Positions 1 to 64,000 of a stretch of DNA of 64,000 nt are shown here, piece after piece. The notes under the pieces are model-generated. The model saw only the letters and a list, made by a program, of their open reading frames with translations. It made no database searches and was not told the origin of the DNA. The stretch is from contig JBLDXI010000019.1 of assembly GCA_047495785.1 (NCBI GenBank), positions 3,534,001-3,598,000 of the forward strand. Reading direction: 5' to 3'. A program made the translations under genes and the position numbers. This stretch comes from Lepidodermella squamata (taxonomy: Eukaryota; Animalia; Gastrotricha). Each line of letters begins with the position of its first letter. Positions within the stretch are counted from its first letter, which is position 1.

Positions 1-22
1 ATTACGCCATAACATGATACTA

Positions 23-735
23 CAGGGTGTTCAAGGAATAATGGTTGGGCTATTTTTGGAGTTTAACTTTGGCCAGACGAAACGCGTGCTGTCAGAGCAG
101 AAACTTATTTTTCAGGAAAACCAGAAATTAGCCTTGGCCTATTTCATAGTAAATTTATACAGTTTCTTTATCGATCTCGGCTCTTACTTGCGGTCACTAA
201 TAAACGTTTTCTACCATGTCGAGGTGTGATAGGCCAGGGTTGTCCACGGGTCGAAAAATCGAGTCAGGACCAGGCCCACCAGTTGATTCGAAACCGGCCT
301 GTAGACAACTCTGTGATAGGCCGAAAACAGACCGATCGTAAACATACAGCCCAATTAATCGGTCACCCCCAATTCCCGCCCACGTCGTTATTCTTAGGAC
401 ACTTTTGTCCTTGTTATCAACGAACCAGTTGCAGTTGACCGTTGACCACCAAAGGTAATTTTGATCTTTGGTAAAACCGCCCAGGCGGAAAATTCCGTTG
501 TGAGTATTGCAAATTAAGAAATTGTGATTTTGATATTGTCTTTCTTTAACTTCTTTCGGCACACAATATGAAGAGCTAAAAAAACTGACCAAGTTAGAAA
601 TGAACAATGAAAATTGATTCTCTACCAGGCGTAAAACGACGAAGATGTTCAAAGGGTACAGGTCGTTATCATCGCTTGCGTGCCATCTGGCCAAAGTTCC
701 AAAAATAGTCCAACTATTATTTCTTGAACACCTTG
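23..735. mobile_element. Tc1/mariner-type MITE in the intron preceding the first visible exon of membrane-protein copy 1
   Basis: TA|CAGGGTGTTCAAGGAATAATGGTTGGGCTATTTTTGGA at 21 and its imperfect inverted copy TCCAAAAATAGTCCAACTATTATTTCTTGAACACCTTG|TA ending 735-737. TIR ~50 bp, TA flanks, no coding capacity. Confidence 0.8.
235..313. mobile_element. 79-bp hAT-type mini-MITE nested in the Tc1-type MITE
   Basis: Imperfect TIR CAGGGTTGTCCACGG / CCTGTAGACAACTCTG. Perfect 8-bp TSD TGATAGGC at 227-234 and 314-321. Confidence 0.8.
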
Positions 736-758
736 TAATATTTGAATGTTTTACGCAG

Positions 759-2753
759 CTACTGGCGCATAATTTGATGTGTCCGAAAGGGTCTATCCAG
801 ACGAGGTTTTCTTACCTAAGCCCTGCAGACCTAAATAGTTACTGGACGATTTATGAGCAAAAAGATCAGCTTGTGCCTCCAGCTAATCAGACTAATGGTA
901 CAGTACGACTCTCAATTATTAAACCATCGCTCTGGAACAAAGCCGTGAGTAAATTTGATTGCGTTGCTGCCAGCGTATTGAAGATCTTTACTGCTAGAAT
1001 TTTAATCTGAGCGATTTCTATGCTGAGGTTTTACTAACTCCGATTGTTAGCACCGGATATCTGTTGGTTGTTATCTCGGATAATGCGGCTATTGTGAGGC
1101 CTGACGCTACGGGAAATTATAAATTGACTATTGACAATAACTTCGGTTTAGAAATGAATTCAACCTCAGGTTTGTTGGAACGCCAACTTTTTGATATTAT
1201 AATTCACTTCGCTTGTACCAGGTCTCACGGTATTGATACCTATGCGAAATTATTTTCCGAATTATTACACTGGTGAAGAACCCTGGGATTTTGGATCCTA
1301 CGCTACAGTCAACTTCAAAGGCGGAAATAACCTTTGCATGTATGGATCTTTTCAATACTACTGCTTTATGCAGTGCAACACATCGAACGCTTGTTTCACC
1401 CCAACTGACGTGTTCCTTTCAAGCTATATGACTTCGACATTCCTTTTGCAAGTTAGAGTTCGAGACAAGGAAGTTAGCATTGACATATGCCGCGACAATT
1501 CAACAGCCTGCACTCGCATGTTTGCTAAGACTATCAATCACAATTTGAACTTCGCAAATATGAACGCATCGCTGGGCATACTTTCATCTTTATCATACGT
1601 AGAAATTTCGTCAATCAAAGTTTGGAATTGCGCGATACCTTACACAGGAACAGGATCGGTTGAAGCACTGGCAACTATGACTGCCGATAAATTACCTGAG
1701 AGTGATAAAGGCTTGGCAACCTTTCTACCCCCTTCCTCTGGCCTGTCAACGTCTGATTGGTCTTCGTGCTCCACAACTTGTGGCATCGGTTTTAAATGGC
1801 GACTTATGTCGAATGGCTCAAAAGAGAGCCAACAGTGCTCGAATTCAGTTCGATGCCCGGCCACGGCGGAGGAGCAATCGCGTGGGGTCGATATGATCTT
1901 CTCGCCCGTTCCAACTATGGACGGTTATTTCAAAGCTAGGAGGGCGATCAAAGTAACCCTGGCGAAGAAAGTCAGTGAAATCTGCGCGAAAGGCTACTCG
2001 AAATGCTGCCCGGCTTACACTGCAGGCTCAACGAGCCCTACTTTCAATTACGTCGATGCCGATGATTTGATTGATTCGAACTACGCCAATACCTCGCTGA
2101 AGGCGAATGGTTGCTGCTTCAAGGTTACGATACTTATCAGCAAGACTACGCCAACTAAATTTTGCGAGGCTGGAGGAAAGCTGAAATCAGCCAGTCGGAA
2201 GAAGAGAGCGGCTAGTGATACCACCCTGATAAGTCAGGCTGATCTGAGCGCGGTGATTGCAGATTCAGAGTTTAAGAATGCGCTGTCGACTGAGCTTGGT
2301 TATTCCGTGACAACGAATGCCTGCTTGCCAACTGAGATTCGATGCTCAGGCGAAGACCCTCTTCTAGTCACTCCGACGCCGCAATCAGCCCAGTCTTCAT
2401 CTCAGTCTTCTCAATCAGTGTCATCGTCCAGTGGGGATTCCGGACTGAGCCAAACAACTATAATTATCATAGGATCAGTTGTAGGCGGAGTTGTAGTGCT
2501 TGGAGCAACCATTGGCCTCATTGCGTACTTCTGCTGTGTCAAGAAAAAAACAGCTAATAAGATAGCCTCCTCACCCGAGCCGTTGCACCCAAGCGATCGT
2601 AGAATTTCGACAGGGGTTGGAGCGGATGGTTGGTACACGAATCCCAATGCGGGAGTTTATGCCCCTCAGCTGGCTCCATCCAATGGAATGCCGGTTCAGT
2701 TCGCCGGTCAATATCCAATTCATTCAGAGAAGCCTTACGGCGATAATTACTAA
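759..2753 (+). CDS. Membrane glycoprotein paralog 1 (5'-partial): last lectin-like domain, TSP1-like motif, Cys-rich RKKR domain, TM, tail
   Basis: Exons 759-944, 998-1169, 1222-2753 join in frame through GT-AG introns of 53 and 52 bp. Motifs FNLSDFYAEV, WSSCSTTCGIG, SRKKR, TM IIIIGSVVGGVVVLGATIGLIAYFCC, tail PIHSEKPY. Upstream exons lie outside the window. Confidence 0.9.
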
Positions 2754-3638
2754 CCCTGCCGTTGAAAAACAGGTTTTAAAGTTCAATATGCATCATTATA
2801 AACAAATTTTCCCTTGATTACGGCGAGATTTCCTGTGAGAAAGTTATGGTTCAAGTTTGAAATTCTACACTGATCCTGCGTGTTTCTTTCATTGAATAAA
2901 ACCGAGTGGTGATACAGAGGTTTATGAATTCCCATAAGAGCAGGCAACAGCGAAACAACGCTGCCAGGGAAATATCCTTTCTTCAAACTTCTCGCTAGTA
3001 TTGACCCATTTCAGCAAATTTTCTTGCAATTTACCGTCATTTTTCGAAAATTTCACGCTGAGTGGCCGAATTTCCCGCGCACCAGGTTTCGCATGTTTTG
3101 CAGCCCTCTTAAAGTTGAAAGGATCTAGACTCAGTATACAAAATGAGGATGTAGTTTTTTTATCAATTATTTTAACCTAATTAGGTGAATCATTGAAATT
3201 GTGTCGAATAGCCCCCGTTAGGGGGGCGGCATAGTGGCGTGTGCTGCTTTCAGACGAGCTGTAGTGGCTGTAATAGGTTTTGTATTTATCTGAATATCGA
3301 TCGAAATCCTGGGTTGGCAATTTCTGTCCAGTCAAGTTCAATACTTCAGCTCTCATACAATTCTCTTGCGAATATTGAAAAAATAGGCAGTCTATTTCGA
3401 AAATGGCTTTTTCAAGTTTAAACTCACGTACCTCTCTCACCTCCCAAAGCCCCTTGAGTGGCTTAAAATGTGGTTTCAATTTTATATAATCAATTGGTAG
3501 TCAAGCTGAAAACCAATAAATAATTCAGATCGCTGTTGTCGATTCTTGTGGGCGGTAAAACTGAACCTCGAAATCAATTAATACCCGAACAAAATGCGAA
3601 CCTCCACGCTCGGACACGACCTGCTAAAATCTATTGAA

Positions 3639-6600
3639 ATGCGACCTGCAAAGGCTTGGAGTTTGGCAGGGCATTGTCTTATCACTCTGGTTCTATCGCT
3701 GCTGCATGTGACGTTTGTCGAATCACAGACTGCCATCTCTTGCACAGCTCCGGTCTTCCAACCGCAATACTCTTATACTGGGTTGGAGTCAACAAATAAT
3801 TGGACATTTTTGGACCCGTCTTCGTCCAATTCAGATAAAATATCATTTGAGTATTCAACAGCCAATAGTTATAGGGGCAGTGTTGGGATGCAGAGCTTCA
3901 AAGTAAACGCCTTTTTCCAATATAATGGGAATGATACTTTTCTTTTTACAGCCATTCACGTTGGACAATTTTCTATCCGAAATAACGATGCAAGTCAATG
4001 CATCCACCGATCAAAAAATAAATCCAGGATTCGGGTTCTTTTTGACAAGCCTTGGTTTTCAAACTGTAGCTTATTCACTAAGCTACCTACCATATGCGAT
4101 AAATTCAAACATAAATATTGGTATAAAATATCTGTTTATGGTTTTATTATTTCATCGCGGCTTTTCCAGGACTAACTATTCTGGTGTTAAGCGAAAACGA
4201 CACAGTTCAAGGCGCCTGGTTTGCTGATCCAGATTCAACCAAGTGGGAAAACCTAACTGTAGGAAGCTGCGAACGTGCTGAATGGTGTTGGATCGGCTCG
4301 AAAAATCAAATTAGCTCGTTCGTGAATAACCGAAAAATAACGTGGAAAATTCGGCTCAACCTGGATAAGTTGACTGTGGAGGCGTGCGATGTTGATACCT
4401 CGACTTGTCTAAGGACTCTGGACAGCGTAGTGATGCCATCTTCTTTCCAGTCGTATTTCGGGAGTATGGACACTTACCTGATGCTCGCAGCTTCCACAGG
4501 CATGGCGATAGACGTGTACTCGGTGAAAACGTACACTTGCGGAACGGCAACAACAACGCCAGCTCCGGTGGTGAGTAGTTTCGAAAAAACGTTCATGTGA
4601 AACATTGACCAATTCTATTCTTAGCTGCAACCCCGCGGTACAAAGTGCCAGAACGGCGCGTTTCAGTCAAAGTTGTCTTTTCAAAGTTTGCCAGACGTGC
4701 CTGGTAATTGGAAACTTAACAGACAGATGCAATCCGCTGAACGGGTCGAGGATTCGAATTCCATACGACTGACATACAAATATTGGGGAACGGGTGGAAT
4801 GTGGAGCATAGAAGTACGTTGTTAAGTTCAATGGAACTTTACGAATCTTATGAAATATGACCGGAAATAATTGATAAATGGGGTTTGACATCGTGAGTTT
4901 TGATGCCACTTTCAAGATGTATTAACGAGGAGTCGAATGGTATAAAAAGGTGGTTGATAGTCATCAGGGTTGCTGAGAAAATATTAGGCTTCAAAGTTTA
5001 CATGCGAAAAATGCTAATTTTAAAAAATGCGCACTAAAAATGACTTTTGATAATAATGATAAATTCTCATGATATTTTCTTGAAGTGAGGAATCTCGCCA
5101 GATATTTAAAAAAAAAGCTGTAGTCTCTACTTCAACGTGAATCATTGACACTTTGCAGAGCATGTCTGGGCTTTTCCGTGTTTTAAGAAGGATGGGAGCA
5201 TCCTATGGGCCTGAAATTCAAAAATTTAAAATCCTCAACAACAACTGAGTAAGAGCATATTGGAACCCAAGAATCGTACTTTTTCAAGTGAACACACTTT
5301 CTGCGAAAAAATTGGGACTCGACAATACCCCTTGTTTGAGGATCCTACTCCTCGCGCTGCGTCAAACTGCTCTTAAGTCCTCAACTATCAACTATGCCTT
5401 ATAGCATCGACAAGCGAAAATAATTTTTTTGACAAGTCATATCGAAAATGTTAAGTTCTTGAAACCTTTACTTTGCATGCCGTTTCAGCGATTCACACTA
5501 TCCGATTTCTACCTGGAATTTGTGGCGTCGACAACCGCTAGTAGTAACGGCTACCCGAGTCTCGCCGTCTTCATTGCAAACAGCGCCTCCGTAATGAAAA
5601 CCAACGCGACGAACCAAGCCAGTGACGGATTTTACGGTGTAAATAAAAGCACTACTCATGGTCTGGTGATAAACTTCCCGCTCATGGACCGGTCCGAATA
5701 TTACGAATCGATTTCGGGCAATTCATTCCCGACAATGAATTACATCGACAGAGTAAACAGGCGAAATTCAATGGGTAATTACTTTGACGAATCGTTCGAT
5801 TGCGGGCTAGCAGACGCTTGTTTCAAGGCTAAGCAACACTTCATCCAGTCATACCTGAGGTCAAAATCCCTCTGGCAAATTCGCGCGCAGAACAACCAGC
5901 TCACCGTCGACATTTGCCGATACGGCACAAGTTACTGCGCCCGAGTTTTCAACAACGTATCGCTGGATATGGATTTGTCATCCGCAAGCAATTTGTCGCT
6001 AGGTATCGTCTCGACCGGCCTGTTAGATATTAATTTCGCAGTCGAAGTCAAAGTTTGGTCGGTGGGTGTTTGGGACTGCTCTAAAACCAGCGGAACATCA
6101 AACAGCAATGCTGCGCTAATCAGCTCGCCATCATGTCCGAAAGTTTTGGCTCAGTCTCAATACTCAACGACGGATTACACTGCTGTTGAGAAAAATTGGG
6201 TCTATGATCTGATGGATTATTATGTTTACGAAGGTTTTACTTCATTACCGTTGGGCATTTCGGAATCGTCACACTCGTCGAAAGTGACATCATTTGCCGC
6301 GAAAACCGTTAGTTTTCACCATGATTTTATAACAAATGTCACCACATTTTGATTCAGGCTTTTAATTTGGATGATTTCTACATCGAACTAGGCATTGGTC
6401 CATTGAACAAGGACAGATTTCAATCACAATCAAATAGCCAAGTGTATGGTGGATTTGGATTGTACATTACAAGCATCAGCCCTGAAAACTTCCAAGCTGC
6501 TTTGGATGAAGATGACTGGAGTAATAATTTGGGTGAGAGCGTTTAATCTTGTTGAATTTAATAGGCTACTCGATTGCTCCGTACAAGGGCTTATTCTGTT

Positions 6601-9067
6601 AGTTTCATTTGAAACTAGCAGCGTCTACGGCGGTTTTCTCGGACCGAATATCGACTTCAAATGGGGCTCGCGATTACGCTTGCCCTGTGGAGAATTCGAA
6701 TTATGTTGGCAGAAATCGCCGACTGTAACAAGTGCCTACTTGACCAACCGCATAGTTACTTGGAAGTTCCGGGTCAACCTGAACAAGATCAGTGTTGTAG
6801 CATGTGTTGCTGATACAACCGATTGCTTCATGACCTTAGAAAACGCGACTTTACCATCATCCCTTCAGGCGACGTTCGGTAGCTTGGATGTCTATCTTGC
6901 TGTCGCATCATTCCCAACAACATCTCTTGAGTTGTATTTTGTCAAAACTTCGGACTGTGGAACCGTCGCGACGCAAACGGTGGGTACATGATACTGTGGC
7001 TTTTGATAATCCCACGCCTAAATTCCGATTTCAGCTAAAACCGCATGACTCAATGTGCCCAAGAGGCGATTTGGTGCCAGAACTTTCCTATCAAACGTAT
7101 ACTGATTTCGCTAAATATTGGCAATACTACAACTCGAAAGCAACGATATCTCAGGCGACAGGAAAGGTCATGCTGACTTCGTCCGCCACAGGAACGGGGA
7201 CAATGTGGAGCAAAGCTGTGAGTTTTGATTGATCGTTTGCAATCTAACTTGATGCTTTCAACTGAATACAGAAATTCGCCATGACAGACTTCTACATAGA
7301 AGCTGTTGTATCCATGGCTTCAACTAGCTTAATACCGGGGGCAATCTTATTTTCAATAATCAACAGAGACTCAATTCTAACATCCGGCTACGGCGGGGAT
7401 AATATCCTTGGCTATAACAAATCTTCAAACTTGGGTGAGTTGATTCGAAAATCTTGACAAAATGTTTTTTCAACTGATGAAGTTACCCAGGCCTCGCAAT
7501 CTATGTGCAGAACTCTGGAGTATTTTATTCAAACAGGCATGATCAAGACTTCACAGACACAACAATCGACATTAGAGATTCAAATGATTCGGTGTGTTAT
7601 GATTACTACGATCCTGAAACCCAGCAATACTGCGCCTTGAAATGCTCAAAAGCTGATTTGTGCCTGACGAATACGACTCAAGTCTTCAATTTAGCCTACC
7701 TGCGAGGGACATCGCTGTGGCAAATCAGAATGAGCGGAAAAGATATTACAGTTGATGTTTGCCGCTTCAATACAACCATTTGTACTAGAATGGTGAGTGG
7801 AACAATTCAGCATAACTTGGATTTTATGAAAAGGGACATGTCCCTTGGACTTGGCTCTGTCGCCATATGGCACTATAGTGAAAACCTTGAAACACTCAGC
7901 GTTAATGTATCCTCAGTCCAAGTGTGGAACTGTTCCTACTCTTACAAAGGAGCTGAATCTGTTGAAGCTCTGGCCACAGCTACGGCTGACAGCCTTCCGG
8001 AATCTGACAATGGCCTAGCAAAGCTAATCCCGCCTTCGAAGGGTCTATCAACCTCGAGCTGGTCATCTTGCTCCACAACTTGCGGCCTAGGTCTTCAATG
8101 GCGACTACTAGCAAACGGGTTGAAAGAGAGCCAGCAATGCTCAAATCAAAATCGATGCCCTACAACTGCTGACGAGCAGGGAAAGGCGGTGGACATGCTG
8201 ATCTCGCCAGTTCCAACAATCGATGATTATTTGAAAATGAAGAAGTCTATCAAGGTCAATTTAGCGTCGAAGCTTAGCGATCTCTGTGCAAGAAATTACT
8301 CTAGATGCTGCCCTGGTTACACGTTTAGCCAAATCCCGAATTTCAAATGTGTTGAGGCGGGTGATTTGATCGACTCGAACTATGCTGATACTTCGATGAA
8401 GGTTAACGGGTGCTGTTTCAGGGTAACTTTGACCCTGAGCAAAACGGGTCCGACCAAATACTGCGATGCCGGCGGGACTTTGAAATCTGGGCGTAAAAAG
8501 CGGGCAGTCTCAGAATCTGTCGCGATTAGCCAATCAGATATGATTTCGATATTATCGGATACGGACTTTGATAAGGTAATGTCTGCTGCAATAGGTTATG
8601 CTATTGATTTCAATGGATGTCTGCCGAGTGAGACGAGATGTTCTGGGGAGGATGCAACTACTACTACTACTACTACTACTACTGCTGCTACATCTTCTAC
8701 TGCTATTAACAGCGCTACTAGCAAGCCAGCTACGGCAACAGGGATAACTGCGTCATCCAGCGATTCTGGGTTGAGTCAGAGCACAATTACTATTATCGCT
8801 GCCGTGGTTGGAGGAGTTGTTGGGCTCGGAATCATTATCGGCATTTGCGTTTATTGCTGCTGTCTTAATAAAAACAAAGTCGCCCATCAGCCTGACTCAG
8901 TTCAGCGCAGGAGCACTGTGTCGCTAGTCGGAGCAACGGATTGGTACGACTCCAAAGGAGCGTATCAAAATACGGCCAATTACAAGGCTGGAGGCTTTTA
9001 TGACAAAAAGCCTCTGCCTCTCCCAGGCTTTGGGCCGATTCATCCGAAAAAACCATATCCTTGCTGA
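3639..9067 (+). CDS. Membrane glycoprotein paralog 2, apparently intact, ~1443 aa, four lectin-like domains
   Basis: Exons 3639-3902, 3952-4120, 4170-4570, 4625-4813, 5489-6307, 6358-6532, 6588-6979, 7035-7217, 7272-7434, 7491-9067 (4332 nt). Phases are consistent and no stops were seen. Signal peptide (CLITLVLSLLHVTFVES), poly-Thr stalk, TM helix. Alternative ATG at 3594. AATAAA at 9144. Confidence 0.9.
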
Positions 9068-9404
9068 TTATCGAACTGATTGCAGATAAGCTTACGAACT
9101 TCTCTATTTTTTGGCAATTAAGTTACTGCGCCTTGCGGCTAAAAATAAACTATTATATAAAGCAATTTTCTTCTGAATTTCCAATCTTTAGATGAGAAAT
9201 ATAGAATGGTTACCTATTATTGTTTAAAATTCCAAATAAAATCACGGCGCAGTCAGAAAATGCTGATTTTGGCACTATTGCGAAGATCGTGATTTGAGCT
9301 ATCGATATTCATAAGAATTAGGTCCACATCTATCATAATGGCTTGCTCCTAATCGTGAAACTTCTCCTGCTTTTGGCTTTTTAATGGGCGGATGCGTAAT
9401 GCGG

Positions 9405-9552
9405 CAGAGAGCGAAGTACCGCTAGGGATGGTAGGGATCATCCCTACCAGTTCCCTCGGTCCTTACAGTGAGCTCATTCAAAGACCAAAGGGGGGACCCT
9501 TATGTCGATTTTTGTGATCCCTAGCAGTTCCGCAGTCCTACTTCGCTCTATG
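9405..9552. mobile_element. Small MITE-like inverted-repeat element
   Basis: CAGAGAGCGAAGTA ... TACTTCGCTCTATG termini plus inner TAGGGATCA/TGATCCCTA inverted pair. No clear TSD. Confidence 0.5.
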
Positions 9553-9833
9553 GTAAAAATGGTGCTTTCAATGTGTAAAATGTAAAAAATTGCATTTTTT
9601 CATGCGATTTTCTCGCATCAAAATTTTTGTTTTTTTCTCCTGTCCAGCTGAAACGTGTCGAGTCCATACAGTATTAGTCCCAAAGCTTGAGATAGAGTGC
9701 GCGGACATTTTATGACGAGATCCATCGCATTATTTTCAAAAAATTAACCTTTTACCTCAACAGCTTCAACAGCTCGTGCTGGCTTCGTCTCTTGGGTCAT
9801 CGAGAAGCTATGGAAATGCTGGGAATATCGATA

Positions 9834-10029
9834 CAGCACTCCCTCGATAAAAGCAGCTATTTAGTGGCACTGTCATAAGTAGGGCTGTTTACGATCGAAA
9901 AGGTTCAGCGCCCCAGATGGTGCTAATTTTCCCTTTTGTGATATAAATGTACGGCGACCTTGATAAAAGCACCCCTTGTTAAAAGAACGAATCTGGCGCA
10001 AGACCCCGAGCCTTACAGAGGGAGTACTG
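9834..10029. mobile_element. Tc1/mariner(pogo)-type MITE
   Basis: TA|CAGCACTCCCTC ... GAGGGAGTACTG|TA. Confidence 0.65.
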
Positions 10030-10821
10030 TAGAACTACTAGCTTTAAGCTAACTCACAGGATTCTACATTTCCGATAAATGAGCCACAGGTAACGGTTGG
10101 AGCTGAGCGTATGCTAATATAGAAGGAATATATAGAGTTTTACTAAATTTAGCGCACATTAAATTATTTAACGCCTTGTTCTGCCTACGCTCGACTTAAC
10201 CTCGCATTCTTTATTTGTTTTACGCTCTCCAGCGGGAAGTACAGACGGCGTGAAGATCGATGATAATTTATTATATATTAAGCTAGGCTCGTGTTCGCGT
10301 GAGAGGATTCCGATCCAATAATCAACCAGAAGAGAAAAGAAAAAGAAGACTTGGAAAACTGGGTTACAGATCTTTGACAGAGGAAGAGTGTGGAGTTCGG
10401 AGGTTTCCATTTTGGTGTTTATAGCATTAATAAACATCGGAAGGGAGAGGGAGGCAGAAGATGGCGTTTGGCCGCATTCTTCCGTTAACTAGTATAAATC
10501 GTTCTTTTTCGGTTAAACAATTTGTAAGACGTTTAAAAACGCTGCAGATTTATCTGCATGACAAAGAAAGCTTGCTTTTATAAAAAGCCATAATATAATA
10601 ATGTTCGCTTGAATAACATATAAAAAACAAAGACGTTTTCATCGACACCCACCAAATAAGCTTGGAAAACGCTGGCGGCGCCACATTGCATTCAAGGTAA
10701 CCCTGGAAGTCATCAATATTTCATTCGGGGTTACGTGGGCGAGTTACTGTTTAAAAAATAATTCAACGCAGGTCGCCGTGGGCGTTATTTTCGCGTGGTA
10801 GGCGATGCAGAATTAATTTTA

Positions 10822-12152
10822 GGGTGCCAACTTTCATACATAAATATGTATGAAATTTTTCCCTTTCATACATATTTATGTATGACAAAATTAACTTTCA
10901 TACATATTTATTTTCATTAAATTCGAGCTGAAAACATTAGGGAAATGCCAGATGACTAGATTTCTGTTTATGTGAAAGAAAAACGGGGTTCCGAAAGCGT
11001 AGTCAATTTTTTCCGCATGAAAATGGTTATTGGGGAAGCGCAAGGGCCAAAAAATCGAACTTTGTAGAAACCCGAAACTCGAACTACCCTAACCCTAAAC
11101 CTTAACCGTGAGACCTAACCAAACCCTAAACCTAACCCTAACCCAAATCTTTCTTGGTACCACACAATCGTTCGGCGCCCTGGACTCTCCTTCCGCTGGC
11201 GTCGTGCCAGCTACCTCGCCCTCGTCCGCTCGATCGCTTCCTTCGGCTGCGTCGCCTTTTCGTCCGCTGCCAAGCATCAGTTGCGCCGCCTCGACGTCCT
11301 GCAGAATAAGTGCCTGCGCGCCATGCTTAACGTACGCCTCGCTGACCGTGTTCGTATCACCGAACTCGAGCGGCGCTGTCGCCTGCCTAGCCTTTCAGAG
11401 TTTTTCTGCCAGGTTCAAGCCCGCTACGCAGAGAATGCTTGCAGATATGTCCTGCCACTTCGCGAGCAAATCGAAAGCGTCCGCTTACGTCCGCCGACGA
11501 CGATGAAGTCACCCGTAGTCGTCCTCCATGACCGCCTGTCGTCGGGCCCGCTCCCTGTCTTTGTGACTTAGTCCACCCTTTCCCCTTTATTCCTTGTATT
11601 CTCCGTCCTTCTCTTATCCTCTGTTCTGTCTCTGTCCGACTTTCTCTCTATTCCTTCCTTCTGTCTCTGTTTCTTCCTTCTCATCATTCCTGTTCATGCT
11701 CTTCTCTTCATTTCCGTTGCTCTATGTCTTCTGAACTGTTCTAGCACTTTCGTTCACTTTCCTATCTACCCGCACCCGATAACACTTGAGCTTCTGATAA
11801 ATCCTTCCTTTCTGCCTCCCCAATAGTGTCATCCGCGAACTGTCTTAGACAATCGCGTGTCCTCTGTGTGCCGGCGCCTGGTCTGACATATGTATTTTCA
11901 TTGTTATTATTTTCTGCCTTTAAATTTAATTTGTATGTCAACTAAGGACAAATAAAACAGATTTTCGTTTTCGTTCGTTCGAACCCGAACCCTGGCACCT
12001 AACCCTAACCCCCAACCCCAATTCCTAATCACTGCTTGGCTAAAAAACACGATTTTATGAAAAAAAATATGTATGAAAGTTAATTTTGTCATACATAAAT
12101 ATGTATGAAAGGGAAAAATTTCATACATAAATATGTATGAAAGCGCACTTCG
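10822..12152. mobile_element. Foldback/MULE-like non-autonomous element with long palindromic TIRs
   Basis: ~80-bp inverted arms built from the near-palindrome TTTCATACATAAATATGTATGAAA (10831-10910 vs 12065-12143). 9-bp direct repeat TTAATTTTA at 10813-10821 and 12153-12161. Internal degenerate TAACCC tracts. Confidence 0.75.
11147..11910 (+). mobile_element. 5'-truncated non-LTR retrotransposon (post-RT C-terminal region plus pyrimidine-rich 3' UTR)
   Basis: Frame reads SYLALVRSIASFGCVAFSSAAKHQLRRLDVLQNKCLRAMLNVRLADRVRITEL, the YxxxxRxxxxY/FG...LxxxQNKxLR pattern typical of I/Jockey-group ORF2 C-termini. Stop at 11571. Boundaries approximate. Confidence 0.75.
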
Positions 12153-15100
12153 TTAATTTTATTCATTACCCGAAAGATGCTCGAAAAATATTTGGTCGCA
12201 GCTGTTATCGTCCTGCTTCAAGGAAAGGCAGCCTGGTCCCAGGCGACCATGTGCTCCGGGGCGGTTTACCAACCGCAGTACTCTTCGACGAATTGGACGG
12301 CTGACAGCAAAACCTACGAAGTGTATCCCGAGCCCAAAAGTCTTAACGACAGGCTGCCTTTAAACGGCGACCAGACAGTCAATGTGGCCTGCCTGAATGT
12401 GAGTTCCAGTTTTATCAGCATTTAGTTAGAGCTTTGAGCGAAATTTCGTTAAAATTCAAAGGCTTTTCCTATTCTTTAATAAAAATATGTTTCGTGCATT
12501 AGCCATTCACCATAGACGACTTCTACGCTGAGATAACAGTGCAGATGGGAGCTTATTCAACTAGCGCGCCTCATCCCGGTTTCCAGATTCATTTTACGAG
12601 CTACTATTACCACTCCTAACTATGGAACAGGGGGCTATTATGACATGGGTCAGTTCACGCAAATGAGGGGCTTAAATTTGACGCTGTAATCCATAGGTTT
12701 GAGAATAATAATATCACCTAAGTACAACGCGGTTGTTGGAGGTTGGTTCGCGGTTCCTGATGCGACTAAATGGTTCAGCCAGGGGGAAGATTCGCCTTGC
12801 GGACAATTCGATTGGTGTTGGCAAGCCACTTCATCTGAGATGAGTTCTTATCTGAGTGGAAATAAGGTTACTTGGAAGCTTCGAGTGAGCCAGAGCAGCC
12901 TGACGCTCACGGCTTGTTTATTCAATACAAGTAACTGCATGAAAACACTTGAAAAAGTGGCACTGCCCACGTCATATCAGGCAACGTTCGGCACCTTGGA
13001 TACATTCCTGGCGGTTGCAGCCTATACGAATAAGTCCATCGACCTTTTTTCGATTTCCGTATGGGACTGCACCTCGGCTGCAACATCCACGCCACCCCCA
13101 CAGGTGAGTCCAGAATCTCCAGATGCATCATTTTGTTCTCAATCCTAAATCTTGATAATTGTTGAATTTTGTTTTTTATATTATACAGCAGCTTCTACCG
13201 AGGGGTTTAATGTGCTCGACGGGCGCTTATCAACCGCAGTTCGCTTTCCAGAGCTTGAGTGATGTCGCGTGTCGCGAACAACTGGGTTCGTCTTTCGGAG
13301 AAGTTCAGCACTTCATTTGATGGCAGTAGCATGAACGATAATTTTCTCTACGATCCATTTTCAATCGCTAGGTCAGGCTCGGGATACGGAATACTGAATT
13401 CGACTTCGGTAATTTGAAAATATTTGTTTTCTATAATTTCAACGCCTTTCAACGCCTTTCAGAAATTCAACTTCACCGATTTCTTTCTGGAAGCTGAAGT
13501 TGAAGTCACCAATGAGGTGCTGTTCAACATCTCGATATTGAAAAATTCGGAAAGTGCTTCCCCGATCGGTAACTTGGGCTTGGAATCTAATTTTACCTAT
13601 AAATGTTGGCTACTGCTTATCCCTACAGGGTTTAAAATATCTGTACCGCTCGAGGTTCAGGCCTCTTACGATAAGGAAATATCTTTTGCTGCCAATTTCT
13701 TGAGCAACGCTGCTGATGTAGCTAAAACGAAAGATTGCAACGCTTCAGATGCCTGTTACCGACCGAACGAGCGTTTCGTTCAATCGTTTTTGCGCAAAAA
13801 ATCAACATGGCAACTGCGCATCAAAGGCAATAGCCTGGCGTTGGGCGTATGCCGAACTAGTACCAACTCTTGCGCCTTGTTTTTCAACACGACCATTAAC
13901 CACGGCATGGACTTCTCGCGCATGAATCTATCGCTTTTGCTGTCCTCTGATGATAAATCTGGAGGATATTCTAATGTTCGAATAGCTTCGATCGGCATTT
14001 GGGACTGCTCCAAAACCGCCATCGCAGTGGCTACTAGCCTTTCGAAAAATGCGCCTCTGAAATGTTCTAACGCAGCCTTTCAGAAGCAGTATTCTATTAC
14101 TGAAATTCCAATAACAGAAGATAATTGGGCATACTCCGACCCAAACTTCTTCAAGTCAAGCAATTATTTCTCTTACCTGCCATTCGGTAACAATCGGATC
14201 GTTAGTAAACAAGTAAGCTATCTACGGAAAAACGTTTCCGAGGACAAGTAATTTTATGAACTACACTCTCATTTTGAACCTCTGAAAATTTTGGGAGAAG
14301 GAAATGAACAAAAACCACGTTAATTTCAAGTAGTCAATTTCAATGACACTTCAAATTGATGTGACGTAGATAGAACGCCGCACTAAAAGAGCCTTTCGGA
14401 CACCAAAAACTGAAGCCAGACTAATAAGGGGCTAAGCTCAACGTTTATGAATCTAATCTAACATCGAATGAGATTAATCATACTGAGCACCGAACCAATA
14501 GATGTAGGTATCGATTCGTAGGCCATTTTTGAATCGGTGTAATTAAACAATATTTTAGCAAGATAGTCATTTTATTTCATTAAGATGTTTTACCGTTCGG
14601 GGCTATACGCAGGATTCGCTGAAAAGTTCGTTCAATTAGTAGATTGAGGCTTACTAAAAAACTATGAAGTCAAAGTCGACAAATTTTTGCAGGGAACTAC
14701 CTCGATAGATGACACTTATTCTATCGAAAGTATGAGTTCAAAGAGTAAACGGTTCTGAAGCTACAGCTACAGGCTCACCTTTCAGGTGTATGCTTATCCC
14801 CCCCCCCCCTCCCCTCCCCAACTTTTCTCGCTTCGGTTTCAAGTCAAAATGACCTTTTGGCAAAAACAGCACACATTTTTTCCATCCCTGGCAGCTTCGG
14901 GATCGAAGATCGCACACTAAACTTGTGATAAGGCTCATCGGGTGACAGGCTGATAATGCATTTGGCAATGAAAATTAAAAATTACTTTTTCGACTGCGAA
15001 TTAGGGAGAAACTATATATAATTAAAAGTCATCTATTTGCGTGGCTTACGTTTTTTGCATAATAACGGAGGTTACATTTTTGCTGAAAAAAATTGAGGCG

Positions 15101-15257
15101 AAGAAGCTAAAAAATGAACCCTTTTGGAATCGAACTGCTAACCTTTTAATGATATCGCCATAAAGAACTATGACAAAAAACCACTCGGCCAAACTTCCTT
15201 GCTCATTTACTAATATTAAGAAGTCTTTATATGTGTAAATAAAAGCCCCACACCTGT

Positions 15258-15296
15258 CCGTATTCCGAATAGCTATAATAGCTATTCGGAATACGG
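15258..15296. repeat. Perfect 19-bp-arm palindrome (1-nt loop)
   Basis: CCGTATTCCGAATAGCTAT-A-ATAGCTATTCGGAATACGG. Confidence 0.95.
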
Positions 15297-17385
15297 GTGC
15301 CATTCGAATCAGAACCCTTTTAAACGTGTAAAAAAGCCTGACGATGGCCACTTTGTGGCCGAAACGTCGTACGAATATGACAGCACACCGACAGGACCAT
15401 TTTTTGACCCGGCGGCCCGTTTTGAATATCGCGCGGTAACCAATGTAAACAATTTTTATTAAATCAAAAAGTTCAATCAACATTAAATTTAAATTTTATT
15501 TTGAATAGAAATTTAATTTGCGTTAAAAAAACATCGGAAAAAGAGCGCGAAATTTGAATTGTTCGTCGCTTTCCGTTGTCACTTTTCCAAAGGGGACGTG
15601 GGAATAAGAAAAATTGCAGAGAAATCTTTATTTTTATTCAAAACGGATATTATTTTTGTTCTATATGCATGCAAAGTTTGGTAAACAACAAAGATTTGGT
15701 TTTGGTTTTGGCTTTGGTTTTGAGAAGCACTTCCTTTAACAATGCAGATCAAAATTTTCAGCTTGAGTGTTCACTCTTTTCATTTTTCTCCTTGGTCAAT
15801 TCACCGTGTCATTTGTCATTTCACAGGTTCTCACGCTTAACGATTTTTACACTGAGATCACTGTGACATTTTCGCAGTACGATGACAAATCAAATCCGCA
15901 CGCAGGAATCGGAATATTTTTAGCAACAAAGTCTTCAGGATCTTCCGACTTCGATGGTTCACTTCAAATCGGTAACCCCCTTTGGCATTCCCTATTTGAT
16001 TTGAACTTGTGACATTTCGCGCAGGAATGAGCTTGCTGATCTCACCTGCGAAGAAAAGCGTATTCGGTGGTTGGTTCGGCCCTGACACAAACAAAGAAAA
16101 ATGGGACAGTCGTTCGAATGGATCATGCGGATCTTTTGAATGGTGCTGGCGAGCTTCGCCAGAGTTGGTGAACATTTACTTGAACGGGCGGACGGTTACA
16201 TGGAAACTGCGCGTGACAACAACAAATCTCACCCTGGATGGTTGCGTTCAGGGCTCAAACGATTGCTTCCGGACTCTTGATGGCGTAGCGCTGCCGGCAC
16301 CTTTCCAGTCGATGTTCGGCAACGTTGAGACTTATTTCATATTGTTGACAAATCCATTCACCCTATCCGGCGTGGATTATAGAACTGCTTACGGTGAAAC
16401 GATGAGATCCAGATTGTATTCTGTTCTTGTCTGGAACTGCGCTACAGAGGCAATGGAGACAAAACCATCCTTGGTGAGCTAATCATTTATGATGCATGCT
16501 TCCAACAAGTTTAGTCTACTCTCAACCATGCGATTAGATTAGTGCTGAAGTGATTACCGTAGTTACCGAAATACTAACCCGGGCTTATACAAAAATGATA
16601 CCTCGAAAAATGGGGAAAAGTAGGCTTCTATTCAAGACTAGGCTTCTATTTGAGATAGGCTTATGCAACGGAGACCTGACTTTACTTTCTGTCTTTCAAT
16701 CTCAAAACGCATCAATTTTTTTATTATTAGTTATTAGCTAGGTCGTCTAATAGCGGAAAATTAGGAATAATAAGGAATGCTTCAACTAAAATCATCGTAA
16801 ATCGCAGATTATTACATATCTTCACGAATTTTTCGTTTTTAAATACCGTTCAGCGCAGCAGAGCACACGCGCCGTAGTAGCCTAGGCTACTATTCGAGAT
16901 AGGACTATGCATCGTCGAATTTCCATTTACCTAGGCTTTTAATCGAGACAGGCTTCTAAACGAGTGGGGGCTTATATTTCGCCCTAGGGATCAAATCTTG
17001 GCAAGATCTTAGCTGAACTTGCCAAGATCCATCAAAGATCCGTGCACGATCTTGCACAGATTTGCAAAGATTTTGGTTCAAAGATCTTAGCAGATAATTA
17101 TTCAAGATCTTTATTGTTATTGAAAGATCTTCCAAAGATGACACTAAGAACTGCTCAGATTTGAAGAATCTTTCATGTTATTAAAGAATTCTTGTTCTCA
17201 TCTTTCCAAATCTTGGCCCGAAATTTTTACTGGCGCCCACGGAACCGCACCCGAATGTACGCACCCAGGTATAAAACACGACTAGAATTTCAGAGTTGTC
17301 AATTTTATTCAGGAAAAAATCGATTTTCGGTATAAAAAAAACCCGATATAAAACACGTGTTCCGCCAAGCACGACATTAATATTT

Positions 17386-17875
17386 TCATAACAAATTCTG
17401 GTTGTCTCGAAAAGCGGCCGCAACAAAGCCAGCAGCCGGTTCAGCGGCGTCGATAACAGCTGCTGCATCAGCGCGCGTTGCACGGCGGCGGCGGCGGCGC
17501 AGGTCGTTGCCCCACTGGTTCACCGCAACACGGGCGCGGTCAAATCGCTGAATTTCGTCGCCGAAAAGCAAACGAAAAGTATCTGTTAAAAAAGATGAGC
17601 TCAGTAAAAGACGACAAAAATGTGCAACAAAACGTACTTCGAAAAAATTCGAGCTCTTCGTGAGCATTTGAGTCGTCTATTGCCGTGCGGTTTGATTTAT
17701 CAGGCCTGGTTGGCTCGACAATGCTGTTCGCCAAGCGGTCGTCGCCAAAGACTCCGCGACAAGTGAAGATGGCCCATTTATTCGATCCTAGGGTGCGAGC
17801 CCGGCAGTTGGCGTAGTCTACGCCGCTAAAAATTGCCGGTTGACGACGGCCGGTTGATGTTAGCATATTATCTAG
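17386..17875 (-). CDS. BEN-domain-like protein, last two exons, inside element A (5' part unresolved)
   Basis: Splicing across a ~55-bp GT-AG intron near 17583-17637 gives KWAIFTCRGVFGDDRLANSIVEPTRPDKSNRTAIDD..ELEFFRNTFRLLFGDEIQRFDRARVAVNQWGNDLRRR. This resembles the BEN pattern (lF..e.L...s.....R..ld ... R..iNq...d.rr). Confidence 0.6.
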
Positions 17876-18754
17876 AAAGCAGGAAAGTTTTAATTATAAC
17901 CGGCGAATAAAAGCGTTGTTCAATGTCGATAATAATTGGAAAATCGAAACAAATTAAATTTAATAACAATTTAATTTAAATTAAATAAATAAATTTAATT
18001 TAATTAATTTAATTAATTAAATAAATAAATTTAATAATTACTCACCTCTTTTAAAAGCCTACAATAACCAGCCGACGATGTCGTGTTGTTGATAGTCGGA
18101 AATAGGCGGAGACGACGACGGGCGATGAGTGGCGGTAGTTTTCACTATAGTGTACAACAAGTTTATATTGAGGAGTACTGAATCGAGAGCAAATGATAAA
18201 TTTACCTGCGACAACTGTGTTTATAAACATATTTCTGGCCATTATAATTGACAATGAGCTATCCCTCAGGGTGTCCCAAGTGCTCCGATGACACGCCAAG
18301 ATAATAGCTGTCACGCCGCAACGCCCTTGTTGCCGCGGTCGGAGTTGCGGTTGAAGGGAGCTACACGATCAACCAGCGGCCGCTCGTGGCTGCACGTAAA
18401 TCTCACCCGCGCACGCGATAATTTGCGCACCTGGATGATAAGCAAATAATAAATAATAATAACGACCTAGTTGTAAAAAACCAACAAACAATCAATAGCA
18501 ATAAACAGTCAAGATGAAAATCCAGTATTTTGAGGCCAAGGCACAAGTTTTGATAACTCTGAACAACTCTGAATAAAGTTATGAGCGATAATAATGTATA
18601 GGTACTACGTATATACTATATGTGTAAGTACTAGTGCGCGTGTGCCAGTTTCCAACGCGCGCTCGTCACCGTCTACTGCTCAGCTTCGTAATAATGCGCT
18701 CGAAGCAAGCGCACAATGGAGCCTTAGGTTACGACAGCGAGGCGCTATTATTAT

Positions 18755-21350
18755 CAGGGTAGGAAAACATGTTTTCTGACCCACGATCGCGCAAAATCTG
18801 CCCACCAAACACCATATGCTGTTATTTGTTTAAAGAGTGACATGAGTCACTTGTTTCTCGTTGGCATAAATACAAGGTATTTTATTTAGACTATTACGAG
18901 GGTGCCAGCTAAAATTTGCTTTTGTTGAAAAGTGTTGCTGTTTTGATTTAATTTAATTTTGTTATAGAAAATTTGTCGAGGAAATTAATTTATTTTAATA
19001 TTTATTTATATAGTTCACCAGCATTTTGATTTACTTGTTGCTAATAAAATGAATCGAGTTGCGCCAAACCAGGAAAAAGTTCCTTGTAAAGACTGTGGAA
19101 AACCGATGATGCGGAAGCACATTGATCGCCATCGTCAGGCAGTTCATCCGGAAGAATGGCAGAAAGAGCAGGCCAAGCAAACCAAGCTATCGTTCGCTAG
19201 TAGTGCAAGCTCTGCTCAAAAATTACAAGCAAGTAGTACAAGCTCAGCTCAGCTCATGGCCACTTCATCTACGCTGCCTTCTTTAGCGTCGGCTAGTTCA
19301 AGTTCAGCTCTAACAACTAATTCTGTGACCACGTCTTCTACGCTACCGTCTTTGGCATCCGTGAGTGACACTGGATCGTCGGTTTCCACCAACGAAAACC
19401 CTGTTGATGTAGCAACTGCAGCTGATGACGACGACGTTTTCAACTGTGATGTTATGCTTCCATCTAGTCGCATGTCGATGGCCGGACCACATTCGGCGGT
19501 ATCTCGAAGCTCGAGTGTCGAACCGACTGATCGGCAATCCAATCTTAGTCGTAATTCAGCGAATGAAGATACGATAACCAATTCAAAGGCCAATGAGTTG
19601 TTGCAGGAGATTCGCGTTCTCCAACAAAGCCTTCGAAATGTTAGTGTTTCTTCCGGACAAAGTGCCACTAAACAATCGTCAACCGGAGCCAGAGTGGTAC
19701 CTCTACCAAGTGTCGATGTGACTGAAGAGGCTGAACGGCAGGCGCTCCGAACACTTATCATATCAGCAAAAGGAATTTCTCGAATTCTCACTCTTTCGCC
19801 TTGTTTTTCAATAGTCGAAGAGTTTGGCGATGTACTGGTCCGTTGCGAGTCGTGTACGAAGAATGGAACAGAGAAAGGCAAAACTGGACGATTCCGGTTC
19901 AAATTTGAACTTGGATCAGAATTTGCGAAAACCACTCAGCCAATCGAATTTCGCAATTTGAAAGTACGCCTTTAACTTGATATTTCTCTCTTAGCCAGCA
20001 TTTTAAAAATCCGATTTATAGCGAAACATGGCGGAACATTTGGAGTGCGAGAAACATTTGGTAGCTGAAGAAAACGCTGAAAAAATTGAAGAAAAAGTCG
20101 CTGCAAACAACAGATCTGTGAAGAGAATTGGTGAGTTCTAATAGCTAATGTAAGCTGTAAGCGTAATCAATCTAATAACAATATTCTAGCGCTACTACTA
20201 GCGCGTATTGTGTTCAACAATGCTCGTGAAGCGATTTCCTATTCTAAATTCGAGCGGCAAGTAGCAGCACTTGCAGTTATTGAAGGCAGTAGATATTGGC
20301 AATGTCGGCAGTAGATATTGAAGATTGCGCTGATCAATTTCCATCGTTCCACTCCGCGTACAAGGAGTTGCAAGAAAATGGTAAGTGTGAAATTGGGCAG
20401 TTTTGGGAGGATCTAATCTTCCTTATTATTAGGGGGCAAGTATAAAACTCGCAAATTGGACCAATGCGGTGGGCAGATTGTCGTCACTCGATCGGCTAAA
20501 TCAACCGGACCTACTGACCTATTGTCTACTGCCAAATCATGTCTCGAGCAAGGAAAGCGTCTATGCACGACTATAACGCAGCGACTTGTGGAACGTTTTC
20601 CGCCTCAGCAGAATCTGAGCAGCAAGGCTGCATTGGTGTTTAATGTGGAACTGATAAAGGCTGGGGCTCCAGAGCAGATATCCGTCCTCTCTGAAATCAT
20701 CGACGAGGCCGAGGAAGGTGGGCAGCTGCTCAATCGAGATTCGATAATCAGTCAATACCGCATTTGGAGCAAGCGGGTTAAATCGCTTCCCTTAAATGGG
20801 CAAAAACACTGCGAGGTGTTGTATCAATTTATGAATACCGCTTCATTGCATGAAGGGCTCCAAGACTTCATGTCTTTTTATTTAAAATGTGCCCTCAAGA
20901 GCCACTGCGAGTCCGTGGTGGAGTCGATGGGGTCCGTCTTGGACCGTCATGCTAGCCACGATCGCCCGGCGGACGATGCGGTCGTGTCAAAAGAGACCTT
21001 CATCCACTGGAATGGACCAAATCCTGCCAACCCGAATTCTTCAAAATTTTTGATTACCGCGTTAAATAATTACTTTAAGGGAAGGGAGTGGAATTTCAAG
21101 CGGCGCAGCGATCGGGCGGTCAAGTTTGCAACAGGGAAGGTTGTCGATCGCATCGCCAGCGCCAAAGGGCGCATCGAATTTTAATCTTTTACATTTCGAT
21201 TTTCTTCCTCCAAATAAATTGAAGTTCATAGTTACGCAATGACTTTTTAAATAATGAGCAAAAAGCCGAGCTGCCCACGAAAAGGGGGTTTCAGCCCTGT
21301 AAACTGCCCACGATCATAGATCGCACGATCGGACACTTTTTCCTGCCCTG
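18755..21350 (+). mobile_element. hAT-type DNA transposon, internally deleted (2596 bp), nested in element A
   Basis: TIR CAGGGTAGGAAAA / TTTTCCTGCCCTG. Perfect 8-bp TSD ATTATTAT (18747-54, 21351-58). Subterminal CCCACGA motifs at both ends. Confidence 0.9.
19049..21184 (+). pseudogene. Defective hAT-type transposase (N-terminal C2H2 finger and C-terminal dimerisation-like region, catalytic core missing)
   Basis: CKDCGKPMMRKHIDRHRQAVH finger and short introns. C-terminal SHCESVVESMGS...FIHWNGP resembles the hATC 'SxxxxERxFS' region. Too short for a full enzyme, with a break near 20285-20325. Confidence 0.7.
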
Positions 21351-24300
21351 ATTATTATATTATGATTATTATTGCTATACATTCTCGAAGTCCGCTATTT
21401 TTTAATTCAGCGTGTCCCATGGTTTATTTGTGACTGAGAGTTGTAGAAACAAGGTGGTTTAATATATACGACAAATAAATTCGAAGTTAATATTTGATTG
21501 CCTGCCGATAATTTTCTAAAATTGACCGCACGCGAGAGAGCCAGGTCTACTCAGTTTTACTCAGTGTTCGCGCGCGCAAGAGTCGAACATTTTATGAAAT
21601 TCCGGGCCACATGTGCTGATGATAAAGGGCCAACTAATAATTCGGCGATATTTAGATCATAATAAAATTCAGAAAACCATCGATCGTGATTATAGGTGAA
21701 CGGCTGGAGAATATAATAAATAAGAAATGCGGAAACAAACACACAATTGAAACTTGCGAGTGAGCGTAAAAAAATTCCCATTGGCGTTTTCGCGCGATAA
21801 ACCAGTATTCAATCGGTAGAGAATTGTCTGAATATTATTTTGGTATAAAAACCGCTGGATTATTCGAATGTAGTCCTTTGAGATCAACGCGCGCGGCCCA
21901 AAATATATCAAAAAGGCGAATTAATATTTGCGCAATATTTGGAACTTCAATCTTTGCTGCGATTTTTCCGCTTATTGGCGGGCAAAATAATTTTCCATCA
22001 TTTATTGCAGAAATTTGCAATGAATCAAACGAGACTGAACGCGACTCGCTGGTTATCATGGTTTTTAAGTTATTTTCGGTGCGGAACGGCCATAAAAATC
22101 AGACGATATCCGCATTTTCACTCGAAAATTTCGAAATTTGAACGTTTTGTGAATTTTTTTCTTGGTAAGCTGAAAATTCATGACGGAATTGATTGTCAAT
22201 TTCTAGTGCAAAATTTCACGGCCTTTCCGGCGGTGAAAGCGGCGAGTCTCTATCTATCACCGTTTGTTGCTTATAAGCCGCGCGGTATAATGTGAGATAA
22301 AAATTAATCCGATAAATTGTGAACAGTTTTTACGAAATTAATACCGCGCGCGATGATGTTAGAGGCTTACTTTCGAATATCGTGTCGGTTTTAATACCAA
22401 AAAATAATTCAGGCAATTTTCTATCGTTTGGATATGGTGTTCTCGCGTGAAAAAATTGAGGGAAATTTTTTCACGCGCACCCTAAATATTCCACACCGAT
22501 TGAAAGTGCGCGCACTTGCTTCTCGAAATCGAAGATACAGGTAAAACATTTATCCCTCAATTATTTCACGCGAGAAACTATATCTATTCGATAGAGAATC
22601 AACTGTATTATTTTTTGGTATAAAAACCGCCTGAATTATAACAAGTAGCCCTTTGACTTAGCGCTCGCGCACAAGTCCACTTTGCTCTCTGATTAGGCAG
22701 CCGACGCTTGGGGCCTGCTCGAATATTTAAGGGGGCGCGGAATTTAGCTGAAAATAGCATTGCAGCATAGATTCCAAGTGAATGCACTCAGTGCCCTAAT
22801 TATTCAATTTCGGGAATGATCAGCAAAGATCAGCAAAGATAGTTATAAAAAAATCATAAAAAATCCTTCCAAGTTCTTGCTAAGATCAGCAAAGATCCTT
22901 TTTAAGTAATCACTGAAAAGTCTTTCCAAGATCTTGCAAAGATTTATAAAGATCTTGAATCTTGGGAGATCTTAGCAGAACTTAGCAGATTAACCATGGC
23001 ATTAATCACTAGGGCGGTAACTACCCTAGTAATAGAAATTGGTCCTTTTAAGAGAGGTAAAAGATCTTTGAAAGCACGTGGCAAATGATCTTACAACGTG
23101 GGTGATAGCACTTGAACAGTTGTTGCAACGACCGTGCAACGTGCCTTTGTGGGAAATCTTCGCAAGTCGGCGTGAAATCTTGGCTGCGGATTGCAGCCAG
23201 GAGTGAAGCGGGACTTATTGGGGTCTTACGCAAGTCTTGGATTGGAGGCCTGGAATGTTCTTGCTAATTTCGACGAGGTATTTGGCAGGATCCTGCAAAG
23301 ATGTTGAAAAATCCGGGAAAAATTTTTTGCCGGCCCAGGTGCGCCAGGTATGGAGCGAACGCTTGCATCCTGGATACCGCTGCCGTAGTGTTGCTGCTCA
23401 CGTTCTGCCCACTCATCGTGCTTGAGCTCACCTTTACAGGTGGTGTACATATACTAACAGCTCAAGTTCGATATAGGTAGAAGGTAAGCAATAGCACCAT
23501 GGCAGAGGTAGAAGGGGTGAATAGCATTCGTCCTATACCTGGTACCTCTGGGCCGGCAGGGAATGATAATTGCGATGTGAAACACGGAATATGAAGACGA
23601 GTGATTGAAAACGTTTTACTTTTATCACTTATCATTTTTAATCATTTAACAGAAGTTAGGACATTGAAAAGTATGCACAAATATATTCATATTTCACTGA
23701 AGAGCGAACGAGAGAAAGCGATATTTAGATAGGAATATAAAATATATTGAGGATGAATATAGGAAGCATATATATTGGATGAAACAGCTAGAAGCCGCTC
23801 GTCTCGGATCGTAACATATATAATATTATATCATAACAACAGCAGATCGGGAATAGTTAGTTTATTTATTTATTTATTTATTACGAGCATGTGTCCCAAA
23901 GTTGAGAGCTGAGCAACAAAAGATGTCATACCGCATACAAAAGTAACAAAAAATCAGGTCCAATCAGTCCATTTCAAAGTCCGCAGGTACATGAGTATAA
24001 AAATGTTATGTTTTTTTAGTTAACAAGTGTTTATATACAAGTTGTCGGCAGATAATTAGTTTGTTAGTAATTAACGATGCTCAATTAATGTTAATTTTTG
24101 TTAGCGACTTGTTAGTTTACTGAAGAAATTAGTGTTATATAGTTGACGTTAGTTTATGGAAATTAAATTAAGGCAAATTAAGGCAGAAATTAAGACGAAA
24201 ACGAGGTAGAATTGTTGACGAGAAATAAGTAATATTAGTTATCGCTCGTGGTTGATACTTACCGGAAGAAGCAAATCGAAGGAAGCAAACAGCAGAGCAA

Positions 24301-24489
24301 AAAAACAGGGAAACAATATTTAAAGATTAACATTGGTAAAAAAAAGCTTGATCATACCTGATTTTCAGTCGCAGCCGCACCCTTTCGTCACTTTATACCT
24401 ACCATTCGGCCAACTTATTTCCCGCATAGATCACATCTTGCGATAGTTGAGTCTGCAAATCCAGCCGAGCCGAGCCGAGATGCCAACTG

Positions 24490-25090
24490 AGAAGCAGGCG
24501 GACAAATTGCTAGTTATCGCTGCGCTCATCCTCACAAGTATCCTAGGACCAGCCAGGCGTGGACGAGCATTCGAGACCATGTAAATTCACCGCAAGTTTT
24601 TCACTCATCCTTTTCGAAGCACTTCGCAGAGGTAGGCGAAGTTCAAGTGCCAGCAGAGATTAAAAGCGAAAGCAGCCGGGCGTAAGAGCGCCTAAAAAAC
24701 TGAAATAATAGTTTATATACAATGACGAAAGCAGTGCCGCGAAGTTTCAACTTACGATGCATAGAGATGAGGCTGAGAAGCAACAAATTTCCACGGGCCC
24801 GCAATTAATCACCAATCAATGCTTCGATTGAAAACGAACGAGACAGCTTTCGAGTTGCGCCTTGGTGAAGTCAACAGGCATCATATCGCCGATAACGATA
24901 ACGGCACGAAGCGTATATTTTGCATTTGTCAATAGTGACGGGCAACAAAGGCCGAAGAATCGATTGGTTCGCGGCTGTTAGTGTAAAGACGCAATTTGAC
25001 CCGTAGTTGCGTCGACGTCGCCAACACGGAGACACCAGCTGATGATAGTGGTGATTTTCCAACATCTGGCGGACTTGACCGCGCGTACCT
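24490..25090 (-). pseudogene. Degenerate fragment of a paralogous CMC transposase (3' exons)
   Basis: GTRGQVRQMLENHHYHQL...KCKIYASCRYRYRRYD matches exon 4 of the intact transposase. 24490-24780 is paralogous to 27355-27650. Confidence 0.75.
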
Positions 25091-25660
25091 AAAATTATAA
25101 ATAATAAATAAAAATTAACGCCAACCATGAATTATGCAATTTAGAATTCATAAACATAAACGAAATTCAACTGGCTATGGCTAAATATTATCGGGTGATG
25201 AACGCACTTTCCTAGCGTTGATAAACAGTAGAAATACTGATATCAGCGCAAATGTTTCCATTGAATTCAACGGCTTCGCTGATGTAATTGAAAAAAATCT
25301 TCATTAATTTGTCAACATATTCTGGCCCTTGAATGTTTGTACGTAAGAGTTTTTACTCGAGATATCATTCGACTGGATTTTTAATGCATTTCGCCCTTGT
25401 TTCGGCATTGAAACCAGATGGCAATTACTATTCGACCTGTCCGATTATTGACCACTTGACGTCTCCCGAAATTTAGAAGATTCATCGCCCTTCGATTAAC
25501 GGAGACTACGAGGTTGTCAAATATTTGCTATTTACGGAAATGCTTTGTTAACATTAAACGGCAACGCTGATGTGACTGAGGGCTTTGTGACTCCATGCGA
25601 CTCCATGACTGTGTGATTTGCCATGGATCACTCGATTTTTAACCTTGGTCCCAATTTCCG

Positions 25661-26135
25661 ATGGGGGCCGATTCGCGGCGCGTGCTACTCTACGCTTGTG
25701 CTGACGGCCACGCCGACCTCGCCTCTTACCTAGTCAAAAAAGGCGCCGACATCGGGGCCAAAACGCGGAACGAGTGCCGGAGCAGCGTTTACGAAAATGA
25801 CACCTTGCCAATACACCTGGCATGCAGCGACGGCTCTTTGCAGATCGTACAACTATTACGCGGCATGGATGAAAGATTTTCCCTAATAATCGATACAGTG
25901 TATCAGCAACTATTACATAACACAGTGAGAAATTCCACAGGCGAATATGGATTTACTCGGCTTCATAAGGCTGCAGATGCGGGTAGCCCCAGCATTGTCC
26001 GTTACTTGGTCGAACAGATGAACGTGGATATTGATTGCAAAGACATGGCAGATGCCACGCCTCCTACACCGGGCTGCCATATCTCACGAGTTGCAAACAG
26101 TCCGAACATTGGTCAGATTGGGGGCCAAGACTAGA
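25661..26135 (+). pseudogene. Ankyrin-repeat gene fragment inside element B
   Basis: LLYACADGHADLASYLVKKGADI, LPIHLACSDGSLQIVQLL, GFTRLHKAADAGSPSIVRYLV. A frameshift near 26060 continues as LHRAAISHELQTVRTLVRLGA. Confidence 0.85.
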
Positions 26136-26609
26136 AGCGCTGGTCACGGGTCTCGAATAGTCGACGCCTGTTTAATCCCAGGCATCCCATTAGCGCAATT
26201 GACGTTCGTTTCAACGTACATTACAGTCGTTTTACCTAATTTATCCTTTGTCCCGCTCTCTCCATCTCTCCCGCTAATATTTTGCAATTCATTACTGTAT
26301 ACCTTTTCCAATAAGGAGACGATGTGGTAAAACTGACTCTAGCTCATGACTGTCTATATTTTTAGCATCTTAATTATAATTCGCTGCCTCTAAGCAACAA
26401 TCGCGGCGAAAATAGAAATAAAACAAAGATTGACATTGCCCATGGGCCTCCCGATGACATTTATGTGGGAAATTTGAACCATAACTGAACAAAAATTTGG
26501 CCCAAAGTCGTAAAAAAATTTGCGACGAAAAAAATAAAGGTAAAGAGCTGCGACCTACCTTGAAATATCGAAGTGAGTAGTCATGCTTCCATGTACGCTG
26601 AATTCCAGT

Positions 26610-27660
26610 CGTCGCTCGTCGTCGTCGTCGCCAACTATGCGCGGAGTCATCAGCTGATGATAGTGGTGATTTTCCAACATCTGCCCGATTTGACCACGCG
26701 TACCTAAAAAGATTAATAAAAAATAATTCAGACTAACACGAATTTTAGAATTTAGCATTAAGAGACGAAATTTAACCGGCCATCACTGAACATTATCGGG
26801 TTCCCTAACGCACTTTCTTAGCGTAGATTAACGCACGAATTATTACTCAACCCTCGCATTCTTTGAATCGCATTTGCTTGTCTTCAACGGTTTATCTTGA
26901 ATATTAATTCTCAAGGGTGAATAGAAATAGCAACTACTCTAATGCTCATTCCCTGCTAATTTGAATTCAAAGAATAGAGATAAATTTTATACACGAAATA
27001 AAATTAAATTGGAAGTTATGCTGATAACTTGACGAGTAATTCCGAAAGCAATTCGTTGAAATAACTAGTTCAGACGTCTACCTTTGGCAATTTTTTAAAA
27101 AGACGGAAGACAATTTTCCTACCTTTGAATTGTACTTTTAGTCGGGCAAGGAATCCTTCGTAGCCATAAGCCGAATTATTACCAATACTCCCGAAATGCT
27201 GAGCACACGTTGGAAGGTGCACGGCTTGATGCAGGTTGAACATGAGGATTTGATCGCCACACAGTAGTTGATGCGTCTCGTTGACGTAGCCATTCAGCAG
27301 CGTCTCGCTTGCGATAGTTGATTCAATAAATCACGGTTTTGCCAGCCGATATTCAAACTGAGAAGCAGGCGGACAAATGATGCTGCGCGACCTGGGCCCA
27401 TCCTCACTGGCGGAATGCCTAGAACCAAATAGGCGTCGACGAACATTGGAGACCATGTATATTCCCCTCAAGTTCTTCACTCATCCTTTCGAAGCAGTTT
27501 CAGCAGTGGGCGAAGCTGAACTGCCAGCAGAGATTCAAAGCGAAAGCAATTGAAGACCGCCTAAAAAAGGCGTAAGAGCGCCTAAAAAAACTTCAAATAC
27601 CAATGATTGTACCGCGAAGTTTCAACTTACGATAATAGAGATCAGGCGCATCACCATGGT
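26610..27660 (-). pseudogene. Second degenerate paralogous CMC transposase fragment (exon 3/exon 4 equivalents)
   Basis: Minus strand 27270-27123 reads QLLCGDQILMFNLHQAVHLPTCAQHFGSIGNNSAYGYEGFLARLKVQFK, followed by the same intron position and GTRGQIGQMLENHHYHQL at ~26703. Confidence 0.8.
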
Positions 27661-28079
27661 TGTTGCTGCACAGAAATATCAAAGCGAGGTTGAAGGCAAC
27701 AACCTTGCATATTTCACCACATGTACGCACGTAACATCAGGCACCATCAAGTAACATCAGGTAACATCAGGTATCCGGTAACGTCGCGCCGTAGTATGTT
27801 GGTTTGGGAACTGCGCAACACCGTTCCATACGATTTTCTTTCCATCACAACAGTAATAAATCAAGAATGAACTTTGGAACAATAGTTCAAACCTATTCAC
27901 AGATGGAAAAATGTTAAAAATGTAACGTTTCCAACAGATAAACCTCTAACGACTTGTGGAATTAAAAAATTGGAGTTGTGGAAGCAAAGTTTTGGGGCCA
28001 GGGGACCGTTTAGGATTCTAGGTGATACTGATGGTTATGGCAAGTTATATTTAAGTAGCTCGATCAAAGAATCTATGTA

Positions 28080-28625
28080 CTATTTCACCGCCCTAAAATA
28101 GTATAAATTAAAAAATAATGTAGAACACCCATGCTCGCCAGGGCGAAGTTAGGGCAAGATGTCGTTCGCCTGATTATTATAGATTGCACTTCGTTCAAAT
28201 CATCGGTCTTGTTACAGGCAGGAAATCACGTGGCTCTGGATGGCGTCTCATTTCCTTGTCGATGCTTTGCGATGCAACTTTCGCTGATGTTCAAGTCGTG
28301 TGTTGGGCTGCGTTCAGTGTTAGTGGTTTTCGTAGTTTCAACAGAATGGTTTCCGGTGAACGAACTTCACGTGGTACCGTAGCATCTTCAGCGATGTGTT
28401 TGCAAACATGTCGATGTGTTGAATGTCGTACGTACGAAAATGGAACCTTCGACCGGATTGAAATTTAAATCTCCGAGGTGCAGGGACATGGCGATATGGT
28501 GGGCGATGTCACAAATGTGATGCCTTTGACACCAGTTCATCTCGACTCTACGTATACTTTGATCAACCGAATAAAAATGTTAACTGCACAATTAATAGTA
28601 TATTTATTTCAGGGCGGTGAAATAG
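28080..28625. mobile_element. MITE-like element
   Basis: CTATTTCACCGCCCTAAAATA ... TATTTCAGGGCGGTGAAATAG inverted termini. TSD not clear. Confidence 0.55.
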
Positions 28626-30906
28626 ACCCATAGCGAAAGATGCTGGAGATGTAAAAGAGCATCTAGTCAAGAAAGTCAAGCCCAAGTCCAAATGCAAAAA
28701 AAAAAATTAACCCATTTAACTGGGACGAAAAAAAAAATAGGCGGGACAGGTGACATGGGCACCCAAAAAAATAAACAAAAGTGATTTATGGGACACGTGG
28801 GACGCATAGGAAAGGCACATAAGTAGCAATGGCACATCGATGCAACTGCGAAAACAGGACTTGAATAATTGAAAAAAATAGACGAAATACTGGGACTAGT
28901 TGAAAAATAGTGAATTTGGTAGATGGCAAAAGCAGGTTGAATAGACATAGCAAAAATATGAGTGCGAGACATAGCAGGTAGATCGACATGTTGACAAAAT
29001 AAATGTGACTAAAGTACAGAAGTGGAGGGCTCACTCACAACTGCATGGCAACTGCAGGTAACGAGCAGGCATAGGAGAGCATTTCGACAAAAATGAATAA
29101 ATGAATAAATTAATTAACTGATGAGACGGACGTGTGAAAAATATCGTGCAGGTGCATAACGACATAGGTCGAAATACGTGGTATTTCATATACACAGAAA
29201 TGAATGATGACTGATTGAGCGAAACAAGAACATGAATATGAATAAAGCGAGAATAAATCAATCAATAAATGCATATGTAAGTGTGCATGGACAGATACGT
29301 GCTACGTGCATACGTGCACAATTGCTGCTAATCACTTACATTACTCGTTACCATGACGATGCCTGTTCTTCTGCTGCTGCTGAGTCTTATGACTGCTGCT
29401 GATACTGCTCTCGCCTTGGCGCTTGTTGCCACTATCATGAGCAGGCTTGGATTTGGTGGCCTGCTTTGCGCTGCTGCTGGCCTTCTTCTCGCTCTGGCTG
29501 GCTTTCTGGTTAGCAATCTTGCTCCTTTTCTTGCTTCCTTTCCGGTTCGCCTTCTTGCTGCTGCTTTTGCCGCTGCGACGAGCTTCTTTGTTCTTGCTCT
29601 TCTTCTCCTGCTTGACTTTGTTAGCTTCTTCATTCTCTGATTCGTCGCTGGCCAGGTATCTCTTAGTGGCGGGTTTTTTGCCGCTCTTCTTCCCGCTCTC
29701 GCTTTCGCTGCTTGACGTTGCGCTGCTAATGACGTTGACGGGGCGAGTTTCGTCGCTTCGTTGAATTTGCGATAACGTCGAATTAGCGTGCGATGGCGGC
29801 GCCTCGACGTCGTGCGGGATTTGTCCTTGCTCGAGTCTCCCTTGTTGTTGTCTCTCCTTCTCGAGTAACTCCTGCTGCAGTTGATCTTGTTTGCGACGCA
29901 TATCTTCCTGCGCAGCAGCTATGCGTAGAGTTCGTTTTAGTTCGGTCTCTTTCAACATTTCGGCGCGCAAGCGTTCGTTCTCAACACGCAATTGCTCGAC
30001 ATACTGCAAACGGTCTTGGAGTTGTTTCGACTCATCGGCGAGTTTTTGAGCCTCTTCGCGCCGTTTTTCTTCGTCTTCAGACTTTTCGGTGACATTTTCT
30101 TCATCGCGTGGATTGGCGCCGGCTTGGTGCTCACCGGTTTCTCCATGCGGGATAGCGCGATGCTCGGCAGCCTCATCGCCACTGATGTTCTCACCTCCAC
30201 CTTCGGCTTCGTTCGGCCTTTTACCAGTTTTGGCATCATGATGTCGATGTCGATGTTGATGCTGATCTTCATCTTCATCTTCATCTACAGTATCTTCTTC
30301 ATCATCGTCATCACCTTCGATATCATCATTTTCATCGTCGCTCTGATCATCGATCGATGAAGTGGTCATGGCTTCCTCAGGATCGTCGAATTCTTCGTCA
30401 TCACGGTCGTCGCCACTTCCGATCGTCGTGACGTCATCTTCATCATTGTCATCATCGCTGCCGTCGACCTTGTCACCTAAGAAATTGCATTATTAGCTAT
30501 GAAGACACAATGCGGCATAATCACTTACGACAGCCTGATCCTTGACTTGAACGCGATCGCGATGGAACACGCGCTAAAACGATTGTTAATGATATTAATA
30601 ATATGGCTTATAGAAAACAGAAGCCAAGGACAACTAACATTTCTCTGCAGAGGACGATTCGAGGAGCTGGCGGGTGATCGGACCCAGTTGGCTCGGCGGC
30701 ATCTCCGCAGCCTCCTCCAGATAAGCATCTATAGATTCTTTATCGCGTTTGCCCGCCTTTTGATCCGTTCCCAATTGGCGGAAGCATTCATTAATTAATT
30801 TGACTGCGACATTGTCTTCGCGCGTCCCTTCTTTGGTTCCGCGAAGGATACGGAAAGCCTCTAAAAGAACACTCGTAATATTAGGAAAATAACCAGCTGA
30901 AGGAGT

Positions 30907-31090
30907 TTAACAAAAAGGAAAGCGATATTCCGTTGACAGTTATATTGGAAAGTGACGTTTTGGTACTAGCTCATACCATCATCAGACTCTAGAACAAAAA
31001 GAAAAGGAATTACAGTGATGGTACGAGCTAGTACCGAAACGCCTCTTTCAAATAAAACTGTCAACGGAATATCGCTTTCCTTTTTGTTAA
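30907..31090. mobile_element. Foldback MITE with ~70-bp arms
   Basis: TTAACAAAAAGGAAAGCGATATTCCGTTGACAGTT ... AACTGTCAACGGAATATCGCTTTCCTTTTTGTTAA. Confidence 0.8.
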
Positions 31091-31466
31091 AGATTGACCC
31101 AGTTCGGGTCTTTATCGGAACATTGAAGGAGTTTCAGTTACCATGAATTCCGCGGCGCGTCGTTTCGTCCGTAGGGATACGCGGGGTCGACGATTTTCGA
31201 TGGAGTTGCAGGACGTGATCTAGGAAATAGCCAGCCTGCATAAAAATACAAGGTAAAGACGGGAATTATTCTGTTACACAACAAGCTTACAGGGAAAATA
31301 CCGCTGTCGTTGGCCACAGCGGCTACGAGAGCTCCCGGTTGCGGGTTCCTATTAGGAAAAGTATTGATTTTTTCCCTCAACACTTTCAGGACATCAACGT
31401 TGCGATGATCGACGAGCGATTTAACAACCTGTTTAAAAGCTAATATTTGCAAAAGCTATGACATAG

Positions 31467-34400
31467 TGTAACCGGTGTGAAGTCAACCGTGACGAACTGC
31501 CGCTCAGTTCGCCGAGGTTCTACGCATCACCGGCAACATAGCGCGGTTCCACTCGACTTACATCTCTACGGTTCACCGACGTGTTAGCGCGATTCCTGTA
31601 GCCGACACAGTAGCTGATGTTGCGCATGACCGATCTTCATCATCCGGAACCAACACGGCCTCGAAAAACAACCCATTCTGATAGTATATAAACCCTGTTA
31701 ATAATGTTGTCAGACACTTGATACACACAAGTCAGGTAGTTGTTTATAGTATAATAAAACCTGTCAGTTGTTGGAGTCCGCCGTCTCTTGCCTAGACCAT
31801 TCGAACCCCTGTTACATTTGGTGTCAGAAGTGGGATCTAGCCAAGAACGGCGGACCCCATGATCAAGCAGGAACCTGGCGACCCGGAGGAGTGTAGGACT
31901 GCAGATAAAACCTTAGCGAAAGCTGGACGACCAATGGCCAGGACGTTCGACACCCGGAAGATGTAGCCACAACGAACGTCAAGGTGCCGACGACATAGAC
32001 AATCTGCAAGGCAACGAGAATCGGCGGATCCTGGCAAGTATCGACATATTGATCGGACTGGATCAGACGGAATGATCGGGTGGATCGGACTGGGCGAAAC
32101 TGGCAAGACAGCCTGGCAAGGATAGGATCGACGACCGGTTAGTCTAGGCCTGATCGTTTGCGGACAACGTTGCTAAGGAAACGGATGGAATGGTGCAGGG
32201 CCTACAATGTAAAACTGTGTACTGTAGCGTTGACTGCCCACACTTAGTGATTAGTACGCGTAGTGCGTAGTATTGCGAGTTATGGAAATACTGGCTAACC
32301 CTAGCACTGGTAATACCGGGTGCATGCAGCTGCTTTGGAGGAAAGACATGATGGTTTCAGACCGATAACCGACTTCAGCCCTAACCCCAGCCCTAAGACG
32401 GTACGGACAAGTGGATGAGTTTCCTTACACGGACGTAACTTCTGGTTGTCACCGATAATATTGAACGGAGACGAGGGCGTGTTTGTCCAGCAGCAGTTGT
32501 CGTATATATGGTTGTGGAACGAAGTTTGTTATGGAGTATGCCCTTCTTGAAAGGAAGAAGGAAGAGACTGTCGCAATATAGTGAAGCTAACGACCGGACG
32601 GTACCGTAGACACGCGCCGCATTTACGTCGGGAATCAAAAGTTCGGCCGAACCTTCTTCACCTGGAGCCTGACGTACAGAATGCGAGCGAATGACTGACA
32701 ATTGAGAGCGATGTGATACTATGATTGTACAATCCTGGAGACGCATAGTCTGGAGATGTCCCAGGTGACGACCTGGAAGGGAGCGGTAGTTCGCAAGGAT
32801 TTTTGACTGGGTGATATGGTAAGAAAACCCCCGAAAGGCGGCTCGCTCCGAGTTGGCTGCTGGATGATGGATGGCGCCACTTGTGATGTTGTTTGAACAC
32901 CCCTCGAAGTCGCCAATTGCAGTCTTCTTGGACTGGTTTAACCGCGTTGATCATGACGCCGCTGAACCTTGCTGGGCGATTGTAGCCGTGAAAGATGCTG
33001 CGACGAAGCGTGAATGGCATCGGAGTATCTCTAAAGTCGCAACGTCGATTGAGGAAGTGACGAACCCTGTAACCAGAAGCCGAGGTGATGATGATAATGG
33101 AAAGGGCGGGTGGCGAGTTAAGAGCCGTCGACTTAGTAAACCTTCTCTATGACACATATTTCTGGAGAGAACTACACGATCGAGTCTGACGCCATGTGTT
33201 CGAGGAATAGCCCTGGTGTGTCGAACTGGCCGAGTAGCGAGTGCACTTTCTCGTCATTGGTGATAGTTGCTCTTCTGATTCAGTCTTGTGTTGTGCGTTA
33301 TAAACCTTCTAAGCTTGTGTCTGCACCTATCTTTTATTAACTTGGAAAAAAGAGGGATGGGAATATCATGTCGGGACGGAGTGGAGTAGCCATTAACAAC
33401 CACCGTAGCAAATTAACAAGTCGATTAATAACAATTGTGCCAAGCCGTAGTATAGTTTATGTGCGCCGACACGGATTATGGACTATTACTAACATTATGA
33501 CCTTTGTTGCTGGTAGTATAGTTGCATAGTAATAGTGTTGTATATAGTAGTGTTGTTTAGAGCTATACTGTTACGATTCCTGTAAATCAAACAGATACGC
33601 CTGCTCTAATATGTGATGAATTGAAGCAACTCACGACCAAGATGCAACTCAAATCTTCCGTCGGGTACTACGCCGCATGTGAACCACAGCTGCACAACGT
33701 TTCCGGCCACGCCGTAGATTCGACGATGACGACTCATCGGCAACCACCGTTACAGTGGCAGTTGCAGCATCTTTTACTACGGGGCGGACATTGACTTCAA
33801 CCTCGGCGTCGACCAGTGTAGCAGCCTCGACGGTTTCCGCGGCCATTGCGCGGGCACCTACGTCAGGAACTGTTTCGGACACCGACTGCGGCATGCGGGT
33901 AGTTTGAGGATTCATTGATCCCGGTGGATCACTCCTCAACCACCGTAAATACGACGCGGTAATCGCAAGATCGCGGGCATGTCCGCTATGACGGAACAGA
34001 AATGACTCATAGGTGCGAAGAGCTGCTGCCACTAGCTCCTCGACGCCAGCACCGGTCGTTAGGTCGTAAGTTCGGCCAGAGATGTCACTGGATGCTGGGC
34101 TGATGGCACCCGAGCGTTGATCTTCGACGTTGGACATACTGGGCGTAGTTGTATTGCTTGAAGTTATGGAACTGCCTCCGACATGGTCATTTTATATGGT
34201 AGTCAGCGAACGATACGCGGTCACGATTCAATGACTCTGTGGATAACTGTTTTCATGGACACCCGTAGTCATAGGTTAAACGGGGAGGAATTGTAACCGG
34301 TGTGAAGTCAACCGTGACGAACTGCCGCTCAGTTCGCCGAGGTTCTACGCATCACCGGCAACATAGCGCGGTTCCACTCGACTTACATCTCTACGGTTCA

Positions 34401-34641
34401 CCGACGTGTTAGCGCGATTCCTGTAGCCGACACAGTAGCTGATGTTGCGCATGACCGATCTTCATCATCCGGAACCAACACGGCCTCGAAAAACAACCCA
34501 TTCTGATAGTATATAAACCCTGTTAATAATGTTGTCAGACACTTGATACACACAAGTCAGGTAGTTGTTTATAGTATAATAAAACCTGTCAGTTGTTGGA
34601 GTCCGCCGTCTCTTGCCTAGACCATTCGAACCCCTGTTACA
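31467..34641 (+). mobile_element. Non-autonomous LTR retrotransposon (gypsy-like signals), 3175 bp
   Basis: 350-bp LTRs TG...CA at 31467-31816 and 34292-34641, identical by eye, each with TATATAAA and AATAAA. 4-bp TSD ATAG. PBS TGGTGTCAGAAGTGGGAT (31819-31836, tRNA-Leu type). PPT GGGGAGGAA before the 3' LTR. No recognisable gag/pol. Confidence 0.95.
33649..34137 (-). CDS. Antisense ORF (162 aa) of unknown function inside the LTR element
   Basis: ATG start, TATA-like sequence ~55 bp upstream on the minus strand, basic C-terminus RRGRKR...RRSTRRKI. Longest ORF in the element. Confidence 0.45.
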   Translation of the reverse strand: MSNVEDQRSGAISPASSDISGRTYDLTTGAGVEELVAAALRTYESFLFRHSGHARDLAITASYLRWLRSDPPGSMNPQTTRMPQSVSETVPDVGARAMAAETVEAATLVDAEVEVNVRPVVKDAATATVTVVADESSSSNLRRGRKRCAAVVHMRRSTRRKI

Positions 34642-35288
34642 ATAGCATTGAAGAAAACTCACATAAGACTTGTTAATGCCCGGGTAGGGGTCGACAGGCT
34701 GAGCGGGTGCGGCCTTCTTCATCTCCTTCAACGTTTTCGATATTTTTCGTAGGCGCATTTCACTGGAATGTTGCAAGCAATAAAGCTTGCAGATTTGCTT
34801 CTGAAATTCAAATACCATGTTAAAAGCCATATCACAGCATTGCTACCGCATTGTGAGTGACACATCTCACGTGAAAGATAATTTTGAGCACACCTGAGAT
34901 TTTCCTTTCCTTTCCTTTCGTTACCTTTCCTTATTCCGAACCTTTGCAAAGAATGGTAAAAACATAGTTATCTCAGTTTTTGATTTGAAAAAAATTTAGA
35001 AATACCTCGACCATTTCATTTTAAAAATCGAGTTCCCGAATAATGACACAATAATTTCATCAGAGTTCTTCATCATACTGTATCACGAGACCAGTTAAAA
35101 CGCGTTCTTTCCCTAGGAACTGCAAACAATCATCTATTCAAAACAAAGTTATAACTTGCCTCTGGCGATAGCCGCATGAAATCCCGCTTCTCCTCTTCCG
35201 TGATCTCCGTTGACGATGGCTTCTCTTTTTTAGGCATCTAAATAAATTATATGAAGAAATTTAGTAATCCTAGTGTAATCTTCAAATT

Positions 35289-38200
35289 TCAATACAAGTC
35301 TACGCTCAAATTCCACGGAACCGCGTCAAATGACTGATCGCATGGTTTTGTAACCGGTATTAAAATTAATCGCCTGCGTAACTGCGACATAGGGATTAAA
35401 CAAAAGCTATTTTTCAAGACGCTATCAATAAAAGAAAAATCTAAAATTCTATAACTTGTTAAAATACGCTTAGATAGTTCGTGTTCTATAGCCGGCCTTA
35501 AATCGTCAATGGCAGCGTTGATATCAGCCGGAAACCGCTCACGCGGGGCCGTGGAGATCGCATTGAGACGGCGCAGGACAACGCCCGGTGAGTTGCGATC
35601 ATACTTGATGAGGCGACATAAGGCTAGTAGATCTTTCGAATTGCTGGCGGGCTCCCCTGCTATTTCGCCGGGAAATTCGATAAAGCAGAGAAGTTCCACA
35701 GGAATCAAGTCATCACGAATCAGCGCTTCAATCGCAAAAGACCGCGGCAACCTCCGGCGAGCCCCGTGGTGTAACCAGCTCCCATCAAAACGCTGGTGGC
35801 GATAGCGGCATGTAGTGAAGATCTTGCACTTAGCTGGTGTTACTTGAAGCAATGCACGCAAAATGGCGAGGTAATCTTCGGAAAGGCGAATGATGCGGTT
35901 TGAACCCGTTGTCTCCTTGTCATCTCCAGCCAGGCGAGGAGTAGTTAGCTGGTGATAATGATGGTTCTCTACCATCTGCCCGATTTGACCTCGGGTACCT
36001 AAATTATAAAATAGTACATGTAATTTCAAATTTGTAAAGTTAATCAGCGTTATTTCACTGATGAATGACATCAACCTAGAATTCCTAGGTTTCGGTGCCG
36101 ATGGCTTTTTTGTTGAAGAATTTGTTCACTTAACACCTCTAACCCTAAGCCTCATTGCAGACGCCTACCGCAATTCGCTGTCAGCCGAGCGGTCGCATAC
36201 CTCAACGACGTCTATGCCTGTTGTTATTCGGAAATTAGATTGGAAATATCGAAAAAATGGAGTTAGTATCGTCGAATGGCTTACATTTGAAATTCGCTGA
36301 AGGACTAACGAGATTGCTTAGTAAATTGCTACTATACGAGTCGTTATTTAATCGGCTGATTCCCGCTAATCTTGTTATTTGGATCGACCCCGAGTCTGCT
36401 CCCATTTTCCGAGTCCGGGCTACCGAGATCACTGACTCAGACCGTGGACGTGAATCTGCGATCGGGCGTACCTTGCGGTTTCCTAGGGTTCGCGACCTTC
36501 GTGATCCGTCTGAGAAGGGTCATGAGAACTGCACGACCCTAACTAAACTTTTGCCTATGAAAGTCGGGCCGATGCGGCGCTTCCTGGAAGGCAACCCATC
36601 AGCAGCAAGACTGCTGGTCGAGGTCGCGAAAAGCAACTCGCAGTCGGTGCTGTCGATCCAGTGGAACGTCAGCGTTTGGACGAACTTGCCGCCGCTGCCG
36701 CCCAGACACGGTTGAAAGGCAAGGAAGTCGTTGTTTTTGATGCGCTGCAATCTCACATGGCCCAGATTCGTGAACACCTTGCGCATTTTGGTGCCAATCC
36801 GGTCAACGCTCCTAAACGCGGACTCACCAACCTTATAGTCGCAACGTTGCTAACACGACCAAGGAGTATAAGGAAGCTTTTCATCGAAAGTCTCATCGCA
36901 TACAATTGAGTCCGTCAATGTTAAAGTTTACATGAAGGAGCCACATTATCACTGCTTTCATTTTCTCGGGCGAGTTGTTTGATCTATGCTGTCGCAAAGA
37001 TTTAATACTGGATTTAATAATACTAGCTTATTTGTTGTCCTATGGCGATTCGGCTAATAAACCCCGGTAACAATCCAGGCTGTAACGAAATTCCGACAAC
37101 ATTCAACTGGCTAATGTTAAACATATTCGGAGTTCTCACTCATTTTTCACATGACAATAATGACTACCGCCGAAATCGAAGAACAGTCCCATTCAATAAT
37201 GAGAACAACTCTGTATAACCCTAGAATCTGCGCTATCGAGTCGTGGTAAATAAGACTTTTCGAAATTTCATTTCAAAAATTGAATTCGAAAACCTAAGCG
37301 CATATCAAATACGATTTCTTGTATTCTTGAATTATCGATCGCTGTCATTGGCCACTACGGCCACGCCACAGCCCAATTGAGGGTTTCGATTGGAACAATT
37401 GTTCATCTTGTCTCTCATCAGTTTAACTACGTCGACATTCCTATAGTCAACCAATGACTTCACAATCTGTTAAAAGCTAATATTTGCAAAAACCTGACAT
37501 AGAGGTACCAACCTCTACGTTAGACATGTTTTACTTTCGCCCTCTGATCGGCATCTACTATCTTTCTTTCTTCCTCAAAAAAATTGACTTCACCAATAAA
37601 CACGAGACGAATGCTAGTCAGCGGCAGATAAAGCTCATGGAATCTCTTGCAAAATAAATTCGCACATTCCTCCTGGGTCAATGAAATGCTAGTTAAGTTG
37701 ACACAATCTTTCCTTACGGATGCTGGTATTAAACTGGCTATGACTCGAAACAACGTATTTTCCCAAATATTTGCGCAATTTACGATGCTGTGGTATTCCG
37801 ATGAGGAAAATCGTCAAAGATTGTCGAGAGCCATTTTTAAATTTGAGACCCTTGCTATTTCCTTATTTGTTACATGCTCATTCACCTCCTAGCCCTAGTC
37901 CGACTCATTTTAGCCATCAGGATTTCTCAGGCAATAATAACGATATTTTGACAACATTCATGAATAATTTGGAGGGGAAATGACATGTGACATATATTGT
38001 GATTGATCGACACACAAAGGCGACTACGAGAACAAAATTTTGTCGCATTTCGAACTGAGACATTTAATCAATTTCAAATCTATCAAAAGTAATACTAAGC
38101 AGCAATTTTATATGTACTTACCTTTAAACTCATGTTTAAGGTGCGAAAGGAAGCCTTCGTAGCCATAAGCGGATACATTGCTGACGTTACCAAAGAGCTC

Positions 38201-41200
38201 AGCAAAATCAGCAAGATGTAGCGCTTGATGGAGGTTGAACAGCAATGCCTCGTCGCCACCCATCAGCTGATGTGTCATAATGGCGTATCGATTGAGCAAA
38301 GAACGGCCTGTACGGATGGCAAAATTCTTCTCTTCAACATTTTGCTCATCGAACTCGAGCAGCAAACGTAACGCCAATTGGAAGGTGACGAACAACAGGT
38401 AGTAAGCGTTCGGTAATTCGTTAGCAAATACTGTCGATCCAACGAAACACAAGTAAAGCTTCATGTGTTTTGCACGCCACTTTGCGTGCACAGACGAATC
38501 AAAGGCTGTGAGGCGAACCGTGATGAGTTGACTAGGAAGGTGCATGTTGCGAAGCTTGTAGGCAATAACTCGACGCGAAATTGCAGACAGTATGTCATCG
38601 CTGAACAGGAACGCTGAGTTTATTCGACGACCATTGCCTTCCTCGAAGCAGTGAAGAGGCTCAACAGGCGCGTCGCGAGGAAACACCATATCGGGATAAA
38701 ACACCGATACTCCGAAAACTCCTTTTAAAATACAAACAGAATGTTAAATATATATATATATATAGATAATGTTCAGATGAAGTCAAATCCTCCTTAAAAA
38801 ATTTCAAAATTAACCCAAGTACCGCAGGAAAGACGACAAGTACATATATATTTCTCAGCTACATAAATAACCCGCCTTGAAGAATAAATGATAAACAAAT
38901 TGATAAATAAATCGTAGAATTAATACAAGGTTTCTGAAATGATAACTATACTAATAGCATTGAAACACCCTCCAATGACTGAGATGAAATTAGAGAAATT
39001 TTGCCGCTTTGCAAAGGTATAATATAGAAAAGTTGGTTAAACCACCCTCTCGAAACACAAACAATAGCTCACTCACCCGTGAAATAATCAAACAAAGCGA
39101 TTAAAGTCGATCTTATTCTACATATTATATTGCTATTAGCAAAGCAAAAATCCCCACACTGAAATAGTTTTCTAGACTATAAGAATTTATAACATAATCA
39201 AATGAGTTAATTGCACACACCCCGAATAGGACTACCCAGCTAAATAGCTAAGATAACGCTAACAGACAAAAACAAAATATATCTACAAGATATTCAAGAA
39301 ACAAGGTGGCGTAGCAGTAAGAAATGATTCAACACTAAGCAAACACAAATAGTTCAACAGTGCCAATTAATAAAACCTACATTAGATTTAACATTAAATG
39401 ATTATTATCATTACCATTTAAAACGTCGAGATGCAGTCTTTCAACAATCGCTCCCACTTCATCCAGCCCATTTGGTCCTCGCAGGTACTGTTCTAGATTG
39501 GGCACCAGTCGATAACGCCAACCGACACCTTCGATGGTCACCCCGGTGACAAGGCAATACGGGCAGCCGTGTTCGCCATTGAATTGCCTCATATTCAAAC
39601 ATGGAGCTCGAGCTATCAAGTCAGCTATGAACGAATGCAAACAAATAGCCAAATTGATTCGAACACCACGTTGAAATACCAGCACCTTCGGAGCCCGAAA
39701 TTCACGTGAAGTTTTGTTCAGGCACAGATCGATAATCTTTTTATAAGGCGGATGGCAGGGACCTTGCCACAAGCCCATAATGATAATGTTATGCGGCTTG
39801 TAACGAGCATGAATCGGCAGGTTGACGATCGACGCCGTTAACGGCCACACATCGGTGCAGCCTGTGTTCCGCTTAGACAAGGGGGTGCCGTCGAAACTGA
39901 CTTGCAATTGCAGACTATGACCAAGATCGCCCATGTTTTGAAGAGTGATGCCATTGTTTATAACATACTCGTTCATGACAGTCAGCAATTGCCAAGCTAG
40001 TGACGGTACAATCACTTCAGCGCGAGCTGATGGCGCCAATTTCTTGTTGCAATTCGGGCACTTGCTGTCTCGATCCAGCTGGCAGAAACAAACCGGACAC
40101 ATGAAGCTTCGGAAACACGGTTTCACCAGACTACCAGATTTCTCCAACCGTCTTCGATAAACGTAGTGCGACTTTGGAATGTACTGGCGTAGCTCTTCTT
40201 TGCAATAGACTCTGACAAAATCGAGTACTTCATCGACAGCAGCTCGAGACAATTTGTGCTGCATTTCGAGGCGCTTCAGACGACCCATAGCATCATGAGG
40301 ATCGGTTGTCCCATAATTCGGCTGGCGAACAAATTCAGCGTACGAATAGCTTTCGCGGATAGGAAACACATTCGATGCTCCTGCTGCAGGCTCATCATTT
40401 TCTTGTCCTTGTTCTCCGACGTCATCGCCATCAACACCACCACCATCATCATCATTGTCACCATCGCCATCGCCATCGCTTTCCTCGGAGGACCAATCAG
40501 ATATATCATCAGTCTACAATAACAAATATAATTTAATAGACTGCAATTTGCAAACAAGTACTAATCAAGATATGTAAGTAATTAGAGGACAAATTGCTAC
40601 GCAATCTAAAATGATATTGCGCACATGCTTTCTAGCCATGTGGCGACGCCGTCTTAGCTAAGACGCAACGCAAACAGCCTAAGTTAATGCGCAGCAACAA
40701 ACCGACAAAAAAATACCATTCTAACTATAATTAACATTGGCAATAACAACGATCATTATGACGAAATCGCCGCGAACTGGTGATTGCTCAAGTACAAAGA
40801 ATTAAAGTAAATCAACGTCCCATTATAAAAGCAAACAAAAAAAATACAACGTCATACAACGTTATAACTAACAAAGTAATAAACTAAATTATTACCCATG
40901 TTTTATAATACCAGCTTAAAACTAGAAACTAGATACCTGACTCGAAGATTTGTATAACAAGGTAACAAAAAAGGTAACAAAAAAAACGACACAGAAAACT
41001 GAAATTTATCAAATAATGCTTACGCTTTCACTCGATTCGCTGGGTGTCGATTCGGTGTCGCTGCTTATCGTAGAAAGACTACCCGAATCAGTTGCAGATG
41101 GATTGATATTACCAAAGGAGGATTCTTCCGTTGACTCTTGCAGCCCCGATTGAGCATCAGTATCATCATCATCATCATCCATAGCGTCAGATGATAGGCC

Positions 41201-41731
41201 ATCACCGCCGCCTTCAATCGATCGTTGCTGTTCAGCTTGAACTTCCTCATTTTCATCATCATCATCATAATAATCCATAGCTCTGTCAAGTGAATCACTT
41301 CCTACAGCGTTAACAACAGTTGCATCACCGCTTGAATCTTCGCTTGCATTAGTCTCACCGACAATAGTTACTTCGCTCATGCTCGAATCAGCATCATCAT
41401 CATCATTATCATCACCGTCCTCATCGTCATCGCCATCAGAACTGTCGCCACCGCCAGTTGTTGTTGTTGTTGTTGAGCTTGTTGTAGCAGAACGCGACAT
41501 TGAACTCGGAGAACTCGAAGAAGTAGCACTAGTAGCACCAGTTGAAGGCTCATTCGAGCTAACTGATGTCAGGTCTGACACGCTGTCTGACGCATCACTG
41601 CCCGCTGTCGGTAACACAGTCTGAGAAGTTTCTTGTAGTAGCGGAACATTATCAGGACGCTTTGGACGACGTCGATCTTCTCTTCCTATAGACTTGCCAT
41701 CAGTCCGCAATCTGTCTGCGCGCTGAGACAT
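35289..41731 (-). CDS. CMC/EnSpm(Mirage)-type transposase, 4 exons, ~1038 aa, apparently intact
   Basis: Exons 41731-41024, 40513-39415, 38721-38122, 35998-35289 (3117 nt, phases 0/1/1). Motifs CPVC...CPNC, SFDGTPLSK, VWPL...NLP...R...NIIIMGLWQG, ADLIARA...QFNGEHGCPYC, GVFGVS, EPLH, FNLHQALHL...SAYGYEG. Acidic S/D-rich N-terminus. Confidence 0.9.
36061..36960 (+). pseudogene. DNA ligase IV-like OB-fold plus BRCT-like segment, antisense inside transposase intron 3
   Basis: VIWIDPESAPIFRVRATEITDSD...GRTLRFPRVRDLRDPSEKGHENCTTL matches the ATP-dependent ligase OB/motif VI pattern. After a 1-nt frameshift at ~36550, LKGKEVVVFD...IREHLAHFGANPVNAPKRGLTNLIVA resembles Lig4 BRCT1. No adenylation (KxDG) domain. 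Confidence 0.75.
37310..37760 (-). pseudogene. BEN-like gene fragment in transposase intron 3, duplicate of the 31300-31466 segment
   Basis: CANLFCKRFHELYL...IGEVNFFEEERKIVDADQRAKVKH, then after an intron IVKSLVDYRNVDVVKLMRDKMNN. The exon and adjacent intron (AAAAGCTAATATTTGCAAAA) are shared with 31430-31466. Confidence 0.55.
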
Positions 41732-42430
41732 GAGGTAGCTCAGATAAAAAATACACAATGTGTAATAACACACTAGATTCAGAAACAAAAACAAATGCAA
41801 CTATATTATGCATAGCAAAGTGTAAAGATACTTAGAAAGCGAGAGAGACAAGAGCGCAGATTTTCATCGTCTCGACATTCCAATTATTTACAAATTATTA
41901 CCAATTACTTACTTATTTGAAACTATATATAGAACGTACTTCAGTGATTCTTTTTCATAGGACCCTTCTTCGGCCTGATAACTACTTTCACTTTATCAGG
42001 CTTCGGCTCAGGATGGCGCAGAGAAACATGACCTTGCATCGCTGTTCTCACGGCGAATACCATGCCACACTTCTCACACGAAAAGTGGCCCGGGTGCTCT
42101 AACAGATGGTCTTGCAGCTCGATATTGCACTGAAATGTCTTCAGGCAAACGGTACAGGCGAAAACTTCTGCTAGCATATCGTTCGTGTCGCGGAAGAACC
42201 AGCACTTTGCTTATTTTTTTTGTTCAGCAGTACCGAAATGTACAGTCCATGGCTCTGTAAAACAGCAGTACTGCTCAAACCGACTGTAAAATAAAGTACA
42301 GTCGGCGCGCTGTACTCGCTGTACAGCTGAAATTAGCTGTACACCCCGGTACGGCACGCCTGACCGTACTGCTTAGTACTGTAGTGATCGGGCAGTACTC
42401 ATGCATACGGCTCAAATACTGTACTAATAG

Positions 42431-42540
42431 TACAGGAGAGATACTGTACTTCAAGTACAGGAGAGATACTGTACTTCAAGTACAGGAGAGATACTGTACT
42501 TCAAGTACAGGAGAGATACTGTACTTCAAGTACAGGAGAG
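42431..42540 (+). repeat. 25-bp tandem repeat x ~4.4 in the Sola subterminal region
   Basis: Unit TACAGGAGAGATACTGTACTTCAAG, no spacers. Confidence 0.95.
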
Positions 42541-43044
42541 AAGATAGTGTACATGCGAAATACAGAAGACGATGTCGCACTTCAAGTACGGTATATGGTC
42601 TGTGCCGTATTCTTTGGTAAAGTTTATTTATCTTGATCGGGATAGCAGTTTTCAGCTTCAGATCCCTTCAGTTCAGCTTCAGATCCCTGCAGTTGCAGAT
42701 GCGAAGACCTTAGACTTATAGCTTAGCGGATGCCACCAATTATTTTCGATCCAAATGTTTACTCAAATTTAAATTCCCATTTTTCGCGATATTTCGTCAG
42801 CAAGTGAACGCAAAGTATAGTGGTTATTCGGCGGTTTTATCTATTACGTAATTTGATTGACTGATTAGTGATTAGGTTCGACTAATTCACCTCGTGAAAT
42901 CTCGTCTCCGCTCGCCTACCGGCTCGCTCCGCCTCGATTTCACTCGTTTCATTCGCTTTACTCGATCTATATTTCGTGCTTCACTCAAATATAGATTCCT
43001 ACTCATGTTATATCATACAAATATAGAAATTAGGTATCTTTTAT

Positions 43045-45256
43045 TCAATCATCAAAATCTGAATCATAAGGCACTGAATTTTTTCTAACATTGAAGCTCT
43101 CAAATATTGCACGCTTGTCGGATTGTTTGCCATTCCACGGCTGATAAGGAAGATCAAGAATCTTCTCGGTATATGACCTCGGTATAATTTCGTTCTTCAG
43201 CATCTCAAGCATGTCAGCCATCAAAGGGTAAGGGAGTGGAAGAGGGGACTTTCTCAGTTTCGGGGGAATTCCTACTGGTACTTTTTTGAGCGAATTTTTC
43301 GATAGACTGTACATCTTCCAAGGCCATTTCGCTTCGTAGCCGTCTCGAACAAAGACAGCTTTCGTCCCCTTTCGATATCTGAACCAAACGCCTTCCGACC
43401 ATGGTAAATAATCGCTTTTTGTGCTAGGCTTGGTTCCAATCCCGAAAAGGTCACAGTTGAGGTTGTTGCTCATTCTCCAGTTTTTTGGCTTCCGAAGCTT
43501 TGATGTGAAGCTTGGCTCGCCGTGGAAATCCAGGAGCTCATCCCAAGACAAATCGTGAATGAAAAATGGTTGTTCAGGGCGACAAATTCGGGCGACTTCT
43601 CGCCAGTCTGTAGGGAAATTGATGGAATGCCGGCTGCCTCTTCGCTCAATCAATCTGACAAAATTGAAAAGTTGAAAAACGGCCAATTTTCTATTCATAA
43701 ATTACGAATGACAATGGTCAACGACCATCATTGTATGATTAGCTTGGAAAAATTTGTGATGGACCGATTGGAGCTGTGACGTTGTGTTTTCCAATGCGAA
43801 CATGATGGCGTTTGCGAAGTAGCTGCTGTGGTTCCCTGTGCCGTTGTCACTATATATGATCAGCGTACGGCAGTTCGGATGGTGAACCGGTAAATACTTG
43901 GTTATATAGGCATATAACGCAGATCCAGCGGAGCTACCGTCAGGGTGTTCAAGGTCAATGTCATCGGACATGAAGCAAAACGCATTCTTAGACACCATTT
44001 CATAAATCACTGCAACAGATATAATATATATTTAAAATATATATAAACATCGCAAAAATACCGCAATTCCAAGTTTTCATTTTCCTGTAGTGATAGTTTG
44101 CATCGGAAATAGCCGGGCTTAACAATGCTTTTTCATAGTCTAGCTGTATCACGACAACCTCCGATTTCTCTTGGGCCATTTTCGTATCGGCCTTGCAAGC
44201 TCGCCTAGCAGCGTTCTTCATGTATAAATGCACCTGGAAGATAGATTTGCGCCTCTCGTCAACTCTGTTTTCGCGTAGCCGCAATCTAAATTTTCTGCAT
44301 TTGCAACACTTGTCTTTCTTGGTTAATTTCAAAGACAGTTCGGGGTAGGCTTCGCGTAAAACCCGTTTGAAGGAAGAGAAGCCAAGTGGGTATAGGCCCG
44401 CTGAGAGAGTTGAAAAGTGCCTCAAATATGCATCGAACATTTCTCGCTGCGTTATGTCTCCTTGGATATAAACTTTTCTGGAATTTTTTCGGACATAATG
44501 ACCGGGTGCACGCTCATAGCTATCAATGAATCTGTAATAATTTGCAAATAAATGTTTTCATAAATCGACCGGAAGGAATTACCTGCAGCAGTGATCAAAC
44601 TGTTCGTTTGAGATTGCGTTAGGATTGGGCTGACAACCTCGTTCATCCGGCTTGGCGAAACCTAGATCGCCAATTTTATTCTTTAAAGTCCACTCGACGA
44701 AGTTGCGCGGGGAAAGGCCAAGGGCGCTGTGGAAAAACTTCGAACACACGCGAATGTTGCCGGCCGAAGCCTTGTTCGAAAACGCGCCATCGAATTGAAA
44801 AGTGTGGTGTTTCGAAGGACCACGTCGAGGTATTACTTGGCGAATTATGAAGCTGCGCCGGTCATCTAAATTGCTGTTTTGAAAAGCGTCATATAGCCGG
44901 CGGACATTTTGCTGAGGAAAATAGTCTTTACAACGATTTGGGCACTTGCAATGATAAAATAAAAATGGCCGAAGCGGTGGAAACAGGACGTTTCGATCTG
45001 GCTCACCGGGTTTCAAGTTTCTAGCTATATCGGAGGAAGAGTCTAGGGTCGCGTCACTTTCTTCAGTTTTCGGCCAAATGAATGAAGGCAAATAGTCAGC
45101 ATTCGAAATTTCTGAAATATTCGACATTTGAGAAGGCGTTGACGTTGCGGAAACAACTGAGAGGTTGTCCAGCATTCTGCTCAATACATTGCCAACAGCA
45201 GAGCCCAAGCACGACGAGCAAGTCGCGCTAACATCAGAATGAGAATTGCTCGACAT
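43045..45256 (-). CDS. Sola1-type DDD transposase, 4 exons, ~685 aa, apparently intact
   Basis: Exons 45256-44583, 44531-44062, 44009-43706, 43654-43045 join in frame. Motifs CKCPNRC, VCSKFF..LG, GHYVR, KKDKCCKC, LDYEK...YHYRKM..WN, YSDN, KFF..NHT...DHCHSLIER, PTDW. The true start may lie further upstream. Confidence 0.88.
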
Positions 45257-45333
45257 TATTAAGGTAGACAAAATAAAGTCCTAAAGATAAACAATAATCA
45301 AGTTCAATATGCATCATTTTTAGTTCTCATCGG

Positions 45334-45705
45334 CTAATTTTTCATACTAGATCGCCTCTTGGGTGCCTCATTTTGTTTGACAAAATAATTTTTTTTTGAC
45401 CAATAAATCAATTCTTCAATTTCCTTCTCAGTAAGAGCTAAGCTGCCTGTTTTTTTGCAATACAATTGTAAATGTTTTTTCAAACCGGATGAATCGAAAA
45501 ATGTTTTATCGCACAAGCGGCACTTTCGGCGAAAACCGATTCGATGAGGTTTTTTCCCAACAAATTTACCCATAACTCGTCGTTGGCCTTTGACTCTCAA
45601 GCTTCTAGATGTTTTTTTCTTAGATTTTTCCAACTCAAGCCATTCGCTTCGCGTTAGGCGCAACTCAGACTCAGCAGTAGTTTCATCAAGTTCCATGGCG
45701 GCCAT
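45334..45705 (-). CDS. Basic zinc-finger (CxxC...HxxxxC) ORF inside the Sola element, possibly the last exon of the accessory gene
   Basis: CRLCDKTFFDSSGLKKHLQLYC. In frame with the upstream acceptor except for one TAA near 45715. Confidence 0.55.
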   Translation of the reverse strand: MAAMELDETTAESELRLTRSEWLELEKSKKKTSRSLRVKGQRRVMGKFVGKKPHRIGFRRKCRLCDKTFFDSSGLKKHLQLYCKKTGSLALTEKEIEELIYWSKKNYFVKQNEAPKRRSSMKN

Positions 45706-45834
45706 CTCGATATTTTAAAACCTCTAAGAAATTGGTTATATAAAAGAAGATTTAAAGTAATTTCCACCTCATTCCATTTTAAAACCTCACAAAAACTCGC
45801 AACCACGCCTTCAGCAAGACTAGGACTGCCTTAC

Positions 45835-46748
45835 CCTGTATTGGTTCATTTTGCTCATCACATTAGTGACGGTACGTCCCCCAAAGGACTCTTCGAAGCA
45901 AGTACCCATCTCCTTGAGTATTTGGTGGAAGTGCTCAGTTGTTGACCTGACGTAGCCTGGCTCCCCAAGGTCCCGGCGCTCATCCATTGTCCTAGCAATC
46001 GCCTTTAGGAGCGGGACTTCCTTGACTTTGTCGTAAAGTGACCCAGTCCGATCAACAACTGTCTGCGGTGCCGCTCTGGAGCCACTGGTACCGGTGACAA
46101 TGGGTAGGTGAGACTGTGACGCACCTAAACTCAGAGGTGGCGCATTGAAAGGCGTCTGGGCCGGCGACGGCTTAGGTTCGGTTTGTAATTCTTATGCAAA
46201 ATTAGAGACATTTAATTAAAGAAATATGCATAAACAATCTGAACCCTAGCGCTGCGAAAAACTGGGATAAATTTGCGATTTTTCCAGCAATTCAGCTTAC
46301 ATTTAACCTAAACTAGGAAGATCTGTCCTGAAAACTTTCTCCTTTTGAGCATAAAATTTGAAAATCAGAGGAACTTCCACCTAGGATATATTCGATAAAA
46401 ATATTCACAAATACCTGAAATCATTCTCGTCAAGTCCTCGACCTTTTGCGACAAAGATGGCTGTAGCGTCATTAGGTCCTCGAGATAGCGTCCAAAAAAG
46501 ACTGATATATGAAGGCGCTCTGGATTCAAGTGAAACGCTAGCAGGAGGTCATCATCGTCATCAATGATGACGAAATGATCACCATCATGCCAAAAAAGGC
46601 CATAGTCGTCAGCTTTAAAGATGTTGCGGAAGACGGGGTAGATTTTCGTTTTTAAAAATACTAAAGGGTTCTCCGCGGAACTATTCATTCTAACGCAACG
46701 TGCCCACTTTGACTCGCCGATAGTCACTTTTACTATTGAGTCAGTCAT
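45835..46748 (-). CDS. Sola accessory gene: PB1-like domain plus Myb/SANT-like segment
   Basis: Exons 46748-46415 and 46190-45835 join in frame. YGLFWHDGDHFVIIDDDDDLLLAF is an OPCA-like PB1 motif. LYDKVKEVPLLKAI...FHQILKEM...RTVTNVMSKMNQYR resembles a trihelix/Myb-SANT domain. Confidence 0.65.
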
Positions 46749-49700
46749 TTCAGAAAATTTACCTAAAATCACGAAAAATGTGAACAATCGTTTGCAATGG
46801 TAATATCGGCAACGGGCTGTGAAGAAAAAATAGGATATATCGTCACCATGAAGGAAATATGAAGTGTGATTATATTCCTTATTTTGACACGAGTTGCTCT
46901 TTCTGCTAAAAATGCGCTTTATTACCATCAAAAACGATGACTTATTTATCGAATATTAGACGTGACAAGTGACTTCGGTCCTACTTTTTATTCACAGGAG
47001 TTTGAAAAGGAAACAACTTACTTATAATCGTTATTGCTCAACGCCCAATTTTCATTTGTCTGAGAAGGTGGAGTAGAGGTTGAAATCATTTGTCAAGTTT
47101 CTTATGTGAGCAACGAAACATGGAAGTCGCGTCTATCGTCGCGTCTATCGTCGCGTCGCAATCGTCGCGTCGAATAATTAATTACCTGCACATTCGTCCG
47201 ATTCTCACTCTTTCACCAAAATCGTCAATCTAATTGTGAGTGGGTTTGCGGGCCGTAACTTCCATCGACTACGTTATAAAAATGAATCTCCCGTACTCTC
47301 GTGTACGGTTTAGACGAACCGTACACAGTCATTACGGCTGTCACTCCTGTACTCAGCATGTACGTTGCATTCGACTGTACTTGGGCGTACAGCTCAATGA
47401 GCTGTACGCCATGATACAGGAATGAAACGCTGTACATCTAATATACAGCCTGGTCAACTGTACTCAATCTACAGTCGAATGAGCTGTACTGACATTTACG
47501 GCCATCAAAACTGTACCAGTTTGTACAGAATAAATATACTGTACTCTTGTGTACACGAGTTTTTTTGCCTAAAGTGCTGGTTCTTCCGCGCCACGAACGA
47601 TATCGTCGTTAACATTGTTTTCAGCCGCTAAACCTTTTTTTCTCTTAGAAGTTTTCATATCGAAATTAACGATACTGTCATCTTGAGATTGGCTTTGCGA
47701 TGCCTCAAAATAGTTGTGGTCATCGCCAACCGATGATTCCACCTGCTTTTCAGATTGCTTTTGACATTGCAAACCAATCAAAGAACTTGCTCCGCCTTGC
47801 TTTCGCAATTACATGCACAATGACGCAATACAACCATATAAGATTTACTTACGCTTTCCATTACTATTTCGATTTGCCATAACAACCTTTTACCAGACAG
47901 CTGCCACTGTATCAGTAGGTAAAATGAAGCGGTAACGAAGCAACGATGCGAGCTAAAATCACCGCGGGGGATGACACAAAACACACGCGCACCACGTCAC
48001 GTGCCCCACCTGCGTCCTTAATAAATAAGTGTCAACTAAAGAATTCACTATTTTTAAAACCAAAACATAACTAAAACGCATTTCAATCAACTTTAATCCC
48101 TATTAGGCACCTCTAAATATTGTTAGCTGCATGTTTCGCCTAGAGAAATCAAGCAATTTTCGCACATCTCCCAGAACCCAAGATCTTGCAAAGGCATACA
48201 TCTTTACCGAACACTGCAAAACTCCTTCAAGACACCTGGCTAAACAGATTCAACGCGCCGAACTTACAACGACTTGACACAGATCCGTCGAGGCGCCTTG
48301 CTCACCATTTTTAACAAGGCGCCTGCAAAGACACTTGCTCAACATAGTCATTTTTCAGCTTTTTTGACCAATGATCCGCAAAGTCACCCTAGGTGACCCC
48401 GCGGCCTCCTGCTCCAGCAAAAAAACAAAGATCTTGCGTGATCACAAGAGGTCGTTCCAAAGACTTTCCTCATTTTTATTCTAGGGTACGGTATCTAAGG
48501 TTGCCATAGTAGGCAAGATGTAAAGTACGGATGATAATTTGTTTAATAACTCGGTAACCATGAGAAATTTCTTGGAGCGGGTATTTCTCCAGTCGATAGA
48601 TCTAGTATGTTGTAAACTTTCCTAAAATCCTCGTCAGATTGGGATAACATTCAGGATTACTCCACTTTTATCCAGTGTTTTACCGATTTCCTAACAGACC
48701 GATTATTTAGAGAAGAAATCAGCTGAGCTGTTAAACAGATTTCATTCCAACTTTGTTCTATTTGTTTCAATGAGGCGCCGGTTCAAGATTTGCTTTGCAC
48801 AAGAGGATCGCCACAGCCAAGTTTATCCTACCAATCTCCGCCGCAGCTCAACTACTGGGACACTTATTCAAACATCTTCGATAATGATATTTATTCGAAT
48901 GACCTCGCCTTGTCCGAATCATCTCGCAAAAATAGCAGCGTTACACTTATGCATCCTTATGGCAAAGTATGCATGTGGAGCAAAACTGTGAGTAATTTGC
49001 TACATTCCGTAACTTTGAGTTATCGAACGATTTGTTCAATAGAATTTCAACCTGGGCGATTTTTATGCCGAAATAGTGCTGACGCAATGGTACGGAGGCG
49101 TCTTAATTGTCGTTACCAACACCCCAGCTGTTGTAAGGCCAGATTCGAAGGGTAAATACAAATTGACCCCAGCAAATTTGTATGCATTTGAAACTTCCTC
49201 GAGTGCAGGTAATTATTGTGGAACTTTTTCCAACCCAAGAGACGCTGAATCTTTCGATTTAGGTCTTTATATTTACATACCATTTTCTGCCAAGCCGAAT
49301 GCTGCTACAGTCAACTTCAAAAGTCTCTCAAACGCAAATTGCTCGATAAGCGAATACATCAACTTCGAACCAGAATATTGCTTGTTTAACTGCAAGCTGT
49401 CTGATGCCTGTTTTAAACCGACACAGCTGTTCATAGAAACGTTTATGCGGAAGCCATTCACGCTAAAAATTCGAGTTCAAGGAAAGATGGTAACAGTCGA
49501 TATTTGTCGCGCCAGCTCGTCGTTTTGCTCTCGCATGTTTGAGACGTCCATTAACCAAAAAATTGATTTTTCCACTATGAACGCGACATTGGGTATAATC
49601 CCAGTTTTTTCTGAAGTCGAAATATCGTCAATCAGCGTAATGGACTGTGTTATTCCTTACACCGGAGCAGCGTCTATCGAGGCCTTGGCAACCATGACAG

Positions 49701-51690
49701 CTGATAAATTACCTGAAAGCGATAAAGGCCTGACAGCTTTCCTATCCCCAACTACAGGCCTGTCAACAACCGCTTGGCCATCGTGTTCTTCAACATGTGG
49801 AATCGGCCTGAAATGGCGATTGTCAAATGGCTCGAATGCGGAAAGCCAACAGTGCACAAACCCGATTCGATGCTCGGCTTCAACGGAAGAACAATCGCGG
49901 GGGGTCGACATGATTTTTTCGCCGGTTCCGACTTTGGACAGCTATTTCAAGGCTCGAAAAACGATCAAGGTCAACCTGGCTAAGAAAATCAGTGATTTAT
50001 GTGCGAAAAACTTCACGAAATGTTGCCCAGCTTACAATGCCGGGTCTCAAACTCCGAGTTTCAGCTATGCGGGTTCTGACGATTTGATAGACTCAAACTA
50101 CGCCAATACTTCGCTGACGGCAAGTGGCTGCTGTTTCAGAGTGACAATTCTTATCAGCAAAACTAATCCGACTAAGTTTTGCGAGGCTGGCGGAAAGCTG
50201 AAATCAGCCAGTCGGAAGAAGCGAGCGTCTTCCGATTCAACGTTGATAAGCCAGGCGGATCTCAGCTCGATAAACTCAGATCCTGATTTCACCAAGGCGT
50301 TGTCATATGAGTTGGGCTACTCAATCAACATGAAGAGTTGTCTACCAACCGAGGCGAGATGTTCTGGTGAAGATTCCCCGCCGGCTGTGTCTGTTTCTCA
50401 AGGTTCGAGTAGCAGCAGCTCTGATACAACGGGATTGAGCCAAACTACGATCATCATCATTGGATCGGTTGTTGGAGGGGTTGCTTTCGTTGGAATTTCG
50501 GTCGGGCTGATCGCTTATTTTTGTTGCGTTAAAAAGAAGGCAACAAGTCCAAACAAAGTATCACCACCTGCCAGTTATACCGGTGGTCGTCGAATGTCGA
50601 ATGCTGTCGGAGCGACTGACTGGTACTCTAACCCCAGCGCGAACGTTTACGCGCCCCAATCTTCTCCATCAGCCCTACCGATGCAATTCGCTGGGGAGAT
50701 GCCGATTCACTCGCAGAAGCCTTACAGCAATAATTACTAAACGATTTGTTCAAGCTGGGAGCAACTAAATTGAATCTCATAGTGACTGGCTCAGTGCCTT
50801 ACTTGACTGAAGCTTTTATGATCCGATTGCGGTTTGTTTTGTTTTCTCTATCGAAAGAGCGTCTTTTAAAAGCGGGTTGCAGGGTCTGATCTTGGATCCT
50901 ACAGCTGCCAGAGGTGAAAACATTTAGTATTTGCCAAAATGACTCGTGATTTCAATCGAAATTTTGATGATTTTCTACAAAAGCACGCTTCAAAAAAACC
51001 TCTAAAACCATTTTCGTTTTCCTGTCCTGATTAACCGAGCCCGGGGGAATGGAGGACGCCCCCCTTTTCCCTCAAACTCATAGAGAGCAAAATATTTACA
51101 AAACAAACTCATAGAGAGCAAAATATTAACAAAATCTTGAGAAATCAATAGCGTTAGCTAGGAAATAAGCGGGTGTTCTCTCTGATCACTTCGTTCTCTA
51201 TGCGAACTATGAAACTTGCTTATTCATCGATCAACTTTCTTGTTTAGGTTTCAGTAAAGCCTCTTCATGGCCAAAAATTCTGAGCTGTCAGAAGAGTTCA
51301 CAAATAAAAAATGAATATTAAGGGCTTTTTGGGATGAATGTCGATTTGAACATCTGACTACCTCTGAATGAAAAATAACGAAAGAATGACACCTGGAGCT
51401 TGTGAAGTATTTGCCCAGAATATATATCGACTCTGTGGGATCTTCTCGGCCCCAGTTTTCGCCCCACGATATCAACTTGCCGAGTCGTCAAGGCCGCTTG
51501 ATTGAAATTGCTGTCTTTTCGTGAATCAAATATCAATGAGTTACCGGAATTAGCGCACTTGGCTTTGCGCACACAGCAAAATGATGATGATTGCGCACAT
51601 AGCAAGTTGCGCACAACAATTCTCGAAGTGAGAGAATTCAGAGTTCAATATGCACAGCCAGGAAAAATCGGAAAATCGAAATATTATATA

Positions 51691-51781
51691 ATATACGGAA
51701 GCCATTCAGGTTATATGGGTTTATAATCGCCTTCAGGCTTATATTTCGTCCTTCGGCTGAACCTGAATGGCTTCCGTATAT
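51691..51781. mobile_element. 91-bp hairpin mini-MITE
   Basis: ATATACGGAAGCCATTCAGGTT ... AACCTGAATGGCTTCCGTATAT, perfect 22-bp arms. Confidence 0.75.
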
Positions 51782-51789
51782 GTGTGTTA

Positions 51790-52904
51790 TCCGGGTCGTA
51801 TCGTAAAATTTTCAGGGTTACTAGTATTGTATGGTACACTCTCGCTGAATTTCTATTGCTATAATTTGAAATTGAAAAATCCAACTTAAAAAAATCATGA
51901 AATTTGTTGCTTGCTCATTTCATTTTCGCATTCTTCATTTTGCGAGTTTTTGGTTTGTTTTTCACATCGAATTTCCCGCATTTCTCGCATGCTCAACAAA
52001 TTGCTGCTACTGAATCACAAAATTGGGCGTCGGACACTTAAGCAAATCCTAGATTGCTTTTCTCCTCTGTATCTGCTAAAAACTCGGAGAAACGTAGCTA
52101 GAAAGTGCGGGAAAAAGTGATCTTGTACGCCATTTATATAGGAAAATGCGAAAATAAAAAGTCCATCTTAATAAAAGTGTTTCTGTATTGTACAGGAATA
52201 CAGAAACACTATTTCTGTATCCTTTTTTAGCCTCAATCATAGGAGAAAAGATGGTTCTGCTCGGTTGGCTTCGGATGGCTGCCAATGCGACTTTGAAACG
52301 ACCCTTCGACTTTCGAACGAAAGGCTGCTATTTGCCATGGTGTCAGGAATCGCTCGATTTTCGAACCATGCCGTTCTGTATCTTCTTGCTTTCAATGGAT
52401 TCTGGGATCCAATGCTGCCTGAGCTGTCTTCGATTTCATCGAAAGCTGATTGTTGCTTGATCCCGGCGACATCCTGGACGAATTTTGCTCTTTTGTCGCG
52501 AATTTCCAGACGAATTCTGCTCAATTTTCGCGAAATTCTGGACGAGTTCTGCCCGATTTTGCGAATCTCTGGACGAGTTCTGCCCGATTTTCACGAGCTC
52601 ATGGCCAAGTGCTGTTCGATGGGGGTGAATGCTGCCCGATTTGATACCGGTCTCGCGCTTTTTCTTCCGGAGTTCTGCCCAATTTTCGCCCCATTTTTGT
52701 GATTTTCAATAAAATCTTTTTGCAGTGTTGCTTGAGGTTTTTTGGGTTTCTCTTGTGTGTTTGACAAGTGGGGTTTTTGGTGATATTTTCTGGACAAGCG
52801 GGCATTTTTTGATATAAAAATATCAAAAAATCCCTGCTTGGAAGAAGGTTTTATGAGTTTATAATTCGGCCATTAAGAAGGCATATTTTACGATACGATC
52901 CGGA
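51790..52904. mobile_element. TA-flanked non-autonomous DNA element with an internal ~32-bp minisatellite
   Basis: TA|TCCGGGTCGTATCGTAAAAT ... ATTTTACGATACGATCCGGA|TA. About 4 copies of CTGGACGAGTTCTGCCCGATTTT(C)GCGAA at 52474-52598. Confidence 0.75.
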
Positions 52905-52919
52905 TAATAGTTTCCTATC

Positions 52920-53160
52920 TGTTACGGTGTTGCCTAATGCTCTCACCGATTCTTCGAAGGGCCATTGTCGAGCAGATCAAGTCTCATCTGAAAATAACAC
53001 ACTTCTTTCGCCAGTCAGTTTGGATTCAGGCGATATCACCCATGCGCGAAACATGCCTGCTCAAAATTACGGGAGACTGGCGCATGGCACTGGACAAAGA
53101 TATGAAAGTCGCAGCCGTATCAATTGATTTGTCGAAAGAATTTGATGCGCTACACCCGAT
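52920..53160 (+). pseudogene. Degenerate CR1/L2-type reverse transcriptase fragment
   Basis: QFGFRRYH (frameshifted) followed by CLLKITGDWRMALDKDMKVAAVSIDLSKEFDALH. Confidence 0.8.
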
Positions 53161-53335
53161 GGGAGTCGAAGCTTCTTTGGCAAACGCTGGTTATTAAGTC
53201 AATCTGGGCAGTCCTCACGAAACGCTTTTAAAAACATTTTATTACGTTTAATTGGGAGACACTGAAGGCTATTACCCATTTCAACTGTTGCGCTTTATTC
53301 ATTTCATGTAAATCCTTTATCTTCAGTTTCACTTA

Positions 53336-55779
53336 GGGTGCGTTTCTTTATCTCCAACAGAGATGAAATTATTAACAAAACAAGCCATAAACAGGCCATT
53401 TCTTTATTTCTGTTGAAATTATTAGTTCAACCAGAAATTATTTCTTTATTCTGATTATTGTTGGAGCTACTATAATAATCAGCTAGCGTTTCATTCATTA
53501 TACATGTTTTTGCCCGAAATTTCCAACAACTCGCCGAGTCGTTTTTGGAGCGATTTTTTCCAAGTCGCACGCATCAACGACCCGCCCAACGAAGGCAGAA
53601 GAAGAAAAAACTCATTTTCCTGCCAATTTTTTCCAAGTTATGCCTGATGATTCATTATGCCAAGCAACAAATACGTACTATAAATTTATGGGCGTGCGAT
53701 ATTTCAGCAGGAAACAAAACCGCAGGCATTTTTTGATATGATGCGATTATGTGACAATTTGAGAACATTACGATTCCAAAATAGTGCGCAATCGTTATTC
53801 GGCGACATTTGCGCTGGCGACAGCCCAGCAAGGGACAGGGGACAGATCAGCCTTAATTGACAGTCGAAATGCTAGCTCAGTTTAAATACAAGGTCGGATT
53901 AGATTTATCAAATTCTGATGAAATTTCGGCTAAATTGCTTCATTGTCGCCAGCTGAAATGTCGTCAAATAAACCAAAATTTTTGCAAAAGAATAATTAAT
54001 TTTAGCGTGAAAAAAATGCGAGTAATGCGAGCGTGGCCGTCAGTAACGATTCGGATCATAGTGATCACATTATAATAAGTGAAGCTACATTGCTTATTTG
54101 TCAGCTGCTGAAATGTCGTCAAACATAGAATCTTTTGGATTGCGTGAAAGCTTGCTTCACCTTCGAGTCTGGAAAATGACATTTTTGTCTTGATTTGGCC
54201 GAGCGCTTCACATCGGGCTGATTTGACGCGGCTGAAATGTCGACACTTAATATCATAGCCTAAACGCGCTGATTTGCAATATTTCCTGCAGAGCTGGAAA
54301 ACTTGCAAAAATGACGCACCTGGTGCGTAGGAAATTTTCAGGAAAGTAGGAAATTTTTAAGGTAGGAAACGCTAAAAAATGATGGAAAAAGTGAAATTAT
54401 CAACAAGGAAATTGGGTTTTCTGTAGGAAAAAACGAAGTTTTCCACAGGAAAAAGTGTGCTCTTCCTACCGCATTAATAGCTTAATTTTCGCCTAAATTG
54501 CATCTAATTATTTAATTCAAAAGTGACTGATAAAATTTGAAATAAATTTGAATAAACACTTGAAGCCCCTTTTTATAACTTTTCGAGTATGACGAATTAC
54601 GTAAAATAAATTAGATATTTGGAATCAGCATGAAAAATTGAGGTAGACCTCCAATTTGCGCGCAATTAGCAGCCAAATTCACGAAGAAATCGACTATTAA
54701 AAATTGTAAATTTTAGTGCGCGCGCATGGTGTGTGCGCGTGTGCGCGCGCTCTGAGAAGCTAGCCTAGAATGTGCGCCGCCCCATCTATACAAGTGTGCG
54801 CTAAATTCGGTGGTGAAATATGCGCGCGCGTGTGCGCGGTGTGTGCGCGCTAAACTTCACTGGCTCATTACTTCCCCATTTATAACGATATTCATGCGCA
54901 AATTTACGGAATAGCCCAACTTTTCACGCTGATTCCGAATTTCTAATTTGCATCGAAAAATTCCTCAAAATAAAGGACTTATTAACAGCCGCATTGCAAG
55001 AGAAAAGCCGAACATTACTTCTTCTTAGCATTATTTGTTCGCGCATTGATCGCGCAATTATTCCAGTTTTTAGTTAACCGAATTACTGAAGCCCATATTT
55101 GTACTATAATTTCAACAAAGAAGACTAATTTGAAGTGAAGAAAAACGGGAGCAATTTTGAGCTGTTTTTATGGAGATTATAGAATTCTAAATTTGCAAGA
55201 AAATTCGAATAATTGCGCGTGCAAAAATTTAAAAGTGAAAAAGAAAGAAGACGGGATGACCAATAGAGATGAGCCGAAATAATAAATGGCGCGAGCGAGC
55301 GTAGCGAGCGAGCGCGTTTTGTAGGAAATTTCAAATTTTGTGCGTAGGAAGTTCTGCATGTTTTCCAGCTCTGATTTCCTGTTGATTTCCTATTTGAACA
55401 ATTGAAAAGTTAATCGATCGCAACATTATGACTCTCAATACCGACTGAAATTTCAGTTGGCCAGAGGCCAAATTATACAACCTGTCTAAATAGTACCGAT
55501 TCTATTGACTTCTCAGGTCGCCAGAGCAGTTGCACAGCCAACCATTTCTTTATTGATTTAATATAATAACAAAATCAGAGTGTTTCTTTTGAAAAACGAG
55601 ATTTTGTTAGTGCAAAAAATCGAATAAATAAATGCCTCTGATTATTGTTTTTGCTACTAACAAAATCAGGATAAAGAAATACGCACACTTGATTGTTTTT
55701 AACATAAATGGATAAAGAAATGGTCTCTGTTTTTTGCCTTGTTTTCAACAAAATCTGTTGAGAATAAAGAAACGCACCC
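53336..55779. mobile_element. PIF/Harbinger-type non-autonomous element
   Basis: TTA|GGGTGCGTTTCTTTAT ... ATAAAGAAACGCACCC|TTA (3-bp TSD). Confidence 0.85.
54289..55373. mobile_element. hAT-type MITE nested in the Harbinger element
   Basis: TIR CAGAGCTGGAAAAC / GTTTTCCAGCTCTG. 8-bp TSD ATTTCCTG (54281-88, 55374-81). GTAGGAA subterminal repeats. Confidence 0.9.
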
Positions 55780-55882
55780 TTACATTATCCTCCGTTAAGA
55801 TTCTACCTTTCAATGACTTCACTATGTGTATAAAGCTCTCGACAAATCTACTAGCGAAACCTCCTCTGCGGTACCTCCTCAC

Positions 55883-56663
55883 CTTAGCACATGTGTACTC
55901 GGTGGGTGCCGCTACCACTGCGCTTCAGTTGGAACTTTTGCAGCAACTTGCCATCAATGCAGGTCGGGCGATGGCTGATCAGGGAGGACGTTGTCATCTC
56001 AGGGAGTCTGTTCATCGGCGTAGTTAGTCGCATGGCTGGTTGTGGTGACCTTACCCTCGACCTAAAATCAAACACGTCAAAAGCATTGGCGATTCAATGT
56101 TTGAAATTCGCACCGAGCAGCAAGTTTAATTGTAGCTATTTCTACCCTGAGTCGTGTAGTCCCAATTCATGACAAATCTGCTCATGACCTCGTTAGCATT
56201 GCACTGGACATTTTGCCGGTCTAGGAAATTGCTGTCGCCATTGAAGGCGGCCGTCCACTGGGTAGTTACGTCGCGGCACGACGAAGGAATGGGGGCAGCG
56301 CAGCACGAGTACGTGTACTGGAGGCCGCCAGGCTTGGTCAATCCGAATGAAGTTGTATAACTGACGCTAGGACATTGGATGTGGAGAAAACTGAGAGCCA
56401 TGGTGGACCCGGAGTGGTATTGGGATTCAGGATGTCATTGGAGCACTTCTGGCCAGGGTGTGATCGTGGCACACGTGTATTCAAAGCGTATCTTACCATT
56501 GGGCATATCGCGTTGCATGTTGCATGTGCCATCTCTGCATCAGGTCACCGTCCGCACAGGTGAGATTGTGATGATCAAGGTAATAAGCATTGTTTTGATT
56601 ATTTCCATCAAGGTAGTATGCGGTTGCTAGCTCCTTGGTAGTAACAGTATATCTGCCTTCAAC
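55883..56663 (-). pseudogene. Pseudogene of a Cys-rich tandem-repeat (probably extracellular) protein
   Basis: Four ~60-aa units of the type LDxxNxxC...F/Wx(L/M)...YxYxC(C): YLDHHNLTC..MQRWHMQR..FEYTC; LHIQC..SFGL..YTYSCC; FLDRQNVQC..MSRFVM..YN*TCC; HRPTC..LQKFQL..EYTC. Multiple frameshifts, one premature TAA, intron ~56113-56062. Confidence 0.75.
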
Positions 56664-57486
56664 CTGCCATCAGACAGATAATAAGACATAATTATTCGCT
56701 AGAAGTTCTCGCGAGGGTTTGCTCGATGTTTTCCCGGTTCAAATGCGCTGATTCAAATTAGCTGTTTTAAAAAGCGCAAGGTCGTTTTCGCTGCAGAAAA
56801 CACGTGGTTTATAAATTGCCAACATTAATTTCGGTAATTTGTTATAATTTAATGTTAGGAAAAAATACAAATGGCGAACTGTAAAATAGGTATTAGAGAA
56901 AAAATTGCGAAGAAAGTTTGCGGCCAAATTGCGGTAAATTTCGGAACACTGGTTGGGATTCAGGGATTCGGATCAGCGGCAGGGATTATCACAGAGTTAT
57001 CAGGGATTATCACAGGGATTCGGAGAGTTATTTATAGTTGTCGATCTTGTCTAGCTACTCCAGCTGGTTTTGACCTCATTATTGACGATTTAATAATGGA
57101 TAAGTATGTATTTGACAAAACAATTCGCACATAAACTGTTGAAGATGCTACGAACCGATCCCAAGGTCAGAAGCAGCCAGAAGTGGCTCCAATGGAAGAA
57201 AATTGACTCGTCTTCGGAAGTTTCTGTGCGGTCCACCTGGTTTTTCTCTCTACTCCACTCCGCTCTCCACTCGCACGAACATGGTTTAGGCGAGTGGAGT
57301 GCTTTAGGTAAACTATTAGCTACCTGAGCGCGCTCTCAAGCTACCGATCTCAGGCTGGCTTCTGCATAATTAATACTTCAACGAAGGCATAATTAGCAGT
57401 GCATTAGACACCCCCGCTCTAGAACAAAAAATTTCTTTGTGATTCGCGAGCAAAATTTCTCATTGTTGAATGCGCGAAATACTGCA

Positions 57487-60400
57487 ATGTTATTTTCAAT
57501 TGTGGCCGTGGTTCTTTTCTCATCCAGAGTCGCAAGCCAGTCGATTAACTGTCGCACACCTCTTTTGCAGCCGCAATATACGTTCGAAGATGTGACGTCT
57601 CGCAACACCAACTTTGACTTCTACCGCTCGGAAGTTGTAAGCTCGGCGAACCTCAATTTTACCCGCATCAGTTCGGATTTGCGGGGAAACGGTATCTGGA
57701 CAAAAAAGGTTAGATTCACCTCACCAAGTTGAAGTTCGTACTTTAAACCGAGATTTCACATAGCCGTTCGTTCTGGACGATTTCTACGTTGAAGCTACTG
57801 TGAAGATGCAACCCATAGCCAACTTGTCATCAATTCGTGGTTTTGGGTTTTTCCTAGCCAATGAGTTGGCTGTAAACCGCGAAACACCAAAGAAAAGCGA
57901 ATTCTCAGTCATTAGCAATAGGCAAATCGGTATATACCCCATGCTAGTATTTCTTTCATTGAATTGAGATCTTTCAGGCATAGCAATGTTTTTCACTCCA
58001 CTGGGAAACGGTGTTATGGGCGGCTGGTTTGCACCTAGTGCGAACCTTACAAAATGGACGAGCTGGATTAACAACAGCTGCGACTCTCTGGAATGGTGTT
58101 ACCAAGGTTCGCCGCGTTTCTTCGTGTCCTTCTTCGCAAATCGTTCGGTCACTTGGAAGCTGAGGTTTCAGATGAACGTGTTGTCAGCGGACGCGTGTTC
58201 AAGTGAGTCGTCTAGCAATTGCACGCGTGTTTTCGACAACATTACGATGCCCACGTCCTTTCAATCGACCTTCGGAAGCATCAACACGTACCTAGGCATG
58301 ATTGGCAGTGTTTACAACACTGAAGCCCTTATCGACCTTTACTCGATCAAAGTCTGGGATTGTGGCACGCCTACTGCTACGCCGGCACCTCAGGTTTGTT
58401 GAATTAGCGGGCGACGGAATATATAAAATCTCACTTTCCGATTAACTTCTAATGTATGGGAAAAAAATAAGGAGTAGGAGTTGATGAATAAACACAAAAA
58501 TTCAACTCATAGTAAACCCAGAATAGATAGAAAAATTCAACGAGAAATTTGTGAACGAGAACTGAAATCAAAATTTGAGAGGACTAAAAATGCTGAACTG
58601 ACGGAAACCCTGAATAAAAGAATTCATTTGAAACAGCTTGCTGCTCGGAATCTCTTGTGCAAAGGTGGAACTTTCCAGTCTCAGTGGTCATTTCAAAGCT
58701 CCTGGGCTGATTTAGCGGGAAAATGGGATATGTACTACGTCCTTGTTCAGAACGCCAGTCAGCCACCGCAAATGCCTGACGCAGTGAGGATGCACACTTT
58801 AGGTGTCAGATCAGCAGCCATGTGGAACAAAAACGTAAATTTTAAAAGACAAATTCATTCTTGAGTTAATCATCTTTTATGAAAAGCGCTTCACTCTGAA
58901 CGATTTTTACATCGAATTTGGCCTTGAAAACAGCGATATAAATTTCTACCAAGGTTTTCTGCTCTTAATAACTAATAACGCTTCAATCACGCGGGAAAGT
59001 GGTTCGCTCAATACAACCTACAACTTCGGAATTAACGGCGGTCAACATACCGGTGAGTTGCTCATGTTGAAGGAATAACTTTCATTAGTCCATTTTCAGG
59101 TCTTTCGGTTTACATTCCGCCTGTTTATTCGTCGGCTCCTCAGATTACTGTTAATCTTCAAGCTCTCAAAGGAGTGCCGAGATGGTGGACCGCTGACTCG
59201 TCTGACGCTTACCAAAATAATTCAGTGCTAATTAAAGAGGCCTACATTAAAGCTCGCTCGCTATGGCAAATTCGTTACAGGAACGGAATTATCACCCTTG
59301 ATGTTTGCCGATTCTGTTCGAACTTCTGTAGCCGAATTATCAGTAGCGCGAATATCACAAAAAACTTCGATTTCAGCAGCGGGAATATGATCTTTGGGGT
59401 GGCTACAACGGACAGTAGTCTTGCTAACCCTACTCCAAACGTCACCTTGATGTCCATTGGGGTTTGGGACTGTTCTACCACCAACTCTACAACATCAGGT
59501 TATTTGTATCAACCCACATGTTCGGTAGAAACCACGACAACAACAACTAGCTCAACAATTACAAAAACCATTACCACTTCGACGACGACTGCAACGACCA
59601 CGACATCCTCCCCGGTCGCCACCTCGGCCACCACCTCGGCCACCGCCACGGCGTCAACTAGCTCGACTGCAACGACAACATTGAGCTCAACTTTGCCCTC
59701 AGCAACAAGTGTGAAGGAATCTACCGTGTCTACTCAAACACAAGCGCTGAGTTCGCCGACATCCAAAGGCGTAGGTACCCAAAGCACAACTTCAGTCGCG
59801 GCTTTCAAGGGTTCAACTTCAGTCAAAAGTCTAGCCGCTACAAAGGCTGAGGACTTGACCGAGGGAGATGGCTATCTAAAAAAGTGGTTGCCACCATCAG
59901 TTGGTCTCTCAGCGAACGTCTGGTCAGCTTGCTCCACTAACTGCAGCATCGGAGTTCAGTGGCGACTTACCTCGAATGGCTCAAAGGAATACCAACAGTG
60001 CAGCTCAACCACCCGATGTGCTACAACGACAGATGAAGCAACTCGGGGCGTCGATCTGCTTTACAAACCTGTGCCAACAGTTGATGGCTATTTCAAAATC
60101 AGAGGTTCGATCAAAACCAAGGTTGCGACAAAACTGAACCCATTCTGCAGATCGAACTTTGCAAAATGTTGCCCTGGTTACACGAACAACAAAACACCGA
60201 CTTCAAACTACGTCGAGGCTGATGAGTTGATCGATTCAAACTACGCGAACACGTCGAAGAAAGCCGATGGTTGCTGTTTCAGAATCACGTATGTCCTCAG
60301 CAAGACTTCTACCAGTAGATTTTGCAGTTCATTCGGAGATTTGAAGGCTGCTGGTCGCAAAAAGCGGGCCGCTGTTGATCCGGCTTCTATCAGTCAGGAA

Positions 60401-60820
60401 GACTTCACGAAGGTGATGGAGGAGACTGAGCCAGATCTTGAAAGCATGATGATGGCTGAATTCGGTTTCTCTTCGAAATTTGACAGCTGCTTGCCGACTG
60501 ACAACCCATGTGTGAGTGAAGATGGGATTGTTGGCGACGGGAATGCACTTGGTTCTAAAGGTAACAGCACTTCTTCATCAACAGGCAGCAGCACGGGCGT
60601 CATCATCGGTTCTGTTTTGGGAGGCGTGGCCTTCCTCTTGCTGATCGGAATAGTCGCCTACTGCTACTACACGAAATCAAAAAATAGGAAGAAGACTTGT
60701 AAAGTTGATCATGAAATCAGGCGGACGCCTTCATCTGTTGGGAGATCGCTTGACTCTAACAATGATTCCTATTTGAAAGCTGTTGCTCTCAAGGCCAAAG
60801 CTAATGGATATCTTCGATGA
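57487..60820 (+). CDS. Membrane glycoprotein paralog 4, apparently intact, ~962 aa, two lectin-like domains and a long Thr/Ser stalk
   Basis: Exons 57487-57708, 57764-57929, 57978-58393, 58637-58834, 58887-59052, 59100-60820 (2889 nt). Signal peptide MLFSIVAVVLFSSRVAS, WSACSTNCSIG, GRKKR, TM VIIGSVLGGVAFLLLIGIVAYCYY. Confidence 0.9.
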
Positions 60821-61538
60821 ACGATCCTGAAAACATAACAAAGATTTCGAAATTCATTTTGAAATTGCCACGATAAAAATCTCACCCGCATCTGAGTCAA
60901 ATATTTAATTCCACTGAGGGCCGCTTGTGTTTTGCGATGAAGAAATAAATAAAAGGTTAAAGTTAGTATTTATTTTTGGCATTTTGGGGCCTGCAAATTG
61001 ATTTTCGCCTCTTAAAGAACATTTGAGCTACTTGTTTAAATAACCGTTACGAAAAAATTTATGAAAAATTACAAGCATCGTAGAATGAACCGAGAGCAAA
61101 AATACAGCCAGAGTATAATTTCGGCTGCTGTCTGCTAAGCTCTAGGGTCTACGCCATCGTGATTAAAATCGTTTGACTGCATCAGTGCAAGGTGCGAAGT
61201 GCAGGGGTGCTGGGGTGTCCCCAGCTCCCAGCTCCGGGACTCCAACCAGAAGAAGGCTGAAAAACCACAGGGGGGACACTTTGTTTCTTTGGCTGGGTAC
61301 CGAATAAACCGAGAAAACACCTCAGTTTCCGGATCCTACTTCGCACACTGCTGCAGTGGGACTAAATGCTTGACGGTAACCGAACGAGACGCTGTTAACA
61401 TGAGAATTTAAACTACAATTTATGTACTTTGTTTTCAAGTCGCGAATTCATACATTCCAGCTATTCAGTTCACCTCATTGTGTCATGAGATAGTCATGAG
61501 TACTATGGTACGCCGCGGCTTGCTAAGAATCAGAAAAG

Positions 61539-61590
61539 GCGTGATATTTTTAATGAGCGCCAACTTGGGACCTCATTAAAAATATCACGC
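61539..61590. repeat. Short hairpin with 19-bp arms
   Basis: GCGTGATATTTTTAATGAG ... CTCATTAAAAATATCACGC. Confidence 0.8.
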
Positions 61591-61774
61591 ATTAAAAATC
61601 CCAAGTCCAACTTGACCAATGAATCATCTCATTACACTTTTTGCAATCAACTCAAGTCTCTTTTTGCTTAAGATTAACGAGATCAACACATCTTTACACA
61701 GCATCTCGCCGATGGTTTCCTGTAAATTAAATCCCAGCAGTTTTTAATTATTGACATTTAAGAAAGGGTCTTAC

Positions 61775-62066
61775 TTTTAGCGGAACCTAATTAGACTGTA
61801 GCGGAATCAAATTTTGGAATTTTCGATGTTCCTAAAACTCATTCGATGCTTATAAGGATGCCATGATTAATATAAATCGGCATAATTTAAAATAAATTAC
61901 CTTTGAATTCCGCGTGAAATTCTGTATCAGCAAGCACTCTTCACTATAGAATTCAAAAATTGCTTTAATTCCGTAGAAATATTCGAAAATGGACCTTTTT
62001 CTTATCTAAAATTAGGTTCCGCAACATGTGTTAGTTCCGCTACAGTCAAATTTGGTTCCGCTAAAA
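61775..62066. mobile_element. MITE-like inverted-repeat element
   Basis: CTTTTAGCGGAACCTAATTAGACTGTAGCGGAA ... TTCCGCTACAGTCAAATTTGGTTCCGCTAAAAG. Confidence 0.65.
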
Positions 62067-62493
62067 GATATTCTCTTTAAAAAACTAAAATTTTATAAAT
62101 CAACATTTTAAATTTCGAAATTGCTGGACTAAAAATTAAATAGTATGCCGCGGAATAATTATGCACAACGGGTGGCAAACGAGGAACGAGGGGTCATGTA
62201 ATGGGAGCTTCAAAGCCACGGCGTCCTATAGTACGCCTCATGCATTGTCTTGGATAAACAGTTCATTTATTGCATGAGACGTAGCTAGGCCGGTATTTTG
62301 ACCAAAACTTGTATAAGAACCAGCCATGTAACACCCGAATTTACACCTGTCAGCCTTAAAAGAGGCTTTATTACGCTCGGATTTCGAGTAGAAAAAGACG
62401 AAAATTATTGTACTAAAAGGAGAACTAACACTTTTACTCAAGCTGTGTTCTCTCTTCAAGTTGCGCAACATACATAAAATTTTCGCATTTTAA

Positions 62494-63078
62494 CCCTCTA
62501 AGGCCGGCAGCTACCTAGTTTATACAACTTGAGTATACTCAAATGAAAAAAATCTTGTATCTTGAGAATGAGGAGCAGCCACCTGACCAAACTTTTCACG
62601 AATGGTCTTCTCATCCATCTGAGTCTTATACCAATGAACTGACCGTATTACGCAATCCTCTGTTGCTTAACACCTGTTCAAATCTGATTATTGCCCATTT
62701 CGATAAAAAGTGCGATTTTTCATCTTAAAACAAGCAACAGACTTATGTTTTTCGCCCAATTTATGAGGGACGTTAGTAGAAACCTGTATTGGCACTAGTT
62801 TGAACTTTTTATATCAAACTGAGTGAATCTTGCTGGCACCCATCGAGTCAAATGGCTTAGATTCCCGATTGAGTATACACATAAAGCATACGAACGCGTG
62901 ATTTGCGTGCTCACCTGTGTTACGCAAATAACGCGGTGAGTATGCGGTTTTCGGAATTGAGAAGCCCAGATGGCTATCTAAAACTGTGCCAAACCGTTAG
63001 TCCGGCAAAATTCGGAAAGTATGAGAATTTAAGGAGAGAAGTCGTAGTTTGAGTATACACGTTCCCGGCCTTAGAGGG
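62494..63078. mobile_element. piggyBac-type MITE
   Basis: TTAA|CCCTCTAAGGCCGG ... CCGGCCTTAGAGGG|TTAA. Confidence 0.9.
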
Positions 63079-63328
63079 TTAATGAAAATTGAATCGTTTC
63101 CTGGATTTTAATCAGGAAATCCTGAAAAACTGTATCCAGCCTAGACCTTTCCGTGGCTTATTCAGAAACTTCGAAATCTTCTCCGAGGCTGGAACCTGGA
63201 TCCAGCTTGGTAACTATGGCACCGGAACATTTCTTCTCTTTTTTTAAATTGACCCCGCTTTAATTCATAAAAATTTCAGGGATATTCAATTTTCTTTTCT
63301 TTTTAAACCCTGAAATTTTAATTTTTAC

Positions 63329-64000
63329 AATAATAATAATAATAATGGTTTTATTTAGTCCTCCTCTCGATTAAGCATCTATACCGTAAAAACGGTTTTG
63401 AGGAGGGCGAAGGCAGGCGAAAGATGGAAATCACCCACCCCCACAGTTGAAGATTCTACTTTTTCCAAAAAATTCATAATCATTCATTGAGTCAACAATG
63501 TTGCGCCATTCAATTTTATCAAAAGAAAGTAATTCAGTCAATTGAAGATCAGGAATAATTTTAATTTCAAATTTATTTTCTTTTTCGCCGGATTTTTTGT
63601 TTTTAGCTGGCTTTTTGCCTTTCTGATTTTTGGGTTGTCTTTTCTTCCGGCGAACTTCCTTAACAATGCCAACCTTGTGTAGACTTCTGTTTATGCCGTT
63701 TATCCACCTAGTTCGAGGTCTGCCTCTCGGTGCGAACCACCCGAACGGAGGTGTCCACGTATAAATCAAGTTCAGAAGGCCGTACTCATCGTAATCACGA
63801 GATCTAATGATGTGTCCTAGATATCTTAAACGCTGTTTTTCAATGATGCGGCTGACTTCGATCAGACCTCCGCACAATGCCAATCTAATGTCAATGTTAG
63901 GAATATAATCCATCAGGTGTATACCTAAAATCGCTCGTAGCCAACGATATTCTAAAACATTCAACCTATTTTCCTGGCTTAAAGAAATATTCCAGGATTC
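63329..64000 (-). mobile_element. 3' end of an RTE-type non-LTR retrotransposon (continues beyond the window)
   Basis: RLNVLEYRWLRAILGI...RLRYLGHIIR...PRGRPRTRW, stop at 63431, short 3' UTR with AATAAA and an (ATT)6 tail. Confidence 0.85.

Follow-up and report, generated by a model that had tools for sequence, protein, structure and literature searches.

Four tandem genes of the gastrotrich Lepidodermella squamata for probable membrane-anchored surface proteins that join lectin-fold heads to a conserved, predicted protease-cut base

Introduction

The L-type lectins known from animals have one lectin domain each and serve as cargo receptors early in the secretory pathway (ER–Golgi), and the sugar and Ca2+ residues of one of them, ERGIC-53, are D121, N156, H178 and D152/D155/D157. 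SEA and MAD domains (MUC1/MUC16, Notch HD, GPR126, PCDH15, CDH23, CELSR1, IA-2 and dystroglycan) have a proteolytic site within the domain, and the two halves can stay associated. There is precedent for SEA domains cut by furin whose halves remain together, and both Notch and human GPR126 are cut by furin (PMC6954182), the protease type predicted for the proteins described here.

Our study examined a window of 64 000 nucleotides of the L. squamata assembly GCA_047495785.1 (contig JBLDXI010000019.1, positions 3 534 001 to 3 598 000, forward strand). Its genes encode units that have the beta-sandwich fold of ERGIC-53, VIP36 and Emp46/47 (PF03388) and of legume lectins (PF00139) but, unlike the single ER–Golgi domain of known animal L-type lectins, these occur in two to four tandem copies in proteins predicted to reach the cell surface.

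Results

Organization of the gene cluster

The window contains four paralogs on the + strand, which amount to 11 distal units and four membrane-proximal cassettes. A preliminary description had proposed four paralogs sharing six cassette motifs (WSxCSxxCxxG, VDxxxxPVPT, CCPxY, DxLIDSNYA, GCCFR and RKKR), and all six were found in four + strand terminal exons (1233-2753, 7505-9067, 49076-50740 and 59174-60820). Units follow the order A-B-A-B, four to a gene, in genes 1-3, and gene 4 has two; the 11 that fall within the window lie on the + strand and were matched over their main parts by HMMs built from the units (E 1e-28 to 1e-51). Position 759, where the family had been said to start, coincides with the first segment (756-914) of the last unit of gene 1. 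The gene models, with their putative exon joins, were predicted from genomic DNA and comprise the following features.

Upstream of the window: gene 1 units 1-3, found in the adjoining upstream DNA
756..1637, + strand: gene 1 unit 4 (type B); N-segment 756-914, middle and C-part 998-1637 (HMM matches)
1653..2357, + strand: gene 1 cassette (alphaTSR-like repeat and SEA-like domain), RKKR 2196-2207 (A1 HMM, E 1e-110)
2358..2753, + strand: gene 1 Ser-rich stalk, transmembrane (TM) helix 2454-2525 and cytoplasmic tail to the stop codon
3639..9067, + strand: gene 2, complete; predicted model from a GT/AG splice search guided by frame and paralogs
3639-3902, 3952-4120, 4170-4570, 4625-4813, 5489-6307, + strand: gene 2 exons 1-5, predicted
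6358-6532, 6588-6979, 7035-7217, 7272-7434, 7491-9067, + strand: gene 2 exons 6-10, predicted
Between these exons: gene 2 introns of 49-56 nt each, except one of 675 nt
Start of gene 2, + strand: signal peptide, beginning MRPAKAW
3720..4546, + strand: gene 2 unit 1 (type A; HMM match)
4625..6085, + strand: gene 2 unit 2 (type B; HMM match and fold); main part 5483-6085, the folded sequence
6098..6964, + strand: gene 2 unit 3 (type A; HMM match)
7035..7939, + strand: gene 2 unit 4 (type B; HMM match)
7955..8653, + strand: gene 2 cassette, the folded sequence; RKKR 8492-8503 (alignment, profile and fold)
8780..8845, + strand: gene 2 TM helix with GxxxG, then a Cys/Lys cluster and an RRxS/T tail
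12177..16473, + strand: gene 3 5' part, signal peptide (MLEKYLVAAVIVLL...) and units 1-3 (HMM matches)
12231-13076, 13192-14014, 14042-16446, + strand: gene 3 units 1 (type A), 2 (type B) and 3 (type A)
16474..48774, + strand: gene 3 putative 32.3-kb intron, filled with putative transposon sequences (splice signals)
48775..50740, + strand: gene 3 3' part, with unit 4 (type B) at 48775-49654 (HMM match)
49670-50374, + strand: gene 3 cassette, RKKR 50213-50224; TM helix 50444-50515, then the tail
57487..59479, + strand: gene 4 signal peptide (MLFSIVAVVLF...) and two units (HMM matches)
57529-58369, 58628-59479, + strand: gene 4 units, type A and type B
59480..59815, + strand: gene 4 spacer, Thr/Ser-rich and mucin-like, separating the second unit from the cassette
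59816..60820, + strand: gene 4 cassette 59816-60523 (RKKR 60356-60367), stalk, TM helix at about 60596-60664 and tail to the stop codon

Gene 1 starts about 2.5 kb upstream of the window. The large putative intron of gene 3 lies where gene 2 has an intron of 55 nt and keeps phase-0 GT/AG at its edges (donor GTGAGC at 16474), and a Pfam scan of the ORFs within it returned nothing informative; gene 3 may be broken by this putative 32-kb transposon block instead of being spliced across it. A fifth paralog lies 6.5-10 kb past the window end, and counting copies across the genome, as had been suggested, gave no fewer than 24 cassettes and 70 units. We hold with moderate confidence that the four genes encode membrane-anchored surface proteins in which two to four lectin-shaped heads stand on a conserved, probably protease-cut base.

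Distal lectin-fold units

The sparse skeleton that had been read across the distal domains was borne out by the unit HMMs and by the unit alignment, in which C145, C152 and C199 are invariant and W131, R134 and W197 are conserved at 91-98 %; each unit is predicted to form three disulfides. One unit was modelled with AlphaFold (AF2), as the main part of gene 2 unit 2 with the N-segment exon left out because the spliced exons were not joined, and this model reached a pLDDT of 82.2 and a pTM of 0.81. Its best Foldseek matches were ERGIC-53, VIP36, Emp46/47 and legume lectins, with E values down to the 4.6e-6 of ERGIC-53 (TM 0.58-0.62). VIA aligned the model to ERGIC-53 with a Z of 14.2 and an rmsd of 2.9 Å over 166 of 201 residues, to VIP36 with a Z of 13.5 and to galectins with a Z of 12.9, but over only ~130 residues. 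The aligned part corresponds to ERGIC-53 chain residues 94-269, and the remaining ~60 N-terminal lectin residues equal the length of the N-segment exon. ESM language-model features of the unit led to L-type lectin clusters at 0.93.

The earlier proposal of L-type-lectin-like domains was thus upheld for the fold, a ConA-like beta-sandwich closest to ERGIC-53 and VIP36 in the one unit put through AlphaFold and Foldseek, but not for the sequence. None of 44 units matched lectin-family Pfam models at E up to 10, Pfam found no lectin match in the window exons, and the PF03388 profile matched only two ordinary ERGIC-53/VIP36-type genes across the genome. Comparison by hhalign of the unit profile with an exon from the canonical L-type lectin of L. 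squamata itself gave a probability of 0.8 % and no signal, and a sequence-profile search of the PDB with the unit returned nothing meaningful. By eye, the strand patterns of units and ERGIC-53-type lectins run parallel (G-x-G-hydrophobic, FG, GL-hydrophobic, W/Y-x-I/V-R, LP and D-I/V-x-S-V/I), but the same comparison shows no apparent conservation of the canonical sugar and Ca2+ residues. Where the canonical lectin of the same animal reads G-D-G-I-A-I-W, the units read G-[FW]-[GA]-hydrophobic, and by the same by-eye correspondence F, W or S stands in their G-x-G strand where the sugar-binding Asp is expected, while no conserved D/N/H column follows the GL-hydrophobic strand at the expected Ca2+ loop. 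The units also carry extra conserved cysteines relative to ERGIC-53-type lectins.

These results bear on the idea that the proteins are true Ca2+-dependent glycan-binding receptors using the canonical L-type site, for example in pattern recognition of microbial or food glycans. The nearest structures are indeed sugar-binding L-type lectins, and tandem expansion with heads evolving faster than the base is seen in many immune receptor families. However, the lack of lectin-profile matches among the units and the apparent loss of the sugar-binding Asp and of conserved Ca2+-loop residues argue against it, and we regard use of the canonical site as unlikely.

The membrane-proximal cassette

An alignment of 23 paralogs showed W36, C39, C43, G46, W49, P85-V86, C118-C119-P120-Y122, D140-S141-N142, G152-C153-C154-F155 and R180/R183 of the RKKR site to be invariant or nearly so. 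In the AF2 model of the gene 2 cassette (pLDDT 86.8, pTM 0.84), a helix and a short thrombospondin repeat (TSR) at residues 1-70 are packed together with a SEA/MAD-like domain at residues 73-228.

Profile and PDB matches identified the WSxCSxxCxxG motif, previously called TSP1-like, as a TSR. Its core, W-x-x-C-S-x-x-C-G-x-G followed by Arg, has W36, C39, C43, G46 and W49 invariant and R50 nearly so in the 23 paralogs, and contains C-x-x-S/T-C-x-x-G, which we take to be an O-fucosylation-type pattern. The repeat has only four cysteines (C39, C43, C62 and C68), and its leading helix lies at residues 16-24 of the model. Pfam TSP_1 scored below its curated cut-off (20.6, 19.2 and 12.1 bits against 21.6; E 5e-4 to 0.23), and beyond this Pfam returned only TM noise on units and cassettes. 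A PDB profile search with the cassette found alphaTSR chains of the Plasmodium circumsporozoite protein (CSP; E 4e-5 to 9e-5, 31 % identity over 51 residues, rmsd 2.2-2.5 Å), with a Foldseek rmsd of 2.2 Å to 7rxl_E and a VIA Z of 4.5 at 31 % identity to 6b0s_C. Both are short four-cysteine repeats with a preceding helix packed on the repeat, although that of CSP precedes a GPI anchor, whereas the cassette repeat belongs to an animal protein and is fused to a SEA-like domain. As the match is short, common descent is claimed no further than the general TSR family.

For the domain with the RKKR site, where a SEA-like fold had been suspected, the model shows a ferredoxin-type SEA-like fold (beta-alpha-beta-beta-alpha-...-beta) with the furin site in an exposed loop. 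The top VIA matches are all membrane-adjacent ferredoxin-like domains (PCDH15 MAD12, Z 8.6, which is modest and little above the aligner's usual background of 7-8; IA-2 ectodomain, 7.6; CELSR1, 7.0; CDH23 MAD28, 6.5; MUC16 SEA, 5.2; Gpr126, 4.8; dystroglycan, 4.6), and they cover model residues 73-228, on both sides of the furin site. The domain differs from SEA/MAD domains in having six extra cysteines (C, CC, CC, C); Pfam SEA (PF01390) had no match in the cassette, and the G-S-V-V-V autoproteolysis motif is absent from the 23-sequence alignment.

The R-x-K/R-R site is invariant in 23/23 paralogs, and the RKKR loop (182-185) has a pLDDT below 50, consistent with an exposed, disordered segment. 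Since this site lies in a disordered loop inside a SEA-like domain, furin-type cleavage should leave two associated halves. In the model, two helices are inserted and the loop comes after alpha2 and before the last strand, whereas the cut loop of MUC1, Notch2 and GPR126 is beta2-beta3. A disulfide bridge across the cut would keep the halves from separating. The cassette is followed by a Ser/Thr stalk, a GxxxG TM helix and a tail with a Cys/Lys cluster and RRxS/T, and many paralogs have an NPxY-like tail motif.

Selection, relatives and integrity of the genes

The dN/dS of window paralogs was 0.10-0.19 where dS was measurable. Comparison of distal and proximal domains, as had been suggested, showed that the units evolve faster, with a dN 1.4-2.6 times that of the cassette; most pairs have a saturated dS, which leaves no basis for a claim of positive selection.

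Among 1.84 billion representative proteins, a profile search turned up just a few distant homologues of the cassette and no close ones; they include a sea urchin protein and a transcript or contig of another animal, in which it is joined with mucin/EGF or NIDO/VWD modules. A word-based protein search gave no match for the cassette region in an 871-aa frame, only itself for the SEA-like part of P0002, and a blank for the gene 2 terminal exon, which was swamped by low-complexity words. In the ESM Atlas, a shape search with the whole cassette reached TM scores of ≤0.32 and a feature search with the SEA-like part brought up nothing usable. The view of the family as lineage-specific accordingly holds as regards close relatives, but the cassette is not unique to this animal. 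Our literature search found no paper describing the combination of unit, TSR and SEA-like domain, in keeping with the earlier statement that this is not a described family.

Within the genome, other genes place the same base under other ectodomains, including pure mucin-like ones, and related type A units also precede Cys-loop channel genes. The former, together with the Ser/Thr-rich stalks and the mucin/EGF or NIDO/VWD partners of the remote relatives, would fit a barrier or force sensor like the transmembrane mucins, in which the base does the work and the units are mainly rigid spacers or a glycocalyx scaffold with no specific ligand. However, the type A relatives before channel genes suggest a role in ligand recognition, and the defined A-B unit order and purifying selection also count against this reading, which we judge slightly less likely still than use of the canonical lectin site. 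It is very improbable that the four genes, or gene 3 if not the others, are decaying remnants of duplications and transposon insertions that no longer yield protein: the 32-kb gap in gene 3 is indeed at odds with introns of ~50 nt genome-wide, but all 11 units and four cassettes have open frames without stops or frameshifts, splice signals are kept (including those at the edges of the gap), dN/dS is well below 1, and the cysteines and furin site are invariant in 23 paralogs.

Discussion

Our study suggests, as the probable reading, that the genes belong to a lineage-specific multigene family whose products are type I membrane glycoproteins that combine lectin-fold heads with an alphaTSR/SEA-like base and a furin-type intradomain cut, the fast-evolving heads binding ligand. 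We infer that, on the way to the surface, a furin-type convertase would cut the R-x-K/R-R loop in the SEA-like domain during secretion. Because the final helices and the final beta-strand of the domain would fall after the cut, the head half and the membrane half should stay together non-covalently. Like the SEA domains of mucins and those of Notch and GPR126, the halves may hold until they are parted by force or by a bound ligand. The lectin-fold heads would bind a ligand, either protein or glycan, the base may be an all-purpose module for anchoring, shedding or the sensing of force, and the tail may couple to endocytosis or signalling.

More tentatively, the unit may be a lineage-private recognition head that has been exon-shuffled, via phase-0 introns, onto two membrane platforms unrelated to each other, cleavable single-pass receptors of the SEA type and Cys-loop ligand-gated channels. 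If so, one class of extracellular ligand could be sensed in two ways, through a force- or shedding-type receptor and by an ion channel directly; to our knowledge, no such sensory design is known in animals. The type A units before Cys-loop channel genes offer a natural experiment on the shuffling of heads between receptor types.

For the L-type lectins, the present family adds at least 70 tandem copies, with a predicted cell-surface location, of a fold that is unrecognisable by sequence. The CSP-like TSR joined to a predicted furin-cut SEA-like domain would bring a new domain family, with remote relatives in other animals, under the idea of a cut-but-holding domain that mucins, Notch and adhesion GPCRs exemplify. 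The genes are also a candidate set of recognition proteins, for which a part in immunity or gamete interaction had been suggested earlier, in an animal lineage that has received little study.

Two known systems resemble the whole protein. Plant LecRKs are also single-pass receptors with an L-type-lectin-fold ectodomain, tandem expansion and an often degenerate sugar site; they have one lectin domain and a cytoplasmic kinase, in contrast to the two to four domains, predicted cleavable base and short enzyme-free tail found here, and the two are of independent origin. Transmembrane mucins (MUC1, MUC3/12/13/17 and MUC16) also form tandem paralogs in which a variable, glycosylated ectodomain precedes a cleaved SEA-type module, one TM helix and a short signalling tail, with cleavage and signalling being predicted for the present family. 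They have long mucin repeats in place of folded lectin-type heads, and autoproteolysis in place of a predicted furin cut in a base with a built-in TSR. The family would be a further form of the cleavable SEA-type surface receptors.

Organization of the receptor genes

The four same-strand paralogs in the window belong to a real, well-conserved, lineage-expanded family of SEA-type surface receptors with predicted cleavage and heads of L-type-lectin fold. Four paralogs with a conserved membrane-proximal cassette had been described preliminarily, and this was borne out by four plus-strand terminal exons whose common C-terminal half is conserved. HMMs from the distal lectin-fold repeat (the unit, or head), its N-segment and the cassette (the base) located 11 units and 4 cassettes in the window, itself part of a 121-Mb animal genome; all were on the plus strand and none on the minus strand.

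Features of the gene cluster (window positions unless a contig is given; C19 is the contig of the window)
1233-2753, plus strand: terminal exon of gene 1
7505-9067, plus strand: terminal exon of gene 2
49076-50740, plus strand: terminal exon of gene 3
59174-60820, plus strand: terminal exon of gene 4
3639-9067, plus strand: complete gene 2, ten exons, inferred from frame-keeping GT/AG pairs matching the paralogs
C19:3604499-3608167: fifth paralog (L012/L031), 6.5-10 kb past the window end; one 642-codon open frame with a type B unit, Ser/Thr spacer, cassette and TM helix

The inferred exon joins of gene 2 give introns of 49-56 nt and one of 675 nt. Each unit is encoded in the order N-segment (~60 aa), middle piece starting F-x-L-x-D-F-Y-x-E and C-part ending V-W-D-C, the latter two forming a single exon in some units, and phase-0 introns bound the unit blocks. 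Genes 1, 2 and 3 carry four units each, of subtypes A-B-A-B, with units 1-3 of gene 1 lying upstream of the window (locus L039), while the two units of gene 4 are A-B and precede a Thr/Ser-rich spacer.

Transposon sequence spanning 32.3 kb (16474-48774) separates unit 3 of gene 3 from unit 4, at a position corresponding to a 55-nt intron in gene 2. Gene 3 may still be one gene, since the edges of the gap retain phase-0 splice signals, a GTGAGC donor at 16474 and an acceptor at 48774. The block consists of nested transposon sequences with ORFs on both strands, some acidic or Ser-rich, such as 39377-40369 on the minus strand, which has a weak DUF1258 match. Two short ORFs (11108-11571, plus strand; 63431-63964, minus strand), in intergenic DNA beside the receptor genes, resemble by eye the C-terminal portions of reverse transcriptases from non-LTR retrotransposons.

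Fold of the heads

An alignment of 44 units showed three invariant cysteines, two further cysteines at 86-92 %, near-invariant W131, R134, a phenylalanine and W197, and a conserved F-x-L-x-D-F-Y-x-E start. This alignment was used to fold the main part of gene 2 unit 2 (5483-6085), leaving out the N-segment exon, and the resulting model was all-beta (pLDDT 82.2, pTM 0.81). ERGIC-53 was its top PDB match by Foldseek (E 4.6e-6, TM 0.58-0.62), ahead of VIP36, Emp46p/47p, an Entamoeba legume-lectin-like domain and legume lectins. VIA-align likewise placed ERGIC-53 first (Z 14.2, rmsd 2.9 A, 166/201 residues), before VIP36 (Z 13.5) and the galectins, which reached Z 12.9 across just ~130 residues. 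These matches agree with the ConA-like, ERGIC-53/VIP36-like beta-sandwich proposed in the preliminary description. The model aligns with ERGIC-53 residues 94-269; the ~60 N-terminal lectin-domain residues that stay unmatched correspond in number to the omitted N-segment exon. Independently of folding, language-model features of the unit pointed towards L-type lectin clusters (0.93).

By sequence the units are orphans. None of the 44 matched lectin Pfam models, and PF03388 found only two genes in the whole genome, both of ordinary ERGIC-53/VIP36 type.

Genes matching PF03388 (L061-L065)
C21:1.8466-1.8474 Mb
C55:1.1872-1.1878 Mb

The exons of the C21 gene were read and retain the canonical G-D-G and D-T-Y-S-N motifs. 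Compared by eye with this gene, the units show G-[F/W]-[G/A] in place of G-D-G with its sugar-binding Asp, and no conserved acidic or amide residues at the Ca2+ loop. Since sequence membership fails and these residues are not kept, we confine the claim, based on the model, to an L-type-lectin fold and do not claim lectin activity.

Expansion and possible shuffling of the family

At least 24 full cassettes were found genome-wide, in several clusters on C19 and on contigs C13, C18, C42/C85 and C48, together with at least 70 units. Other genes join the cassette to unrelated ectodomains, including Cys-rich GPCW-WN repeats and mucin-like regions.

Cassettes with other ectodomains
C13:2.96-2.975 Mb (L021, L024, L020, L022, L023)
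C19:2.84-2.88 Mb (L010-L018)
C48 (L019)

The ectodomains at these loci comprise 'GPCW-WN...NC' repeat arrays, long mucin-like regions and a beta-rich domain without a Pfam match. Elsewhere, units with a Ser/Thr stalk lie directly upstream, on the same strand, of ORFs for Cys-loop ligand-gated channel subunits, which match Neur_chan_LBD (E 4e-10).

Unit-channel loci (L044, L049, L035, L041, L060, L054)
C55:0.57-0.76 Mb
C19:2.19-2.21 Mb
C24:3.27 Mb

A tree built from the C-parts resolves the type B units from cassette genes as a single clade (SH-aLRT 99) and joins the type A units from such genes to the channel-linked units of C19:2.19-2.21 Mb (SH-aLRT 98). This latter grouping suggests that the head was shuffled between two membrane platforms, cassette receptors and Cys-loop channels.

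The dS between the window paralogs was saturated; where measurable, dN/dS came to 0.10 in the cassette and 0.19 in the unit, and unit dN was 1.4-2.6 times cassette dN in every pair. The heads evolve faster than the base; positive selection was not demonstrated.

The membrane-proximal base

The 23 paralogous cassettes aligned over 233 residues with a mean column identity of 57 %, and all 12 cysteines (12/12) and the R-x-K/R-R site were invariant. AF2 modelled the cassette as a single compact body (pLDDT 86.8, pTM 0.84), in which pLDDT fell below 50 only in the RKKR loop (182-185). Residues 1-70 form a helix and a short four-cysteine thrombospondin repeat, which accounts for the TSP1-like motif noticed earlier. 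A profile search of PDB sequences ranked the alphaTSR of Plasmodium circumsporozoite protein (E 4e-5, single-domain chains) above ordinary TSRs, and Foldseek (7rxl_E, rmsd 2.2 A) and VIA (6b0s_C, Z 4.5, 31 % identity) gave the same likeness.

A profile of the unit C-part plus cassette, searched against 1.84 billion representative proteins, recovered 8 proteins at E <= 1e-3, none of which matched its unit part at that threshold. P0002, from an 18.7-kb Logan contig (SRR23372229, locus L066), reads EGF-TSR-SEA-like-RKRR-TM and aligned with the cassette by hhalign (97 % probability, 192 columns). With the upstream ORFs on that contig, which carry NIDO, VWD and EGF domains, it may represent a MUC4/SUSD2-like protein ending in a cassette relative. 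P0004 (XP_054770649.1), an uncharacterised sea-urchin protein, reads mucin-EGF-SEA-like-RRRR-TM and likewise aligned with the cassette by hhalign (96 % probability, 108 columns). The remaining matches were short TSR arrays, among them a Sycon ciliatum 'hornerin-like' protein of 4041 aa (P0001, XP_065193054.1; overall E 2.5e-35), in which ten stretches match the linker and short-TSR part of the cassette profile, possibly forming an array of alphaTSR-like repeats with four cysteines each. Given these remote relatives, the base is a member of an animal domain family that is unnamed and sparsely sampled.

The TM helix retains G-x-x-x-G. Beyond it come a Cys/Lys cluster and an R-R-x-S/T...V-G motif, with N-P-Y-Y/F present as well in many paralogs. 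Such a tail is receptor-like and could act in signalling or endocytosis.

Residues 73-228 were modelled as a ferredoxin-like sandwich. Their top VIA matches were protocadherin-15 MAD12 (Z 8.6), the IA-2 ectodomain (7.6) and CELSR1 (7.0), with cadherin-23 MAD28 (6.5), MUC16 SEA (5.2), Gpr126 (4.8) and dystroglycan (4.6) further down; the best are all membrane-adjacent domains, and RRMs come after them. The fold class and membrane-adjoining position are clear. As to whether the RKKR domain is SEA-like, a question raised beforehand, the fold and these matches speak in favour, and kinship with membrane-adjacent domains is suggestive only, because a Z of 8.6 is modest. The structural matches extend across both sides of the furin site, and the last strand and two helices of the domain come from the segment after it. 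For this reason, a furin-type convertase is predicted to cut the R-x-K/R-R loop, and the halves would remain associated. Furin-type cleavage with halves that stay associated is known from the SEA domains of Notch2 and human GPR126 (PMC6954182), whose cut loop lies between beta2 and beta3, whereas the loop here comes after alpha2 and before the last strand.

Follow-up and report, generated by a model that had tools for sequence, protein, structure and literature searches.

A stretch of plus-strand sequence resembling DNA ligase IV (Lig4) lies inside an intron of a transposase gene that is read from the minus strand, and the question that it raises is whether a transposable element here carries a ligase-like gene of its own or a piece taken up from a cellular gene. 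The first-pass annotation of this DNA had described an 'OB-fold plus BRCT module' and had read it as a catalytically dead Lig4 mimic. We examined this reading in the window, i.e. the whole 64-kb stretch of DNA that was analysed, and in further contigs of the same genome.

The transposase gene and its intron

The transposase gene that holds the Lig4 piece, and the element around it, comprise the following features, in which paralog B denotes a second, diverged transposase copy in the same window.

38122-38704 (−): transposase exon 5' of the intron, 59% amino acid identity to B 27112-27303
35999-38121 (−): CMC/CACTA transposase intron of 2123 nt, identified by its splice sites, with the whole Lig4 piece inside it in antisense orientation
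35289-35998 (−): transposase exon 3' of the intron, C-terminal region, 55-69% amino acid identity to B 24808-25119 and 26618-26725
39377-40369 (−): probable Transposase_21/DUF1258-type (CACTA/CMC) catalytic region, from Pfam and Atlas features
23024-48486 (no strand assigned): candidate outer bounds of a giant composite element of ~25 kb, provisional, with CCCTAG termini and TA at both flanks

The intron has the donor AAAG/GTAAGT and the acceptor TTTAG/GTACCCGAGG on the minus strand. The ORF of the catalytic region matched Pfam DUF1258 with an E-value of 4e-5, which is under the cut-off, and its Atlas feature scores against clusters of Transposase_21/DUF1258 were 0.94-0.95, with 175 features in common and Rotifera as the commonest taxon; for the transposase ORF we found no database homologue and no PDB sequence match. 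The candidate termini of the composite element read CCCTAG(T)AATA.AAAT at 23024 (+) and 48486 (−). Its interior is nested, containing an LTR element, a Sola-like element and the second transposase copy, so that the bounds are provisional and the ends may belong to another copy. A candidate internal terminus near the Lig4 piece, CCCTAGAAT at 37219, resembles the outer terminus; it has no matching partner or duplication and was rejected.

Paralog B has the identical junction (donor 27122, acceptor 26704, intron of 419 nt), and its exons show 59-69% protein identity there. The antisense nesting in a transposase intron described by the first-pass annotation is thus borne out by the splice sites and by the junction of this paralog. 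The Lig4 piece itself is absent from paralog B, which carries a different insert.

25661-26134 (+): antisense ankyrin-repeat ORF in paralog B, Pfam Ank E=1e-15

This ankyrin ORF sits between duplicated exon starts that border the intron (B1, 26600-26745; B2, 24796-25140), and the intron holding the Lig4 piece shows no similarity to it. The presence in paralog B of another foreign coding fragment, antisense at nearly the same place, fits repeated capture and not a conserved gene of the element.

The Lig4 piece also stands out in base composition, with an exon-like GC island of 51-61% at 36350-36880 compared with 29-42% GC in the surrounding intron. A smaller GC island lies at 36100-36250, and the dip at 36250-36350 coincides with a candidate 79-nt mini-intron. 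The edges of the main island correspond to the points at which homology with paralogous contigs ends, 36377 and 36833-36841.

The ligase IV homology and its extent

Within the intron, the Lig4-like sequence and its surroundings can be divided as follows.

36061-36261 (+): ATG-initiated ORF in the small GC island, with 36113-36197 partly common to one paralogous contig
36262-36340 (+): candidate 79-nt mini-intron (GTTAGT...CTAAC...AG), read from the sequence, AT-rich with 36-38% GC
36377-36553 (+): Lig4 OB-domain tail, 59 codons corresponding to the final 59 residues of the domain, ligase motif VI included
36554-36708 (+): linker-equivalent stretch with the frame change, both frames being open over 36547-36712
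36709-36849 (+): BRCT1-like block, covering approximately the first 45 residues of BRCT1

The Lig4-like pieces (the OB-tail frame, the BRCT-like frame and the upstream ORF) were queried separately. The peptide WIDPESAPIFRVRATEITDSD...TLRFPRVRDLRD...ENCTTL reads in frame at 36380-36544 (+), with the motif VI sequence LRFPR at 36473-36487 (+) inside the OB tail, in agreement with the coordinates of the first-pass annotation, and it is carried by a plus-strand open frame of 158 codons (36239-36712). Searched against the PDB with phmmer, the OB tail returned four rows that are Lig4 chains, with E-values of 0.0025-0.0041 and human residues ~548-601 aligned, the remaining row being an unrelated protein with E=1. 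The profile comparison with Pfam DNA_ligase_A_C gave an E-value of 0.001 and 19.9 bits, under the gathering cut-off of 27.5 bits. For a Lig4-specific profile, P0002 and ten relatives (P0002-P0012) were aligned as alignment A1, and the resulting HMM was run against all 2071 stop-to-stop pieces from the six frames of the 64-kb window. The single match was 36377-36553, with an E-value of 4.4e-13 and 45 bits, spanning residues 47-105 of the 36239-36712 piece and HMM positions 273-326. The OB tail was also aligned with A1 by hhalign with 97% probability. The Lig4 likeness noted at first pass was therefore confirmed by the Lig4 HMM, by hhalign and by the Lig4 chains of the PDB.

In an exhaustive phmmer search of 1.84 billion representative proteins, P0002 alone was a true match (library-wide E=1.4e-4). 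It is a 380-residue metagenomic C-terminal fragment of Lig4, with OB and BRCT regions of Lig4 type, and its BLASTP alignment with the OB tail has an E-value of 2e-13 and 42% identity over 64 residues. The locus from which P0002 derives is a 3.9-kb marine metagenome scaffold. The second match of the search, P0001, proved to be a repetitive bacterial protein and was discarded as spurious. Neither size-matched proteins nor metagenome contigs yielded a relative of the Lig4-like ORF, and an exact look-up of six ORFs from the window returned no record. As all PDB matches with E<0.005 are Lig4 chains and the best library match is of Lig4 type, the OB tail is nearer to Lig4 than to Lig1 or Lig3.

By hand count, the OB tail keeps 14 of the 15 residues that are invariant over this stretch in the A1 Lig4 set, which argues that the piece was copied from a real Lig4 and has decayed little. 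Its identity to the A1 Lig4 proteins is 38-51%, and those proteins share 47-85% identity among themselves. Given this identity range and the retained invariant residues, the piece could be close to the Lig4 of the same genome, and these values do not establish the earlier view, in which far divergence spoke against a fresh capture.

The second block lies in another frame, open at 36547-36909 (+), which encodes LKGKEVVV...HFGANPVNAP...TNLIVA. By hhalign it was aligned to the start of BRCT1 in A1 over 46 columns with 30% identity and an E-value of 0.076, and 54 of 5000 shuffled sequences matched its score against an HMM of the linker and BRCT1. It lies ~48-60 residues downstream of the OB tail, which is the length of the Lig4 linker, and the two are colinear. 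Neither Pfam BRCT (PF00533 or PF16589, E up to 10) nor Pfam Ank matched the block, its top PDB rows were ankyrin repeats with E=0.14, and the AF2 single-sequence model of the BRCT-like ORF was all-helical and of low confidence (pLDDT 62). The block is probably the first half of Lig4 BRCT1, an assignment that we accept for its colinearity only. The BRCT claim of the first-pass annotation is in this way weakly confirmed, by the colinear hhalign match and not by Pfam or the PDB, and the Lig4 order of OB domain followed by BRCT1 is supported. The block ends at TNLIVA (~36849), and homology with the paralogous contigs likewise ends there, at 36833-36841.

As the OB tail and the BRCT1-like block occupy different frames, a frameshift between them is required. 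That much agrees with the single frameshift proposed at first pass, which had been placed at a T-run at ~36550, but the homology, judged by eye, suggests a site nearer 36590-36610. We also considered an intron in the linker that would restore the frame. The only GT-AG pairs available differ from the true introns of this region in being GC-rich and having poor donors, and for that reason a frameshift mutation is the simpler and more likely explanation. Read-derived contigs from the same genome match the window sequence at 36515-36634. No indel in the linker is listed for the paralogous contigs, and the frame break therefore seems to be common to the paralogous copies.

Upstream, the ORF at 36061-36261 can be joined in frame to 36341 across the candidate 79-nt GT-AG segment, so that the splice proposed earlier for this exon is possible. 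Compared with the Lig4 alignment and the PDB, the upstream ORF showed no detectable homology to Lig4.

The rest of Lig4 was sought in all six frames of the 64-kb window. Queries with the Lig4 HMM and with single Lig4 fragments, among them P0010 and P0003 for the DNA-binding domain and for the adenylation domain with its motif I lysine, P0009 for the second BRCT and P0012 for the XRCC4-binding linker (PF11411), matched nothing more than the OB tail. Not found in any frame, therefore, were these two N-terminal domains, the initial ~60% of the OB domain (~150 residues in full), the second half of BRCT1, the linker and BRCT2. The absence of the adenylation domain had already been reported at first pass. 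Binding of Lig4 to XRCC4 runs through the linker between the BRCT domains and through BRCT2. The supposed module thus amounts to 59 of ~150 OB residues and approximately half of BRCT1, in two frames. It is unlikely to be a functional mimic of Lig4, since both domains are incomplete and the surfaces for interaction are missing. With both domains truncated, the frame broken and the catalytic and XRCC4-binding parts missing, we infer that no working Lig4-like protein is made from this copy.

Copies of the fragment elsewhere in the genome

We searched for other copies among Logan contigs from one sequencing run, the single run in which the region is found and probably the one behind the assembly, placed on the window at 80% likeness. 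The Lig4 piece was present on at least two further contigs, at ~88-95% identity, and the extra contigs cover 36252-36841; variants were seen on two contigs in the OB tail and on two in the BRCT-like block. The cargo is therefore present in more than one copy, and uniqueness to this locus, which would have counted against the earlier reading, is not what was found. On the evidence of these contigs, the Lig4 piece is shared by several copies of the element, which form a small family, and is not confined to this locus. On a contig of 4.7 kb, the BRCT-like block is accompanied by transposase sequence 82% alike to that of the window, at a distance of 1682 letters compared with 2712 in the window. 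On another, the BRCT-like block is followed by a stretch like 36113-36197 and then by sequence that, over 255 letters or more, does not resemble the window.

The differences between copies bear on whether the cargo has been maintained. On one contig, the cargo differs from the window at 8 of 134 positions and the transposase exon at 104 of 579 when mismatches only are counted (Fisher p=0.0003), or with p=0.10 when gaps are included. This lower divergence on one contig means that the cargo may be better conserved than would be expected for junk. Of the substitutions listed for paralogs, three of five are synonymous when read by hand, and one paralog has a net in-frame deletion of 9 nt. In addition, two paralog snippets of ten codons each are free of stops, one immediately ahead of 36259, in a place where the window copy is interrupted by a stop, and the other after 36197, and the unlike sequence of the paralogous contigs extends over 255 letters or more on either side. 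Judged from these open snippets and the unlike flanks, the window copy may be shorter and less intact than others.

Origin of the fragment and comparison with known elements

We favour, with a probability of about 0.7, the explanation that the Lig4 sequence is a transduplicated fragment of the host gene, carried as cargo in a Pack-CACTA-like manner and non-functional as a protein. The fragment of a cellular gene lies inside an element, with transposase exons on both sides of it and within the candidate CCCTAG termini. The segment at ~36260/36377-36849 would represent a Lig4 coding fragment from the late OB domain to the middle of BRCT1, presumably of host origin, that a DNA transposon of CACTA/CMC type acquired by copying and that lies today antisense in the transposase intron. 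It would move and multiply with the element as passive cargo (transduplication; cf. Pack-CACTA and Pack-MULE), and its capture may have come about by template switching or gap repair at the element, or by uptake of DNA lying between neighbouring elements.

Several of the observations could also be accommodated by a transposon-adapted accessory gene, in which intact copies would express, from a spliced plus-strand ORF joining the upstream exon to the Lig4-derived C-terminal part, a small protein that acts on end-joining factors by interference or recruitment; the copy in the window would be a degraded one. The piece is present in several copies and is perhaps better conserved than the transposase exon, most of the few listed substitutions are synonymous (three of five), one paralog has lost a net 9 nt in frame, and paralog snippets are free of stops, one of them at the place of a stop in the window; a start codon (ATG), a plausible intron of 79 nt and an open frame of 158 codons are available as well. 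However, both domains are truncated and the XRCC4-binding linker and BRCT2 are absent, the frameshift is accompanied by no indel difference in the paralogous contigs, paralog B does without the piece altogether, and the 1.84 billion representative proteins hold no homologous ORF except one ordinary Lig4 fragment, with none that is size-matched or metagenomic. We consider such a gene unlikely. Slightly less probable again is the more specific proposal that a Lig4-derived ORF, made up of the upstream exon and the OB-tail/BRCT1 sequence, is under selection in an animal CMC subfamily and either encodes a small protein opposing end joining where the element excises or yields, from the intron, an RNA antisense to host Lig4, with a window copy that is slightly degraded. 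Cargo of Pack type has been discussed in plants as a source of small RNAs against the parent genes, and transposase pre-mRNA complementary to host Lig4 mRNA might here feed small-RNA pathways that dampen Lig4 or that target the element. The piece is indeed antisense inside a transcribed unit, and, being little decayed, it may still resemble the host gene, but antisense is the common, tolerated orientation of intronic inserts and needs no function to explain it; an antisense-RNA role is speculative, and we regard it as very unlikely.

A dense nest of elements surrounds the single Lig4 piece of the window, as might be expected had transposons inserted around the remnant of a host Lig4 locus or pseudogene. 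Against such a remnant, which we think highly improbable, the piece lies wholly in the intron of one transposase gene whose junction is conserved in the paralog, it recurs on other contigs, once alongside transposase sequence, and further Lig4 exons were not found within the 64 kb. The least probable of these readings is that the resemblance is due to chance or to a mis-assigned domain, e.g. that the second block is an ankyrin repeat, as its best PDB rows (E=0.14) and the failure of Pfam BRCT to match it might suggest; the OB tail is far beyond chance, and the second block falls on the start of BRCT1 at colinear spacing with no match to Pfam Ank.

Scraps of host genes in plant CACTA, MULE and Helitron elements are well known, and animal CMC elements carrying host-gene fragments are much less documented than these plant cases. 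If the cargo explanation holds, neither 'Lig4 gene' nor 'Lig4 pseudogene locus' is a suitable annotation for the piece. Were there intact copies under selection, the transposon would bear a decoy of the very ligase by which excision breaks are sealed, and its interaction with the host would be of a new kind; the present evidence does not support this.

Transduplicated cargo, the explanation that we prefer, can be set beside three known systems. Set against human LIG4 (PDB 6BKF, 3W1B and 7LSY), the 59 residues of the OB tail, motif VI among them, are colinear with residues 548-601, and the block like the start of BRCT1 comes after them at the spacing usual for Lig4. Unlike the human protein, the piece lacks the DNA-binding domain, the adenylation domain, the initial ~60% of the OB domain, the second half of BRCT1, the XRCC4 linker and BRCT2, and its frame is broken. 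Large multi-ORF En/Spm (CACTA) elements and giant cargo-carrying transposons of eukaryotes have been reviewed (PMC6431247), and the very large CMC-type element described here (~25 kb, provisional) resembles the enlarged En/Spm elements in carrying extra coding material, although the extra material that we examined is a gene fragment and not an intact accessory ORF. Capture of gene fragments by CACTA elements has been described (Catoni et al. 2019, PMC6379663), and the likeness to Pack-CACTA and other Pack-TYPE elements is seen in a carrier that is probably of the CACTA/CMC superfamily, in the incomplete cargo from a cellular gene, in its presence in several copies and in the different fragments borne by different copies, here Lig4 and, in paralog B, ankyrin. 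Pack-TYPE elements are by definition non-autonomous and have been described in plants, whereas here transposase exons flank the piece and the host is an animal, and the cargo, unlike that of Pack-TYPE elements, is antisense in a transposase intron. With transposase exons on both sides of the piece, the carrier works like a Pack element and is not one by definition; it is most likely an animal counterpart of Pack-CACTA capture in which the carrier is autonomous.

An LTR-type element beside the transposase gene

The following element lies beside the CMC/CACTA transposase gene:

31467-34641, LTR-type element with two direct repeats of 350 bp each (31467-31816 and 34292-34641)

The two repeats are perfectly identical to each other in sequence and have TG...CA ends, the element is flanked on both sides by a 4-bp duplication (ATAG), and only approx. 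2.5 kb of interior separates the repeats. From these sequence features, it looks like a young, recently inserted non-autonomous LTR retrotransposon. We also observed that the segment adjoining its 5' LTR (31302-31466) shares 72% identity over a 165-bp stretch with positions 37340-37502 of the transposase intron. The same intron contains, at 37219, the motif CCCTAGAAT, which is identical to the nine bases with which the outer terminus at 48486 begins (one of the CCCTAG ends that are candidate bounds of the giant composite element), and a small palindrome, AACCTAGAATTCCTAGGTT, at 36073-36091 (within 36070-36094). A partner or target duplication matching either the terminus-like motif at 37219 or the 36070-36094 palindrome was looked for and none was found.

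Paralog B and ORFs upstream of the catalytic exons

The window carries a second copy of the CMC transposase gene (paralog B), and two ORFs, encoded on the same strand as the transposase catalytic exons, are located upstream of these exons:

24796-27303, 3' exons of paralog B, diverged and rearranged
41009-41800 (-), long Asp/Ser-rich acidic ORF
41941-42177 (-), short C2H2-zinc-finger-like ORF

In paralog B, approx. 120 bp comprising the intron end and exon start is duplicated, and the copies, at 26600-26745 and 24796-25140, bracket a 1.5-kb insert within which lies an antisense ankyrin-repeat ORF (25661-26134). The two upstream ORFs may represent N-terminal exons of the transposase.

Other repeats and the flanking ORF family

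Further features were identified as follows:

42176-47603, 5.4-kb nested element bounded by a pair of 33-nt terminal inverted repeats (97% complementary)
1233-2753, 7505-9067, 49076-50740 and 59174-60820 (+), four long members of a paralogous ORF family

Just within the left end of the nested element, a 25-nt tandem repeat is present in five copies (42416-42566). A very high-copy repeat was found at 34894-35087, with a summed contig depth in run X1, whose contigs cover the region, of approx. 22000 compared with approx. 40 for single-copy neighbours. The four paralogous ORFs, which display weak matches to the thrombospondin type-1 repeat together with a Mid2-like transmembrane stretch, are found to either side of the transposon nest.
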